From the NCBI GenBank assembly GCA_015055535.1, contig SVIA01000001.1:15805-79804 (forward strand): 64,000 nt of DNA, in the 5' to 3' direction. Positions within the stretch are counted from its first letter, which is position 1, and each line of letters starts with the position of its first letter. Both the position numbers and the translations under genes were made by a program. The notes under the pieces were generated by a model. That model was not told the DNA's origin and searched no databases. It worked only from the letters and a program-made list of their open reading frames with translations. This DNA is from Clostridiales bacterium. Lineage in GTDB: Bacteria; Bacillota; Clostridia; Christensenellales; UBA1242. Of the stretch, positions 1 to 64,000 are shown one piece after another.

Positions 1-309
1 AATGGAGATTTTTTTGCTATGCATATTCATAATGGTGATAATTGTAATGAAGATGCCAGCGGGAATTTTAATGATAGTACGCATTTTGACAAAAATAACA
101 ATTCTCATCCAAAACACTCTGGTGATTTCCCAAATTTACTATCTAATAATGGTTTTGCTTTTAGCATATTTTTAACAAATAGATTTAATGTTAATGATGT
201 TATTGGTAAAACTGTTTTTATTCACGCCAATGCAGATGACGGACGAAGTGACCCAAACGGTAATAGCGGTAGAAAAATTGCATGTGGAAAAATTTTAAAA
301 AGATATTAA
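1..309 (+). CDS. sodC: Cu/Zn superoxide dismutase, C-terminal part (5' end lies outside the window)
   Basis: Frame 1 is open from base 1 (NGDFFAMHIHNGDNC...). Copper/zinc ligand pattern H-x-H ... HSGDFPNL ... VFIHANADD ... GNSGRKIACGKI matches the Cu/Zn-SOD C-terminal signature (G-N-x-G-x-R-x-A-C-G). Confidence 0.8.
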   Translation, partial: NGDFFAMHIHNGDNCNEDASGNFNDSTHFDKNNNSHPKHSGDFPNLLSNNGFAFSIFLTNRFNVNDVIGKTVFIHANADDGRSDPNGNSGRKIACGKILKRY

Positions 310-1490
310 AGTGCCATATACATTACACTATTACTATTAATTCTATCACTTTCTGTAGTTCCGTATAATATGTTATTAAGCGATGAACCTATTGAATTAA
401 AAAATATTGAAATACCTTGCGTTTGTAAATTATTTTTATCACTACTTCGTATAATTATCGCACTACTATTATACATATAATTAAGGTTAGAAAAATTTCC
501 TTTTGGTTTTTCATTTAAATATTTATAATTTAAATTGTTTAATGCAACCTTACTTATAGAGTTTTTATAAATATTAAGACCCGAATTTTCTTCTTTATTA
601 AATGACAAATATATTCCAAATATATTTAGTTGTTTATTATTTTCAATAAATAAAACAGATTCGCCTATATTTGTAATTATATTTTTGCTAATTGACGAAT
701 TAGAAATAGAATTATTAATTTTTATCGCTCCTATTAATAAATTTTTAAAATTATTTGATGTAATATTCAAGTTCGAAGCAGTATTACCAATTATTCCATG
801 ACTATAACCAGTAAAATTACAGGAAATAACATTTAAACCTGTTATATCATCAAAATTAATAGCACCTAACTTATAATTAATATTCTTATTTTCAAATTCT
901 ATAATATTATTTTTAACAGAATTTTTAGTATTTAATGTTAAACCTATAAATGAAATATTTTCAATACCATTTACATAATTAATTTCACTATTGTTTAAAT
1001 AACCACCCAAAATAAAAAATGTATTTAATTTAGTTTTGTCTTTGCCTTCTCCTCCTATAATGATATTTGAACAATCAATTTCAACAGGATTATCTAATAA
1101 ATAATCCCCCTCTTTTAATAAGAGTATATCATTATCCTCGACATTTTCCAACAAATTTTTCATTTCTTCGCTATTATTTGCTACTTTGTTGGCAACATAA
1201 ACATAAAAAGAAGAACTAAAATTCCCATATCTAACAGTTATTTCTATTTTTCCACTTTTAGTGCTATCAAATCCACTAAAACTAGCATTATTACTATTAA
1301 TTCTAATTAAAGCACTGTCGGTTTTAATATTTCTTAATTCAAGTCCTTTTAAATCTAATTCCTCTCCAATTTCATAAACAAGTTTATTTGGCATTTTATA
1401 AATATAAAGACTGACCATTTCATGAGTACAACCAGACAAACTAAAAACTGAGAATAAAATAAAAATCAAACAAATTGTAATTTTTTTCAT
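306..1490 (-). CDS. surface lipoprotein: Ig-like domain plus right-handed parallel beta-helix repeats
   Basis: The ORF track extends to 1544. The likely start is the ATG at 1490, giving MKKITICLIFILFSVFSLSG|C with a canonical L-S-G-C lipobox. An Ig-like unit follows (KLVYEIGEELDLKGLEL...GKIEITVRYGNFSSSFYVYV). After that come many N-I/L-x-I-x-x-N-x-F/I turns (NLNITSNNFKNLLIGAIKINNSISNSSISKNIITN) typical of PbH1-type beta-helix repeats. Confidence 0.6.
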   Translation of the reverse strand: MKKITICLIFILFSVFSLSGCTHEMVSLYIYKMPNKLVYEIGEELDLKGLELRNIKTDSALIRINSNNASFSGFDSTKSGKIEITVRYGNFSSSFYVYVANKVANNSEEMKNLLENVEDNDILLLKEGDYLLDNPVEIDCSNIIIGGEGKDKTKLNTFFILGGYLNNSEINYVNGIENISFIGLTLNTKNSVKNNIIEFENKNINYKLGAINFDDITGLNVISCNFTGYSHGIIGNTASNLNITSNNFKNLLIGAIKINNSISNSSISKNIITNIGESVLFIENNKQLNIFGIYLSFNKEENSGLNIYKNSISKVALNNLNYKYLNEKPKGNFSNLNYMYNSSAIIIRSSDKNNLQTQGISIFFNSIGSSLNNILYGTTESDRINSNSVMYMAL

Positions 1491-1561
1491 AATAATAAAT
1501 TTTGACAAAATAAAAATAATTATACAAAAAAAAGAAGTAAACAAATTACTTCTTTTAAATA

Positions 1562-1975
1562 TTAATCGTTAAAATTAATAATTTTTTCACCAAATATATA
1601 AGCATATATACCTAAAACAACTGGTGAAATGCTTAAGGCAATATTAATGAAATAAGTTATTTCATTTGTTCCAATAATTTCTAAGCTAATTCCTTGTACA
1701 AAGAATACAACAATTGCCATTATTGAACATAATACGCCTAAAATAAGGAAAATTAAACCCGAAAAATATTTCATTCTATGCTTCATAGTACAATAAACAT
1801 CAAATAATAAGTTTAAAACTAAAGCAATAGTCCAAACATAATAAATAATTTGAATAATTATTGGAAGTGTGCTAAATGTTGTTCTTAAAAAAAATACAAC
1901 ACTAAATAAAATTGCCCCAATAATTAAAGCATAATATGACATATTAAGCAAGTTTCTTTTTTGATTATTCTCCAT
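1562..1975 (-). CDS. small integral membrane protein (about 4 TM helices), function unknown
   Basis: 137-aa ORF with four hydrophobic stretches (ALIIGAILFSVVFFL, IIIQIIYYVWTIALVLNLLF, LIFLILGVLCSIMAIVVFFV, INIALSISPVVLGIYAYIF). GGAGGA SD lies upstream (revcomp of tcctcc at 1981-1986). Confidence 0.5.
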   Translation of the reverse strand: MENNQKRNLLNMSYYALIIGAILFSVVFFLRTTFSTLPIIIQIIYYVWTIALVLNLLFDVYCTMKHRMKYFSGLIFLILGVLCSIMAIVVFFVQGISLEIIGTNEITYFINIALSISPVVLGIYAYIFGEKIINFND

Positions 1976-2128
1976 AAAATCCTCCTTTTAATTAGTTTGT
2001 ATAGAAAATAATTTTTTATTCCACTTACTCTTCCTAAAATTTTCCAACATCAGATTGTGCATAAAAATATAATAAAAAATAATATTTTTAATTAATATAA
2101 AAAAATTAAATTATTTTTAAAAAAATAG

Positions 2129-2157
2129 TTGACAACTAATAAATATAGTGATAAAAT
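2129..2157 (+). promoter_or_regulatory. sigma-70-type promoter for tRNA-Asn
   Basis: TTGACA (2129-2134), 17-nt spacer, TAAAAT (2152-2157) with a TGn extended -10. It ends 12 nt before the tRNA 5' end. Confidence 0.45.
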
Positions 2158-2169
2158 AATATCGTTTAT

Positions 2170-2244
2170 TCCTCGATAGCTCAGCGGTGGAGCACTCGGC
2201 TGTTAACCGATAGGTCGTAGGTTCGAATCCTACTCGGGGAGCCA
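2170..2244 (+). tRNA. tRNA-Asn (anticodon GTT), CCA encoded
   Basis: Folded by hand as a cloverleaf. Acceptor TCCTCGA/TCGGGGA; D arm GCTC...GAGC; anticodon loop CTGTTAA; T arm GTAGG-TTCGAAT-CCTAC; discriminator G plus CCA. Confidence 0.9.
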
Positions 2245-2248
2245 ATTT

Positions 2249-2279
2249 AAAGTGAACATATTAAAGTTCACTTTTTTTT
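2249..2279 (+). terminator. rho-independent terminator after tRNA-Asn
   Basis: 9-bp stem AAAGTGAAC/GTTCACTTT, 8-nt loop, then a T8 run. Confidence 0.65.
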
Positions 2280-2339
2280 GTTTATATTATGTACTAACAA
2301 ATTCCTATAAATACTATTATTAAAAAATATTAAAAATAT

Positions 2340-2372
2340 TAAAAAAGAGATGAAATAAAATCATCTCTTTTA
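2340..2372. terminator. hairpin terminator at the 3' end of the 2370-3389 gene
   Basis: Stem AGAGATGA/TCATCTCT (2346-2353 / 2361-2368). An A-run on one side and a T-run on the other make it usable in both directions. Confidence 0.5.
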
Positions 2373-3389
2373 CATTGTAAAAATATCTTCAATAATATTA
2401 TTCATTGTACCCTTTGATACTTTTGATATATTTGGTTGTGTTGGTTTTTTTGTTGTTGTTATATTTTCCGATTTATATGGCTTATTCTTTGTATCTAATT
2501 TTTGTTTAGCTTTTGCGGCTAACTTAAACAAACTATCCGTAATATGTTTAACAATAGTTTTTTGAACTCCGATATTATTTGTTTGAATTGGTTCTGGAAC
2601 TTTAGGATAAATTGTTTCTACATTTTTCATTAAAAGGTCATTTTTAGATTTATAATCGTTTGATTCAACATTTAAATATTTTTTTGCAATAGCTTCATCT
2701 TTTTTAGTATTTTCTAATACTTTTTTACCTTCTTCTGTTTTATTTAATTCTTCAACATTTTTATTATATGCTATTTCATAATAATTGCTTTCTTCTTGTT
2801 CAATGTTTTGTTTTATATATAAAAGTTTAATTTTCCTTTCTATAATGGCTTTAAAATCTTCATCTGTATCTTTTTCTTCTAATTCTATTTTTGAGCCCTC
2901 GGTAGTAGTATTTACCAAAATATTAAAAGCTTTATAAACTTCTTGTCTAAAAATATCATTGTTAGCAAGCACAACTTTTTTAAGTTTTGTCGCTTGTGTA
3001 TTTTCAATAAAGCCTTTTGCTTTATATATCGGTTCTAATAATTCTAATATTGCAGTTTTATAACCTGCTTTTTCATTATCAATAACTTTTACTGCAAAAT
3101 TAAGATAACTGAAAGCATTAACTTTTGCTTCTGATTTTACAAATAAAATATTTTCATAGTTATCTTCTATTACTTTAGTACATTTTATAAGTTCTTCTTT
3201 AATATCGTCTTGAATAACATATTCGCCAAACTCATTATAATTACCAAGCATTAAATTATCAACAACATCAATATATTGTTCATATTTATATCTATCTATT
3301 TCATATTTTTCACTTAAATAACCACCATCTATATCTTTTCTAATATATTTAGGATTTTCTTTTTCTAAATCTGCAAGCTTTAATTCCAT
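2370..3389 (-). CDS. hypothetical Lys/Glu-rich protein (339 aa)
   Basis: The ORF track extends to 3503. However, AGGAGAAGTTTT precedes the ATG at 3389 (MELKLADLEKENPKY...). No signal peptide and no motif I recognise. The C-terminal third is K/T/N-rich and low complexity. Confidence 0.5.
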   Translation of the reverse strand: MELKLADLEKENPKYIRKDIDGGYLSEKYEIDRYKYEQYIDVVDNLMLGNYNEFGEYVIQDDIKEELIKCTKVIEDNYENILFVKSEAKVNAFSYLNFAVKVIDNEKAGYKTAILELLEPIYKAKGFIENTQATKLKKVVLANNDIFRQEVYKAFNILVNTTTEGSKIELEEKDTDEDFKAIIERKIKLLYIKQNIEQEESNYYEIAYNKNVEELNKTEEGKKVLENTKKDEAIAKKYLNVESNDYKSKNDLLMKNVETIYPKVPEPIQTNNIGVQKTIVKHITDSLFKLAAKAKQKLDTKNKPYKSENITTTKKPTQPNISKVSKGTMNNIIEDIFTM

Positions 3390-3549
3390 AAAACTTCTCC
3401 TATTTGTTTTATTATAACACAATTTTTCTGCTTTTACAAGCGCCTTAAGCACTATTTTATTTGTTTTATCCGAATTTAGAGAAAATTTAGTATTGACAAC
3501 CATCCCCTTTTATGTTAACATAAGTTAGTAAAATTAGGAGAAAAATACA

Positions 3550-3866
3550 ATGTTTATAGAGAAAGTTAAAAAAGAAGAATTAAAAAAATATTTTCATAAA
3601 ATTACTAATGATTTTAGTATTGGTGAATTTTATGCTGTTAACAATAATATATATTATTTACAACTTTTAACCGATAGTTACGGCTTAAAACCAGAATTTT
3701 ATTTAACTGATTTTAGTGTAAGAGGTATCAATGCTTACGGAAGAATGAATGAAATGGTTTTAGCGAAGTAATTAAACAATTTATGATAAATAAATTCGGT
3801 GAAGAATATAAAATTGCTTATAACGAAGATTTAAAAAAGAATTTTGAAGAACAACTAATTAAATAA
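3550..3866 (+). pseudogene. first member of a 3-gene paralog array, interrupted by a frameshift
   Basis: The ORF 3550-3771 (MFIEKVKKEELKKYF...) stops at TAA 3769. The conserved family C-terminus (IKQFMINKFGEEYKIAYNEDLKKNFEEQLIK*) continues in another frame, open from 3753 to the stop at 3864-3866. It aligns with YTFMYNKFGEEYLQELKIY of the next paralog. The switch must lie in 3753-3771, which contains a T4 run. Confidence 0.5.
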
Positions 3867-3877
3867 GGAGAAAAATT

Positions 3878-4285
3878 ATGTTTATTGAAAGATTAACACA
3901 AAGTGATATTAATGAACTAATTAAAATATTTGATATTACTACTTATAAAAATACACAAACAACTGGGACACATATTACAATAAAAAACGATAAAATTGAA
4001 ATTAGATCTTTTGACCGTTCTGGCTCTCATTTTTCTTATTATGATGACCAAGAGTTATCAATTAGCGATTTTTATGCACACTTTTGGTCAATGAATAGAT
4101 CTAAATTTGATTACAATGAAATAACTAAAATGACTTATTATACCTTTATGTATAATAAATTTGGTGAAGAATATTTACAAGAGTTAAAAATATACTTGCA
4201 AAATGAAAAGCAAAATAAATTAAAAGATATTAGCAAAAAAATTGATAAAGAAAATGATAAATTAATTGAAAATTTAACAAAATAA
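3878..4285 (+). CDS. small cytoplasmic protein, paralog family MFIE(R/K)LT... (135 aa)
   Basis: AAGGAG SD 7 nt upstream. The N-terminus MFIERLTQSDINELIKIF is nearly identical in pattern to the neighbouring ORFs. No signal peptide. Confidence 0.7.
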   Translation: MFIERLTQSDINELIKIFDITTYKNTQTTGTHITIKNDKIEIRSFDRSGSHFSYYDDQELSISDFYAHFWSMNRSKFDYNEITKMTYYTFMYNKFGEEYLQELKIYLQNEKQNKLKDISKKIDKENDKLIENLTK

Positions 4286-4301
4286 TTAAGGAGTACAAAG
4301 T

Positions 4302-4643
4302 ATGTTTATTGAAAGATTAACAAGAGAAGATATTAATAAATTTATAGATTTAATTAATAAGGAATGCCCTGATATTACTTTAATATGTGCTGAAATTACA
4401 AAAAACAAAAAAAGTTTAACAGTAAATCTTCAAAATTATTATGAATATAGTGGAGATGTTACAGAAAATTTTAACATTAAATTAACCGACTTTAACGTAA
4501 TAGATAAAAATATGAAACCAGAATTTAAAGCAAAATTTAAAAAAGTTTGGGTTAATTTTCTTTACTCTAAATATGAAGATGAATATCTATATGAAATTAT
4601 TACAAAATTAGATAAAAAAGAAACTAAAACATTAGAAAAATAA
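4302..4643 (+). CDS. small cytoplasmic protein, paralog family MFIE(R/K)LT... (113 aa)
   Basis: AAGGAG SD upstream. N-terminus MFIERLTREDINKFIDLI. The C-terminal FLYSKYEDEYLYEI corresponds to FMYNKFGEEYLQEL of the previous gene. Confidence 0.7.
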   Translation: MFIERLTREDINKFIDLINKECPDITLICAEITKNKKSLTVNLQNYYEYSGDVTENFNIKLTDFNVIDKNMKPEFKAKFKKVWVNFLYSKYEDEYLYEIITKLDKKETKTLEK

Positions 4644-4657
4644 TTTAAAAATAAATA

Positions 4658-4679
4658 AACGGCAAAAAGCCGTTTTTTA
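4658..4679 (+). terminator. rho-independent terminator of the paralog array
   Basis: Stem ACGGC/GCCGT with an AAAAA loop, followed by T6. Confidence 0.55.
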
Positions 4680-4733
4680 TTTAACTTTTATACAATTAAT
4701 TTGGTTAAAATTCATTAATGAATATTTTAAATT

Positions 4734-4766
4734 AAAAAAGAAGGTAATTTTACCTTCTTTTTTTAT
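4734..4766. terminator. terminator downstream of tuf
   Basis: 9-bp stem AAGAAGGTA/TACCTTCTT with a 4-nt loop, flanked by A-run and T-run, 11 nt after the tuf stop. Confidence 0.65.
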
Positions 4767-4776
4767 TATAAAATTA

Positions 4777-5985
4777 TTATTTAATAACTTTAGTAACAAC
4801 GCCTGAACCTACAGTTCTTCCGCCTTCACGGATAGCAAATCTTAAACCTTCTTCAATAGCGATATCAGTGATTAATTTAATATCCATAGTGATATTATCA
4901 CCAGGCATAACCATTTCTACGCCTTGAGGTAGATCGATTGTTCCAGTAACGTCTGTAGTTCTGAAGTAGAATTGTGGTCTGTAACCATTGAAGAATGGAG
5001 TATGACGGCCACCTTCTTCTTTTTTAAGAACGTATACTTGAGCTGTAAATTCTGTATGAGGATTAATTGTACCTGGTTTTGCAAGAACTTGTCCTCTTTC
5101 GATATCTTTTCTTTCTACACCACGAAGTAAAGCACCGATATTATCACCAGCTTCTGCTTGGTCTAATAATTTTCTGAACATTTCAACACCAGTAACAACT
5201 GTTGATTTTTTAGCACCCATACCAACGATTTCAACAGTATCACCAACTTTAACTACACCTCTTTCTACTCTACCTGTAGCAACAGTACCACGACCAGTAA
5301 TTGTGAATACGTCTTCAACTGGCATTAAGAATGGTTGATCTACATCTCTTTTTGGATCAGGAATGTAGCTATCTACAGCATCCATTAATTCGAATATTGG
5401 TTTACATTCTGGAGCAGTTGTAACATCACAACCAGCTAAAACAGCGTCTAGAGCTTTTTGAGCTGAACCTCTAATAATTGGAGTGTCATCTCCTGGGAAT
5501 TCGTATTTAGAAAGTAATTCTCTTACTTCCATTTCTACTAGGTCTAATAATTCATCATCATCAACCATATCGCATTTATTTAAGAATACTACGATATATG
5601 GAACGCCAACTTGACGTGCTAAAAGAATGTGTTCTCTTGTTTGAGGCATTGGACCATCAGCAGCAGATACTACTAGGATAGCACCATCCATTTGAGCAGC
5701 ACCAGTGATCATGTTTTTAACATAGTCTGCGTGTCCTGGACAGTCAACGTGTGCGTAGTGTCTTCTGTCTGTTTCGTATTCTACGTGAGAAGTATTGATT
5801 GTGATACCTCTAGCTTTTTCTTCTGGAGCTTTATCGATATCATTGTAATCCATACCTTGTGCTTTACCAACTTTAGATAAAGTCATACAAATTGCAGCAG
5901 TTAGTGTTGTTTTACCATGGTCAACGTGACCGATAGTACCAATGTTGCAATGTGGTTTGTTTCTTTCAAACTTAGCTTTTGCCAT
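4777..5985 (-). CDS. tuf: elongation factor Tu
   Basis: [45 protein letters not shown]: full-length EF-Tu with G1-G4 motifs. AGGAGGAA SD upstream. Confidence 0.97.
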
Positions 5986-6128
5986 TTTTAAATAATTCCT
6001 CCTAATTTTATGAAATATTAATTTCTTAGCTTAATTTTATCATAATATTAAAATTAAAGCAAATGAAAATAACCAATTTTAATTTTTTTTACAAAAGTTC
6101 CCAATTTTCCTAAGAATTTTGGCTATTA

Positions 6129-8213
6129 TTATTCTTCTGTATTTCTTTTTGCTCTTTCGCCAATTATTTTTTCAGCGATAGATTTTGGAACTTCAGCATA
6201 GTTACTAAATACCATTGAGAAAGTTCCTCTTCCTTGAGTTGCACTTCTTAGGTCTGTAACGTAACCAAACATTTCTGATAGTGGTACTAAAGCTGCAATT
6301 TTTTGAATTCCGTAAGCTGCTTCTGTACCTTGAAGTATACCACGACGACCAGTTAAACCACCAATAACGTCACCTAAGTAATCGTCAGGAGTTTCAACAT
6401 CAACTTTCATAATAGGTTCTAAAAGTACTGGGTTTGCTTTTCTAGCACCTTCTTTAAATGCCATACTACCAGCAATTTTGAACGCCATTTCTGATGAGTC
6501 AACATCATGATAAGAACCATCGTAAACAGTAACTTTAAAGTCAACAACAGGATAGCCTGCTAAAATACCATTTGCAGCTGCTTCTTGAATACCTTTATCG
6601 ATAGCTGGTATATATTCTTTAGGAATAACACCACCAACAATATTATCGATAAATTCATAACCACCGTCTGTTGGTTCTAATTTAATCCAGCAGTGACCAT
6701 ATTGACCTTTACCACCTGATTGACGGATATATTTTCCTTCAGCTTCAATTGGCATTCTAATAGTTTCTTTATAAGCAACTTGTGGTCTACCAATATTAGC
6801 TTCAACACCGAATTCTCTTTTTAATCTATCAACAATGATATCTAAGTGTAATTCACCAACACCTGCGATAATTGTTTGACCAGAATCTTTATCTGTCCAA
6901 GTTTTAAATGTTGGATCTTCTTTAGCAAGTTTAATTAATGCAAGAACCATTTTTTCTTGGTCTGCTTTAGTTTTTGGTTCTAAGCTTTGTTCAATAACTG
7001 GATCTGGGAAATCCATACCAGAAAGCATAATTGGATGTTCTTCATCACATAAAGTATCAGCAGTAATAGTGTCTTTTAAACCAACTAAAGCTGCAATATC
7101 TCCAGCAAATATTTCATCTATTTCTTGACGAGAGTTAGCATGCATTCTAACAATACGTCCAATTCTTTCTCTTTTTCCTGTTCTTGGATTATAAACATAA
7201 GAACCTGATTTTAAACTACCAGAATAAACACGGAAGAATGTTAAGTTTCCAACAAATTTATCATCCATAATTTTAAATGCTAAACCTGCAAATGGAGCAT
7301 CATCGCTAGATTCTCTTTTTTCTTCTTCGTTAGTATCTGGGTTTATACCTGTAATATGATCAACATCAGTTGGAGCTGGTAGATAATCTACAATGGCATC
7401 TAGTAAAGGTTGAACACCTTTATTTCTTAATGCAGTTCCGCATAGAACTGGGTTGATTTTTAATTCTAGAGTTGCTTTTCTTATTGCTTTTTTAATTTCT
7501 TCAATAGTAAATTCTTCACCAGCAAAGAATTTTTCTAATAATTCATCATCAGTTTCAGCAATAGATTCAATCATTTTAGCTCTATATTCTTCAGCTTTTG
7601 CTTTTAACTCTGCTGGAATTTCTACAACTTCATAATTTTTTCCATCGTCTTCAGCGTAAATTGTAGCATTCATTTCGATTAAGTCAATGATACCTTTAAA
7701 ATCTGCTTCTTGTCCGATAGGAATTTGAATAGGAACTGGGTTACCTTTAAGTCTTGTTTTAACACTATCACAAGCTTTAAAGAAGTCAGCAGCATCTCTA
7801 TCCATTTTATTAACAAATACCATTCTTGGTACTTTGTAATCGTTTGCTTGTCTCCAAACAGTTTCACTTTGTGGTTGAGCACCTTCACGAGCTGATAATA
7901 CTGTGATAGCACCATCTAAAACTTTTAAGCTTCTTTGAACTTCAACAGTAAAGTCAACGTGCCCCGGAGTATCAATAAGGTTAATTCTTTTGCCTTTCCA
8001 AGTACAAGTTGTACAAGCAGAAGTAATTGTAATACCTCTTTCTTGTTCTTGTGCCATCCAGTCCATTGTTGCGCCACCTTCGTGAACTTCACCAATTTTA
8101 TGAGTAATACCTGTATAATACAAAATTCTTTCACTTGTTGTTGTTTTACCAGCATCAATGTGAGCCATAATACCAATATTTCTTGTATTTTCAAGTGTAA
8201 ATTCTCTTGGCAT
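6129..8213 (-). CDS. fusA: elongation factor G
   Basis: [37 protein letters not shown]..: 694 aa, collinear with EF-G. Standard position between rpsG and tuf. Confidence 0.97.
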
Positions 8214-8251
8214 AATTTTCTCCTTTCTTATTTTTTAATAAAAATAAAATT

Positions 8252-8722
8252 TTAATATCTGTAATGAGCGAAAGCTTTATTAGCTTCAGCCATTCTATGC
8301 ATTTCTTCTTTCTTTTTAAATGCTGCACCTGTTTGATTATTAGCATCAACTAGTTCTGAAGCAAGACGATTACACATTTCTCTTTCACTTCTTTTTCTAG
8401 CAGCATTAACAATCCAACGAATTCCTAGAGTTTGTCTTCTGTCTGGTCTAACTTCGATAGGAACTTGATAGTTAGTACCACCAACTCTACGAGCTTTACA
8501 TTCAACTACTGGCATAACGTTTTCTAATGCTTTTGAAAGACAGTTAGCGCCTTCTAAGCCTAGTTTTTCGTTAGCAATATCAAATGCTTTATATACAATG
8601 CTTTGTGCTAAACTTTTTTTACCATCTAGCATAATTTGGTTAATTAATTTTGCTACTACTATGCTATTAAATTTTGGATCTGGTAAAATATCTCTTTTAA
8701 CAGCTTGATTTCTTCTTGGCAT
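8252..8722 (-). CDS. rpsG: 30S ribosomal protein S7
   Basis: [18 protein letters not shown]... begins at the ATG at 8722 (AGGAGA SD upstream). The ORF-track start at 8761 adds 13 non-conserved residues. Confidence 0.95.
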
Positions 8723-8766
8723 ATTATATTCTCTCCTTTTTAGATTTTTAAATAAGTTCAATTCAA

Positions 8767-9138
8767 TTATTTAGGTTTTTTAGCACCATATTTACTTCTG
8801 CTTTGATTTCTTTTTGCAACACCTGCAGTATCTAAAGCACCACGTACAATATGATAACGAACACCTGGTAAGTCTTTAACCCTTCCACCACGAATTAATA
8901 CAACGCTATGTTCTTGTAGGTTATGACCAATACCTGGAATATAACATGTACCTTCTTCACCAGTAGAAACTTTAACTCTTGCAATTTTTCTTAAAGCTGA
9001 ATTAGGCTTTTTAGGAGTTGTTGTTGTAACTGATAAACAAACACCTCTTTTTTGTGGACATTCTTCAAGTAATGGAGATTTACTTTTCTTTTCTACTTGT
9101 TTTCTTCCGTGCCTAATAAGTTGGTTAATTGTTGGCAT
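8767..9138 (-). CDS. rpsL: 30S ribosomal protein S12
   Basis: [13 protein letters not shown]...[11 protein letters not shown]...[18 protein letters not shown]: canonical S12. GGAGGAAG SD upstream. Confidence 0.97.
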
Positions 9139-9292
9139 TTTTCTTCCTCCTTTAAATTTTGAACTTACCTAAACAACCCTTATAGGTAAAATTCTAGAAA
9201 ATAATTTATAAAAACCACACACTATAAAATTTTTATAAATTAAAACCTGCGTAAAAAATTACTTTACACAAGTAACTCATTTAGTTTACCAA

Positions 9293-9321
9293 ATCGTTTT
9301 AATTTTGTCAACACAAAATAT
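9293..9321 (-). promoter_or_regulatory. candidate promoter of the rpsL-rpsG-fusA-tuf operon
   Basis: Minus strand TTGACA (9316-9321), 17 nt, TAAACT (9293-9298). This leaves a leader of about 150 nt containing the ACCTA...TAGGT hairpin. Confidence 0.4.
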
Positions 9322-9330
9322 AAAATTTTT

Positions 9331-9356
9331 ATTAAAAAACTGGCAAATGCCAGTTA
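9331..9356 (-). terminator. rho-independent terminator of the GT4 gene
   Basis: Stem AACTGGC/GCCAGTT (9338-9344 / 9349-9355), followed on the minus strand by TTTTT. The stop codon lies inside the stem. Confidence 0.55.
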
Positions 9357-10727
9357 TTTATTTTTTTTGTTCGTTTTTGAAGTTTTACTACTTTTATTTT
9401 TTTGTTTTTTTAACTCAGATTTCTCTTTTTTAAGCAATTTTTTTTCTTCTTCTTTCTGCTTTTTTCTATCTTTTAAACTGTCTTTTACTATTTCTGAAAT
9501 ATCTTTTTTTCTTTCTTTTATCTCTTTTATTTTTTCTTTTGAATATTTACCATTTTTATAATTTTCTATAACTTTTAAATAATCTTCATATACTTTTTTA
9601 GTAGCCTGTTCCCAAGTTACATATAAATTATTGTAAGCTCCGTCTTTAATTTTTTCATATTCTTTTTTATCATTAAAAATTTCTATAATTCTACTTGCAA
9701 AGTCTTCCACGTTATATTCACAGAAAAATGCATCTACACCCTCTGTACAAGTTCCGCTTGTAACAGAGCCTCTAATAAATATTGTTGGGGTTTTTTGACT
9801 AGCTGCTTCAATTTGAACTAAACTACTACAATCGTAAACCGATGGAAATAAGAATAAATCTGCTAGTCTATAATGTTTTACAATTTCATTTCTATCTGCA
9901 ATTTTACCAGTTACAATAACTTGATCTGATAAATTATATTCTTCAATTTTTTCTTTTAATTCATTTAAATCTGGGCCATCACCCACATAAATCATTTTAT
10001 ATTTAAAATTTTTATCTTTTAATATTTTTAGTGCATCTAAAATAAAAAAAATATTTTTTAGTTTAACCATTCTACCAACAAAAAATAATATTTTTTCATC
10101 TTCTTTAACTTGATATTTTTTTCTTAATTTATCTATTTCTTCTTCGTTATCATAATAAACTAAATCTGTACCATTATTTTGAACTTTAGGTTTCTTTTTT
10201 AAACCATATTCTTGAGTATAAGCTCTACCCACTTGTTTATTAACAGCATAACATTCATTACATTTTTCATAAACAGAATTAACATTTTGTGCCATAATAT
10301 CTGTAATAAATTCAGATTTTGTTGCATCAAAAAAATCTATTTTATATCTACTATGAATTGTAGCAATAACTGGAATATTTTTCTTTTTAGCAAGTGCTAA
10401 ACCCACTCTTCCCATAGAAAATGGGGAATGAATATGAATAATATCAAAATCACTATTTTCCATTTCTTTTATAAACTTTCTATCAATTTTCGGAAGTGGT
10501 AAATCGTAATCTAAAAACGATAATTTTAATCTTTTACTACATCTAACAACTTTATATGGTAGTTTGTTATCGTCAAACGTTCCTCTTCCTTTTGGCGCAA
10601 AAACGGTAACATCTGCGTAGTTATTCATTATTTTTGCATGATTATTAACAACATTTACTACTCCATCTATCATAGGAAAAAAAGAGTCTATAAATATACC
10701 AACTTTTAATTTTTTATCTTCTTGCAT
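9354..10727 (-). CDS. GT4-family glycosyltransferase with a ~70-aa Lys-rich C-terminal tail (probable membrane glycolipid synthase)
   Basis: N-terminus KVGIFIDSFFPMIDGVVNVV, HIHSPFSMG, and a C-terminal Rossmann half with FLFPSVYDCSSLVQIEAASQKTPTIF (the E-x7-E region). This is the GT-B fold of GT4 as in diacylglycerol glucosyltransferases. The tail is KEKIKEIKERKKD...KKQKNKSSKTSKTNKKNK. Confidence 0.8.
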   Translation of the reverse strand: MQEDKKLKVGIFIDSFFPMIDGVVNVVNNHAKIMNNYADVTVFAPKGRGTFDDNKLPYKVVRCSKRLKLSFLDYDLPLPKIDRKFIKEMENSDFDIIHIHSPFSMGRVGLALAKKKNIPVIATIHSRYKIDFFDATKSEFITDIMAQNVNSVYEKCNECYAVNKQVGRAYTQEYGLKKKPKVQNNGTDLVYYDNEEEIDKLRKKYQVKEDEKILFFVGRMVKLKNIFFILDALKILKDKNFKYKMIYVGDGPDLNELKEKIEEYNLSDQVIVTGKIADRNEIVKHYRLADLFLFPSVYDCSSLVQIEAASQKTPTIFIRGSVTSGTCTEGVDAFFCEYNVEDFASRIIEIFNDKKEYEKIKDGAYNNLYVTWEQATKKVYEDYLKVIENYKNGKYSKEKIKEIKERKKDISEIVKDSLKDRKKQKEEEKKLLKKEKSELKKQKNKSSKTSKTNKKNK

Positions 10728-10803
10728 AACATCTCCTATTTTTATTATAAAGATATTGATAAATTAATGCAAATGATTTTTTTAAAAAAAAAGCATTTTA
10801 AAA

Positions 10804-10833
10804 TTGACAATATATTAATTATTTTCTTATAAT
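10804..10833 (+). promoter_or_regulatory. promoter placed for a leaderless transcript of the second GT4 gene
   Basis: TTGACA (10804-10809), 18 nt, TATAAT (10828-10833), then only 6 nt (TAGAAT) before the ATG at 10840. No SD sequence. Confidence 0.45.
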
Positions 10834-10839
10834 TAGAAT

Positions 10840-12060
10840 ATGAAAATACATAATGAACAACTTTTTGAGAATTTTTATAAACATGAAAAATTAAATGTTG
10901 CAATTTTAACTGATATTTATTTGCCTTTTGTTGGTGGTGCTGGAATGGTTGCTGATAAACTAGCAAAAGGATTATATGAAAGTAATAAAGTTAACGTTGT
11001 TGTAATTACTGGAAATGTTAAAGGATATGAAGATAAAGTTAATTATCCTGTTATAAGATGTAAAAGTATGGCAATACCTAAAGCTTGGGGAGATAGTTTA
11101 CCACTTCCAAATTTAGACCCTAAACTTAAAAAATTGTTAATAAATTTAAATATAGATGTTATACATATACATAGTATTTTTGGGCTTTGTAATTATGGCT
11201 TAAAATTTGCAAAAAAACATAATATTCCAGTTGTAATGCATTGTCATAGCAAATTTTCTGAAGAATTTCCAACAATAATTAAATTTAAACCACTTTGTAA
11301 TGCCGTTATTAAAAGAAATTATAAAGTTATAGATAAAGGAAATTTAATAATTGCAGTTAGTAATAATACTAAAGAAAATTTATTAGCTCACAATATTAAA
11401 TCAAATATTGAAGTTATTCCCAATGCAACAGATTTAACAGAATGTTTAGAAAAAGAAAAAGCCTTTGAATATATTAAAGAAAAACATAATATTGAAACAA
11501 CAGAAAAAAATATTTTAATGTGTGCTTGCAGAATTAGCATTGAATGTAAAAATTTAGACTTTTTGTTAAGAAGTTTAAAAATTGTAAAAGAAAAAAATGT
11601 CAACTTTAAATTTTTAATGTTAGGTAGTGGAAGTGATGATAAAAAATTTAAAGAATTAGTAAATGATTTTAATTTAACTGAAAATGTTATTATGACAGGT
11701 TCAATTACTAATAGAGAAATTTTAAAATATTATTATTTAAGAAGCGATTTATTCCTTTTCCCTTCAACCGTTGATAATTGTCCGCTTGTAAAATCTGAAG
11801 CAGCAAGTCAAAAAACTCCAACAATTGCAATAAAACACACCGGAAGTAGTGAAGGAATTATTGATGAATTTAACGGCTATATATCTGATTTAAATGAAGA
11901 AGATTACGCAAATAAAATTATAAATGCTTTATCAGATTATGAAAAATTAAAAAACACTTCAATAAATGCACAAAAAACCTTAGCAACAACTTGGGACATT
12001 GTAGCAGAAAAATGTATAGAACTATATAAAGATGTTATAAAAAACAATAAAAGTGCTTAA
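10840..12060 (+). CDS. GT4-family glycosyltransferase (second, divergently transcribed paralog)
   Basis: NVAILTDIYLPFVGGAGMV, HIHSIFGL, and LFLFPSTVDNCPLVKSEAASQKTPTIA parallel the motifs of the neighbouring GT4 gene. Confidence 0.8.
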   Translation: MKIHNEQLFENFYKHEKLNVAILTDIYLPFVGGAGMVADKLAKGLYESNKVNVVVITGNVKGYEDKVNYPVIRCKSMAIPKAWGDSLPLPNLDPKLKKLLINLNIDVIHIHSIFGLCNYGLKFAKKHNIPVVMHCHSKFSEEFPTIIKFKPLCNAVIKRNYKVIDKGNLIIAVSNNTKENLLAHNIKSNIEVIPNATDLTECLEKEKAFEYIKEKHNIETTEKNILMCACRISIECKNLDFLLRSLKIVKEKNVNFKFLMLGSGSDDKKFKELVNDFNLTENVIMTGSITNREILKYYYLRSDLFLFPSTVDNCPLVKSEAASQKTPTIAIKHTGSSEGIIDEFNGYISDLNEEDYANKIINALSDYEKLKNTSINAQKTLATTWDIVAEKCIELYKDVIKNNKSA

Positions 12061-12072
12061 AGCACTTTTTTA
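12050..12072 (+). terminator. rho-independent terminator of the plus-strand GT4 gene
   Basis: Stem AAGTGCT/AGCACTT with the TAA stop as loop, followed by TTTTTTATTTTTT. Confidence 0.55.
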
Positions 12073-12116
12073 TTTTTTAATATAATTAATTGTAAATTGA
12101 ATTAGTGTCTAAGGCA

Positions 12117-12143
12117 CAAAAAAAAGGTGTTTAACACACCTTA
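12117..12143 (-). terminator. rho-independent terminator of the HicB-like gene
   Basis: Stem AAGGTGT/ACACCTT (12124-12130 / 12136-12142), followed on the minus strand by T7. Confidence 0.55.
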
Positions 12144-12449
12144 ATCATCAAAAATATCATCAACAAATATTCCTTCTTCTTTTTCTTCATCAACTTCACT
12201 ATCTATAAGCAAAACAATTTCAGACTCATGTTTATTTTTAACTACTATATAACTAGTTGCATTTTCAACATCGGAATTAACATGAAGCGAACACTTTAAA
12301 TATGCAAACAAAAATTCTTTCGCACTTTTAAAAGCATCTTCTACAGTGTCTCCTTCTGTAAAAATGTCTAAATCATGAAATGCTAAAGCATAATTATTAT
12401 TATCTTCATCAAAATATAAAATCGCTGGATATACAAATTGTTGTTTCAT
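12141..12449 (-). CDS. HicB-like (UPF0150-type) antitoxin-fold protein with acidic C-terminal tail; no DNA-binding domain, no adjacent HicA
   Basis: YPAILYFDEDNNNYALAFHDLDIFTEGDTVEDAFKSAKEFLFAYL matches the HicB N-terminal pattern (YPA.. ..DG.Y.v.fPDlpg..T.GdT.eEA...A.EAL). The tail is DSEVDEEKEEGIFVDDIFDD. AGGAG SD upstream. Confidence 0.55.
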   Translation of the reverse strand: MKQQFVYPAILYFDEDNNNYALAFHDLDIFTEGDTVEDAFKSAKEFLFAYLKCSLHVNSDVENATSYIVVKNKHESEIVLLIDSEVDEEKEEGIFVDDIFDD

Positions 12450-12520
12450 ATTCGCTCCTAATTAAAATAATTTTATCACATTTTTACCCTATTGTAAAAT
12501 TATTTTTAAATTTATTTTAA

Positions 12521-12991
12521 TTAGTGAACATTTTCTTGAACTTTATTGAATTGTTGTAAAACATATTCAATAGCAGCTTCAAACTCTTCTTTATTTACAA
12601 CTTCTTCATGAACAAGATTTAGCATATTTTTTCTATAATTTTTAACAATTTCTTTTTGGCTTTTTGCGTCTTCATTAATGTAATAAACATTAATAAAATC
12701 TTTTATTCTTTTTGTAAAAGATAATTTTTCATTGTTTGCATCTAAATATGCTTTATATTGTTCATCAAAAATTTTCTTTTCAAAAGCATTTATTCTATTT
12801 AAAGCAATTTTATCACTAACAACTTTTGTGCTTGTAATATAAACTGGTTTAATATTTTCATTCTTGTTAGTTTCTTCTTTATTTGAAGTATAACATAAAT
12901 ATGTTAAATCATTTACTATATGTTTATAATCAAATTTTCCTATTAAAGAAATATACATTAATTCTTCTAATTTATTTTTTTCTATTGCCAT
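12521..12991 (-). CDS. hypothetical protein (156 aa)
   Basis: ORF with an AGAGG SD. No recognisable motif, no signal peptide. Confidence 0.5.
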   Translation of the reverse strand: MAIEKNKLEELMYISLIGKFDYKHIVNDLTYLCYTSNKEETNKNENIKPVYITSTKVVSDKIALNRINAFEKKIFDEQYKAYLDANNEKLSFTKRIKDFINVYYINEDAKSQKEIVKNYRKNMLNLVHEEVVNKEEFEAAIEYVLQQFNKVQENVH

Positions 12992-13020
12992 AATTTACCT
13001 CTTTGTAATTTAGTTACAAT

Positions 13021-13049
13021 ATAATATCACATAAATTCAAGTTTGTAAA
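13021..13049 (-). promoter_or_regulatory. candidate promoter for the 12521-12991 gene
   Basis: Minus strand TTTACA (13044-13049), 17 nt, TATTAT (13021-13026) with a TGn extension. Confidence 0.4.
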
Positions 13050-13145
13050 TACCTATTTTTAAAAAATATTATTTTTTTTATTTTCATAAAAATATAAGTA
13101 ATTATAATTAAATTAATTATTATATATATTTTAAATTTTTTATTA

Positions 13146-13178
13146 TAAAAAAACAAAAGGCACATTAGTACCTTTTGT
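13146..13178 (-). terminator. rho-independent terminator of the TasA/LRR gene
   Basis: Stem ACAAAAGG/CCTTTTGT (13153-13160 / 13171-13178), followed on the minus strand by T7. Confidence 0.6.
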
Positions 13179-13215
13179 AAACAATTTTTATTTTTTATTA
13201 TATTTATAACAAAAT

Positions 13216-14370
13216 TTATTCTTCAACATAGTTATATGTTACAGTATAGCCTTCAGCAAAAACTCCAGGGCTTGTTATAGTAATTTTATCCCATTCTTCT
13301 TCACTACCTCTATAATAAACATGAGATACGCTCCCAAAATTTGCTCCAGCAATCACCTTCATACTTTTAGGAATAACAATTGTAGTCAAATTTGGATTAC
13401 CATTAAAACAAATAGATGAAATTGTTTCTATGCCTTCATTTAAAATAACATTGGTTAAACCACTTACATCCCTAAAAGCATAGACTTCTACTTCTTTAAC
13501 ACTACCTGGTATGTTTACACTTGTCAAATTTTCACATCCGTAAAAAGCACTATTTAAATCTTTAACACTACAAGGGATAATTACACTTGTGATATTAATA
13601 TTATTAAAAAAAGAATTATCTCCTAAATATGTTACTGGAACGCCATTAATTGAATATGGAATAACAACATCACCTGTTGCATTAGCTCCTCCGCCAGCAA
13701 CATTAAACGTACCCGCTGTTACACCATAGCCACCATTTGTTATGCTGTAGGTATATTCTATATTATTTACTGTAATAGTAGAAGCATCAGCCGGGTTTAG
13801 TAATTCGTCTAATTTACTGCGTGCATCTTCCATTTCTAAATTTGCTTGTTGTATTGCAAGAACTGTTACATTTACCGCAACTTCTCTACCCATTAAATCG
13901 TTTTCAAAATCTTTTGTTACATCTCCACCAACAACATGTTCAAAACTAACGGTACTATTTTTAGCTATTGTACCCGCTGTAATGGTATCAGTTTCTGTGT
14001 CTAGTTTTGTAATTCCATTTTGTAAATCAAAGAAATATACTCCTTCTATTGCTTCTAGCGATGGCACTTCTCCAGTTGAAAACAAATTTACTTTTACCAA
14101 ATAATATACAGCTTCTCCCAAATTTTTTAGTGAATAACTTATTTTAAATTCATCCCCTGGCATAAATTCAGAAGTTGTACCTGATACACTTTCTGTAACA
14201 ACTAAGTTTGTTGTTTCTAATTTTACATTAATTGTTCCAAATTTAATGGTATCACTTGAATTATCACTATCGGTAAACCATGCTAATGTTATGTTAAAAG
14301 TAGTTAGTGCTATTACTAAAATTAAAAGTGAAATTATAAGTGAGTTTATTTTCTTTTTTCCTTTTTCCAT
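13216..14370 (-). CDS. secreted protein: SipW-type (TasA/camelysin-like) signal peptide and N-domain fused to BspA-type leucine-rich repeats
   Basis: MEKGKKKINSLIISLLILVIALTTFNITLAWFTDSDNSSDTIKFGTINVKL...MPGDEFKISYSLKNLG fits the TasA/camelysin N-terminal pattern (K-rich, TM, A-x-F-(T/S)-D, then G-T-(I/L)-x-(V/L), PGD). The C-terminal half has ~23-aa repeats (ITSVIIPCSVKDLNSAFYGCENLTSVNIPGSVKEVEVYAFRDVSGLTNVILNEGIETISSICFNGNPNLTTIVIPKSMKVI) typical of BspA-like LRRs. Confidence 0.7.
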   Translation of the reverse strand: MEKGKKKINSLIISLLILVIALTTFNITLAWFTDSDNSSDTIKFGTINVKLETTNLVVTESVSGTTSEFMPGDEFKISYSLKNLGEAVYYLVKVNLFSTGEVPSLEAIEGVYFFDLQNGITKLDTETDTITAGTIAKNSTVSFEHVVGGDVTKDFENDLMGREVAVNVTVLAIQQANLEMEDARSKLDELLNPADASTITVNNIEYTYSITNGGYGVTAGTFNVAGGGANATGDVVIPYSINGVPVTYLGDNSFFNNINITSVIIPCSVKDLNSAFYGCENLTSVNIPGSVKEVEVYAFRDVSGLTNVILNEGIETISSICFNGNPNLTTIVIPKSMKVIAGANFGSVSHVYYRGSEEEWDKITITSPGVFAEGYTVTYNYVEE

Positions 14371-14386
14371 AAAACCTCTCTTCGTT

Positions 14387-14455
14387 TAGGTCTTTTGACC
14401 TATAATTATTATCATTATATTAGGTTAAAAGACCTAAGTCAAGTCTTTTGACCTA
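14387..14455. promoter_or_regulatory. three copies of a 16-bp operator-like palindrome TAGGTC-N4-GACCTA
   Basis: Copy 1 is TAGGTCTTTTGACCTA (14387-14402). Copy 2 is TAGGTTAAAAGACCTA (14421-14436), the reverse complement with 1 mismatch. Copy 3 is CAAGTCTTTTGACCTA (14440-14455). All lie in the 106-bp divergent region between the LRR gene and the XRE gene. Confidence 0.55.
14414..14442 (-). promoter_or_regulatory. promoter of the TasA/LRR gene
   Basis: Minus strand TTGACT (14437-14442), 17 nt, TATAAT (14414-14419). The spacer is almost exactly operator copy 2. Confidence 0.55.
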
Positions 14456-14476
14456 ATTTTTGGTAATAATTAATGT

Positions 14477-14677
14477 ATGAGTTATATAGATGTTTTAAAA
14501 GATATTATGCAAGAAAATAATTTAAGCCAAGAAAAAATGGCAAAAATACTTGGAGTTAATCAAACTACAATTAGCCAATGGTTACTTGGAAATAAAAAAC
14601 CAAATTTCGATAGTATTTATACAATTTATAAAAAGTTTAACATAACCCCTAACGAACTTTTTGGTATTGATAATTAA
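14477..14677 (+). CDS. XRE-family helix-turn-helix transcriptional regulator (66 aa)
   Basis: NNLSQEKMAKILGVNQTTISQWLLGNKKP is the classic Cro/C1-type HTH. There is no SD. An extended -10 (TGGTAATAA, 14461-14469) lies 7 nt from the ATG, compatible with a leaderless mRNA. Confidence 0.8.
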   Translation: MSYIDVLKDIMQENNLSQEKMAKILGVNQTTISQWLLGNKKPNFDSIYTIYKKFNITPNELFGIDN

Positions 14678-14713
14678 GTTTAAATAGATTATTTGAAATA
14701 TATTAATAAAAAT

Positions 14714-14748
14714 AAAAAAGACAAGCAAATACTTATGCTTGTCTTTTT
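14714..14748. terminator. bidirectional terminator between the XRE gene and rpoC
   Basis: 9-bp stem AAGACAAGC/GCTTGTCTT (14718-14726 / 14737-14745), flanked by A-run and T-run. Confidence 0.65.
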
Positions 14749-14762
14749 ATATAAAATTTTAT

Positions 14763-17700
14763 TTAATCTAAATTAGTAACATCTGAATCAGTATTAACTA
14801 TTTCTTTATTATTAAATTTAGGATAAACATTAACGTGATTAAAGTTACCTGTACCAGCTGGTATTAATTTACCAATGATAACATTTTCTTTTAAACCTTC
14901 TAGTTTATCTACTTTTCCTTTAATAGCAGCTTCAGTTAATACCATAGGAGTTTCTTGGAATGATGCAGCTGATAAGAAGCTTTCACTATTTAATGCTGCT
15001 TTTGTAATACCAAGAAGTGTTCTTTTAGAACTTGCTGGAACTTTGCCTTCTCTTAATACTTTATCGTTAGCTTCTTCAAAAGCAAAAATATCAACGTAAG
15101 AACTTGGTAAAAATTCTGTGTCACCTTGATCTTCAATCATAACTTTTTTAAGCATTTGACGAATGATAACTTCTAGGTGTTTTGTATTAATATTAACGCT
15201 ATTTTTAGAATAAGCATATAGAATTTGATTAATTAAATATTCTTGTACAGCTTTTACACCTTGTGTTCTTAAAATATCATTAGGATAAATTGAACCAGCA
15301 GAAAGTGGAGTTCCTGGAACAACAGTGTCACCAGTTTTAACTTTTAATACGCTACCATATGGAAGCAAGTATGATACATCACCTTCGCTTGAATGAACAA
15401 CAACTTCATCTAGTTTATCAACTTTGTTAACAGTTACTTTACCAGCTACTTCACAAAGCATTGCCATACCTTTTGGTCTTTTTGCTTCAAATAATTCTTC
15501 AACACGAGGAAGACCTGTAGTAATATCGACAGCAGTTGCAACACCACCTGTATGGAAGTTTTTCATTGTTAATTGGGTACCTGGTTCACCAACTGATTGA
15601 GCAGCTATAATACCTACAGCTTCACCAATACCAATCATTTTGTCACTACTCATATCTTTACCATAACATTTTGCACAAACGCCATTTTTACATCTACAAG
15701 TAAGAACAGTTCTAATTGCTACTGATTTAATTCCACAAGCTTCAATTAAATCTGCTTGTTTTTCAGTAATCATTTCGTTAGATTTAACAATTACTTCTTT
15801 TGTATTAGGATTAATAACATCATCAACTGCTACACGACCAACAATTCTTTGTTTTAGTGTACAAACTAAAGTATCATCTACAGTAATACTAGATACTACT
15901 GCGCCTTTAATTTTTTCATTGTTACTTGCAAAACAATCTTCTTCATTTACAATAACAGATTGAGAAACGTCAACAAGTTTTCTTGTTAAATAACCAGCAT
16001 CGGCAGTTTTTAACGCTGTATCGGCAAGACCTTTTCTACCACCACGAGAACTCATGAAGTATTCGAATGGTTTTAATCCTAGTCGATAGTTAGATTTTAC
16101 TGGGATTTCAATTTTAGCACCACCAACTGCTGCAAGGATTCCACGCATACCACAAACTTGTTTTAATTGGTCTGGGTTCATACGCGCTTTACTTGTTGCA
16201 ATAATGTTAAGTGGGTTAAATTCGCCAAGATTTTTTCTAACAGCTAAAGAAATATCTCCTGTAGCTTTTTCCCATAAAGAAATATTTTTGTTAATTTTTT
16301 CATTTAATGTAATTAAACCACGATTATATAATTTTTCGTTTTGTTCAACTAATTTTTCAGTTTCAGCTATAATTGTTTGACGAGCTTCAGGAATACTCAT
16401 ATCAAATAGATTCATAGTGATACCACTAAGTGTAGAATATTTATATCCTAGTGCTTTAATTTCATCTAAGAATTTTGCTGTTGGAGTTGTTCCGTGAATA
16501 TTGTAAACTTTCGCAACAATATCTCCAAGTTCATCTTTACCAACAATCTTATTAATTTCGTATTCTAAGAATGTTTCTTCGTTTTCTCTATCTACATATC
16601 CTAAATCTTGAGGAACTACATTATTAATGATAATTTTACCAACTGTAGTTTTAACTAGTTTTTGATATGTTTTACCATTTAGTTCACCTTTTCTTCTAAC
16701 TAAAATTGGAGCTTGTAAGTTAATATCTCTTAAAAGATATGCATTTAATGCTTCATCTTCATCTACAAATACTCTGTTAGCACCTTTAGCGTTAGGATTT
16801 ACCATTGTTAAGAAATATGTTCCTAAAACAATATCTTGTTGAGGAGTAACAATTGGTTTACCATCACTTGGTTTAACAATGTTGTTAGATGCTAGCATTA
16901 AAAATCTTGCTTCAGCACATGCTTCTGCTCCTAGTGGAACGTGAACAGCCATTTGGTCACCATCGAAGTCGGCGTTAAAGCCGGCACAAACTAATGGGTG
17001 AAGTTTAATAGCATTACCTTCACAAAGTACTGGCTCAAATGCTTGAATAGATAATTTATGAAGTGTTGGAGCACGGTTTAATAAAACTGGATGATCTTTA
17101 ATAACTTCATCTAAAACGTCCCAAACAATAGGTTTTTCTCTTTCAACCATTCTTTTAGCACTTTTAATATTGTATGTTTGATTCATTTCAACAAGTCTTT
17201 TCATAATAAATGGTTTAAATAATTCTAAAGCCATTTGTTTTGGAAGACCACATTGATAAATTTTTAATTCTGGTCCGATAATAATAACGGCACGACCTGA
17301 ATAGTCAACACGTTTACCAAGTAGATTTAAACGGAAACGACCTTGTTTACCTTTTAATGAACTTGTAATAGATTTAAGTTCACGGTTTTTACTACCACCA
17401 ACTACTGGTTTACCTCTTTTACCATTATCGAATAATGCATCTACAGATTCTTGTAACATTCTTTTTTCGTTACGAACAATTACATCTGGTGCACCTATTT
17501 CTAATAATTTTTTAAGTCTTGCATTTCTTTGAATTACTCTACGATATAAATCATTTAAATCGTTAGTAGCAAATCTACCACCATCTAGTTGAACCATAGG
17601 TCTTAAATCAGGTGGTATTACTGGAATACAATCTAAGATCATCCATTCTGGACGATTTCCAGATTGTAAAAAGCTTTCCATAATTTCATATCTTTTAATA

Positions 17701-18320
17701 ATTTTAAGTCTTTTTTGACCTTTAGAAGTTGCCATTTCAGCTTTTAAAATACGGCATTCTTCTTCAATATTAATTTCTTTTAATAATTCTTTAATTGCTT
17801 CAGCACCCATTCCAGCTTTAAAGCTACCTGCGCCAAATTTTTCAACAGCATCACGATATTCTCTATCTGTAATAACTTGTTTTTTCTCAAAATCAGTATT
17901 ACCAGCATCTATAACAATGTAGTTAACATAGTATAAAACTGCTTCTAGATTTTTACTACTAATATCTAGACATTGACCAATTTTAGAAGGATTTATTTTA
18001 AAGAACCAAATATGAGAAACAGGAGTAGCAAGTTCAATATGCCCCATTCTTTCTCTACGAACAGAACTTACAGTTACTTCTACGCCACATTTATCACAAA
18101 TTACGCCTTTATAACGAATTCTTTTATATTTACCGCAATGACATTCATAGTCTTTTCTTGGTCCAAAAATTCTTTCACAAAATAAGCCATCTCTTTCTGG
18201 TTTTTGTGTTCTATAATTTATAGTCTCACTTTTTGTAACTTCACCATAAGACCATTCTCTAATTTTTTCTGGAGAAGCTAGACCAATTTTCATTGCATAA
18301 AAATTGCTTAATTCAAACAT
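14763..18320 (-). CDS. rpoC: DNA-directed RNA polymerase subunit beta'
   Basis: 1185 aa. Zn-finger region [23 protein letters not shown], catalytic [12 protein letters not shown], trigger-loop and bridge-helix regions collinear with bacterial beta'. Confidence 0.97.
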
Positions 18321-18360
18321 TTAATTTACCTCTTAATAAAATTTTGTAGAAAGATTAATT

Positions 18361-21300
18361 TTAGTCATCAAAGTCATCAAATAGACTAGATTCATCAAAT
18401 TCTTCTTCACTAACTGCTTGTTCTTCTTCGATACTTGAAAGATTAAATACATCTTCATCAATATCTAGTTCTTTTAATTCTTCTTCAACATTACTTGAAA
18501 TATTTGTGTTAATTTCGCTTGGAGCAATATCATTAACATTAATTTCTTTATTGTTTTCAGTTAGAATTTTAACATCTAAACCAATACTTTGTAATTCTTT
18601 AACTAAAACTTTAAAGCCTTCTGGAACACCTGGTTCTGGAATTGGTTCACCTTTTACTATACTTTCATAAGCTTTAGTTCTTCCAATGTAATCGTCTGAT
18701 TTTACAGTAAGCATTTCTTGAAGTAAGTGGCTTGCGCCATAAGCTTCTAACGCCCAAACTTCCATTTCACCAAATCTTTGTCCACCGAACATAGCTTTAC
18801 CACCAAGTGGTTGACGAGTAACTAATGCATAAGAACCTATACTTCTTGCGTGAATTTTAGTTTCACTCATGTGTTCTAGTTTAATCATATACATTGTACC
18901 AACTGTAACTTTGTTTTCAAATGGTTCACCAGTTCTACCATCGTATAATTGGAATTTACCATCTTCAGGAAGTTTGTTTTGTATTAACATTTCTTGAATG
19001 TCTTTTTCTGTTGCCCCATTAAAGTTAGGAGTAGCAACTTTCCAACCAAGAGTTTTAGCAATTAAACCCAAGTGAACTTCTAGTATTTGTCCAATGTTCA
19101 TACGAGAAGGAACGCCTAGTGGATTTAATACAATATCTACTGGTTGACCGTTTGCCATAAATGGCATATCAGCTTCTGGTAAAACTCTAGATACAACACC
19201 TTTGTTACCATGACGACCTGCCATTTTATCACCAACAGAGATTTTTCTCTTTTTAGCAATAAATACTTTAACTAAAGTGTTAACGCCTGGATCAAGTTCA
19301 TCTTTATTTTTTCTGCTAAATACTTGAACATCTACAACAATACCGCCGCTACCATGTGGAACTTTTAAGCTGTTATCTCTAACTTCTCTTGCTTTTTCAC
19401 CAAAGATAGCACGAAGTAGTCTTTCTTCTGGAGTAAGTTCAGTTTCACCTTTTGGTGTTACTTTACCAACTAGGTAATCACCACTTCTAACTTCACTACC
19501 AATTCTAACAATACCATTTTCATCTAAGTTTCTTAACATTTCTTCTGAAACATTAGGGATATCTCTTGTGATTTCTTCATCACCAAGTTTAGTACTTCTT
19601 GCTGCACATTCTTCTTCTTTTAAAGCAATTGAAGTAAATGTGTCTTCTTTAACAAGTTTTTCACTAATTAAAATTGCGTCTTCGTAGTTGTAACCTTCCC
19701 AGTTCATAAATGCGATTGTTACATTTTTACCAAGAGCAAGTTCACCGTTTTGAGTAGAATAACCATCTGCTAAAACATCGTTAGGTTTAACCATTTCACC
19801 TTTTTTAACAATAGGTTTTTGATTATAACAAGTTTCTTTGTTTGTTTTTCTAAATTTCTTTAATTCGTAAGTTCTATATCCGCCAGCATTTTCTTTAACA
19901 ATAACTTTGTTAGCATCTACATAACTTACAACACCTTCGTTTTCACACAATACCATTGCGCCACTATCCATAGCAATACTGTGTTCTATACCAGTACCAA
20001 CAATTGGAGAATCTGCTTTTAGTAGAGGAACTGCTTGACGTTGCATGTTTGAACCAGTTAGGGCACGAACTGTATCGTCGTTTTCTAGGAAAGGAATTAA
20101 AGATGTAATAGCTGAAATAAATTGACGAGGAGAAATATCCATATAATCTACTTGTTTTGGAGCAAGTTCATATAGTATTCCTTTTCTTCTACAAAGAATT
20201 TTATCGTTTAATAATTTTCCATTTTCGTCAGTAGGTTCTACTGCTTGACAAATATAATATTTTTCTTCTTCACCAGCTTGCATATAAACAATATCGTTTT
20301 CTACACATCCAGTTTCTTTATTAATTTTTCTATATCCAGTTTCTATAAAACCATATTCATTAATTTTTGCATAAGCAGCTAGACCATTAATTAACCCAAT
20401 ACCGTTACCTTCTGGAGTTTCAATAGCACAAATTCTACCATAGTGAGAATAGTGAACGTCACGAACTTCTGCCCCTGCTCTTTCTTTTTTAATACCACCA
20501 GGACCAACTGCTGAAATTCTTCTTTTGTTAGTTAAAGTTGTAACAGGGTTAAAGTCTTCAGCAAATTGACATAATTGGCTTGATGAAACAAAGTCTTTTA
20601 AGAATTTATTTACAAAACGTGCGCTAACTAAAGTGTTTGGTGTACATTCGCTTAAATCATGAGATTGCATACTTTCTCTTACGCTATCTTTTAATTTGTT
20701 AACACCTTTTCTAAATTCGTTGCACATTAATTCGCCAACGCTAGCAATTCTTCTATTTTCCAAATGGTCAATATTATCTACAGTACCTAAACCATTATTT
20801 AAATCTATAATATAACTGATAGTAGCTAATAAATCTTCTAAAGTTAAATGTGTTGTAATTAACTCTTTAGCATTTTGTTTAATGGCTTGCATTCTTTTTT
20901 CTTTAGTTTTATTTTCAGCTAGTATTCTTTTTAATAATGGATAATAAACTAATTCGTTAATTCCCAAATCCTCTTCAATACAAGGGAACACTTTGCTTAA
21001 TTTAACTCTTGCGTTACCAATAATTTTATGTGGGTTACCTTCATTTAAAATATAAACTTCATTAATTCCACTATCTTGAATATCATAAGCTATTTCTTTA
21101 GAAATAACTTCGCCTTTTTTTACAACTACTTCATCGTTAATTTTAATGTTTTCAGCACTAACTTGACCAGCAATTCTTCCAGCTAGACCTAATTTTTTAT
21201 TGTATTTATATCTACCAACTCTGCTAAAGTTATAGTAAGCGTTACTAAAGAAAGTATCATGTAAATATTGTCTTGTAGCTTCAGCATCTGGAACTTCACT

Positions 21301-22035
21301 AGGACGAGTCTTTTTAGCAATTTCAATTAAGCTATCTTCTTCAGTTTCTTGTGGTTCTTTTTCTAAAGTATTAGCAACTAATTTATTGTTATCAAAAATA
21401 TTTAAAATTTCTTCTTTACTTAATCCACAAGCCTTTAGAAAAACACCTGCACTTACTTTGCTAGATGCATTAATAATAAATCTTAAAGTTTCTTGTGCAG
21501 TTTGATCAATTGATAATCTTGTTCCACGAGGACTAAAAAGATTGGCAACAACAATTTGTTTACCGGCTTTATCAAATTCACTAGAAAAATAAACAGAAGG
21601 TGATTTTACAATTTGGCTGATTACAATTTTTTCAACACCGTTTGCAATAAAATAGCCTTGTTCACTCATAATAGGAATATCACCAAGATACACTTCTTGT
21701 TCAATTACTTCTCCACTTTCTTTTAAAACAAGTCTTGCTTTAACTTTTAATGGCATAGTGTAACTAAGTCTACTTTTTCTACAATCTTCTTCAGTATGTT
21801 TTGTGTTTGGTTCTAATTTGTGTTCAAGAAAATAAAGTTCAGCTTTATCAGAATAGTCAACAATAGGAGAAACTTCTTCTAAAACCTCCTTTATTCCTTC
21901 TGATAAAAATTGTTTGTAAGGTTCTTTTTGAACTTGTAGTAAATATGGTAGTGGTGCATTTTCTTCTACTTTAGCAAAACTATAACGCTCTGCTTTACCA
22001 TAATTTACTTTTTTAACTTTAGGTTTTTCTTGCAT
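18361..22035 (-). CDS. rpoB: DNA-directed RNA polymerase subunit beta
   Basis: 1224 aa. Rif-cluster region QLCQFAEDFNPVTTLTNKRRISAVGPGG, GRHGNKGVVS, MNIGQILE, and an acidic C-terminal tail. AGGAGAAAGG SD upstream. Confidence 0.97.
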   Translation of the reverse strand: MQEKPKVKKVNYGKAERYSFAKVEENAPLPYLLQVQKEPYKQFLSEGIKEVLEEVSPIVDYSDKAELYFLEHKLEPNTKHTEEDCRKSRLSYTMPLKVKARLVLKESGEVIEQEVYLGDIPIMSEQGYFIANGVEKIVISQIVKSPSVYFSSEFDKAGKQIVVANLFSPRGTRLSIDQTAQETLRFIINASSKVSAGVFLKACGLSKEEILNIFDNNKLVANTLEKEPQETEEDSLIEIAKKTRPSEVPDAEATRQYLHDTFFSNAYYNFSRVGRYKYNKKLGLAGRIAGQVSAENIKINDEVVVKKGEVISKEIAYDIQDSGINEVYILNEGNPHKIIGNARVKLSKVFPCIEEDLGINELVYYPLLKRILAENKTKEKRMQAIKQNAKELITTHLTLEDLLATISYIIDLNNGLGTVDNIDHLENRRIASVGELMCNEFRKGVNKLKDSVRESMQSHDLSECTPNTLVSARFVNKFLKDFVSSSQLCQFAEDFNPVTTLTNKRRISAVGPGGIKKERAGAEVRDVHYSHYGRICAIETPEGNGIGLINGLAAYAKINEYGFIETGYRKINKETGCVENDIVYMQAGEEEKYYICQAVEPTDENGKLLNDKILCRRKGILYELAPKQVDYMDISPRQFISAITSLIPFLENDDTVRALTGSNMQRQAVPLLKADSPIVGTGIEHSIAMDSGAMVLCENEGVVSYVDANKVIVKENAGGYRTYELKKFRKTNKETCYNQKPIVKKGEMVKPNDVLADGYSTQNGELALGKNVTIAFMNWEGYNYEDAILISEKLVKEDTFTSIALKEEECAARSTKLGDEEITRDIPNVSEEMLRNLDENGIVRIGSEVRSGDYLVGKVTPKGETELTPEERLLRAIFGEKAREVRDNSLKVPHGSGGIVVDVQVFSRKNKDELDPGVNTLVKVFIAKKRKISVGDKMAGRHGNKGVVSRVLPEADMPFMANGQPVDIVLNPLGVPSRMNIGQILEVHLGLIAKTLGWKVATPNFNGATEKDIQEMLIQNKLPEDGKFQLYDGRTGEPFENKVTVGTMYMIKLEHMSETKIHARSIGSYALVTRQPLGGKAMFGGQRFGEMEVWALEAYGASHLLQEMLTVKSDDYIGRTKAYESIVKGEPIPEPGVPEGFKVLVKELQSIGLDVKILTENNKEINVNDIAPSEINTNISSNVEEELKELDIDEDVFNLSSIEEEQAVSEEEFDESSLFDDFDD

Positions 22036-22144
22036 TAAATTTCCTTTCTCCTTAAAAAATATTTAGTTATTTAACGAATTTTGACGCCAAAAACATTCAT
22101 TCTTTTTGGAGCGCGACAAAAAATCGCTACTTTTAGCTCATACT

Positions 22145-22173
22145 ATATTATCACACAAAAATCAAGATGTCAA
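22145..22173 (-). promoter_or_regulatory. rpoBC promoter
   Basis: Minus strand TTGACA (22168-22173), 17 nt, TAATAT (22145-22150) with a TGn extension. It lies between the giant-operon terminator and rpoB. Confidence 0.5.
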
Positions 22174-22240
22174 TGATTTTAAAAATTTTTTTAAAATTTC
22201 TTGACAAAATACTTAATTTTATGCTTTGTTTTTAATTTAT

Positions 22241-22272
22241 AAAAAACCAAGCACATTTTTGCTTGGTTTTTT
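22241..22272 (-). terminator. rho-independent terminator of the giant-lipoprotein operon
   Basis: 9-bp stem AAACCAAGC/GCTTGGTTT (22244-22252 / 22261-22269), followed on the minus strand by T6. It starts 10 nt after the stop at 22282. Confidence 0.65.
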
Positions 22273-22281
22273 ATTTTAAAT

Positions 22282-25200
22282 TTAATAAACATTTGGATAA
22301 ACATTAACTCCATTATTATTAGTTTCATTATCCACGCTATAAATTAAGTAATCATAATCATTACTATAAACAATTTCCGCCACAGAAGAACCGGCATCTT
22401 TATAACCTACAGTATGACCAATATAATTTTTACAACCATTATTAGTAGCATTTGTTACTATTAATGTTAGAGGATAAGTTACACTATTGTCTACACTATA
22501 TATAATAGTCTTTTCTGCACCACTATTTATTTTATAATTTGTTATTTGATAATTTTTACAATTATTAATAGCAGCTTTATTTAAATTTGCTCCAGCAATA
22601 AATGCTGCATAAATTTTAATGTTTGTTGTAGAAGTTAAATTAGTAATTCCTTGTTCTATATCTTGTACCGCAAAATCAATTATCGCGTAATTGCTACAAC
22701 CAATTATTCTAGTATTAGAAGTTCCTATGTTAACTCCAGCAATTCCTCCAACATAACTTAATGCATTAATAGCACTAGTTTGAGTATCAATTAATTGTTT
22801 TAATCTTCCAACAACACCACCATATACATTACAATTTGCAATGTAACCTTGATTTAGACCAGCAATTATACCTGTATACTGAACATTTTTACCATAATTT
22901 ATTACAAAGTTAGCCACAATATTAACGTTACTTATAATACCTTTTGTACCCACAACTCCAAATAAGCCAAAGTAGTTTGAAGTACTATATTTTTGAATAT
23001 CATTAATATATGTTAAACCGTTTATAAAATTATTGTTTCCGTTAAATGTTCCGTTAAAGTTATAAATATCATTTCCAAGAGATTTTATTTCTTTTCCAGT
23101 TGCTTCAATGTTATCTGTTAAATTAACAAATATTTGATTATTTCCAGTTTCAACAACTTCAGCTAGGTCATTTAAAGCCATAACAGAATCTACAAGATAA
23201 GGATTTGCAAACGTGCCTTCTCCTTCTAATTTTTTAACGTTTATATTATTAGTAGATTTTAATGTTGGAATTTTAGAATAATCTAAATTTGTGGCCGACA
23301 CATAAGCATTGCTTATATTATCAAATATATTAGAACTAAAACGTGTAAATGGATTAATTAATGTCTTTCCAATTCGTTTTGCACAAGAATTTTCATCATT
23401 TTTCCTTTCAAAACCAAAATCTTCAAACACATTACAAGCATAATAGCCATAGTCATAAATATAACGTTCTTTAGTTTCATAAACCATTTTTCCGTTTGCA
23501 TCGTAAACAATTTCACCACCTAAAGCTGTAAATTGAGTTTTATATGCATTATAAATCATATCCCCAGTATTAGCTATTTCAGGTTCTTCCCATGTTATTT
23601 TATGAGTTATATAATAGTTATTTTCCATAATATAACTTATTTTATGAGCAATTTCAACACTGCCGCCGCTTGATTGAATTGTGTTTTGAACTGCACCAAA
23701 CATAGCTCCAATGTATTTTTCATTTTTTAAACTATCTTCTCTAAATTGATTTAATGCAATAGCATTAGCTATATACATTACATTGTTTTCTTTGATAGTT
23801 ACCTCATCTCCATCAGGAAGAACAATTTTCTTTTGTTCATTAATTGACATGCTACATAAATTGCTTTTTATACCAGCTTGACCAACAATACCACCAATTT
23901 TTAAACTTGAATATACATTGTTAATTGCAATAACGCTACTAATGCTTCCGCCAACAGCAAGACCAACAACGCCACCCGCAATAGTTGTTTCTGCATGTTT
24001 AGAAATTGTAGAAACTCTTGCAATACTATTAACAATTGTTCCATTGTTATTAAATCCAACAATACCACCTATAATGTAAACTCGATTTTTAAAAATTGTT
24101 AATTCTTGATCTTCTTCTTCGCTATATAATGTTTCAGCTCTAGAAATATAACCACGGTTTTCACCTACTACAATTCCTGCTGCGTATGTAGAATTTAAAT
24201 AACTTGAAGAATCAGCATAAACTTTAACATTATCTACACCACTATCTTCACAAATTAAACCAAAACCAAGTCCCACAAATTGTCCAATAGTTTTAACACC
24301 ACTATTTACAACTATGTTTCTAATATTTTCGTTTTTATCATCTGACGAATCTACATTTACTACACCACAAATACCACCGGCATAATTAATTAAAGTATTG
24401 TTTAGTTTTCCATCATTTTCAGGCAATACATAATCACCATCTATATAAATTCTATTTTCATTACTCAACACGTCAACAAAGTTTGCGTTAACCGAAATAT
24501 CAGAATTGATGTTAATTATTTTAGAATTTCCAAGAACTTCACCAACAACACCACCAACTATATTTTTACCTTGAACAATAATATTTTTAGCATTGATAGT
24601 AATATTTATAATATCCGCATTATAAATACTACCAGCAATTGTTCCAACCTTTTGAACATTATTAGCATAAACTTCTAAAGGTTCTAAAATTAAATTTTTA
24701 ACAACTGGTCTTACACTTCCTTGTTGTTTAATTTCACTAAATAATCCAAAGCTTGATTTATCAAAATCAGATGACGCAGAAATAGAAATACCCGAAATTG
24801 TAAGTCCGTTGCCATCTAATCTGCCACTAAATACGTATTTACTTGTAGGTAAATTACTATAAGCGCTAAAATTAATATTATTTATTAATCTATAAAAATA
24901 ATTATTAGTTTTTAAACTTGATGTAAAGTAAGCTAAAAATTCTTCTTCACTAGAAATGATAGTTGGATTTTTTTCATGACCAGCGTAGTATTTGTCATAT
25001 TTATAAGTATAAACCGCACTTCCAGAAGAATCTACATAAGAATTGAAAAGTGATCGCACACTTTCTGCAATATCATTAGCAGAAATCAATGTTGGTGTTA
25101 GTGTTTCATCTCTAAACATCCAAATACCAGTGTCATCAAAAACAAAGTTGGTTAAATAATATTCATTATTAAATTGTTTTAAAGTTAAGCCTGTAACCAA

Positions 25201-28200
25201 ATTGTCATTAATTGTGCTCTTATCTGTATTTAAATAGAAACAATCTTTTATTTGTTTTTTCATTTCTATTTCATTAATTTCAACTTTAATTGCAATAAAT
25301 GGTGCATGGGCTTCACTATTTTCATTTTCATTTTTATTTGCAGCATAACATCTTGTTATTGTCCCTGAGTTACTATAAACAAATCCTCCCGAGAAACTTT
25401 GACTTGTTATACTTAAGTTCGCATAACAATCTTCAATGTTTCCAGAGTTTTCAAAAACAAATCCGCCAACACTAGTAGGAGCTGTAATACAATAATTAGA
25501 TAAATCTTGATTTGATAATAATCTTCCTCCATCTACATTATTGCTTTCACCTTCTACATAGCTATATTTAATATCTCCCTCATTTACATTTACAAAACCA
25601 GCAGTTGTACTTGTAGTTTCGTCTTCACCAAGATTTGTAATAATTGCATTTTTTAAATAGCTAGAAGTTATTGTTCCACTATTATAGGCTACAAAACCAG
25701 ACAAATAACCTTTATTTGTTCTTAATTTTAATTCACTTCTAGAATTAGAAATAATACCATTGTTTTGAGCTATTAAAGAAGCAATGTAAGCTTTTGTTTG
25801 TAATCCTTCAATAATATTACTAACATTAATACTTAAAACATCTTCATTTCCATTTACTATAAATTTTTCAACGCTACAATTATAAACTAAACCATTGTTT
25901 TTAGCTGCTAAAGCACCAAAATATAATGTTTTAATATTTGATAATTTAATTGTAGTGTAACCACCACTATTTTCAACTAAATCGTTTGTAGTTAAATCTA
26001 ATTTGATATTTAAATTTTTAATTAAAGCATCTTCAGTTATTACATCAAATAATCCAAAATTGAACTCTTCTTTTGTGTTAGATAAATCAACATTAAAGCT
26101 TTTTATAGTTATAGTTTTTCCATTACCATCAAAACTATTGAAGTTAGCTTCTTTTATAGCATAATCTTCTAAAACTAAATCATTCATTAAAATGTAGTTA
26201 GATTTAGCTTTCATATCTAAAAATTCTTCCACAGTATAAACTGGAACAGGGTTATTAATGTCTGTTTGTAAATAGAAATTTAATCCAAATTTTTGTTCAA
26301 AATTTGTATAACAAACACCATCTTTAATATATAAAGAATTTGTTATATTTTCTATTGGTTGAGTGTTAACCCAAGTTTTAAATTCACCATTATCTAGTTT
26401 ATAAGAAATTGCAAATTTACTTGCTAAATTTTCACCTTTAAATATTGTTTTTGGACTAATATTAAAGTAACCATTATTTCTAGAAATAATAAAATTATTA
26501 TAATTATTAACTGCTAATTTTTCATTATTATTAAACCAATAATTTGCTTTTGTTTGAACGTTTGTATCGCAAGAACCTGCAATTTCAGCTTCTAAATCTT
26601 TTATTTTATTTAATACATCACTGTGTCCATTATTAATAGTTTCTAATTTTACTTTTAAGTCATAATCCAATCCATAAGGTTTTGTAAAGTAATTATTATC
26701 AACATCTTCAACAGCAACATTTGTCACAACAAATTCTACTACATTTAGTTTTAACGTATTAGATAAATATTTTTCTTTTTTATTATTAACAAGTTTATCA
26801 ATTTCAAAATAAACTTCAAAACTTTCATTATTATTAATTAGATTTTCTATAACATATTTATAAACTGTAATATCTTCAGAAACAACAGTTTTACTAATTA
26901 ATGCTAATGAAGATGATAAATTATTAACAATTTTAGGAATTGGAATATAATTGTTTAATTTATATGTTGTTAAAGTAATAATTTGTTCGTCTTTAGCACC
27001 TCTTGCATATACACCTTCTAAAATTCCACTTGAATTTAATGTAGCATTATCAAATGAAATATCAAGATTTGTAGTAAGTTTACTTGTTAAAACTTTTTCG
27101 TAATAATAATCTGAATTATTAATATTAACTCTTAAGTTAAATTCACTATTTTCATTAATAGGACTATCAGTTAATAGTTTTAAATATAAGTATGAACCAT
27201 CTATATAATCTTTATTTATATCAAGTTTTATAGTTTTACCAGATATTTCACTAGTATTAACATCTTCATAACCCAAAAACGATTTTTTAACTTGCTTAAA
27301 GTTTAAGTTATAGTTATCATTATTTGAATAACTAACTGTTAAACTTTGCAAGTTTTCTATAGGGTAAATATTTAGTTTAAGAATTCCTATTTTACCAATT
27401 TTTATAAAATTACTTTCAAGTTCAGCAACGTTTATAATATCATTACCGAATTCATCTTTTGTTAATTCGCCGTCTGCAAAATAAGATATGTCTAAGTTAA
27501 TAAAATTATTATTATCTACATAAATAGTTAATGTTTTAATGTGTTTTGAATATTCTTCTACATTATTTTTTATTTGATCAATTGTTACAAAACTATCGTA
27601 TATAAAGAATTTTAATGTTACTTTTTCTACAGTTGTATCTTTTACAGAAGCTTTAAAATGATAAATTATGCCATTTGTTGTATAAGTTTTATCAGATTTT
27701 AAATTTAAAAATTCGCCTTCAGTATTTTTTTCATCATATTGTTCAACAACAAACATAGTATATTCTTTCAATCCGGTTTGAACTTCTAATGTAAAATCTA
27801 ATCCAGAATTTGGAACTAAAGTTCCTTCATAAACACTTAAATTTGCTTCTTTTAGTCCTTCACTAACAATTATATTAAAATTATAAGATAAGTAATCTAT
27901 TTTACAATATCTATCGTTAATTTTAACAAAAACATTTATTGTAACATTTGTTGTTCCACTACTTAACGCTCTTACAACTTGAGCATTTACTGATTTATAG
28001 TAATCAGTGCTTGTTTTTCCATCGTTAATGGCAATATAATCTCCATCAAAAACATATTGAAGATAAATGTCATCTTGTTTTAACGCAGTGTTTAAATATA
28101 TATTATGAGTAGTATCTTTTTCAATTAAAAGAGTTTTTGTTATTTCTGATTTAGATAAACTATCTTTAAACAATTGTACTCTTTCTATTGCGTCTAATAC

Positions 28201-31200
28201 TTTAATAGTAATGGTTTCTTCAGCTTTTCTATTTAATAAACTATAAATATGAATTTGAGCAACTCCAGGTTTACGTACAGTTATTACACCATTACTATCT
28301 ATATTTAAAACATCTTTGTTTAAACTTTCCAATTGAATCATACTTAATTGTTGATTTTCTTCACTATTACCAGGATAGTTAGATGTAATTGAGAAAATAT
28401 AACTTTGTAAGTAATTATTGTAATTAGCTAAATTTAAATCATAATAATACAAAACTACTAACTTTTCATCTGCAACACTAGCATTAATAAATTTGTTAAA
28501 GCCAAAATCAGCATTTACTAGTGTTGTATCGTTAATATCAACGGTAATAGATTCTGGAGCAACAATTCCAACCCCAACTGCTGAACCTTGATAGGTATTA
28601 CTTGCTTTATTTAATTTGAAGTTAGCCACATTATTTTTTACTATTGCAATATTTGTATAGCCATCTCCACAATAAATGCCGCCAAAATTATCACCATTAC
28701 AAACAACGTCAGAAAGTGAAATATTTTCTTTGGTTTCAGATACAAAACTTGTAACAAAGTTGTTTTCTAGTGTAATTGAACAAGCGCTTCCAATTAAACC
28801 TGCAACAAAATCTTCACCATAAATTTTTACATTATTTGTATTATCATCTAAAAATACCACCGCATTATTTATAATTTCACCAACAGCACCTGTTTGATTT
28901 CCTATTAAACCACCAACGTTATTGTTTGCTTTTAAAGTAGAGGCTGTAAAACAAGAATATATATTTCCTTTATTTATTCCAGCCACACCACCTACATTAC
29001 TATAAGCTAACACTTGGCCATAAGTAGACAAACCAACTTTATTAGTTTTATCGCCAATTGTACCACTATTTAATCCAACTATTAAACCAAAGGCACAACT
29101 GTTATTTAAGTATAATAAATCATTATCTAAAACACTAGAAAGTGTTGCTGTAACATTAATTTTATCTTTATTAAATACTTCGTTATCACCGCTATAAATA
29201 TTAAAATTATCTACTATGCTTCCAATGTTTTCACCAACTAAGCCCCCAACTAAAATTTTAAGCTTAGTGTTTAATGTTAAATTGTTTGATTTTTGATATT
29301 TACTAAAGCCATCTAGAACATTTAAATTTCCACTAGCTTTACAACTTTCAATAATAGCATCTTTCGTATTTATTCCGGCTATTAATCCAATGTTATTAGC
29401 TTTGTTTTCGTTTCCTAAATATGTAGTGATAGTGCCAGAATATACATTTACTTGACAAGATGAAATTGTTCCGCTATTTATTCCTGCAATTGCACCGAAA
29501 TAAAAACTATAATTTTTATTCATTGAATTTTCTTTAATAGAAGTTATTTCATCTGAATTTACACTTAAAACAGCATCTATTTTAGAATAATATACATTTA
29601 AACCAGTAATTTGTCCTTTGTTGTGAGCAAATAAACCTAAATAATATTCATATTCATTTGATAAATTATTTAAATTTTTAACTTCTCCAAAGTCATTAAC
29701 AATATTTAATCCAGAAATTGTATATTGTTTTTCTATATTTCCTACAGTAAATTTACCACTAAAACTTCCTGTAAAATCTACTTTTTTGTATTGAGTTATT
29801 CCATTATTATTTACAGCATAAACACCAATTGGGAATATGTTTTCACCAGTCATATCAATATCACTAGTTAAAATATATTTTTTTGAATATCTATCTGCAT
29901 GATTACTATCTTCAACAATATTGGTTGAACAAAGTTGCAATAATTCTTCTTTAGTGCTTATTTTATAAGGTATTGTTTCACCATCTGCAACAATTACTTT
30001 TATTTTTCTAGCACAATTTTCCTTATAATCTGTTTCACTAATAAAACTAGCTGTTGGAACTAAAATTAATTCGCATTCGCCCGCCTTTACAGGAGTTACC
30101 TTGCCAGTTTCTTGATTAAATAAAATTGGGTCTTCTCCTATTGGATTTGTTTTTATAATAACTTTATAATTTGTATTATAACTGTTTAGAGGATAAACTC
30201 TTGGATTTAATTCAATTTCTGAAGTTTGTCCTAAATTAAAGTATAAATAATCTTGCTTAACTCCATCTTCTTCAATTTTATTTATATTATCTAAAAGTAT
30301 TGTTTCTGGACTTTGTGGTTTTGTAACTTTAATAGTTACTTTTCTAGTATAAATAATATCAAACTCGTAAATAGTAAATGTTATTGTACCAGTTGTTGTT
30401 ACTGTTTGATTTTTTAAATCTTTAGCAATAACATTTAAAACATATTTATCAGTTATAACAGCATTAGTTTCAATGTCAGCATCTGTTACAAAATTTGCAT
30501 GATATTGTATTTTATTATAATCAACCTTACTTGCATTTGTTGGATTTATAATTACTTCTATACTTGCTTTACTTAAATCTTTATCGCCAAATCCCAAGCT
30601 ACTTTCTGCATATAACGAAACATATGTTTCACTTAAAGTAATTGTTTTAACAGGAATATAAACTGAAACTTTAAAACTTAAAGAATGCTCTATTACTTTT
30701 CCACTTTCATTTTTTGCTGAAATTTTAGCTATAACAGTAACATCTTGACTAGTTTCTTGTAATGCCGAAACTTTGTTATCTACGTTACTAACAATAATGT
30801 TGTTGTTATTATTAACTAATTCATAATTTACAGTATAAATATTTTTATCTAAAATAAGATTATTATTTTTATCATACGCTTTCAAAACTAATTGCGCTTT
30901 TTCGTATACTTTTAAAGCAAAACTAGAAAGAATACCATCTTCATATACAATTTGACCCAAATAATTGTTTTTGGTAATTTCATCAACATCAATTTTAAAA
31001 CTTTCTACTGGAGTAAATACAGATACTTCGATTTCTTTAGTATATCCATTTTCAAAGTTTAAAGTTACTTTTGTTTTTCCTGTAGTTAAAGCTTTTAATG
31101 TAAATGTTTTGTTTTCATAATTAGTATTTAATAAACTTACTATATTTTCATTTTCAACAGTAACACTATATCTTGGAATATAAATATCATCTTGACTAAA

Positions 31201-32745
31201 TATTTCAAATTTAGCTTCTGTATTATTTCCAAATGTGTCTAGTTTTGCAACTTCAAAATTAGAAGTAGCATTATTGTATCTTACATATACATCTTCCAAA
31301 CTTCTAACAAATCTACAAGTAATAGTTTTTGTTAATCCTATTTCATCAACCATACTAGCAAGTTCAATACTAGTTGTCGAACCATTTTGCGGAAGAGTAG
31401 CGGCATCTGTTTTTAAATTTACATATAATTTTGTTCCACTTAAAATTGGACTACCTTTTATTACTGTTTGACCATTTTGATATGTTAAATTAATAAATTC
31501 AGCACTATAATTTACAACTTTAAAACGAGTGTCAAAACTGTTTTGTGAACCAACTACAATTTCTAATTCTTGTTTTTTACCATTGTCATATAAAATAGTT
31601 TCTTCAGGTTCTCTTAACCCATTTACACTTATATAAGTAGGATAAGTCTTTATTGTTATTGGAATTTGAACTTCATTAGATTTATACTCTGGTTGAATTT
31701 TGTTTTGAGCATAAACAACTAATGTATTAATTCCATCACGGAAGTTTTGAGATATTGTAAATTTATCGTTACTTATAACATTTTCTTCAATATTAACAAT
31801 ATTATTTTCACTATCTACTAAATAATATTTAATTTCATATGAGTCATCTAAATCTTCATAAATAAAATCGTTATTTTTGAAAATCTTTTTCTTAACTAAA
31901 ACTTCAACAAAATTATAGTTATCTTCTACTCTGTTTGTAGCAAAATTAAATTCTTCTATAACAAAACTATTCGAAGTATTAATTAAAGCAATATCTTTTA
32001 ATTCTTTTAAAACATCGAATTTTATATTACTAACTATAAAGTTATTATCTATTCCGCCAGCAATATAATCTTCATGCATTACATTAACATAAATAGAATC
32101 TACCACACTTCCATTTAAAGTAATATTTTCAATGTTTGGATCAAAAACAAACATATTATTTTCAATTTTAATGCCTTGATAATTTTCACTTAACTGATAA
32201 ACAACATTTCTTTTTGTTGTTGTGCTTGGAGTAAATTTAATAATGTTAGAATTAATCTCTTTATTAACCCCTAAAACAACGTAGTTATTAGATTTAATAT
32301 TTTCTTCAATTTTAACAATATCTTGAGAGATGTTTACATTTAAATTTGTTTTAGATTTACCATCTTTTGTTTGAAAAGTTATATTAACCGTATCTGGATA
32401 TAAAGCTAAAATTTCATATGCATAACCATCTGCAGTTTTTTCTAAAAAATTAACACTAACAATATTATTTTTAGAAACTAAAAAATCTAAACCATTTTCA
32501 AACATTTTATTTTGATCTTCAGCTTTTATAATAACAGTTTTCTTGTTTTCGATAACTTTATAGTCAGGATCATCCGGATCTACTTCTGGTTCAAAACCTG
32601 TAGGCATTTCTAAATCTAAAGTTTCAATAACTTCATTTTCATAATAAACACTAAGCTTTACTGGTTTAAAAGTACAACCAAATAACAGCCCAATAGAACC
32701 CATAAAAATTATTAAAAATGATAATAAAACTTTTTTAATTTTCAT
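22282..32745 (-). CDS. giant surface lipoprotein B (3487 aa): Ig-like beta-sandwich arrays plus four GLUG-motif beta-helix cassettes
   Basis: Uninterrupted 10,464-nt ORF with an AAGGAG SD 5 nt upstream. Signal MKIKKVLLSFLIIFMGSIGLLFG|C. Dozens of GG(L/I/V)(V/A/I)G.N.G.I.N turns (VGGVAGINKGNIYSC, VGGLIGNQTGAVGEI, IGGIVGFNNNGTIVNS). Collinear paralogy with the upstream 6344-aa protein. Confidence 0.85.
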   Translation of the reverse strand: MKIKKVLLSFLIIFMGSIGLLFGCTFKPVKLSVYYENEVIETLDLEMPTGFEPEVDPDDPDYKVIENKKTVIIKAEDQNKMFENGLDFLVSKNNIVSVNFLEKTADGYAYEILALYPDTVNITFQTKDGKSKTNLNVNISQDIVKIEENIKSNNYVVLGVNKEINSNIIKFTPSTTTKRNVVYQLSENYQGIKIENNMFVFDPNIENITLNGSVVDSIYVNVMHEDYIAGGIDNNFIVSNIKFDVLKELKDIALINTSNSFVIEEFNFATNRVEDNYNFVEVLVKKKIFKNNDFIYEDLDDSYEIKYYLVDSENNIVNIEENVISNDKFTISQNFRDGINTLVVYAQNKIQPEYKSNEVQIPITIKTYPTYISVNGLREPEETILYDNGKKQELEIVVGSQNSFDTRFKVVNYSAEFINLTYQNGQTVIKGSPILSGTKLYVNLKTDAATLPQNGSTTSIELASMVDEIGLTKTITCRFVRSLEDVYVRYNNATSNFEVAKLDTFGNNTEAKFEIFSQDDIYIPRYSVTVENENIVSLLNTNYENKTFTLKALTTGKTKVTLNFENGYTKEIEVSVFTPVESFKIDVDEITKNNYLGQIVYEDGILSSFALKVYEKAQLVLKAYDKNNNLILDKNIYTVNYELVNNNNNIIVSNVDNKVSALQETSQDVTVIAKISAKNESGKVIEHSLSFKVSVYIPVKTITLSETYVSLYAESSLGFGDKDLSKASIEVIINPTNASKVDYNKIQYHANFVTDADIETNAVITDKYVLNVIAKDLKNQTVTTTGTITFTIYEFDIIYTRKVTIKVTKPQSPETILLDNINKIEEDGVKQDYLYFNLGQTSEIELNPRVYPLNSYNTNYKVIIKTNPIGEDPILFNQETGKVTPVKAGECELILVPTASFISETDYKENCARKIKVIVADGETIPYKISTKEELLQLCSTNIVEDSNHADRYSKKYILTSDIDMTGENIFPIGVYAVNNNGITQYKKVDFTGSFSGKFTVGNIEKQYTISGLNIVNDFGEVKNLNNLSNEYEYYLGLFAHNKGQITGLNVYYSKIDAVLSVNSDEITSIKENSMNKNYSFYFGAIAGINSGTISSCQVNVYSGTITTYLGNENKANNIGLIAGINTKDAIIESCKASGNLNVLDGFSKYQKSNNLTLNTKLKILVGGLVGENIGSIVDNFNIYSGDNEVFNKDKINVTATLSSVLDNDLLYLNNSCAFGLIVGLNSGTIGDKTNKVGLSTYGQVLAYSNVGGVAGINKGNIYSCFTASTLKANNNVGGLIGNQTGAVGEIINNAVVFLDDNTNNVKIYGEDFVAGLIGSACSITLENNFVTSFVSETKENISLSDVVCNGDNFGGIYCGDGYTNIAIVKNNVANFKLNKASNTYQGSAVGVGIVAPESITVDINDTTLVNADFGFNKFINASVADEKLVVLYYYDLNLANYNNYLQSYIFSITSNYPGNSEENQQLSMIQLESLNKDVLNIDSNGVITVRKPGVAQIHIYSLLNRKAEETITIKVLDAIERVQLFKDSLSKSEITKTLLIEKDTTHNIYLNTALKQDDIYLQYVFDGDYIAINDGKTSTDYYKSVNAQVVRALSSGTTNVTINVFVKINDRYCKIDYLSYNFNIIVSEGLKEANLSVYEGTLVPNSGLDFTLEVQTGLKEYTMFVVEQYDEKNTEGEFLNLKSDKTYTTNGIIYHFKASVKDTTVEKVTLKFFIYDSFVTIDQIKNNVEEYSKHIKTLTIYVDNNNFINLDISYFADGELTKDEFGNDIINVAELESNFIKIGKIGILKLNIYPIENLQSLTVSYSNNDNYNLNFKQVKKSFLGYEDVNTSEISGKTIKLDINKDYIDGSYLYLKLLTDSPINENSEFNLRVNINNSDYYYEKVLTSKLTTNLDISFDNATLNSSGILEGVYARGAKDEQIITLTTYKLNNYIPIPKIVNNLSSSLALISKTVVSEDITVYKYVIENLINNNESFEVYFEIDKLVNNKKEKYLSNTLKLNVVEFVVTNVAVEDVDNNYFTKPYGLDYDLKVKLETINNGHSDVLNKIKDLEAEIAGSCDTNVQTKANYWFNNNEKLAVNNYNNFIISRNNGYFNISPKTIFKGENLASKFAISYKLDNGEFKTWVNTQPIENITNSLYIKDGVCYTNFEQKFGLNFYLQTDINNPVPVYTVEEFLDMKAKSNYILMNDLVLEDYAIKEANFNSFDGNGKTITIKSFNVDLSNTKEEFNFGLFDVITEDALIKNLNIKLDLTTNDLVENSGGYTTIKLSNIKTLYFGALAAKNNGLVYNCSVEKFIVNGNEDVLSINVSNIIEGLQTKAYIASLIAQNNGIISNSRSELKLRTNKGYLSGFVAYNSGTITSSYLKNAIITNLGEDETTSTTAGFVNVNEGDIKYSYVEGESNNVDGGRLLSNQDLSNYCITAPTSVGGFVFENSGNIEDCYANLSITSQSFSGGFVYSNSGTITRCYAANKNENENSEAHAPFIAIKVEINEIEMKKQIKDCFYLNTDKSTINDNLVTGLTLKQFNNEYYLTNFVFDDTGIWMFRDETLTPTLISANDIAESVRSLFNSYVDSSGSAVYTYKYDKYYAGHEKNPTIISSEEEFLAYFTSSLKTNNYFYRLINNINFSAYSNLPTSKYVFSGRLDGNGLTISGISISASSDFDKSSFGLFSEIKQQGSVRPVVKNLILEPLEVYANNVQKVGTIAGSIYNADIINITINAKNIIVQGKNIVGGVVGEVLGNSKIININSDISVNANFVDVLSNENRIYIDGDYVLPENDGKLNNTLINYAGGICGVVNVDSSDDKNENIRNIVVNSGVKTIGQFVGLGFGLICEDSGVDNVKVYADSSSYLNSTYAAGIVVGENRGYISRAETLYSEEEDQELTIFKNRVYIIGGIVGFNNNGTIVNSIARVSTISKHAETTIAGGVVGLAVGGSISSVIAINNVYSSLKIGGIVGQAGIKSNLCSMSINEQKKIVLPDGDEVTIKENNVMYIANAIALNQFREDSLKNEKYIGAMFGAVQNTIQSSGGSVEIAHKISYIMENNYYITHKITWEEPEIANTGDMIYNAYKTQFTALGGEIVYDANGKMVYETKERYIYDYGYYACNVFEDFGFERKNDENSCAKRIGKTLINPFTRFSSNIFDNISNAYVSATNLDYSKIPTLKSTNNINVKKLEGEGTFANPYLVDSVMALNDLAEVVETGNNQIFVNLTDNIEATGKEIKSLGNDIYNFNGTFNGNNNFINGLTYINDIQKYSTSNYFGLFGVVGTKGIISNVNIVANFVINYGKNVQYTGIIAGLNQGYIANCNVYGGVVGRLKQLIDTQTSAINALSYVGGIAGVNIGTSNTRIIGCSNYAIIDFAVQDIEQGITNLTSTTNIKIYAAFIAGANLNKAAINNCKNYQITNYKINSGAEKTIIYSVDNSVTYPLTLIVTNATNNGCKNYIGHTVGYKDAGSSVAEIVYSNDYDYLIYSVDNETNNNGVNVYPNVY
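32674..32745 (-). other. lipoprotein signal peptide of giant B (Cys at residue 24)
   Basis: K-rich n-region, a hydrophobic core of about 17 aa, then L-F-G-C. Confidence 0.6.
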
Positions 32746-32788
32746 AATTTCTCCTTAAAACAAAGATGTTTTAATGTAAAATAACATT

Positions 32789-32839
32789 CGCCAAAGGCGT
32801 GGTGGTGGGTAGTATTTAAAGTGTTTCCCACCATCTCAC
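32789..32839 (-). promoter_or_regulatory. GC-rich structured RNA element in the 176-nt spacer between the two giant genes
   Basis: On the transcribed strand, GGTGGG-N17-CCCACC (7 bp with the flanking U-A pair) is followed by CGCC-UUU-GGCG. A UUAACC-UUUG-GGUUAA hairpin lies just upstream (32846-32861). It is a local G+C island in an otherwise extremely AT-rich spacer. Confidence 0.35.
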
Positions 32840-32921
32840 ATAAATTAACCCAAAGGTTAAATCAACTAAGAATTACTAACTGTAACCGTAAACTTATTTA
32901 ATTATTAACATAATGCTTTAA

Positions 32922-35900
32922 TTATGTAGTCTCAGGTTGTTCTTTTGGCAAAATTTTTATAGTTTCTGTTACAGTAAACCCAATTTTGTTTGCTTGACTT
33001 ATTGGAGTATAACTTACTGTTGCGTTAACATCTCTTGTTTCTCCGCCATAAGTAATTGTTCCATTATGAGTAGCACCCGTATCAATTGATGTGCCATCAC
33101 TTTGTTTCATTATAATACTTTTAACATCTGCGAATGTACTAAAGTTAGTTGAAACATATAATGTATTACCATTAACCAATTCAATTTTTAAATTGTTATA
33201 ATTTATAACAACAAAATTGTTAGAATTAAAGTTAGTAATATTTAAATTGCTATAATTGTCTGCTATAACAGTGCTTCCGTTTTCATCTTTAACTACGGTA
33301 GTTCGAGCAATTTCAATAACAATTTCTTTTCTTGGATTTGTAGGGAATACAATATCAGTCTTGCTTGTATCAACTGATGAATCCTTATTAACAGATCCAC
33401 ATAATTTTTGTGAAGACCCGTTATATTCAATATATTCTATTTGCATAATTTTTTCATACTTTCCCGTAATATCACTATACGCAAATATATAACCAGTATA
33501 AAGTTTATTATTATTGTCTTCACCAATTTCAACTTTTCCGTATTTATAATCAATAATTTTACCAAACCAAGTAGCATCAGTTACAATATTTTCAAACTCT
33601 GCTAAATTTACATTAGCACAAATTAAGAACTCATTATTAACAACTTTTGTCAATAATTTTATTGAAGGAACTAACATTCCAGCAATGGCTCCACCCGTAC
33701 AACTATTTTTATAATCTTCGTTAGGGTTTTCATCATTTATATTTATTGAAACTCCCCCCAAACCTAAATAAGTAACATTCCATCTGTTGTTAATTAAGGT
33801 TATTGTTTTCAAGCTTGATTCTAATAAACCTGCAATAGCACCATAATAAGTTATATTTCCTTGATTATAATCGTTATCCTCTATTCCTGTAGTATTATTT
33901 TTTAATGTACAAATAGCGTTAAAATTAAATATGCAATTAGATAAACTAATATTTAATATAGGATCAACCGAATAACTACTTACACCCGAAACTAATCCAA
34001 CATAATTATTTCTTTGAAGTATAAACTTTTTACCCGATTTAATTGCGTATCCTCCTGTTTGAGAATTGTAATAACAATTTAATCTATCATCAACACTAAC
34101 GTTATTATTATAATTAATTGTTATACCATCTAAGGCAATATTAGAAATAATCCCCGCATTGCTACCAGCAATTAATCCAAAATAATTATCTATTGTAATT
34201 GCACGCTTACTATCTCTATATGTCTCAGAATCTAAATCAATCATTTGTTTAGTAACCGTTTGACTTCCATCTCCATTTTCTACTGTTTCTTGGCCTGCAA
34301 TATCTAACTCTGTAACGCTATATTGTATATTAATATTAGTATTAATTGTAATTTGATTTGCATTAATTATATTGCAATTGTTAATTGTTGCATTTTGCGC
34401 ATTTTGCCCAACAATTAAACCCACGCTTAAGCTATCTGAGCCAGTTATTTGTAATGGATTAGAAGATGAATCGTAGACTATACTTTCTGAAGTAATCATA
34501 CTTGCATACTCAAACTCATAATTAATTGTTAAATCAGAAATTCCGTTTAAATTTAAAGATATATTATTTAATTCACCATTATTATTAGAAACCAACCAAC
34601 CATAAGCATTATAATTATCCATAATATCTATAGTTGTATTTTTAGGGGCCACAATTAAATTTGAAATTTTTGCATATGGAGCCAAATCATAAAATAAATT
34701 ATCTTTTACTATGATTGTTGGCCTATTAACTTCATCAGCTGTAATAGTTCCATTAAAAATTTGTGATTGAACCCATAACATTTCAATAGTTTTTTCATCA
34801 ACAGTATTTTCTCCATTAACTGCTGGGAAAAATATTGGAGCTTTTAAAATAAATTGAGTATCTATAATTTTACCTTTATTGAATGAATTAAAGGCAGATT
34901 CATCCAATGTTTCGGTTTTATAATTATTTTCTGCTAAATAAGTTACATTAATTTTGCTTATTTCATAATCAAAATAATCTAAAGACGTAATTCTTGAATT
35001 ACTTAAATCTATATCGTTTAAAATTTTAAATGTCATACCAGTAAAGTCTATTCCAACATGTGCAATACCATCTGATGTTGTATAAGTAGTTAAAGCATCT
35101 GCAATTATTTCTAATTGTTTTGCATTTATTATTGGATAATATCCTTCAGTTAGTTTTCCAGCATATTCATCAGCGTAGTTATTATATTCTGTTTTCAACT
35201 CTTCTTGAATATTATTCCCAAGTGCCCCTTGCCAATATGACCTATAATTTTCTTCGCTCATTCGTTCTTGTATATATGCTTCTTTAAAGTTCTTTTTGAA
35301 ATTATCATAAGAAACTTTTACATCATTTCTTGCAACATCACCAAAGAATCCATAATTATCAGCAGCAGCTACATCTACAACAAAATCAATATTTTTATTT
35401 GTTAAAAGTGTAACAAGATTTGTTGCTTTACCTTCGCCAGTAATATTTTCGTAAACATCTTCCTTTCCGTTTGCCCCTAACACAACTGTAAATCCATTTG
35501 AAATAATAGTTGAATTACTATAATCATCAGGGTTAATATCAATATCCCAAATTTTTGTAGACATATCTATATTGTCAGTTAAAATAATCTTTTTAGTTTT
35601 GTCGCCATACTCTAACGTCCAAGCTAATTTATTAGCTGAATTTACAACATAATCACCATCAGCATTTGTGTTTGCTGCAGTTTTAGTTTTACTTAAATTT
35701 AAGAAGTTTGTAAGCATAGGTATTAGATTACTATCTTTATCCGTGTCAGAGTTAATTCCCATACGTTTGCTTGCGATATCAATAAATGTTGATTCATATC
35801 CAATGCTATCTTGAACAAAGGTATTAAAATATGGTGAATTATATGCAATATTTTCGTAATTGCTTAAATCTCCTTCTTTGCCCTCTGTATTTGTTAAATG

Positions 35901-38900
35901 ATAATAACTTGTGCCATTGTGTATTTCTTGCGCTGCTTCTAAAGCTAATTCTGCAATCAATAAAATCCATCCCACAGGATTGCTTGCTTTAGCAACTTTT
36001 CCCATATCTTTTGCGACATCAATTGCTTTAGCTCCTTTTTTATAAAACCATTTTGTATATCTTAAAGTTTCTTTTGCGGCTTTTAAAGTTTTTACTCCGC
36101 CTTTAAAAAACCATTTTCCCCATCTTTTTGCAAGCATAATATTCTGAATCAATCCGGTATGCATATAATGATCAACGCCACTAGTTTCCATTCCCCATAA
36201 TTCATCGCTAGTCAAATCAGAGTTTTGTAAGTAATAACAGTTAGATACTATTCCTGATGAATCTGTGGTTGGAACTTCGCAACTAGCGCTTTTATTTCTA
36301 TAATCGCCATTTCTACCCACTATTGGGCCCGTATAATGATGAACATATGAATAGAACGGATACCCTACTAATACTGTTGCAGCAGTACCTAATCCTCCTT
36401 CATCAGCTGAAAATGATTGTGTGCTATTATATACTTTTCCATCTAAATAAGATAGATATGTACAATTTGTAACAGAACCGCCATTAGTAACACCAACAAT
36501 TCCACCAGCAAATACATATAAACTTTTATAAACCCAAGGTATTATTGAACAAGCAGATCCAAAATCAATATCATAACTAATACCATTAGTTTTTAAATTG
36601 ATGACCTCACACTGAGAAAGAGTTCCTGTATTATAACCAGTTATTGTTCCAATATATAACCAAGCAGCAGTACCAGTAGGAGCATCGTAATCATTATAAT
36701 TAATATCAATAAATGTAACGTTACTATTAGTTGCCCCAACTAAAACATTTTGTATTGTTCCACTATTCTCAGCTGCTACAATACCAAATCTTTTTGTCCC
36801 ATCTACCAACTTTATATTTTGCATATTTAAAGTTTCAATTCTACAATCTTGGAAATAAATGTTTTTTATTGTGCCTGCATTTTTGCCAATAAATCCAATA
36901 TGTGTCAAACCAGTATTATCAGCGTTTGGTGTAATAACTAACCAAGAAATTGTATGATAATTACCATTAAATGTTCCGCTAAATGTTTTATCTTGAGTTG
37001 TATTATATAAGTAGTTAGACATATCAATGTCGTCCATTAACTCAACATTCATTGCAGTAGTGCCATCTGCTTGTTTATCCTCTATACAATAATATTGCCA
37101 ATACCATAAGTCAAATGCTGTATAAATTAAGTACGTATCTTTGTCTGCATTTGTTTTTAAAGTATAAAAACTTTCATCTATTAATCTTATACGAAGTAAA
37201 CTTAATTTTACTCCATTTTGTCCAGATATTATATCTAACTTTTCTGCTGAAACAGCCCCTTCAAGAGAAGTTTTATCGTCAGTTGTTTGATCAACAATTA
37301 AATCTTTATTTGCATTAGCTAAATAATAGTACCATTGATTTTCTCCCGTACCGCTTTGGTTTGCTTTAGATATACCAAATGCAATATCATCAATTCCATA
37401 AACAAACTTTTCTTTTGGGTTTAAATCGCTCATTAATTGTAACTGAGATGCCCCTTGTCTATAACCATTACCTATATTATAACAGCCATAAACATTGCTT
37501 CCACTTCCTATTAAGTATAGATATTTGTTAGATACAATGTTTCCATGGTTATAAGAATATAAAATTGTAGAATTTGAACCTATACCACTAGCAGTTGATG
37601 TACTTTCTGCCACAATAAGAACTTGGCCTTTATTTATTGAATATAAAATTTTTGCATTATTAGCAACACCTGATGCATAACGATCAAAAGAACCACCCGC
37701 ACCACTATGAACAATTTTTATTCGTCCTATGTTTTGGCTAAACGATACAATTAAATTCATATTTCCATTTGCTATACCACTAATTTGCGTTTTAACAGCT
37801 CCTTTAGATTTTGCATAAATGTTGCCATTATTATAACATTGAAACATAGAAACATTTTTTGAAGCATATCCAATTATACCTGCCGTAAGGCACTCTTTTT
37901 CAATATTTTCAATAGTTATTGTTGCATTGTTTTTAGCATTATTTACAATGGTATTTGCAGCATAACCAACAACAGCACCAGCATATACCTTTTCAGTTTG
38001 TTCTTTTATTTGAAGTCTTCCTTCTCCAATAGTAATATTTGTTAAAACACTATTTTCAGCTTTATTAACCAATATACCATGTTGTCCAATAACATCATCT
38101 TTGACATTTAATACATAAGGATTTTTTACTGTTATATTAAATAGTTTTGTATTATTAATTTCTTTACTTAAATAAGCATTTTCTTTAGCTACTCCATTAC
38201 CTAAAATTGTTAAGTTAGAAATTGTACCATTTATTACCTTGTCAAAGATTGTTCCTGACTCAACAGTAGTAACAACATTATTTTCAAATATAATTATTGT
38301 ATTATTTAATTCATATGTAGTAATTGTTGTGTTTTGTCCAGAAACCATTACCGTTTTTGTTACTGCAATATTTGTAGTATCAAACTCAACTTTACTACCT
38401 TCCGTTAATGTTATTATATAGAATTTATCATTATGTGGAGTAAATGTATAAGTAGTTCCATCAAACGACATATGTTCTGCAACTTCACCTAAATTGTTAG
38501 CTGTTATTTCCACAACTTTTGGAAGTTTTACCATTTGAGAAGAATTATAACTACCAGCATAAGCTCCAGAATGCAATGCAAATGGGTTGTTGTCATTAGC
38601 AAAACTAGAAAGAATTTCGTGTGTTTCAGATTCACTATTAATATTACTATCACCAACAAAGCTTAATAATTGGCTGTATTTGTTAATCTTAGTAGTATCA
38701 ATTGTAGCACCGCTATTTTTACCAACAATTGCATTAATTGTATAGTATAAATTTGTTGTACCATTATCTTGATAATAACCTAAATAAGAACCGCTATACA
38801 TTGGTTTGCTTATTGTTGAGTTATTAGAAATTGTACCACTTGTTACTGATCCAGCAATACCAGCTATGTTAGCTGAAATACTGTCTGAAACCACAATATC

Positions 38901-41900
38901 TTTTAATGAATAACAAGTATCTATTGTTGTATTTTTAACATTTCCAGCTATTCCACCAGCATTTGTTATAAATCCACAAAAGTTAATTACATCGTGTGCT
39001 GTTTGAGTAGAATGATCAATGTTATCAGCAGAATTAGGAGTCTTAATATACGTATTTAATTCTTTAACATTAATTTCAATATTACTTACACTATTTAAAA
39101 TGTTATTTTCTGAACCATTTAATAAGCCAACTAAACCACCAGCATTTAAATTATAATTACTTGCAAATTGAATTAACTCTTCACTTTTTGCAATAGTTTG
39201 AATTATTCCATCTGCATAACAACCATCTAAATTAACGTTTGCTTCAGCACTTGAAATAATTGAACCAATATTTATATGTTTTTCAGAAATTTCAGCAGTT
39301 AACGTTAAGTTTGTTAATGCAAAATTTTTAATATTTATTACAAGGTCTTTTTCTTGGTTACTGCTATCTGTAAATTTACTTAAATTGTTATAAAATAAAC
39401 CATATTCAAGTGACTCTTCTTCTAATGACTCATTTTTGATTGAAGCGCTGTCAATAACTAGTCCGTTAATAGCATAACCATTACCTAAAATATTTAATGA
39501 TTTTTTAATTTCTTTTGGAGTATATACATAAGCAACTTCATTTACTTTATTTACATTAGCCCCAGGTTCTGCGTCTTCTGGAAGTTTATTTTCATAAACC
39601 AAACCAACAAAACTACGAACTAAATTTATATTAATTTCATCATAAGTATCACATACTGTAAAGATCTTTTCAAATACTCCAAGGTTAATAGCGTTATAAT
39701 ACGTTTTATTATCTACTACTATACTTGTAATTAAAGCATCGTCAATAAAGTCATCGTCTTCATAAATACTTAATTGAGGATAACTATATCCATACAATAC
39801 CCCTAAGTTAGATTCTGTCCAAATCTCACTTGAGTTATTATCTGCCCATAATTTATCATAAATTTCGTTAGTTTTTACATAATTTACACCATTATTATAT
39901 CTATAATCAACATCAAAATTACCGTTTGCAAAAATATCAACATAGTTATTTGCAAATTTAGCATCTGTAGAAGCATTTGCAAAAGAATTATTGTAAATTT
40001 CATAATTATTGTTATCTAATTTTGTTTCTGGTAATGTTACAGCACAAACGTTGTTAACCATAATATCTGCAGCTTGAGAAACAAAACCGGCCATATTAGA
40101 ACACCATTCATTAACAGTGTTAACATTATAATTACTTTCGCCTTGATAAACTTCAATGCTACCAACCGCAATAGAATTTGTGATTGTACTATTATTTATT
40201 GCAACAAAACCAGCAATTTTATTGCCTAAACCTTTAACTGCAACATTAGAATCAACTTCTATCATTATTCTAACATTTGAAGTTACATTATTAATTAAAC
40301 CAGTATTTTCTATTGTCACTGGGGCAAGATGTATATCGCTTTTTGTATACATATTTCCAACAACAACACAGTTAAATAATGTACCATTATTAGCGCCTGT
40401 TACTATTGAATGAATATCCGTTTCGTCTTCTATTATATTTCCATTTGCGTCTGTTGTTTTAATATATTCAACATAATTTATACCATTTATACTAACGTTT
40501 CCTTCTTCTAGTTTAATTACAACACTAGATAGTAAAGCGTTTGGTGAAATGGTTTTTGCTAATGTTTTTGTTGAAACCGTAATTGTTTTTCCATTACCAA
40601 TAATATTACCTTTTAATGCTTCAATTGGAGTTGAAACAATAATATTACTAGTCAATAAATAATATTGATTATCAGAAGTAGAATTTATATCATTATCCTT
40701 TTCTATTGGATCGTAAACACTACCCTCTGTAAATGTTCCATTTTCTTTTGTATAATTATCAACTGTAAGTTGAATATCATCTGTTTCAGTTTCTAAAATG
40801 CTATTAAATACTTCTTTTACACTATTTAATTTAGAATTAACGAAGTTAGAATAGCTAATTGCATTGCCGTAATCAGTATTTCTTACATTTACTTGAGCTA
40901 AATCTTCAATAAAGTAGTAATTTGTAAAATAGCAATCACCCGAAACTCTTCCAATTATACCCGCAATATTAGATAAGCAAGCAGTATAAGCTGTAATTTT
41001 ACCTACAAAATATGTAGGGCTAGTAGATTCGTTTACCGTATTTGCGTTAGCAATTATACCTGAAACATTAAAGTTTTCGTGAGAATCTAATTTAGATGCA
41101 TCTCGAACTGTTATGTTAGTTGCACTTACAGAATTTCCTACAGTACAGTTTTTTGCAAAAGCAATTAAACCAGCAACATTTGCATTTGTTGTATCGTCTA
41201 GTTTCATTTTCACTGATAAAGCATTTCCAACATAAATATTTTTTGCTGTAACATTTATTGCATTTCCAATTAATGAAGCAACATTAATTGTAGTTACAGA
41301 GCTAGCGGAAGTTGCTTCAACTGAAATTATACTCTCTACATTGTTTCCTAAAATTGATACTTTATCTATTGTAATTTCATTAGTATTTCGTCCTTCAACA
41401 AAACCAAATAATCCACCAACATGTATATTACAATCAGAAGAATTAGTATAAGTTGAGGTTGTTATATTAATTTGGTTAACTTGAACATTTTTAATGCCAC
41501 AACTTGTTGTCGCTGAAAGTTTTCCGGCTAAACCGCCAACATAAATGTCTTTACCACCTTTAGTAACAATATTTACATTGTTTAAAGTAACATTTTTTAT
41601 ATCACTTTTAATAGATACATTACCAAACACAGCACCAAAATTACCATTAACAAATGTATTTACATTGTTTGTTGGATTTTCTACTGTTAAACTATATTTG
41701 TTTACATTAGCGTTTGTTAATGAAACTGAACCAGAGCCTAAAATTGCTCCCACGTTATGTGTGTTTTTGCTATCTTCATTTGTTTGTGGATAATAATTAG
41801 TTTGTTTGTTGATTGTTAAGTTAGATACTTTTACATTAGTAAGAGTAACCCCATTACCAGTAGTTGATCCAATTACACCACCAACATTTTGAATATTAGT

Positions 41901-44900
41901 ATTAATTCCACCATTTACATATTCAACATTAACATTTTTAAGTGTTGCACTATCTGCTTGTGCAGAAACAGCCCCTAAACTTAGTTGACTTGTAGCTGTA
42001 CCACCACTGATAACATTTATACCTAATTTATTAGATGGAGAATTAGCTAAATAAGCTTCCCAACTAGCCATTGGAGTAGCTGGATTAAAGTTTTCATCGT
42101 TTTTATTATCTCCTTCTTTAGGATCAGCATACATTGAACCTACAACAAAAGATACATTTTCTATTACTGAATTATTAGAAAGTTTTTTAAAGAACCCTAC
42201 GTTATTTATTCCCGCAGCACTGGCATCTATATTTAAGTTATAAATTTTATAATAACTACTACCATGTTTTTCTGCTGCTTCTGAAGAATCTCTAAGTGCA
42301 CTTGATAATCTACCTGTAAAGTTTTCAAGAGGAACCCAAGGTTTTGTTAAATAAATATCTTGAGTTAATTCATAACTACCAGCTCTTAACATATTCCTTA
42401 AATCATCTTCATTTGTAATAGATTTTAATGAACCTTTTTTATTATAAATTAAATAAGGATAAGTTCTATATTCATCTGGTAAACACCAGTTATCATTACT
42501 ATAATTAATAAAACCACAATTTTTAGCAATATATTCACTTAAACTGTTGTTTGTAACACCAGATACACTAAGACCATTTGAAGCAGGAAGTGTAGTACAA
42601 TGTCCAACTTCACAATTTATTAATTCTACACCTGCGGCATCATTATAACCAATCATAGAAGCTAAGCTGAAGTTTTCACTAGTTTCAGTATTTTTTATAA
42701 GAGATACTGCATCTAAAATTGAACTGTTTTGAGCAAAATTTGATGCACCAAATACACTTACTCTACCAATAAATCCAGCATATCCTTTGTTTTTAGTTAT
42801 TAAACCGCTTGGTTGTTTTTCCATATCTTGTGCTTCTAAGTAAGAAACAGTATAAACATGGTCAATATTTGCTCTATTAAATAATCCAACGCTTGAACCT
42901 ACGTAGATTGTATTTTTAGCAACAATATCAACTTTTGCATAAGAATTTGTTAATAAACCTTTATTTAATATACCAACAATACCACCTACATAATAAGCTT
43001 TATTGTTTTCATTTGAGAATAGATAAGCATTTTTATAAGTAGCATCTTTATCACGTTCTAATTGAATTTCTTCTTTTAATTCAACTTTTGCATAAGTTAT
43101 ATAGCCGCTACTTTCACCAGCAATACCGCCAGCAGCATAGTCAGCAATAATATTTTGAGTGTTACTTTCATTTAAAACAAATGTAGTATCGAACACTATA
43201 CTTCCTTCACCAACGTAACCAAATAATCCACCAACTACGTCACCTTGAAGTTTTATATCTCCATAAGTGCTAGTAAATGTAATATGTGCATTAGAGCTAT
43301 CTTGAGTATTAGTTCTATCTATTAAAGCATTAACATAATATGAATTCATATTAGATTGTTGAGAGAATTGTCTTACAACTGTTTTGTAAATGTCTACAAC
43401 ACCAAATAATCCACCAACAAAACTTACATTATTATTTAATTTTTCAGTTATTGTATTGTAAGTATATTTATAAATTTGTTTTTCTGAAATTAAGTTATAA
43501 GTAAAGTCAGTAGTTTGATTATCATGAGTAGCTTGTACTGATAAACTAGATGAAACACCAGAAACAAAACTGTTTCCACTAATTCTACCAGCAATACCAC
43601 CTACTAAATTTCTACCTACAACAACTACTCCATTATCGCTAGAAACATTAATATTGTAAAGTTTTGAATTAATAACTTCACCACTAAGTGTTCCAACGCT
43701 ACGAGTTTGTGTAGCAGAAATTGCGTCTATTTTAAAGTTAATATTTTTAATTACTGTGCAATTATCTTCATCTAATTTATCGTTATAAATGTTTCCAACA
43801 TTATTATAAGTAGATTCAACACCTATTTGTTTAAATAAACCAAATGATGAATAATTTGTAGAATTATTTTTTGCGGCGATTGTAACTTTATCAATGATCA
43901 TTCCATTACCATTTAAGTTACCTGCAAAAATAATATCTTGAAGTTTAGCAACTTCATTTGCTGAACTAACTAAAGTGTTATTATCTATAATACTAGATAA
44001 ATCAATATCTTTAATTAATCTAATATGTTTATAATTAACGTTAGTTTGTCTTATTTTACCATTGAAATAATAGCTATATAAATTATTTGAATCTGTTAAA
44101 GCTGATAAAAGTTCTTGAGAAGTAGCTACAATAATAGGATTATATTTAGTACCTATATTATAAATACTATTAGTATATACATAATTATATTGCTCTGTAT
44201 TAGAACCTTGATCATCTACTAGTTTTCTTTCACTAATTGTATTTACATTTGCGTCATATAAAGTTGGCATTTTGCCTTCTTCAAATACCCAAATTGTAGA
44301 AGATGAATTATCGCTTATAAAGCCTTCAAAATATTTTGAATTTTCAAAACTACCAATTCCATTAGCCGGTTCTAAATATGCATCTTTATCTGAACCATTT
44401 ATATCTCCGTTGAAAGCATAATAACAATATTTAATGCCTTTGTTATTTAAAACAACATTTTCTTCGTTATTACCAGTGAAATATCTAAATGCTTGAGCAC
44501 TATCTCCGCCATTAATAGAAGCTGAATAGCTAGTTTCAACTGTTCCGTTTGTATTATCATAAACAAATCCAGCACTTCTTTTATTTGTAGTAACTTTTAA
44601 GTTTGCATAACAATCTTTAATATTTCCATTATTTATGTTTACAAATCCGCCAGCATAGTTGTTAGCATAAATACCACCTTCAGAATAAGCGTTAGGATAA
44701 ACATGATTTAATCCATAACTTTCTGTATTTCCTTCTACATAGCTTGTAACAACTTGACCGTTATTTTCTGCAACAAAACCTGCAGTATATTGTGTTTTAG
44801 AATTATTATAAATAATAGTATTTACAACAAAGCTAGAAGCAATTTTGTTATTATTAACAGCTGTTAAACCACCAATATTAGCACTAGAATTAATGCTAAT

Positions 44901-47900
44901 TTTATTATAGTATTTTGTGTTACCATTTTCAAATATAGAAGCTTTTGTACCAACTTTAGAATTAGTAATATAACCATTGTTAACACCAGAAATTAAACCA
45001 ATATTTACTTCTGAATTAGTACTTGTGTTTACTTTAATAGTTATAGTTTCGTATTGATTAGCATTATTAATTAATCTTAAATTATTATTTATAATTTCAC
45101 AATTTGTAATAATACCATTATTTGTACCTGCAATAATACCAAAATTTAAAGCTGTTAAATTTTGAGCATTAATATTTAAACCGTAATAATAAGTAGTACT
45201 ATCATAGAAAATTGTAGGTAATAAATTAACTTTTACATTTTTAATTATAGTATCGCTAGATACTTCGTTGAATATACCCAAATTATTAACATTTGTTTCT
45301 GTAATAGTAAAACCTTGTAAGTTTATTGTTTTATTATTACCATCTAAACTAGCTATTTTAGTAGATATACCAGTAAATGAACTATCTATAGTAATATCAT
45401 TTAATAAAATATAGTTTTGACCTTCTTGCATATTTACAAAGTCTTCATAAGAATAAACAGGTATTGGATGGTCAGATGAAGAATATGTTTGAATATTTAA
45501 TCCAAACTCTGTTCTAAATTCTATATCTGCAAAATTATAAACATTTGGAGAACCATTTTCATATATAATGTTTGCTTTTAATAGTAAGTTATTAGTAGAA
45601 ACTGATTTTCCATTAATTAATAGATATCCATCATCAGATGTAGAAACTGTAAAGTTACCATGATTAGCTCCATCTATTAAGTTTGTATAAACAAAATTTC
45701 CACCAGTAGTTTGAGTAACTAAGTTCCAAGATAAGTATGATTTAGAAATCATTTCTTCTAAATGTTGTATTTTTAAATTAATGTTAGATAAAGCTGAAGC
45801 TTTTTCATATTCAGTGCTTGCACTAAATGTTTCATTACATTTTATAACGTCTAACTTAGCTTTTAAAAGCGTTGAATTACCAACATTATTATTTAAAACA
45901 CCATCTTGAGCGCCTTCAACAATTAATCCTTTAATAACAAAATCAACTATTTCAATTTCTATTGGTTGACTATTTGAAGTAACTTCTTTACCATACATAT
46001 AATGAGTAAATGTAGGAGTTATTGTAATTTTTGTACCACTTGTAGATAAAATGTCTGTTGATAAAGTTAATACATTATTTTCAAAGCTTTTAGTAATTTC
46101 TGCATCGCTTTCAATTATAAAGTTATCTTCCCCAAGAAGTAATCCTTCTGGTAAATTTACAGATTTTACATTTAATTTTAATTCACTACCTTTTGCCAAA
46201 TAGAAATTATCTTTTGTTCCATCTGTATTTTCTAAAATTATAGTAGTTAAAGGTTTAGCAATTAACTCTATAGTAGTTTCTATTTTTTCAGTTCCTTGAT
46301 TATAATATGCAATTACAGTTACTGTAAAGATAGTATCTTCTATAACGTTAGTTGGAAGAAGTGTAGAAACATAAATATTTCCATCATAAGAGAAAACACC
46401 ATTATTTATTTTTGATTTATTTAAAGATAATTGTAATCCGTTTTGAATAGAATTTTCGTGAGCTATTACAACTAAATCTTTATCTTTATAAGCTAATTGA
46501 TTAAAGTTAATAGCTACATTGTTATTAACTGAACTTATAATTTCTAGTTTTGATAATTGTGCATAACTAGGATATAAATTAATGTTTAATACCCCTAAAT
46601 TACCAGCAACAATTTCAGTTGATGGAAGTTTATCTGGAGTAATTAAACTGTTAAATTGATCAATTTGAGTTAATGATGAAGCAAAATGATTTAATTCAAC
46701 ACTAATTAATTTAACACTTCTTACTAAAACTTCAATTTCAAGATTTAAATCAGTGTTAGTTTCATCAAAGAATTTTACAGTATAAATTTTATCAGTTTCA
46801 GCACCAATATTTGCTGATGATACAATAACAGTAAATATTTTATCTGTATTACTAGTCTTTTCTGAAATATCAAAATTTAAGGCATTATTTATTTCTTTAC
46901 CATTAGAATCATATACAACAAAATCTAATTTTGATCCATTAGCAACGTAAACATCAAAAGAAATGCTTTCTGTTTCTATTAATTCTACTTGTCTAACATC
47001 ACTATAAATAGATGTTGCACCTGTAGTAACGATAAATGATAAATTATTTTTTAGTAAAGAATAATCTACAAAATTATAAGCAATATTATTAAACTTTACA
47101 TTATAATAAGGAGCTATATTGAAAGTAGTTGTAACATCGCTTAACCCTTTAAATATATGTAATGAATTACTTGAATATATTTCACTATTTTCAACAACGG
47201 TATTGTTATATAAAGCGTTTTCTTTTATATCAGCTTTAAATTTAAAATATACGCCTGCATCTTTACCGTCATTTAAAGAAATACCCAATTCTTTTGTTTT
47301 ATTAGTTAAAATTTTAAATTCATTATTATGTTCGCCAGTTAAATTTAACAATTTTAAACTTTCAACTTTTTCAACAACGCTTACATAAAGTTCAACAGAT
47401 AATTTGTTTAAATAACTAATTGTAATTGTTGCATCACCAGTGTTTACAATAGTTATTAATCCATTTGCATCTATTGTTAAAACGTTTACATTTGAGCTAG
47501 TAAAAGAAATATGTTCATTACCCTCTACATTTGAATTAATAATATTGTTAATGTTATATATTAAATTATTTGTTTTATATATAACGGCTTTATTAACCAT
47601 ATTATCTTCGTTTACTACAATAATATTATTATCATAACCAAAGTAATATTTATTAGAGCTATTTTCTACGCTATTTTTTACAACAAAATTAGCTTCAATA
47701 TATTCAGGTTCAATTGTAATTAAACCAATTCCGTTATAATTTAAATATGGTAAACCATTATTAACATTTGTTTTATATACAAAGTTTCCAGTTTTAAATA
47801 CATCATTACTTAAAACTGCAGAATAATTATATTTTGTATAATTGTTTTTAGTTTCATCTGAGCCAACTGTACCATAAACATAAGCACTGCCTGTAGAATA

Positions 47901-50900
47901 TGTGTTTTGAATAGTTGAATTAGTTACAATACTTACTAAAGCAATACTTACTGATGCATCTGCATTAACAGAATATGAATAAGCGTCTGTAACACTACAA
48001 TTTGTAGCACTATAAACTAAAGCACCAACATCTGTACCGCTTAAAATTACATCGGTATAAACTGCAGTAAACTTAACATTATTTGCTTCAGCCACTAAAC
48101 CACCAACGGTTGTACCTTTAATATCATAGTAATTTTCTAAAGCAACTAAACTATTTACAAATGAATAAGAAATTTCTGTATTTTCAGCCTTAGCAAATAA
48201 ACCCCCAACTGTAGTACCAACAATGTTAGCACCATATGTTGTTTTAGACAAGTTAGCAAGTTCTACAAAAATTAATTTAAACGAACCATTTATAGCTTTT
48301 GAAGCAATACCACCAACTAAAGAACCTGCTTTTGTTGAATTGATAACTCCTTCAAACATTAAATTACTATTTTCGCTAGTAGAATTAAATTCACCTACTA
48401 AACCACCAACTTCATTAGAATTAGTATCTAATTTAACTAATGCCTTAACATTGTTTACGCTACCTGTTGATTCACCTACTACGCCACCAATTATAGCATT
48501 TTCAACATTTACATTAATATTTAAATTAGCTGTAACTTGTTTTTCTTCAGTTTTGTTTAAGTAATTATATCCACCAACAATTGTCCCAGTATTTTTACCA
48601 ACTAAGCCACCAAAAACTAATCCTGAATAATTATTGTTATTATTAACTGTTATTACACCATATGAATTTCCGCCACTAACAACACATTTTTCAATAGTTC
48701 CGTTATTTTCAGCAAACATAGTACCAACATTAATAATTTCATTATTTGCTGGTTGTGAAATTGTAAATGTACTTGGTTGGATTTGTAAAGTGACATTTTT
48801 CACAGTACCATTATTAATATTTGATAAAATACCATAGTTTGCACTAGTATTAATAGATTGTCCACTAGCGATAATAACATTTAAATTTTCGATTGTTGTA
48901 TTTTGTGGAATTTCTGTTCCAAAAACGTTTACATTATTTAAAGTGCCTTTGAATACTAAATTATATATTGCATCTTTGTTTTTTAAGTTAGCATATTCAC
49001 TATAAACAAATTTACCGTTTAATCCCGCAAAATTAGTAATAGTGTTGGCGCTTGTAACTTCTAAGTTTCTATCTAAAGTATAATATTTACCACTAACTGT
49101 AGCGCTAGGATTTTTTAATACATAAGGATAAGCACTAGAGCCATCTGCAACAACTACATAAATAGCTTTTGTTACTGAATAATTTCCATTTTCAGCGTAC
49201 TGACTTGCATTAGCTCTAACTTCAACTTTTGTTACGCCACCAGTTTTAACTGTAACAACACCATTATTATCAACAGTTACGCTATTACCTTCTTTAACTT
49301 CATAATTTAAAGATGGATTTGTAACTTGTTTTCCATTTTCATTATAAACTTCGGCCAAAATTTGTCCTAAAGTTTGTGTATTTTCTAAATATAAATAGCC
49401 CTTATCATTTAAAATATTAATTCCACTTGGAGCTACGTGTTTTACTAATTTAACTTTTAAATTAACCAAATGATATTCATTGCTTCCAGGTAAATCTTCA
49501 ATTCTTACTGTAAAACCAAAAATATATTCTCCATTGTTGAATACGTGATTTTTACCAGCCGCAAATTTAATTTTATCAAATTTACTATCTATTACATCTT
49601 CTAACGTATAATCATCGTTTTCTCTTAAGCTTGCTGGCATTGTATAATTTACCGCAATATTAGATAAATCATTATCATTTTTTCTTATATTCAAATAATC
49701 TTCTACGCATAAAACATTTAATTGTTTATTTAAACTATCAATATCAAGTCCGGCACCATCAACCAAAACAATTTCATCTTCTAAAACATCAATTTTTTCA
49801 ATTGGCCAATAAGTTTCAATATTAAATGTTTTTGTAACAACTTGACCCGCAACTAATGAATTTACATTTTCATTATCGTTATATAAAGTGATTGTTACAG
49901 TAATTGTTGCAGCACTTACACTTTTACCAACAGCTGTTAAGTAAAAGTTTAGTTTACTAGAATTAATTATACCAACTTTAACAACATCTGTATTATTGCT
50001 TTCAACTTTAACATCATAAATACTTGCATTAAAAGGATTTATTACACTAAAATTAGCAGTATTTTTGCCAGTTACTAAACCAACAAAATATTTTGTATCA
50101 GAATTTTCTACAACTTTTTTAATATTGTTGCTAGATAAATCTAATATCATATTATCTTCGGCATTTTCGTCGTAATTATAAATATTAATAAATTTGCTTT
50201 CAGTTTCTAAACCATTTTCACTATAAAGTTTAAATTCAATTTTCCCAGTTTCACCTAAACTTTTAATTGTAAATTTACTGTTTATAACGTCTTGAGTAAC
50301 TTGTACTAGTTCTGCTCCTTTAATTACATTTAATTGAACAAAACTTGCCAATTCAGAATTGGTTAAACCATTCACCAAATAATTTATATCAATTGATTTT
50401 CCACTTTCTAAATATAGTTCATTGTTTGTTTCTGTATAACTTAACATTCTAATTCCAGGATTTAAATTTAAGTCAATTTCTTTAACAATGTTACTATTAT
50501 CATAACTTTCACTATACACATTAGATATAAAAGTTAATTTTACTCCAGTTATTGGTTCATCTAAAGTTTTTGCTTTTATGTAAAAAATAGAATTATTATC
50601 AAAATTTAATCCAGTGAATGTTTCGTAATCTAATATTTCATATTGATATCTAACTTCAAGTAAATCAAAATCATTTTTAGAAATTTCTACTTTATAAGTT
50701 TTATCAAAAGCTCCCGCTTTAGAAATTATAGCATTAAAAGCTTGACCATTATCGCTGCCAGAGTAATAATCAAAAACATTGTAAGTTGTTTGAGTACTTT
50801 TATTTACAACTAATGAAATAGGGTATTCTCTAACAATAATAGGAATAACGAAACTTATGCCATATTCGTTAACCCCTTTGTATTTTAAAGTTAATTCAAT

Positions 50901-51956
50901 AGTATCTACATCAGGATTTACAGCAAAAACTTTAAATTTATTTAAATTTTTATTTGCATTTCCTTCATTTGTACTTGTAATTATTGAATTGTTTAATGTC
51001 GTTTTATCAAAAGTTAATTCAACCGCATCAAAATCTAAACCACTTTGTGTGTTTAAAAATACGCCAAAATCGATTTCTTTTTGTGAGTCTACATTAGAAG
51101 CAAGTAAAATTCCGTTTTCTAATAAATAACTTATTGAATTTTCATAATTAACATCTTCTATATTTGCAAAACCTGTAAAGTTTGATTGATATTGATTATT
51201 TATTGCATCTTTTAATCCTAACCCAAACACAACATCTTGTGCTGTTATCTTTCTATAAACTTTAATGGTAACTTCTTTTGAAAGCTGTGGATTATTTACG
51301 CTTGTAACATTAATTTTAACCTCTGTTAAAGGAATATTATCATCACTTAAATATTTTTGTACACTTATTTTTCCATCTGTGCTTAAACTTACACCATGAC
51401 TTTCAACTAAACCATTATCTACAAGAGAATAAACAACATCTCTCTCTGTAGTATTACTAGGTTCAAAATTTATTAAGTTAGAGGTATTTATGAAATAATC
51501 ATTGCCATCAGCAACGACATAAGGTTTATATGTTTGATTAATAGAAAAACTTGTAACCGGAATTTTTACACTTACAGATAAGTTACAAGACTTATTACCT
51601 TCTGCCGATGTAAAAGTGATTACAACCGATGGCTCATATGAAGAAATATTTTCTAACGCTGAAATTTTAAATCTTGCAAAATTGCTATCTGAAGATTCAA
51701 GTTTTTCAACTGTTACAATATTTGGTTTACTCATGCTATATGTAATTTCTCTACTTGCACTGTTTGGCGCATTAGTAATTTTTATAGCAACCTCTTTGCT
51801 CTTTTCTTCCTCCGCTCCATTCATAGTTAATGTAATGTGGCTTTCACCATTTACTTCAATCTTAAAATTTGCATATTTGTTTGTACAACCATATGCAATC
51901 CCTGTAAATGATAAAAACATTAAAATTAAACCTGTTAAAAATTTTTTAAATTTCAT
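32922..51956 (-). CDS. giant surface lipoprotein A (6344 aa): Ig-like beta-sandwich arrays plus at least eight GLUG-motif beta-helix cassettes and one internal cationic amphipathic/hydrophobic segment
   Basis: Uninterrupted 19,035-nt ORF with a GAGGA SD. Signal MKFKKFLTGLILMFLSFTGIAYG|C. Big_2-like units (e.g. ISFTSSNVNVLTIDANGLITIVNTGDATITISY). Very many GLUG-type turns (FGGLVGKNTGTIVGGY, IGGVVGESTGSVNNV, VGGIAGRISGNSFVSG, YVGGIVGILNKGLLTNSYA). Confidence 0.85.
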   Translation of the reverse strand: MKFKKFLTGLILMFLSFTGIAYGCTNKYANFKIEVNGESHITLTMNGAEEEKSKEVAIKITNAPNSASREITYSMSKPNIVTVEKLESSDSNFARFKISALENISSYEPSVVITFTSAEGNKSCNLSVSVKIPVTSFSINQTYKPYVVADGNDYFINTSNLINFEPSNTTERDVVYSLVDNGLVESHGVSLSTDGKISVQKYLSDDNIPLTEVKINVTSVNNPQLSKEVTIKVYRKITAQDVVFGLGLKDAINNQYQSNFTGFANIEDVNYENSISYLLENGILLASNVDSQKEIDFGVFLNTQSGLDFDAVELTFDKTTLNNSIITSTNEGNANKNLNKFKVFAVNPDVDTIELTLKYKGVNEYGISFVIPIIVREYPISLVVNKSTQTTYNVFDYYSGSDNGQAFNAIISKAGAFDKTYKVEISKNDFDLLEVRYQYEILDYETFTGLNFDNNSIFYIKAKTLDEPITGVKLTFISNVYSESYDNSNIVKEIDLNLNPGIRMLSYTETNNELYLESGKSIDINYLVNGLTNSELASFVQLNVIKGAELVQVTQDVINSKFTIKSLGETGKIEFKLYSENGLETESKFINIYNYDENAEDNMILDLSSNNIKKVVENSDTKYFVGLVTGKNTANFSVINPFNASIYDVKVESNNTDVVKVGIINSSKLNFYLTAVGKSVSAATITVTITLYNDNENVNSLVAGQVVTKTFNIETYWPIEKIDVLEDEIVLVDGAGLDIDSLNKQLNVLCVEDYLNIRKNDNDLSNIAVNYTMPASLRENDDYTLEDVIDSKFDKIKFAAGKNHVFNNGEYIFGFTVRIEDLPGSNEYHLVNLKVKLVKHVAPSGINILNDKGYLYLENTQTLGQILAEVYNENGKQVTNPSLNYEVKEGNSVTVDNNGVVTVKTGGVTKVEVRANASQYAENGNYSVTKAIYVVVADGSSAYPYVLKNPSATVSGKYYTLDRNLEVTSANTITNFAGLNGKFVYSEYANLKNKDAIYNLVFKGTLNNVNVFGTEIPQNTTIENLNVIIASGQSINTSANYGILSNINNGTVKNVTLQIQPSTFTISQPANNEIINVGTMFAENNGTIEKCVVSGGNSYGVITVNNNNNYSGLVFGGLVGKNTGTIVGGYNYLNKTEEKQVTANLNINVNVENAIIGGVVGESTGSVNNVKALVKLDTNSNEVGGLVGEFNSTSENSNLMFEGVINSTKAGSLVGGIASKAINGSFKLIFVELANLSKTTYGANIVGTTVGGLFAKAENTEISYSFVNSLVALENYYDIKGTTVGGLVAEANNVKFTAVYTDVILSGTDVGALVYSATNCSVTDAYSYSVNADASVSIALVSIVTNSTIQNTYSTGSAYVYGTVGSDETKNNYTKYNYSAVLSNDVFKTGNFVYKTNVNNGLPYLNYNGIGLITIEPEYIEANFVVKNSVENSSNKYYFGYDNNIIVVNEDNMVNKAVIYKTNNLIYNINNIINSNVEGNEHISFTSSNVNVLTIDANGLITIVNTGDATITISYLNKLSVELYVSVVEKVESLKLLNLTGEHNNEFKILTNKTKELGISLNDGKDAGVYFKFKADIKENALYNNTVVENSEIYSSNSLHIFKGLSDVTTTFNIAPYYNVKFNNIAYNFVDYSLLKNNLSFIVTTGATSIYSDVRQVELIETESISFDVYVANGSKLDFVVYDSNGKEINNALNFDISEKTSNTDKIFTVIVSSANIGAETDKIYTVKFFDETNTDLNLEIEVLVRSVKLISVELNHFASSLTQIDQFNSLITPDKLPSTEIVAGNLGVLNINLYPSYAQLSKLEIISSVNNNVAINFNQLAYKDKDLVVIAHENSIQNGLQLSLNKSKINNGVFSYDGNIYVSTLLPTNVIEDTIFTVTVIAYYNQGTEKIETTIELIAKPLTTIILENTDGTKDNFYLAKGSELKLNVKSVNLPEGLLLGEDNFIIESDAEITKSFENNVLTLSTDILSTSGTKITITPTFTHYMYGKEVTSNSQPIEIEIVDFVIKGLIVEGAQDGVLNNNVGNSTLLKAKLDVIKCNETFSASTEYEKASALSNINLKIQHLEEMISKSYLSWNLVTQTTGGNFVYTNLIDGANHGNFTVSTSDDGYLLINGKSVSTNNLLLKANIIYENGSPNVYNFADIEFRTEFGLNIQTYSSSDHPIPVYSYEDFVNMQEGQNYILLNDITIDSSFTGISTKIASLDGNNKTINLQGFTITETNVNNLGIFNEVSSDTIIKNVKVNLLPTIFYDSTTYYYGLNINAQNLTALNFGIIAGTNNGIITNCEIINNNLRLINNANQYETITIKVNTSTNSEVNIGLISGVNNGYITNSKVGTKASIFENGNTKYYNKISINSSANIGGLTAVNNNKIASSFVVNTIIYNNSKTQYTAGFVAENNGQVVTSYVEGNTESYGLNHVYPNAYSEGGIYANNYAGGFVNINNGNIKDCYANLKVTTNKRSAGFVYDNTNGTVETSYSASINGGDSAQAFRYFTGNNEENVVLNNKGIKYCYYAFNGDINGSDKDAYLEPANGIGSFENSKYFEGFISDNSSSTIWVFEEGKMPTLYDANVNTISERKLVDDQGSNTEQYNYVYTNSIYNIGTKYNPIIVATSQELLSALTDSNNLYSYYFNGKIRQTNVNYKHIRLIKDIDLSSIIDNNTLVSSANEVAKLQDIIFAGNLNGNGMIIDKVTIAAKNNSTNYSSFGLFKQIGVESTYNNVGNIYNDKLDEDNCTVIKNINFKIDAISATQTRSVGTLSGEVINSKLYNINVSSDNGVVVVGRNLVGGIAGRISGNSFVSGVSSSLSVQATHDNQTTDFTYNLISEKQIYKYTYNTITEKLNNNVSFVGGLFGVVDIYKTVVRQFSQQSNMNSYYVNALIDRTNTQDSSNAHITFTSTYGDIKLQGDVVGGLFGYVGEGSIVFDTTFVLNESNTQNIIADYAAGGIAGESSGYITYAKVELKEEIQLERDKDATYKNAYLFSNENNKAYYVGGIVGILNKGLLTNSYAKVDIVAKNTIYVGSSVGLFNRANIDHVYTVSYLEAQDMEKQPSGLITKNKGYAGFIGRVSVFGASNFAQNSSILDAVSLIKNTETSENFSLASMIGYNDAAGVELINCEVGHCTTLPASNGLSVSGVTNNSLSEYIAKNCGFINYSNDNWCLPDEYRTYPYLIYNKKGSLKSITNEDDLRNMLRAGSYELTQDIYLTKPWVPLENFTGRLSSALRDSSEAAEKHGSSYYKIYNLNIDASAAGINNVGFFKKLSNNSVIENVSFVVGSMYADPKEGDNKNDENFNPATPMASWEAYLANSPSNKLGINVISGGTATSQLSLGAVSAQADSATLKNVNVEYVNGGINTNIQNVGGVIGSTTGNGVTLTNVKVSNLTINKQTNYYPQTNEDSKNTHNVGAILGSGSVSLTNANVNKYSLTVENPTNNVNTFVNGNFGAVFGNVSIKSDIKNVTLNNVNIVTKGGKDIYVGGLAGKLSATTSCGIKNVQVNQINITTSTYTNSSDCNIHVGGLFGFVEGRNTNEITIDKVSILGNNVESIISVEATSASSVTTINVASLIGNAINVTAKNIYVGNALSVKMKLDDTTNANVAGLIAFAKNCTVGNSVSATNITVRDASKLDSHENFNVSGIIANANTVNESTSPTYFVGKITAYTACLSNIAGIIGRVSGDCYFTNYYFIEDLAQVNVRNTDYGNAISYSNFVNSKLNSVKEVFNSILETETDDIQLTVDNYTKENGTFTEGSVYDPIEKDNDINSTSDNQYYLLTSNIIVSTPIEALKGNIIGNGKTITVSTKTLAKTISPNALLSSVVIKLEEGNVSINGINYVEYIKTTDANGNIIEDETDIHSIVTGANNGTLFNCVVVGNMYTKSDIHLAPVTIENTGLINNVTSNVRIMIEVDSNVAVKGLGNKIAGFVAINNSTITNSIAVGSIEVYQGESNYNVNTVNEWCSNMAGFVSQAADIMVNNVCAVTLPETKLDNNNYEIYNNSFANASTDAKFANNYVDIFANGNFDVDYRYNNGVNYVKTNEIYDKLWADNNSSEIWTESNLGVLYGYSYPQLSIYEDDDFIDDALITSIVVDNKTYYNAINLGVFEKIFTVCDTYDEININLVRSFVGLVYENKLPEDAEPGANVNKVNEVAYVYTPKEIKKSLNILGNGYAINGLVIDSASIKNESLEEESLEYGLFYNNLSKFTDSSNQEKDLVINIKNFALTNLTLTAEISEKHINIGSIISSAEANVNLDGCYADGIIQTIAKSEELIQFASNYNLNAGGLVGLLNGSENNILNSVSNIEINVKELNTYIKTPNSADNIDHSTQTAHDVINFCGFITNAGGIAGNVKNTTIDTCYSLKDIVVSDSISANIAGIAGSVTSGTISNNSTISKPMYSGSYLGYYQDNGTTNLYYTINAIVGKNSGATIDTTKINKYSQLLSFVGDSNINSESETHEILSSFANDNNPFALHSGAYAGSYNSSQMVKLPKVVEITANNLGEVAEHMSFDGTTYTFTPHNDKFYIITLTEGSKVEFDTTNIAVTKTVMVSGQNTTITTYELNNTIIIFENNVVTTVESGTIFDKVINGTISNLTILGNGVAKENAYLSKEINNTKLFNITVKNPYVLNVKDDVIGQHGILVNKAENSVLTNITIGEGRLQIKEQTEKVYAGAVVGYAANTIVNNAKNNATITIENIEKECLTAGIIGYASKNVSMFQCYNNGNIYAKSKGAVKTQISGIANGNMNLIVSFSQNIGRIKIVHSGAGGSFDRYASGVANNAKILYSINKGQVLIVAESTSTASGIGSNSTILYSYNHGNIVSNKYLYLIGSGSNVYGCYNIGNGYRQGASQLQLMSDLNPKEKFVYGIDDIAFGISKANQSGTGENQWYYYLANANKDLIVDQTTDDKTSLEGAVSAEKLDIISGQNGVKLSLLRIRLIDESFYTLKTNADKDTYLIYTAFDLWYWQYYCIEDKQADGTTAMNVELMDDIDMSNYLYNTTQDKTFSGTFNGNYHTISWLVITPNADNTGLTHIGFIGKNAGTIKNIYFQDCRIETLNMQNIKLVDGTKRFGIVAAENSGTIQNVLVGATNSNVTFIDINYNDYDAPTGTAAWLYIGTITGYNTGTLSQCEVINLKTNGISYDIDFGSACSIIPWVYKSLYVFAGGIVGVTNGGSVTNCTYLSYLDGKVYNSTQSFSADEGGLGTAATVLVGYPFYSYVHHYTGPIVGRNGDYRNKSASCEVPTTDSSGIVSNCYYLQNSDLTSDELWGMETSGVDHYMHTGLIQNIMLAKRWGKWFFKGGVKTLKAAKETLRYTKWFYKKGAKAIDVAKDMGKVAKASNPVGWILLIAELALEAAQEIHNGTSYYHLTNTEGKEGDLSNYENIAYNSPYFNTFVQDSIGYESTFIDIASKRMGINSDTDKDSNLIPMLTNFLNLSKTKTAANTNADGDYVVNSANKLAWTLEYGDKTKKIILTDNIDMSTKIWDIDINPDDYSNSTIISNGFTVVLGANGKEDVYENITGEGKATNLVTLLTNKNIDFVVDVAAADNYGFFGDVARNDVKVSYDNFKKNFKEAYIQERMSEENYRSYWQGALGNNIQEELKTEYNNYADEYAGKLTEGYYPIINAKQLEIIADALTTYTTSDGIAHVGIDFTGMTFKILNDIDLSNSRITSLDYFDYEISKINVTYLAENNYKTETLDESAFNSFNKGKIIDTQFILKAPIFFPAVNGENTVDEKTIEMLWVQSQIFNGTITADEVNRPTIIVKDNLFYDLAPYAKISNLIVAPKNTTIDIMDNYNAYGWLVSNNNGELNNISLNLNGISDLTINYEFEYASMITSESIVYDSSSNPLQITGSDSLSVGLIVGQNAQNATINNCNIINANQITINTNINIQYSVTELDIAGQETVENGDGSQTVTKQMIDLDSETYRDSKRAITIDNYFGLIAGSNAGIISNIALDGITINYNNNVSVDDRLNCYYNSQTGGYAIKSGKKFILQRNNYVGLVSGVSSYSVDPILNISLSNCIFNFNAICTLKNNTTGIEDNDYNQGNITYYGAIAGLLESSLKTITLINNRWNVTYLGLGGVSININDENPNEDYKNSCTGGAIAGMLVPSIKLLTKVVNNEFLICANVNLAEFENIVTDATWFGKIIDYKYGKVEIGEDNNNKLYTGYIFAYSDITGKYEKIMQIEYIEYNGSSQKLCGSVNKDSSVDTSKTDIVFPTNPRKEIVIEIARTTVVKDENGSTVIADNYSNLNITNFNSNNFVVINYNNLKIELVNGNTLYVSTNFSTFADVKSIIMKQSDGTSIDTGATHNGTITYGGETRDVNATVSYTPISQANKIGFTVTETIKILPKEQPETT
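51885..51956 (-). other. lipoprotein signal peptide of giant A (Cys at residue 24)
   Basis: Same length and layout as in giant B. The lipobox A-Y-G-C is non-canonical at positions -3/-2 but has the G-C junction. Confidence 0.55.
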
Positions 51957-52036
51957 AACTTATCCTCACATATTATTGTGTTTCATATTTATATTTTTTA
52001 TAACTTTCTTAATATTATAAAATATTAATTTATATA

Positions 52037-52066
52037 ATTATAGTAATAATTGCAATAATTTGTCAA
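52037..52066 (-). promoter_or_regulatory. promoter of the giant-lipoprotein operon
   Basis: Minus strand TTGACA (52061-52066), 18 nt, TATAAT (52037-52042). Leader of about 75 nt to the ATG at 51956. Confidence 0.5.
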
Positions 52067-52108
52067 GCATTTGCTTTAACTTAAAATAAAAAATAACACG
52101 TTAATTCT

Positions 52109-52137
52109 TTGACAAAACACCTTATTTTTTATACAAT
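52109..52137 (+). promoter_or_regulatory. promoter placed for a leaderless ttcA-like transcript
   Basis: TTGACA (52109-52114), 17 nt, TACAAT (52132-52137), then 6 nt (TTAAAA) before the ATG at 52144. No SD. Confidence 0.45.
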
Positions 52138-52143
52138 TTAAAA

Positions 52144-52878
52144 ATGATACAAAAATTATTATCAAAGTTTAGAAAATGCATAGAAACATATAACTTAATA
52201 GAAGAAAATGATAAAATTGCTGTAGGACTTTCTGGCGGAAAAGATAGCTTAATTTTGTTAACACTTTTAGCAAAATTTAAACGTTTTTCGCCTAAAAAGT
52301 TTGATTTAATTGCAATAACAATAGATTTATTTGACGGAAAAAGCGATTTTTCAGAAATCATAAAATATTGTAACGAGTTAAATGTTGAATTAAAAATTGT
52401 TAAAAGCCAAATTTATGACATTGTTTTTACCGAAAGAAAAGAAAAAAATCCTTGTTCGTTATGTGCTAAACTAAGACGCGGAATTTTAAACACTAAAGCC
52501 AAAGAATTTGGATGCAATAAAGTAGCTTTAGGACATACAAGAGATGATCTTGTTGAAACATTTTTTTTAAGCATGTTTTTTGAGGGTAGACTTTCTACCT
52601 TTGCTCCAAAAACTTATCTATCAAACAGCGATATTACCGTTATTAGACCAATAATTTTTATAGAAGAAAGAGAGACAATAAACGATAGTAAAAACCTGCC
52701 AATTTTTAAAAATTTATGTCCAGCAAATCACCACACACAAAGGGAAAAAATAAAACAACTTTTAGCGCAAATAAAACAAGAAATTCCCATTTCTTCTGAT
52801 CGTATTTTTAGAGCAATAATTAGCCCCGAAAGTTACAATTTATACGATAAATTTACTACAAAAAAGGATAAAAATTAA
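52144..52878 (+). CDS. ttcA: PP-loop ATPase of the TtcA / tRNA 2-thiocytidine synthase family
   Basis: VGLSGGKDSLIL (SGGxDS PP-loop), NPCSLCAKLRRGIL (CxxC plus RRG), LGHTRDD. Confidence 0.7.
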   Translation: MIQKLLSKFRKCIETYNLIEENDKIAVGLSGGKDSLILLTLLAKFKRFSPKKFDLIAITIDLFDGKSDFSEIIKYCNELNVELKIVKSQIYDIVFTERKEKNPCSLCAKLRRGILNTKAKEFGCNKVALGHTRDDLVETFFLSMFFEGRLSTFAPKTYLSNSDITVIRPIIFIEERETINDSKNLPIFKNLCPANHHTQREKIKQLLAQIKQEIPISSDRIFRAIISPESYNLYDKFTTKKDKN

Positions 52879-52879
52879 C

Positions 52880-53422
52880 ATGAAAAATATACAAAAATTA
52901 AAGAAAAATTTTGTAATAAATACAAATTTTGTTGAAAAAACTAGCTTTAATGAGCCAGTTTATATAATAGATAGTACAAAAGAAAATATAACTGTTTATA
53001 CAATTAAAAATAAAAATATTGTTACTACAAAAACCATTAAAATAGATGAAAAATTAAACTCGAAAACCTTTATAACTGTAAAAGATTTTTTAAAAAAATG
53101 TACTTTAGATAACACTGAATTTAAAATTGAAAAAGTTAATAACGGAGATGTTTATATAAGAGTTGCTTACTTTAATGATTTATCATTATTTTTTAGAATA
53201 GGAAAAACAAATAAATTTATTTTAACAAACATAAAAGCCTATAAATTTTACCCAACAAAAAATAATACTTATCAAGCATTAAATAATATCGAAACTTTAA
53301 GCGATTTTGAAAAAGATAAAATAGCACGATACTTGAAAAACTTTAAAAATATAAAAAGAGATTTAATGTTTTCTTTAAACAAAAGTTTAGAAGCTTTAAA
53401 AAAATCTTGCAAACCAAGTTAA
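52880..53422 (+). CDS. hypothetical protein (180 aa)
   Basis: The ORF starts 1 nt after the ttcA stop (translational coupling). K/N-rich, no recognisable motif. Confidence 0.5.
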   Translation: MKNIQKLKKNFVINTNFVEKTSFNEPVYIIDSTKENITVYTIKNKNIVTTKTIKIDEKLNSKTFITVKDFLKKCTLDNTEFKIEKVNNGDVYIRVAYFNDLSLFFRIGKTNKFILTNIKAYKFYPTKNNTYQALNNIETLSDFEKDKIARYLKNFKNIKRDLMFSLNKSLEALKKSCKPS

Positions 53423-53454
53423 AAGTTTATAGTTAGTCCTATAAAAATCAAAAA

Positions 53455-53498
53455 AACAGGCAAAATAATTAAATTTGACCTGTTTTTTCTTTTTTTTT
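53455..53498. terminator. terminator between convergent genes
   Basis: Stem AACAGG(CAAA)/(TTTG)ACCTGTT, followed by TTTTTTCTTTTTTTT. Confidence 0.45.
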
Positions 53499-53526
53499 AC
53501 AATAGATTTTTCAAAAATATTAGTTT

Positions 53527-53781
53527 TTATGGTTTTAACTTTTTATTGTTTTTATATTTGTTTTTAGTAGCCATTCCACCCCTTATGTGTTTTTCTTTAA
53601 AATTTTGTTGCAAGTACCTATGTAATTTTAAATATAAATTATAGTTTATTTCAATTAATTTTTTTGCAACATAATAATGAAGTGTACTTTTCGGAATATT
53701 GTAAATTTTAGCAGTTTTTCGTATAGTTAATTTGTTATCTAAAATAAAATTTGCCAATTGCAAAATTTGTGTATCATTCAT
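53527..53781 (-). CDS. SpoIIID-family helix-turn-helix transcriptional regulator (84 aa)
   Basis: TIRKTAKIYNIPKSTLHYYVAKKL.EIN..LY.KL...L..N..EKHIRGGMATKNKYK parallels B. subtilis SpoIIID (TVRVIAKEFGVSKSTVHKDL..LPEINPDL...V..IL.YHKSIRHLRGGEATKLKYK). Confidence 0.7.
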   Translation of the reverse strand: MNDTQILQLANFILDNKLTIRKTAKIYNIPKSTLHYYVAKKLIEINYNLYLKLHRYLQQNFKEKHIRGGMATKNKYKNNKKLKP

Positions 53782-53979
53782 ATTTTATAATCTCCTCTGG
53801 TATAAAATATGATAAAAATTTTTATAATATGCTATAATTCTACAAAATAATTACAAGTTAATAGTAGCATTAAAAATATACTATTTTAAATTATCAACTT
53901 AATTTTTTATATTTTTCGAAAATAAAATTTTTTCTATCAAATTATATCAAAATTATTAAAATTTTATTTTTACAATTAA

Positions 53980-54008
53980 TTTACAAAATGTCTTTTTTAT
54001 TATATAAT
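53980..54008 (+). promoter_or_regulatory. candidate promoter for the TIM-barrel gene
   Basis: TTTACA (53980-53985), 17 nt, TATAAT (54003-54008). Confidence 0.4.
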
Positions 54009-54067
54009 ATAATACAACTTTAAAATCAAATTAAAAAAAACAATTAATTAACAAAAGAGGTATTATT

Positions 54068-54844
54068 TTGAGAAAAAAATCTGTAAATATATATTACACA
54101 ACAAGCATTGATACAAAAGAAAAATTAAATTTAATAAAAGATGCCGGCTATGATGAATTTCATACTGGAATTAGAGAAGAAATAGAAACAATGAACCTTG
54201 CAGAGCAAATTGATTATGCAAAATCTTTAGGCCTAACTTGTACAATGATACATTGTCAGTATAACATTCCAAATGTAAATGATTTTTGGAATGATAATGA
54301 AATTGGTGAAAAACTTTTTAATTGGTACTCTTCTCAATTAAAAAGTTGCAAAGGTTTAACAAAAAATTTCGTGGTACACTTAAATGCGGGGTTTGACAGT
54401 AAAATAAGTGAAGTTGGATTGTCACGAGTAAAAAAACTTTTAGAAATTTGTGACGAACTAGATATAAACTTATGTGTAGAGAATTTGTTCTCAACAGAAG
54501 AAATTCCATATTTATTTAAAAACATTAAAAACAAACATTTAAAAATTTGTTTTGATAGTGGTCATAGAAATTTTTTAACTCCAGATTTTGATGTAATGAA
54601 AGACTATGGAAACCACGTTTCAGTTTTACATTTACATGATAATTTTGGAAAAACCGATGAACACAATATTTGCGGCAATGGCACAATTGATTGGGATGAC
54701 TTTGCTAAAAATGTGGCAAAGCATAAGGATCTTGTTCTTTGCGCTGAATTAAAAGAAGAAAAACCAGATATAAATTATTTAAGAAAGCAAATGGAAGAGT
54801 TTAATAAATTAGATAAATTAATTGAAAAATATGAAAATTTATAA
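54068..54844 (+). CDS. sugar phosphate isomerase/epimerase (xylose isomerase-like TIM barrel, AP-endonuclease-2 superfamily)
   Basis: TTG start with an AGAGG SD. Metal-ligand pattern VHLNAG ... CVENL ... CFDSGH ... LHLHDN..KTDEH..G.GTIDW, typical of this family. Confidence 0.6.
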   Translation: MRKKSVNIYYTTSIDTKEKLNLIKDAGYDEFHTGIREEIETMNLAEQIDYAKSLGLTCTMIHCQYNIPNVNDFWNDNEIGEKLFNWYSSQLKSCKGLTKNFVVHLNAGFDSKISEVGLSRVKKLLEICDELDINLCVENLFSTEEIPYLFKNIKNKHLKICFDSGHRNFLTPDFDVMKDYGNHVSVLHLHDNFGKTDEHNICGNGTIDWDDFAKNVAKHKDLVLCAELKEEKPDINYLRKQMEEFNKLDKLIEKYENL

Positions 54845-54853
54845 TTAGATTTA

Positions 54854-54884
54854 TAAAAAAACGCACATATATGCGTTTTTTTTA
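54854..54884. terminator. bidirectional terminator
   Basis: Stem ACGCA/TGCGT (54861-54865 / 54872-54876) between an A7 run and a T8 run. It serves the convergent 54068-54844 and 54896-55906 genes. Confidence 0.55.
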
Positions 54885-54895
54885 TAAATATTAAT

Positions 54896-55906
54896 TTAAA
54901 TAAAATCTATAACTTCTCCACAAATAGAAGTATTTAAAAATTCTTCTCTATCTTTTTCTTCAATAAAGTTATAAGCACAATAAAGTTTTGCTAATGCAAT
55001 ATTTGTTAATGTATTATAAATAGGCTTTATGTCTTTTTGCAAAAACAAATTTGTTGATGAATAATTAATATCTTGCTTTTTTATATTACATAAATATAGC
55101 GGAATTTGTTTATTCTTACAAAAGTCTGCGAAATTTAAAAAATTAGTATCAGTTTCTCCTTCATAATTTTGAGTATTTGCCGTTCCACTATGATACAAAT
55201 TATGCAATACAAAGTCACAATCAATATTTTTATAAACATTATAATCTAGTCCCAAGTAAGGATGAATAAATAATCCTCTTTTTCCAACGTTTAAATCAAA
55301 TTCAAACTTTTTATTAGACTTTTCTACTTTTGTGTTTTCAAAAACAATTTTGCCATTTATAAATTTAGCAAAAAGATAGTTGTGAGCACTATAGTAACAA
55401 CTGCTGTTTGTTGGAGTTTCTTTCATTCTTACAGCAAGATGAATATTTGCATAATCTTCATCAAAATTTTTATAAGCAACATAAACGTTTGGCTCAACCC
55501 CGCTATCTATTAAACTCACTGCAGCTGCAAAATTTATATTACCATTAGCTCTTTCATCTGTTAATACATAATCACTACTAACTAATACAACTGGAACTTT
55601 TAAATCTTGAAGAATAAAACTTAAATATGCCGCTGTATAAGATAAAGTATCGGTACCATGTGTTAAAATAATACCTTTAATATTTTCTTCTTGACTTTTT
55701 TTAATTTCTTTTGCCATTAAAATTACATTGCCCAAATTTGCATTTTCGCTTAAGATAAAAAGAGGATTAGAAGTTGTAAATCTTTCTAAATTTTTTCCAT
55801 ATTTATTCAATAATAAATATTGAGTTTCCGAATTTGTATTGATATCATTTCCACTTACCAAACTTCCAATAGTCCCACCAGTAAAAATAACTTTAATTTT
55901 TTCCAT
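54896..55906 (-). CDS. type I L-asparaginase / GatD-like amidohydrolase
   Basis: KVIFTGGTIGS (nucleophile Thr motif TGGTI) and ILTHGTDTLSYTA (HGTDT). 336 aa. It starts 10 nt after the stop of the synthetase-like gene, with an AAGGAG SD. Confidence 0.75.
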   Translation of the reverse strand: MEKIKVIFTGGTIGSLVSGNDINTNSETQYLLLNKYGKNLERFTTSNPLFILSENANLGNVILMAKEIKKSQEENIKGIILTHGTDTLSYTAAYLSFILQDLKVPVVLVSSDYVLTDERANGNINFAAAVSLIDSGVEPNVYVAYKNFDEDYANIHLAVRMKETPTNSSCYYSAHNYLFAKFINGKIVFENTKVEKSNKKFEFDLNVGKRGLFIHPYLGLDYNVYKNIDCDFVLHNLYHSGTANTQNYEGETDTNFLNFADFCKNKQIPLYLCNIKKQDINYSSTNLFLQKDIKPIYNTLTNIALAKLYCAYNFIEEKDREEFLNTSICGEVIDFI

Positions 55907-55916
55907 AATTTTCTCC

Positions 55917-57239
55917 TTAATGATTTATTTGTGTGTTTTTTATAATTGCAAAAGGTTTTAAGTATTTAACGTGATTTACATTTACTAAATACCTAACAGC
56001 CCTTTCAATTCCCATTCCAATACCCCCATGTGGTGGAAGTCCAAGTTTATGAAGATCTAAATAGTCTTTATATCTATCATAATCTTGTTTTTTACCTTTT
56101 TGTTCTAAACTTTTCAATATTTCATCATAATCAGTCATTTTTTCTGCACAACCTAATATTTCTCCATATCCATTAGGAGCAATTAAATCGCAGGTTAGAG
56201 TTAAAAAATTGTTATCAGGCTTTCTTTTAAACATAAAACCTTCAACCGTATAAGGAACATATTTTACCCAAACAAAATTTTCATTAAAATGTTTTGTAAT
56301 AATTTCCTCTTGTTTTGCAGTCAAACTTTTCCCATATTTTAAATTTATATTATAACTTTTTAAAATATTAATTGCTTCATCATAAGTAATTAAGATATGA
56401 TTTTTAGGATTTAATTTTTCAAGCTTTTGATTAATTTCGTCTGTAGATAAAAATTCTTTAAATTTATTTGCACAAATTCTAATAGTTTCTTTTGCACAAT
56501 TATAATATAAATCTTGTGCAAAAATAATTAATTCCTCTAAATTAAACCAGGCCATTTCAGCTTTCATATGCATATATTCAACTAAATATCTGTTACTTTT
56601 TACTTTTTCATTTGCATGCGAATTGGTAATTGTAAATAATTTTTCATAAGCAATTAATGCTGGTTCTAAATGGAAAGTAGCACATCGACTCAAACTAACA
56701 TTTTGTCCTTCACTATTAAGCCAAATTGCCCCACTATCATCGTATAAAGTTTGTTTTGTAAGCGTTGGAGGTTCAAATTCAATAAACCCTTTTTTCCAAA
56801 AATAATCTCTCATTTGTTTTTTGAAAACCGACTTTATAAAATAAAGTGCAGATAATTTTTTATTTCTAATGTAAAATGTTTGATGTTTTATTACTTGTTT
56901 ATAATGTATGTCATTCAATACATCTAATTTTGGTTCGTTTGGATATGGCGAAATTTTCAATGTTGACATATTATAAATTTTAAAATCTTCAATTAAAAAT
57001 TCTTTTTTTTCTATACTTTCACTTAAAAAGCCTTGTAGCTCTATACAACTTTCTCTATTCAATTTTTTAAGTAAATCAAAATTATTTGTCTCATTTTTGC
57101 TGGCAAAACACTCTAAACTTCCTGTACTATCATATACATCTAAAAACAATTTATCTTTAATTTGCCTTTTGTTTGCAATCCAGCATTTTAAATTTGTAGA
57201 TTTATTTACTTTTAAATCTTTTATAAAAATTTTTTTCAT
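55917..57239 (-). CDS. class IIb aminoacyl-tRNA synthetase homolog (AsnRS/AspRS-like) with degenerate motif 2
   Basis: N-terminal OB fold (LKCWIANKRQIKDKLFLDVYDSTGSLECF), motif 1 region GFIEFEPPTLT, and motif 3 GLPPHGGIGMGIERAVRYL with YKDYLDLHKLG (compare AsnRS Y.WYLDLR.YG..PH.GFGLG.ER). Where motif 2 should read F-R-A-E-N-S, the sequence is T-N-S-H-A-N-E-K-V-K-S-N-R-Y-L-V-E-Y. Confidence 0.65.
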   Translation of the reverse strand: MKKIFIKDLKVNKSTNLKCWIANKRQIKDKLFLDVYDSTGSLECFASKNETNNFDLLKKLNRESCIELQGFLSESIEKKEFLIEDFKIYNMSTLKISPYPNEPKLDVLNDIHYKQVIKHQTFYIRNKKLSALYFIKSVFKKQMRDYFWKKGFIEFEPPTLTKQTLYDDSGAIWLNSEGQNVSLSRCATFHLEPALIAYEKLFTITNSHANEKVKSNRYLVEYMHMKAEMAWFNLEELIIFAQDLYYNCAKETIRICANKFKEFLSTDEINQKLEKLNPKNHILITYDEAINILKSYNINLKYGKSLTAKQEEIITKHFNENFVWVKYVPYTVEGFMFKRKPDNNFLTLTCDLIAPNGYGEILGCAEKMTDYDEILKSLEQKGKKQDYDRYKDYLDLHKLGLPPHGGIGMGIERAVRYLVNVNHVKYLKPFAIIKNTQINH

Positions 57240-57636
57240 TTTTCCCTTTTTCTATTACATTTAAGTTTTAAAAATTGTATTTATTTATATTTTAATTTAT
57301 TTTTTTAAAAAAAGCAAATAATCAACTCTCTTTTCTATTATTTTTAAAAATCAATATACCTCTTATTTTAAAATAAAATTATTTTCAAAATATTTTAATT
57401 TTTTATAAATATTATAAATTTTAGTTTTAAAAAAATTTGTTTGTTAAATTTAAAATTTATGTTATACTATTTAAAAGAAATTTTAAAACTACAAAAAACT
57501 CAAAATACAACATTTTTAATCAATAATTTAATATTTTTTACTAACTAAATATGTACTTTGTAATAGCATAGAAAAAAGCAAAAATTGTTTTATTTAAAAT
57601 TTATAATACTAAGAATTTCTTAAAAAGGAGATAATA

Positions 57637-58470
57637 ATGTTTGCATTTACTAAAGCAGGAAAAGACTGGAATGAAGATGCTTGTTATGTTTGTAAAAATT
57701 TTGCCTTTGTTTTAGACGGAGAAACAACTCTTGTTAAAAAGAATTTTTCAAACGAACAAAGCGATGCTAAATGGTGTTCAAATTGGTGGGCAAATTATTT
57801 AAAAAAACATCTAAAAAATAAATCAAAAACTATTCCAGAAATTTTAAAAATTGGAACACAAGAATATACAAATGCATTTCAAAATTTAGCTAATGGAGAG
57901 ACAATTCAAGATTTCCCTAGCACAATGGGAAGCATTGTTAGAAATATTGACGGAATGATTGAATTTTATGTATTAGGTAACTGTCCTATTATTTTTAAAA
58001 CAAAAACAAATCATGTTTTTCTTGTTTGTGACCCACTTAACAATATCGTAGATGATATTAATCTTGCTATATATAAAGATATTGCTAATAAAGAAAATAT
58101 TTCCGTGTTAGATGCTCGCACAAAATATCCAGAATATCTGTTAGACGCTAGATTAAATAAAAATTCTTTTGGCGGATACTTTAATTTGTGCAATAAAGTA
58201 GATTCAATTGAGCATGGTATATATAATAAAATATCAACAGAAATTATCGATAAAATTTTAATTTTAAGCGATGGTTATACACAAGTTTTTGATTTAATGA
58301 AGTTTATAACTCCTGAAGAATTAATAAATAATATAAATTGTAAAAAAGATGCAGAAAAAATTTATAATAAATTATTTATAATGCAAGAAGAAGATAAAAA
58401 TTGCAATCAATTTGTTCGTTTTAAAATTCGTGACGATGCTACTTTAGTATGTATGGAAATAAAAAAATAA
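57637..58470 (+). CDS. PP2C/SpoIIE-fold protein phosphatase-like protein
   Basis: WNEDACYV..FAFVLDGET, ILILSDGYTQVF and IRDDATLVCMEI resemble the metal-binding Asp motifs of PPM phosphatases (NED..DG, SDG, DD.T). AAGGAG SD upstream. Confidence 0.45.
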   Translation: MFAFTKAGKDWNEDACYVCKNFAFVLDGETTLVKKNFSNEQSDAKWCSNWWANYLKKHLKNKSKTIPEILKIGTQEYTNAFQNLANGETIQDFPSTMGSIVRNIDGMIEFYVLGNCPIIFKTKTNHVFLVCDPLNNIVDDINLAIYKDIANKENISVLDARTKYPEYLLDARLNKNSFGGYFNLCNKVDSIEHGIYNKISTEIIDKILILSDGYTQVFDLMKFITPEELINNINCKKDAEKIYNKLFIMQEEDKNCNQFVRFKIRDDATLVCMEIKK

Positions 58471-58471
58471 A

Positions 58472-58499
58472 AAGATACTAACAAATCGTATCTTTTTTT
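58472..58499 (+). terminator. rho-independent terminator
   Basis: Stem AAGATAC/GTATCTT with a 9-nt loop, followed by T7. Confidence 0.6.
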
Positions 58500-58505
58500 A
58501 AATTT

Positions 58506-58580
58506 TGGCGTTCCCTAAGGGAATCGAACCCCTAACTGACCCTTAGGAGGGGTCTGTTATATCCATTTAACTAAGGGAAC
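58506..58580 (-). tRNA. tRNA-Arg (anticodon CCT), CCA encoded
   Basis: Minus strand GTTCCCT-TA-GTTA-AATGGATA-TAAC-A-GACCC-CTCCTAA-GGGTC-AGTT-AGGGG-TTCGATT-CCCTT-AGGGAAC-G-CCA. This is a clean cloverleaf, with U33 preceding CCT. Confidence 0.85.
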
Positions 58581-58790
58581 ATTTGCTTATAAATTAAGTA
58601 TAGTGTGATTTGTTAAAAATTGCAAGTTTTAAATGTAATTTTTGCCTTAATCACTATAAGTTTTAGAAAATAAATTTTTATATTTTATATGAAAAAATAA
58701 TTATTGTAATTTTTCAATATTAATTTAAATAAATTTAATTTAACAAAACCTCTACAGATTTATCTATAAAATTCAAGTACTCTTGCATGT

Positions 58791-58974
58791 TTATATCTGA
58801 AAGTATACATTTTTAACACTTAATTCATAATAACCAAATGCTATCTATCTGCATTCCTGTTTATATAAATCCCATTTTTAAAAACAGATTTTTACATTTG
58901 ATATTTTCATCATCAATTCCTGCAGTAAATTTTATTTTTTTAATTTTTTCAAAGTCATAATCACCCCAAATCAT
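58791..58974 (-). pseudogene. possible relic of a GNAT-type acetyltransferase C-terminus
   Basis: MIWGDYDFEKIKKIKFTAGIDDENIKCKNLFLKMGFI* is followed in the +1 frame by YKQECR*IAFGYYELSVKNVYFQI*. This resembles the i.L.V...N..A..LY.K.GF...YY end of GNAT enzymes but is truncated, frameshifted and stop-interrupted. Confidence 0.25.
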
Positions 58975-59055
58975 ATATTTTCTTTTTTTAATTTATTGTG
59001 TTTTTTTATTATTAATAAATGGATAGAAAAACTCTATCCATTTAATAAATGTAAT

Positions 59056-60621
59056 TTAAAAATTTAATAATTTTAAGTAATCTTCGCTATTTGATGCCAT
59101 AAAGAATAGATACAGTCTTGGACCATCATCTTGACCAAATAAAAGATTATAGAAAATTTTAAAATAATGCATTTGATTATTTAAATTTTCTTTTTTAGAA
59201 AGTTCAGGATTATTAATTAAGTCATACATATATTGTTGAACATCATTAACATTCCCTGTTTTTAAAAATTTATAAAGCTTTTTAACTTTATCTTTTTCTT
59301 CTTCAGTTAAATTATTGTAATATTCTTCATTTTTACTTTCTATAACTTTGTAAATTTTGTTTGGCATATAATTTTTTAACCAATATTCAACTTTATCTAG
59401 TCTTTCTAGACTTTCATTGTCATAATCTACACCTGCTTTATTTAAGCTTGTTTTAATAATTTCTTTATTAAAATTACAAATTGGTGACACACTAGATAAA
59501 ATTCCGAACGGAGTTTTAGTTTTAGTTGGTTTTTTAATAAAAGCTAGATCTAAAATATCTCTATTAAATTCATCAATTGTATTATTTAAATAACCTGTAA
59601 CTAATTTATCGAATTCAGAATAATGTCTTAAAATTGTTTCATCAAAACAAAAGTTGAATGCATCTTTTGGTTCATATTTACTAAAAAGCCATCTTACAAT
59701 TTCCGGTTCATAAATGCTTAAAATGGTTTTAGGAGTTAAATTCATTCCGCTAGAGCTATGCATAGAGCCAAGTCCTTGAATACCAAGCCAACCATAACCT
59801 TGGAAAACAGGTGCCTCGTAATTAAATATTTTTTTAGCTATAACGCTACTTACTTGATAACTTCCACCATTTGCAGCGTGGTCTATTCCGCCTGGTTCAA
59901 AGTCTACCCCTTCATATTCCCAACGCATTGGCCAATCTACTTTCCACGAAAGTTTAACTAATTTGTATTCTTCAATATTAACAGTTTTTTCTTCACCACA
60001 TTCTAAACATTTAAAAGTAAGTTCTTTGGTATTTTCATTATAATTTAAAACTTTGACACTATCTTTAAAACATTTATCACAATAAACGCTTATTGGGTAA
60101 TAATTTTCTCTTTCTTCTTCACTCGTTTCTTGTGTTTTAAAACTCATTGTAATATCATAAATTTCTTTACGATTTTTTAATGCGTGTATAATTTGATTAG
60201 TATAATCACCATTTAAATATTTTTCGCTTTGATATTTAATATCAACGTTATCTATACCTAAAATTTTTAGCGCTGCTTCAAATTCATTTTCAAAATGTTT
60301 AGCATAACTTTCTTCTTCAGTTTTAAATGGATTTGGAACTTTTGTATAAGGCATGCCTATATATTTTTCATAACCGTCTACAATATTTGAAACGTTTACT
60401 GGAACTTTTCTAAGCCTATCAAAATTATCCCAACTAAACAATAGTTTTGCTTTTTTGCCTAATTTTTGTAAACTTTTAACAACATAATAACTTGTAACAA
60501 TATCTCTAAAATTACCAATATGTACACTACCAGATGGACTAATACCAGCAGCACATACATATTCTTCTTTGTTTGGTTTTCTTTCTATTAATGTTCTTGC
60601 AATCTTTTCACTCCAATGCAT
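59056..60621 (-). CDS. lysS: class I (archaeal/spirochaete-type) lysyl-tRNA synthetase
   Basis: MHWSEKIA...AAGISPSGSVHIGNFRD (HIGH-type motif), SWDNFDRLRKVP, a Cys-rich insertion YPISVYCDKCFKD...FKCLECGEE, WKVDWPMRWEYEGVDFEPGGIDH, and GSMHSSSG (KMSKS equivalent). Collinear with Borrelia/archaeal LysRS-I. Confidence 0.9.
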   Translation of the reverse strand: MHWSEKIARTLIERKPNKEEYVCAAGISPSGSVHIGNFRDIVTSYYVVKSLQKLGKKAKLLFSWDNFDRLRKVPVNVSNIVDGYEKYIGMPYTKVPNPFKTEEESYAKHFENEFEAALKILGIDNVDIKYQSEKYLNGDYTNQIIHALKNRKEIYDITMSFKTQETSEEERENYYPISVYCDKCFKDSVKVLNYNENTKELTFKCLECGEEKTVNIEEYKLVKLSWKVDWPMRWEYEGVDFEPGGIDHAANGGSYQVSSVIAKKIFNYEAPVFQGYGWLGIQGLGSMHSSSGMNLTPKTILSIYEPEIVRWLFSKYEPKDAFNFCFDETILRHYSEFDKLVTGYLNNTIDEFNRDILDLAFIKKPTKTKTPFGILSSVSPICNFNKEIIKTSLNKAGVDYDNESLERLDKVEYWLKNYMPNKIYKVIESKNEEYYNNLTEEEKDKVKKLYKFLKTGNVNDVQQYMYDLINNPELSKKENLNNQMHYFKIFYNLLFGQDDGPRLYLFFMASNSEDYLKLLNF

Positions 60622-60708
60622 AATTTTCTCCTAAATTAAATTCTAAACTTTATTATATCACAACAAAATATATTTTCAAAGTGTTTTTAAATTTTTATAA
60701 ATATATAA

Positions 60709-60736
60709 ATAAAAAACTTGCATTATTATTTGCAAG
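60709..60736 (-). terminator. weak rho-independent terminator after the LOG gene
   Basis: 6-bp stem CTTGCA/TGCAAG enclosing the stop codon, followed on the minus strand by T6. Confidence 0.4.
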
Positions 60737-61286
60737 CTTTTTTATTTTTAATATCGCTCAAAATGAATTCTATTGCTTCTTCGCTCGAATGAACTATTTT
60801 TATAACTTCTTCAAAAATACCTTCTATAACTAAACCTTCTTCTTCCATTTTTTTAATTTGTTTAATATAATTATCGTAAAATCCATTTATATTAACTAAT
60901 ATTAAAGTTGAAGAATGTTCTTTACTTCTATAAGTTTCAACAAAGTTTGTAACTTCGTCTATAGTTCCAAAACCACCTGGTATGGTAATAATATAAGAAC
61001 ACATATTTTCAATTAAAAGAAGTCTTTGATTTATTGTATCCACTAAATGCAGTTTTTTACAAGGCATATTTTCTACATCTTCTCTATAAGCATTGGGAAC
61101 AATTAATTCCACGTTGTCGCTTAAGTTTAAAAATGCAGAATATGTTGCTCCCATTATACCTTTATCACAACCACCTTGAACATAAGTAAATCCATTTTCT
61201 GCTAGTAATCTACCTAATCTTTTTGCATCTTCTAAGTATAATTCGTTTTTTGGTTTATAAGCTCCCGCTGCTACAAAAACTTTCAT
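60726..61286 (-). CDS. LOG-family (TIGR00730-type) nucleotide phosphoribohydrolase
   Basis: VQGGCDKGIMGA and ITIPGGFGTIDEV (PGGxGTxxE signature). 186 aa. Confidence 0.75.
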   Translation of the reverse strand: MKVFVAAGAYKPKNELYLEDAKRLGRLLAENGFTYVQGGCDKGIMGATYSAFLNLSDNVELIVPNAYREDVENMPCKKLHLVDTINQRLLLIENMCSYIITIPGGFGTIDEVTNFVETYRSKEHSSTLILVNINGFYDNYIKQIKKMEEEGLVIEGIFEEVIKIVHSSEEAIEFILSDIKNKKACK

Positions 61287-61378
61287 AATCGTCCCCTTAA
61301 TTTTAGTATTTCCTTTTTTAATATATTAATTAAAAATTTTAATATTCATAATAATTTAATAATTAAAATTATTTTTTA

Positions 61379-62521
61379 TTATTTTGTGTGATATTCTACA
61401 ACGCTTTCATCAGCTAAAATTTGTTTATATCTTTTAAACATTTTCTTTTTATCTTGTTCAATTTCATCGTGAAATTGATAAAAATATTCTCTTGCTTCTA
61501 ATAATTTATTATATAAATCTGCTTTTTCTTGTGTATCAACTATAAATTCTATTGTGTCATTTTCAAATTTTGCGTTAGGGTCTAGTTCCAAAATTTCATA
61601 TGTTATATTTTCTAAATCTTTCGATAATTCTCTTAACAAAAAGTGTTTATCTAAATGTTCTTTAAATTCACCTTGAAATATAAATTCAAACAATTTTTTG
61701 TGTTGTCTTCTATCAAAATTAACATTTCTAAAAAAGTTTAAATCAACTAAACTAGCACTATCTTTAATTTCTTTAGTAATTTTCCCGTTTTTAACTCTAA
61801 AATTAGCTTCTTTAAATATTTCTTTAGCTTTTTTCATTCCGTAGTTATAACTTTCAACTTCATTAGGTTGTTGATAGTATAAAGCTAGTGCATAGTTAAA
61901 TTCAAATTTTTCTCTATCTTCATCAAGTTTATAATCTTTCTCGTCAGGAAGATCAAAATAATGAACATAATTTAATCTATTTAAATATTCCGTTTGTTTT
62001 TTACTAGCAAATTGAGCATGTTTTAATTCGTGAGCAATAATATCAATATAATAATAAGCCGATTTTGCTTCTTCACAGTTTTGATCTAATAAAAACATAT
62101 GAAAACTATGATCAGTTGGCATATAATAAGCACCTATATTTTCATTCATATTATCATTTGTATCTAAAAAGTAAAATTTAGGCTTATCAATTTTTAATTC
62201 TTCACAAACTCCTTCATAAAACCAATAAAGAGCAACTATTTTAGCTTCGTCATGAAGTTTTGACCAATTAGAGTAATTGAAAATTTTATAAAAATTATCT
62301 CTTGTAAAATCAGTCATTTTTTCTGTTGGATTTCCATCCTTGTCAACTTCAAATAAGATAATATACTCGGTTGTATCTGCTTTAAAAACTTCATGTAATA
62401 AATAATTATTAGCATTTTCTAAAGTTTGTGGATAAGGTCTATCTTTAAAATTTTCCTCACTAAAATAATGTTTAAATCTTTCTGGCAATTTATCTATATA
62501 AGCTGGTCTTAAATATTCCAT
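61379..62521 (-). CDS. hypothetical protein with an HExxH zincin motif
   Basis: IIAHELKHAQF, then about 55 residues downstream YYQQPNEVESYNYG (candidate third ligand Glu). No signal peptide. CAGGAGAA SD upstream. Confidence 0.5.
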   Translation of the reverse strand: MEYLRPAYIDKLPERFKHYFSEENFKDRPYPQTLENANNYLLHEVFKADTTEYIILFEVDKDGNPTEKMTDFTRDNFYKIFNYSNWSKLHDEAKIVALYWFYEGVCEELKIDKPKFYFLDTNDNMNENIGAYYMPTDHSFHMFLLDQNCEEAKSAYYYIDIIAHELKHAQFASKKQTEYLNRLNYVHYFDLPDEKDYKLDEDREKFEFNYALALYYQQPNEVESYNYGMKKAKEIFKEANFRVKNGKITKEIKDSASLVDLNFFRNVNFDRRQHKKLFEFIFQGEFKEHLDKHFLLRELSKDLENITYEILELDPNAKFENDTIEFIVDTQEKADLYNKLLEAREYFYQFHDEIEQDKKKMFKRYKQILADESVVEYHTK

Positions 62522-62598
62522 AATGTTCTCCTGGTTTTAGTATACAAACAAAATTAAAATTTGTCAATATTAAATTTTTTTGCTACACATTAAAAATT

Positions 62599-63706
62599 TT
62601 ACTCGTTATTGTTTTTTATATATTTTAAATAACTTAAAATAAAATCTTCCAATTTTCCATCCAAAATTTCTTCAACATTACTTGTCTCAAAATTTGTTCT
62701 ATGGTCTTTCACCATTGTATAAGGACAAAAAACATAACTTCGAATTTGACTACCCCATTCTATTTTATCTAATTCTCCACTAATTTCACTTATAGTGTTT
62801 TTTTGTTGAGAAATTTTTAAATTTAAAAGTTTACTTTTTAAAACTTTTAATGCATTTTCTTTGTTTTGAACTTGGCTCCTTTCGTTTTGACATGTGACAA
62901 CAATATTTGTTGGAATGTGCGTAATTCTTATTGCACTATCGGTTGTATTTACATGTTGTCCACCAGCGCCACTACTTCTAAATGTATCAATTTTTAACTC
63001 AGCAGGATTTATAACAATTTCATTATCATTTTCAATTTCAGGTATTACTTCTACACTTGCAAAAGTTGTATGACGACGTTTGTTTGCATCAAAAGGTGAA
63101 ATTCTAACAAGTCTATGAACACCCTTTTCGCTTTTTAATAACCCATAAGCATTATCACCTAACACTTTAAAAGTAATACTTTTATACCCCACATCTTCTT
63201 TTAAAAAATCTAAAACAATTAATTTTAAATTTTCATCATCGCAAAATTTTTGATACATTCTAAATAAAATGTTTACAAAATCGTAACTTTCGGTTCCACC
63301 AGCTCCACTATGAAGCGTAACTAACGCATTTAAATTATCATACTTTTCATTCAATAAAGTATTTAAATACATTTTATTTACATTATTATTTAAATTCCAA
63401 AAATCTTTTTCTATTTCTGTTTCAAATTCAATTTTTATATCTTCATCTAACTCATCATCTTTTAAAATTAAAAGGTTATCTTCTAAATTATTACTTAATT
63501 TTATTAAAGATAAAAATTCATCTTTAATCTTTTTTAAATAAGTTAGTTTTTTATTAACCTCAACAAATTTTTCTCTTTCTTTAAAAATATTTTCATCTAA
63601 AAGTTTTTTTTCTAAAGAATTTATTTCTGGGTCATTTTTTTCAAAGACACTCCTTAATAACTAATAACTTATTTTTAATTTCTTTTATTTTTTCTAAATC
63701 CACCAT
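62599..63706 (-). CDS. prfB: peptide chain release factor 2, expressed through a programmed +1 frameshift
   Basis: Frame 0 is ATG 63706 ... MVDLEKIKEIKNKLLVIKECL then TGA (63641-63643). The +1 frame continues EKNDPEINSLEKKLL... into the tracked ORF (MYLNTLL...). SGAGGQHVNTTDSAIRITH carries the GGQ motif. Total 368 aa. Confidence 0.9.
63641..63655 (-). promoter_or_regulatory. prfB autoregulatory frameshift site
   Basis: AAGGAG-TGT-CTT-TGA-A: an internal SD-like AAGGAG (63650-63655), a 3-nt spacer, the slippery CUU (63644-63646), and an in-frame UGA (63641-63643). Confidence 0.85.
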
Positions 63707-63775
63707 ACCATACTATCCTATAAAATTATAAAATTTAAATAATAACTTTTATTTTTTATTTTGTTATTATGTGTA

Positions 63776-64000
63776 TTAAACATCTATTCTCGCTTTCGGA
63801 GTTAATGTTAAATCAGCCAAATTTTCGTTATACAAAAAGTTGTAATAACCACTACTTGCTATCATTGCCGCATTATCGGTACATAAACTTATCTTTGGAA
63901 AATAAACCTTTAAATTTTCCTTGCTTGCTTTATTAGTTAAATTATCTCTTAAATAACTGTTTGCACTTACTCCACCAGCTATAACAATATTTTTGTAATC
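63776..64000 (-). CDS. tsaD: tRNA N6-threonylcarbamoyladenosine synthase TsaD, C-terminal 74 aa (5' end outside the window)
   Basis: Open frame from the window edge: DYKNIVIAGGVSANSYLRDNL...KISLCTDNAAMIASSGYY...TLTPKARIDV*. GGV.AN and CTDNAAMIA are TsaD/Kae1 hallmarks. Confidence 0.8.
   Translation of the reverse strand, partial: DYKNIVIAGGVSANSYLRDNLTNKASKENLKVYFPKISLCTDNAAMIASSGYYNFLYNENLADLTLTPKARIDV

Follow-up and report, generated by a model that had tools for sequence, protein, structure and literature searches.

Two giant paralogous lipoproteins encoded beside rpoB in a gut Christensenellales bacterium as putative lipid-anchored contact fibres

Two adjacent genes in the 64,000 nt stretch of DNA analysed here (the window) encode giant lipoproteins, A and B, that on balance probably represent anciently duplicated, co-transcribed and lipid-anchored contact or adhesion fibres with a structural core and, in A, a variable distal part. 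We infer an extended shape and a role in adhesion for both. Gene A (positions 32922..51956) predicts an A-type protein of 6344 aa, and gene B (22282..32745) a B-type protein of 3487 aa, both taken from the ORF listing and its translations. The genes, and all of the features assigned to them below, are on the minus strand. They are 176 nt apart and span 29,675 nt, or 46% of the window. A preliminary description of this DNA had reported two uninterrupted minus-strand ORFs of this extent, and its coordinates and the 176 nt gap were reproduced exactly.

A sigma-70-type promoter, TTGACA-18-TATAAT, lies upstream of gene A (52037..52066); it matches the consensus at 12 of 12 positions and is the sole perfect match in the region. 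Shine-Dalgarno sequences could be read before both genes, GAGGA for A and AAGGAG for B. Gene B is followed by a bidirectional intrinsic terminator (22239..22274), located between B and rpoB, with a 15 bp stem, a 6 nt loop and T-runs on both sides. The promoter, both Shine-Dalgarno sequences and the terminator had been reported previously and are confirmed. A promoter-like site for rpoB, TTGACA-17-TAATAT with a TG, is found at 22173..22145. Within A, terminator-like sites are weak and about as frequent as chance predicts (5 found, 4.1 expected), and none is present in the A-B intergenic region (32746..32921), which contains the AAGGAG of B and a GC-rich hairpin without a U-tail (MFE -40 kcal/mol, z = -2.76). 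The hairpin is not conserved in related loci, and an Rfam search returned two tRNAs only. From these signals, A and B would be co-transcribed, on the one transcript of ~29.8 kb that the preliminary description had proposed. The codon usage of both genes is like that of ordinary genes and unlike that of EF-Tu, so a very high abundance of the proteins is not indicated.

Both predicted proteins start with a 24 aa lipoprotein signal peptide, with the lipobox IAYG-C in A (51885..51956) and LLFG-C in B (32674..32745). The two N-termini, MKFKK...IAYG-C24 and MKIKK...LLFG-C24, fit PROSITE pattern PS51257, defined by a basic n-region, a hydrophobic h-region and a lipobox ending in Cys at position 15-35, and AF2 predicts a helix over residues 2-22 of A. 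The lipoprotein signals with Cys24 named in the preliminary description are also borne out by the family, as C24 is invariant in alignments A4 (n = 13), A5 (n = 11), A6 (n = 7) and A7 (n = 10). K5 is invariant together with C24 in 13/13 B-type proteins (alignment A4), and a lipobox occurs within the first 45 aa of 114 of the 150 family representatives. Neither A nor B contains an extra TM segment or an LPxTG motif, and a sortase-anchored adhesin was rejected. Judged from sequence, A and B would be lipid-anchored and surface-exposed. Neither lgt nor lspA is located in the window.

The signal peptide of A is followed by a tandem array of Ig/cadherin-like beta-sandwich domains that would form a proximal stalk (residues 25-930; 49167..51884). 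An AF2 model of residues 1-640, with a mean pLDDT of 83, consists of consecutive beta-sandwich domains of ~100 aa each. In Foldseek searches it matches protocadherins, titin and S-layer Ig arrays (E 1e-20 to 1e-11), and 459 PDB matches were obtained at E≤1e-3 with cadherin and titin arrays on top. A second, putative Ig-like stretch (A residues ~1401-2140; 45537..47756) is paralogous to B 1453-2130 within the A/B alignment, and carries a sub-threshold Big_2/Big-like match at 1479-1514; another sub-threshold Big_2 match is located at A 878-917. The preliminary description had assigned ~900 aa of Ig-like units to the N-terminus. The tandem fold is supported for A 1-640 and is presumed to continue through 640-930, but Big_2 (PF02368) scores 17.9, 16.0 and 13.5 bits on the window proteins and does not reach its cut-off of 22.8. 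In A-type relatives the model exceeds this cut-off in 5/10 proteins (35 bits).

Giant adhesins built from Ig-like repeats (SiiE, the LapA/Bap-type proteins and Ebh of S. aureus) form long beta-sandwich rods that keep their distal binding region at some distance from the cell, and they are anchored by T1SS retention, LPxTG or a C-terminal TM segment. The AF2 array of A and the Big_2 matches in relatives are shared with this class. Unlike its members, A and B have an N-terminal lipobox and GLUG beta-helices interleaved with the Ig arrays, and form an obligatory paralogous pair at a fixed locus by rpoBC.

The beta-helical part of each protein is arranged in cassettes. The first GLUG-like cassette of A (residues ~931-1400; 47757..49166) was recognised from GGxxG motifs at 1116-1285, Gly-rich bins and BLASTP similarity to the solenoid of relative P0001, and its boundaries are approximate; that of B (residues ~921-1400; 28546..29985) has near-threshold Glug matches and an invariant G/N ladder in alignment A4. 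A conserved double beta-helix core follows at A residues ~2141-3020 (42897..45536) and B residues ~2131-2930 (23956..26355), covered by 140 and 145 of the 150 family representatives, respectively. The A and B cores are 34% identical. This core of ~800 aa is the only universal part of the family and could be curated as a new domain; it lies 2009-3280 aa from the anchor in the 113 N-complete representatives. GG(L/I/V)xG sites number 24 in A and 13 in B, and the runs of such sites seen earlier correspond to a beta-solenoid in AF2. The core model is a right-handed beta-helix in which residues 13-330 make up a solenoid of short strands, with pLDDT per block mostly 60-90, the mean pLDDT of the whole model being 56.5. 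Its best Foldseek match is 3n6z (probability 1.00, TM 0.48 on target), with 6xjb at probability 0.99, and E values are weak at 2.5e-3 to 5e-2. Ag43, Fap2, tailspikes and lyases are weaker matches.

Composition from Ig-like and GLUG-type beta-helix modules, as first suggested, is thereby supported, with Pfam Glug (PF07581) remaining below its cut-off of 20.5 bits on A and B themselves. The score is 19.9 bits for B tile 901-1800 (E 9e-4), in which four stretches match, B 1116-1141 best of all, and 12.4 bits for B tile 1801-2700; A has no match at E≤10. Among the relatives, the Glug model exceeds its threshold in five of the 10 A-type proteins (50 bits) and in one of the 13 B-type proteins. A profile of the core (A3) matches 17 PF07581-annotated proteins with E values of 1e-11 to 1e-90, among them proteins at 1e-30 to 1e-47. 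A and B resemble GLUG beta-helix proteins such as BACOVA_03286 of Bacteroides ovatus (PDB 3n6z) in the right-handed helix, the GGxxG-x-N-x-G-x-I coils and the DGNG-type N-cap, and share core profile homology with GLUG motif-containing proteins of ~776 aa, for example that of Fibrobacter sp. UWCM (1.5e-45). They differ in that the module is doubled into a conserved unit of 800 aa, which is placed >2000 residues into lipoproteins of 3.5-7.5k aa. As GLUG modules have no known function, the likeness yields no mechanism.

The same type of beta-helix occurs in the M26 IgA1 metalloproteases/Zmp of Streptococcus and Gemella (PDB 6xjb, 6xja), which are likewise large Gram-positive surface proteins and in which it constitutes NTD2, the gating domain. 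M26 proteases are defined by HEMTH/HExxH and a downstream Glu (PMC9637739). A and B contain neither this motif nor an M26 catalytic domain, G5 or LPxTG, and Pfam gives no match at E≤10 to Peptidase_M26, G5, SLH, CWB2, LysM or choline-binding families. A Zmp/IgA protease identity was ruled out on these grounds. A right-handed beta-helix rod is also found in adhesins of diderms (Ag43, PDB 4kh3; Fap2, PDB 9qe7; FHA-type), though the Foldseek matches are weak (TM 0.1-0.2). Pfam detects no C-terminal barrel translocator or N-terminal TPS domain in A or B, and an autotransporter was rejected; the organism would be a monoderm Clostridium, and the related loci, whose gene order is the same, are all labelled Clostridia/Bacillota.

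A BLASTP comparison of A with B gives a single collinear HSP joining B 1470-2929 to A 1483-3025 (27.6% identity, E 3e-82). The collinear paralogy proposed earlier is confirmed, but does not extend beyond this HSP and short motifs conserved at the N-terminus (F164/P166/N168/T169 of alignment A5). The cores of A-type and B-type proteins fall into two distinct clades. An exhaustive HMMER search with the core profile recovered 650 representative clusters at E≤1e-30, so that at least 650 clusters, defined at 50% identity, make up the family, and its members fall into size classes of ~3.5k aa and 5-7.5k aa. A word-indexed homology search had given 1-2 matches and missed B with A as the query; it was rejected as a measure of rarity because the exhaustive search found thousands of homologues. 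Sequence searches of Pfam, NCBIfam and the PDB do not reveal this large family. No account of A and B came up in the literature searched on GLUG, giant Christensenellales lipoproteins, UBA1242 and Onthoplasma. Of the claim that the system is undescribed, what stands is that it is uncharacterised, but homologues have already been deposited by the hundreds under the name hypothetical protein.

The B protein ends shortly after the core, whereas A continues into an A-specific distal region (residues 3021-6344; 32925..42896) with further putative beta-helix-like cassettes, recognised from GGxxG and cap motifs. These ~3300 aa are the fastest-evolving part of the protein. They have no Pfam, NCBIfam or PDB sequence match, and only 6-13 of 150 relatives align to them. 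Overall, A shares 35-37% identity with its closest orthologues, compared with 78-81% for the adjacent ttcA, and identity falls along the protein from 50-68% in the core to 16-30% in the distal third. This pattern of divergence looks like that of a surface protein.

Gut MAGs with the label Clostridia/Christensenellales repeatedly show ttcA, A, B, rpoB and rpoC in this order, even where rpoB is only 59% identical. In other genomes the B-type gene follows the A-type gene by 6-262 nt, in agreement with the two-component pair originally proposed. Linkage to rpoB is conserved as well: rpoB adjoins B in 16 of 23 B-type loci, and ttcA adjoins A in 19 of 41 loci. The MAGs of the rpoB-bearing related loci are labelled only Clostridia, Clostridiales, Eubacteriales, Lachnospiraceae or Firmicutes, with rpoB ~59% identical to that of the window; the identified UBA1242 loci are four in number, and rpoB is present in none of them (0/4). 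All of the 80 related loci derive from MAGs or uncultured-isolate assemblies, and where titles or isolate names indicate a source it is human, chicken, ruminant or probably mouse gut, which fits the host-associated organism suggested initially. The A/B pair is an ancient duplication kept beside rpoB in a lineage of gut Clostridia with small genomes.

A further suggestion, that the organism might be wall-less, is not supported. The prfB frameshift site shows that UGA is a stop codon, so that a code-4 mollicute origin was rejected; the relatives are Clostridia/Christensenellales; and the family UBA1242 is reported to retain sporulation genes (PMC12306168). UBA1242 genomes measure <1 Mb; biosynthesis and standard transporters are missing from them, and dependence on partner cells has been proposed (PMC12306168). 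Bacteria of this type are widespread in human, poultry and ruminant guts, and their mode of contact is not known (PMC12306168, PMC13155120). In MAG KY236-132 (791 kb), A and B take up at least 30.8 kb, ~3.9% of the assembly. With ~3-4% of a genome of <1 Mb devoted to it and the locus retained at 59% rpoB identity, the pair is an obvious candidate for the contact interface and offers a concrete target for work on expression, localisation and the finding of partners.

If A and B are contact fibres, they would be processed by Sec, Lgt and Lsp, and the cell, a monoderm gut Clostridium of the Christensenellales/UBA1242 type, would hold each of them in its cytoplasmic membrane by an N-terminal diacylglyceryl-Cys. 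Both would project a rod-like stalk of at least 2000 residues, in which an Ig/cadherin-like array leads to a beta-helix and then to more Ig-like domains, and which would present the ~800 aa double GLUG-type core well past the cell wall. B would terminate shortly beyond this point, and A would add ~3300 residues of fast-diverging cassettes that may determine which partner cells, host mucus or particles are bound. For the conserved core, a role in structure or docking is proposed, perhaps as the surface through which A and B interact. A more specific version, which is tentative and rather unlikely, is that the pair is the contact organelle that defines a lineage of gut Christensenellales with reduced genomes (the UBA1242 type), a heteromeric lipid-anchored fibre in which the cores dock A to B and the hypervariable distal part of A picks the partner cell that is lived off. 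If true, Firmicutes would have an equivalent of the machinery with which episymbiotic CPR/DPANN organisms attach.

The giant surface proteins of Omnitrophota offer a parallel, in that organisms presumed to live off other cells devote a very large share of a small genome to extracellular proteins rich in beta-helices. The two groups of proteins are unrelated in sequence, and those of Omnitrophota contain many TM regions as well as SecA-DEAD domains (bioRxiv 10.1101/2023.11.21.568195), whereas A and B carry only a lipoprotein signal. The Clostridia giant genes in the same preprint encode RCC1 and Listeria-Bacteroides repeat proteins and do not belong to the A/B family (bioRxiv 10.1101/2023.11.21.568195).

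An alternative that is considered unlikely is that A and B are not specific adhesins and form a dense S-layer- or glycocalyx-like palisade against phage, immune factors or bile, or for wall organisation. The pair occurs throughout the lineage, its architecture and its position beside core genes being fixed, as might be expected of a coat, and the fast evolution of distal A would fit exposure to phage or immunity. The S-layer proteins Sap (9g93) and SbsC (5ftx) are among the Foldseek matches of the N-terminal array of A, but this likeness is a generic Ig-array match, and unlike Firmicutes S-layer proteins A and B have no detected SLH, wall-binding module or self-assembly domain. Their ordinary codon usage gives no sign of very high abundance, and proteins of 3.5-6.3k aa would be costly for a lattice in a genome of <1 Mb.

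Quite unlikely is the reading in which A and B are surface-tethered enzymes, with at least one beta-helix cassette acting as a polysaccharide lyase, glycosidase or protease (PL1/PL6, tailspike or IgA protease type) on mucin, dietary glycans or partner walls. Scavenging would be useful to cells that lack transporters and biosynthesis (PMC12306168), and PL6 alginate/chondroitin lyases, pectate lyases, tailspikes and GH136/GH55 enzymes appear among the Foldseek matches. However, these have TM values of 0.1-0.2 and E > 1e-3, and are therefore taken as generic beta-helix matches. Among 10 A-type relatives, one contains Transglut_core and one a weak hyaluronate-lyase N-domain match; a regular expression search of the relatives found no transglutaminase catalytic motif. 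In A and B, HExxH is absent in either orientation (HE..H or H..EH), and searches of 10 tiles detect no catalytic family with Pfam even at E 10 or with NCBIfam at E 1. Nothing meaningful came from sequence searches of the PDB, whether the query was a single sequence, a profile of 3 or of 13 sequences, or the distal 3325 aa. Across 137 cores, 63 columns are ≥90% conserved, and the only polar or aromatic residues among them are Y2177, D2182, D2200, S2328, W2551 and R2641, all in cap or turn motifs. None of the 63 is His, Cys or Glu, and the conserved residues form structural G/N/F/I ladders without a conserved acid/base set. The motif and Pfam searches thus agree with the preliminary description, which had listed no HExxH, LPxTG, SLH/LysM/choline-binding or other catalytic signature, and the tile searches that it had advised reveal no known enzymatic domain. 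By every test run A and B appear non-enzymatic, although an unrecognised catalytic site could be present since beta-helices also scaffold lyases, glycosidases and proteases. PADLOC found nothing, and a defence system was rejected.

It is very unlikely that the fibres serve contact-dependent attack or uptake, in which they would bind a partner bacterium and breach or remodel its envelope through membrane-active segments or distal payloads, feeding an obligately dependent cell. A candidate segment is the K/W-rich amphipathic helical insert at A residues 5266-5326 (35979..36161), which is cationic with a net charge of +12 and has the top helical hydrophobic moment in the protein (0.59; 99th percentile 0.45). 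K-rich counterparts are present in P0032, P0040, P0042 and L002, but L003 and L004, although among the closest orthologues, have no such counterpart. In favour of this reading, relatives occasionally have an enzymatic domain in the variable distal region, UBA1242 has been proposed to depend on partners, and giant surface proteins are implicated in predation by Omnitrophota (bioRxiv 10.1101/2023.11.21.568195). However, searches of A and B revealed no domain of a toxin, a pore-forming protein or a peptidoglycan hydrolase, and no partner organism is known.

That A and B are assembly chimeras, decaying pseudogenes or mis-called frames is effectively refuted, despite their origin in a metagenomic contig, the repetitiveness of the proteins and the low GC content, by the reading frames, the DNA sequence, the 650 homologous clusters and the independent assemblies. 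TAA, TAG and TGA are absent in frame over the 9831 codons of the two genes, and the two off-frames hold hundreds of stops each, so the ORFs are not due to chance. A DNA repeat search found no long near-identical repeats or tandem arrays able to cause misassembly. Dozens of independent assemblies hold full-length orthologues of the same size with the same neighbours; for A these include proteins of 6343, 6251 and 6263 aa in separate MAGs (L002-L004), and for B the orthologues P0029, P0030 and P0034, which cover 98-99% of its length.

The pair of giant lipoproteins encoded by genes A and B is genuine and conserved, and is as yet uncharacterised. Both open reading frames stand as delineated in the preliminary description, with A at 32922..51956 (6344 aa) and B at 22282..32745 (3487 aa), both on the minus strand and separated by 176 nt. 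Neither contains an in-frame stop, and the other two same-strand frames carry 354-590 and 603-1012 stops across A and B. No long repeats or tandem arrays were found in the DNA. An artefactual origin of the pair is effectively excluded. Each of the 23 window ORFs with ≥150 aa ends in TAA, and UGA is a stop codon, so that translation table 11 is correct, because prfB (RF2; 62599..63706, minus strand) includes a classic programmed +1 frameshift site at 63640..63654 on the same strand, composed of an SD-like AGGAG, CTT and TGA. The joined prfB product is 368 aa, and a plain ORF listing gives the 257-aa downstream part alone.

The promoter, both SD sites and the hairpin terminator reported earlier were all recovered. 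The promoter of A (52066..52037, minus strand) is a 12/12 match, the SD sites are GAGGA ahead of A and AAGGAG ahead of B, and the terminator following B (22239..22274) has a 15-bp stem. Terminator-like sites within A are weak, and their number is that expected by chance. The RNA of the A-B intergenic region (32746..32921, minus strand) is more structured than shuffled sequences (z = -2.76) and includes a 7-bp GC-rich hairpin with no U-tail; it may serve in RNA processing or stability, and the hairpin is not conserved among 80 related loci. Codon usage in A and B resembles that of ordinary genes and is unlike that of EF-Tu. The GC content of the window is 22-33% and nearly all large genes are on the minus strand. 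The location of A on this strand, together with a GC skew that is negative throughout, places A and B on the G-rich strand, presumably the leading strand.

In most bacteria, rplJ-rplL is found ahead of rpoB. Here (22036..22281) the giant pair, not rplJ-rplL, precedes the rpoB of the window, which has its own promoter-like site with an extended -10 at 22173..22145. Across GTDB species representatives, 172 related loci were confirmed, and details were drawn from 80 of them. All 80 belong to MAGs or to assemblies of uncultured isolates, which carry the labels Clostridia, Christensenella sp. UBAxxxx, Christensenellales, Ca. Onthoplasma or Ca. Caccopulliclostridium, and where titles or isolate names show a source it is the gut (human, chicken, ruminant and probably mouse). 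Relatives of A (A-type genes) have a divergent ttcA upstream in 19 of 41 loci, and in five complete A-types another lipobox ORF begins 6-106 nt downstream. The relative of B (B-type gene) comes 17-262 nt after the 3′-terminal part of a giant ORF in 15 of 23 loci, and is itself followed by rpoB-rpoC in 16 of 23. As rpoB in these 16 loci is only ∼59% identical to that of the window, the arrangement of a divergent ttcA followed by A-B-rpoB-rpoC is old. In a neighbour-joining tree of the ∼800-aa core common to the family, a pure B-type clade (68 sequences) is set apart from a mostly A-type clade, which indicates an ancient duplication with retention of both copies.

When the core profile was run exhaustively with HMMER, the number of representatives recovered was 6002 at E≤1e-3, 1821 at E≤1e-10 and 650 at E≤1e-30. 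The 150 best, all at E≤1e-96, fall into two protein size classes and align to the full profile through their residues ∼2200-3400. A word-indexed protein search gave 1-2 matches and did not list B itself. This result is an artefact; the search was saturated by N/I/S/T-rich sequences and missed nearly every true homologue, even the paralogue encoded in the window itself, and for proteins of low-GC genomes such a low count should not be read as rarity. A lipobox is present in 114 of the 150 representatives and the core in 140-145, no other part being so widely shared. The distance from lipid Cys to core is 2009-3280 aa in the 113 N-complete members, and the residues after the core have a median of 239 in B-types and 2534 in A-types. 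The core alignment (137 sequences) has 63 columns conserved at ≥90%, nearly all Gly/Asn/Phe/Ile ladder positions. The only conserved polar or aromatic columns are Y2177, D2182, D2200 (DGNG cap), S2328, W2551 and R2641, with no conserved His, Cys or Glu in this alignment.

The N-termini of both A and B fit a lipoprotein pattern with Cys24, and neither protein has a further hydrophobic segment, an HExxH or an LPxTG motif, the latter two absences being as first noted. The collinear paralogy also described then is borne out by BLASTP (B1470-2929 against A1483-3025, 27.6% identity, E 3e-82). The earlier assignment of GLUG (Glug, PF07581) and Ig-like repeats holds at the family level, since relatives exceed the Pfam thresholds (Glug in 5/10 A-types and 1/13 B-types, Big_2 in 5/10) and E-values of 1e-30 to 1e-47 link the core profile to proteins annotated with PF07581. 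However, A and B themselves do not reach those thresholds, as the Glug model stays at 19.9 bits on B, under a cut-off of 20.5, and has no match in A, and Big_2 is sub-threshold. NCBIfam, PADLOC and PDB sequence searches were empty. One of 10 A-type relatives in an alignment (P0093...P0099) carries Transglut_core (Pfam, E 5.5e-12) and one has a weak match to a hyaluronate-lyase N-terminal beta-domain, which suggests a family with variable accessory domains.

An AlphaFold2 model of A1-640 (11-sequence alignment) is confident, with mean pLDDT 83, and predicts a signal helix followed by successive ∼100-aa beta-sandwiches, which match protocadherin, cadherin, titin and S-layer Ig arrays in Foldseek (E down to 1e-20). 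For A2150-2960 the model has medium quality (pLDDT 56.5, mostly 60-90 at its residues 13-330) and predicts a short-strand solenoid. Among its best PDB matches are 3n6z, a 'putative IgA1 protease' of Bacteroides ovatus (prob 1.00), and the pneumococcal IgA1 protease 6xjb, in which the gating domain is the beta-helix NTD2 (PMC9637739). Generic right-handed beta-helices are also matched, including PL6 and pectate lyases, tailspikes, Ag43 and Fap2. The module types of A and B, Big_2-like Ig domains and a GLUG beta-helix, are already known. Membership of the M26/Zmp proteases, sortase-anchored adhesins, S-layer proteins or autotransporters fails on defining features.

Overall, A is 35-37% identical to its counterparts in the closest species representatives (L002-L004), and the adjoining ttcA 78-81%. 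Along A, identity is highest in the core (50-68%), lower in the proximal stalk (35-50%) and lowest in the distal third (16-30%). A K/W-rich cationic amphipathic helical insert (A5266-5326; 35979..36161, minus strand; net charge +12) has the top helical hydrophobic moment within the 6344 aa, and a hydrophobic helix comes next. K-rich counterparts are found in orthologues L002, P0032, P0040 and P0042 and are absent from L003 and L004.

Four related loci (L031, L043, L044 and L051) are in MAGs of family UBA1242 with genomes <1 Mb (Begmatov et al. 2025, PMC12306168). Upper glycolysis, biosynthetic pathways and standard transporters are missing from these MAGs, which retain sporulation genes and for which an obligately symbiotic or parasitic life was proposed (PMC12306168). 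Neither that study nor other literature searched mentions these giant proteins. The pair occupies at least 30.8 kb of the related, reduced-genome KY236-132 MAG (791 kb), and this ∼3-4% share is notable, as are lipobox anchoring, obligatory pairing and the fixed locus beside rpoBC.

This organisation fits lipid-anchored, rod-like surface proteins, in which a long stalk would hold the conserved beta-helix module far from the membrane, the core being followed in A by a long, fast-evolving distal extension. For a partner-dependent, transporter-poor organism, contact or adhesion is the most economical putative function, and the pair may be a variant of the giant surface adhesins. The variable helix at A5266-5326 and the transglutaminase-like domain in one of 10 relatives hint at other roles. 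A protective coat around the cell is the likeliest of these but improbable beside adhesion, and a surface-tethered activity degrading glycans or proteins is somewhat less probable again. A role in contact-dependent attack or uptake, towards which the same two features could point, is the least likely of the three.

Other genes of the window include a class-I (archaeal-type) lysyl-tRNA synthetase (59056..60621, minus strand; TIGR00467, E 7e-112) in a Clostridia-like genome. Two further predicted surface proteins are encoded near the str/rpoBC cluster on the minus strand, one with a lipobox and a Big_3 domain (306..1544) and one with BspA-type leucine-rich repeats and an N-terminal hydrophobic segment (13216..14370). 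A divergent pair of GT4 glycosyltransferases lies at 9354..10727 (minus strand) and 10840..12060 (plus strand). The first resembles alpha-monoglucosyldiacylglycerol synthase and LTA-anchor glycosyltransferases, and from this resemblance probably acts in membrane glycolipid synthesis.
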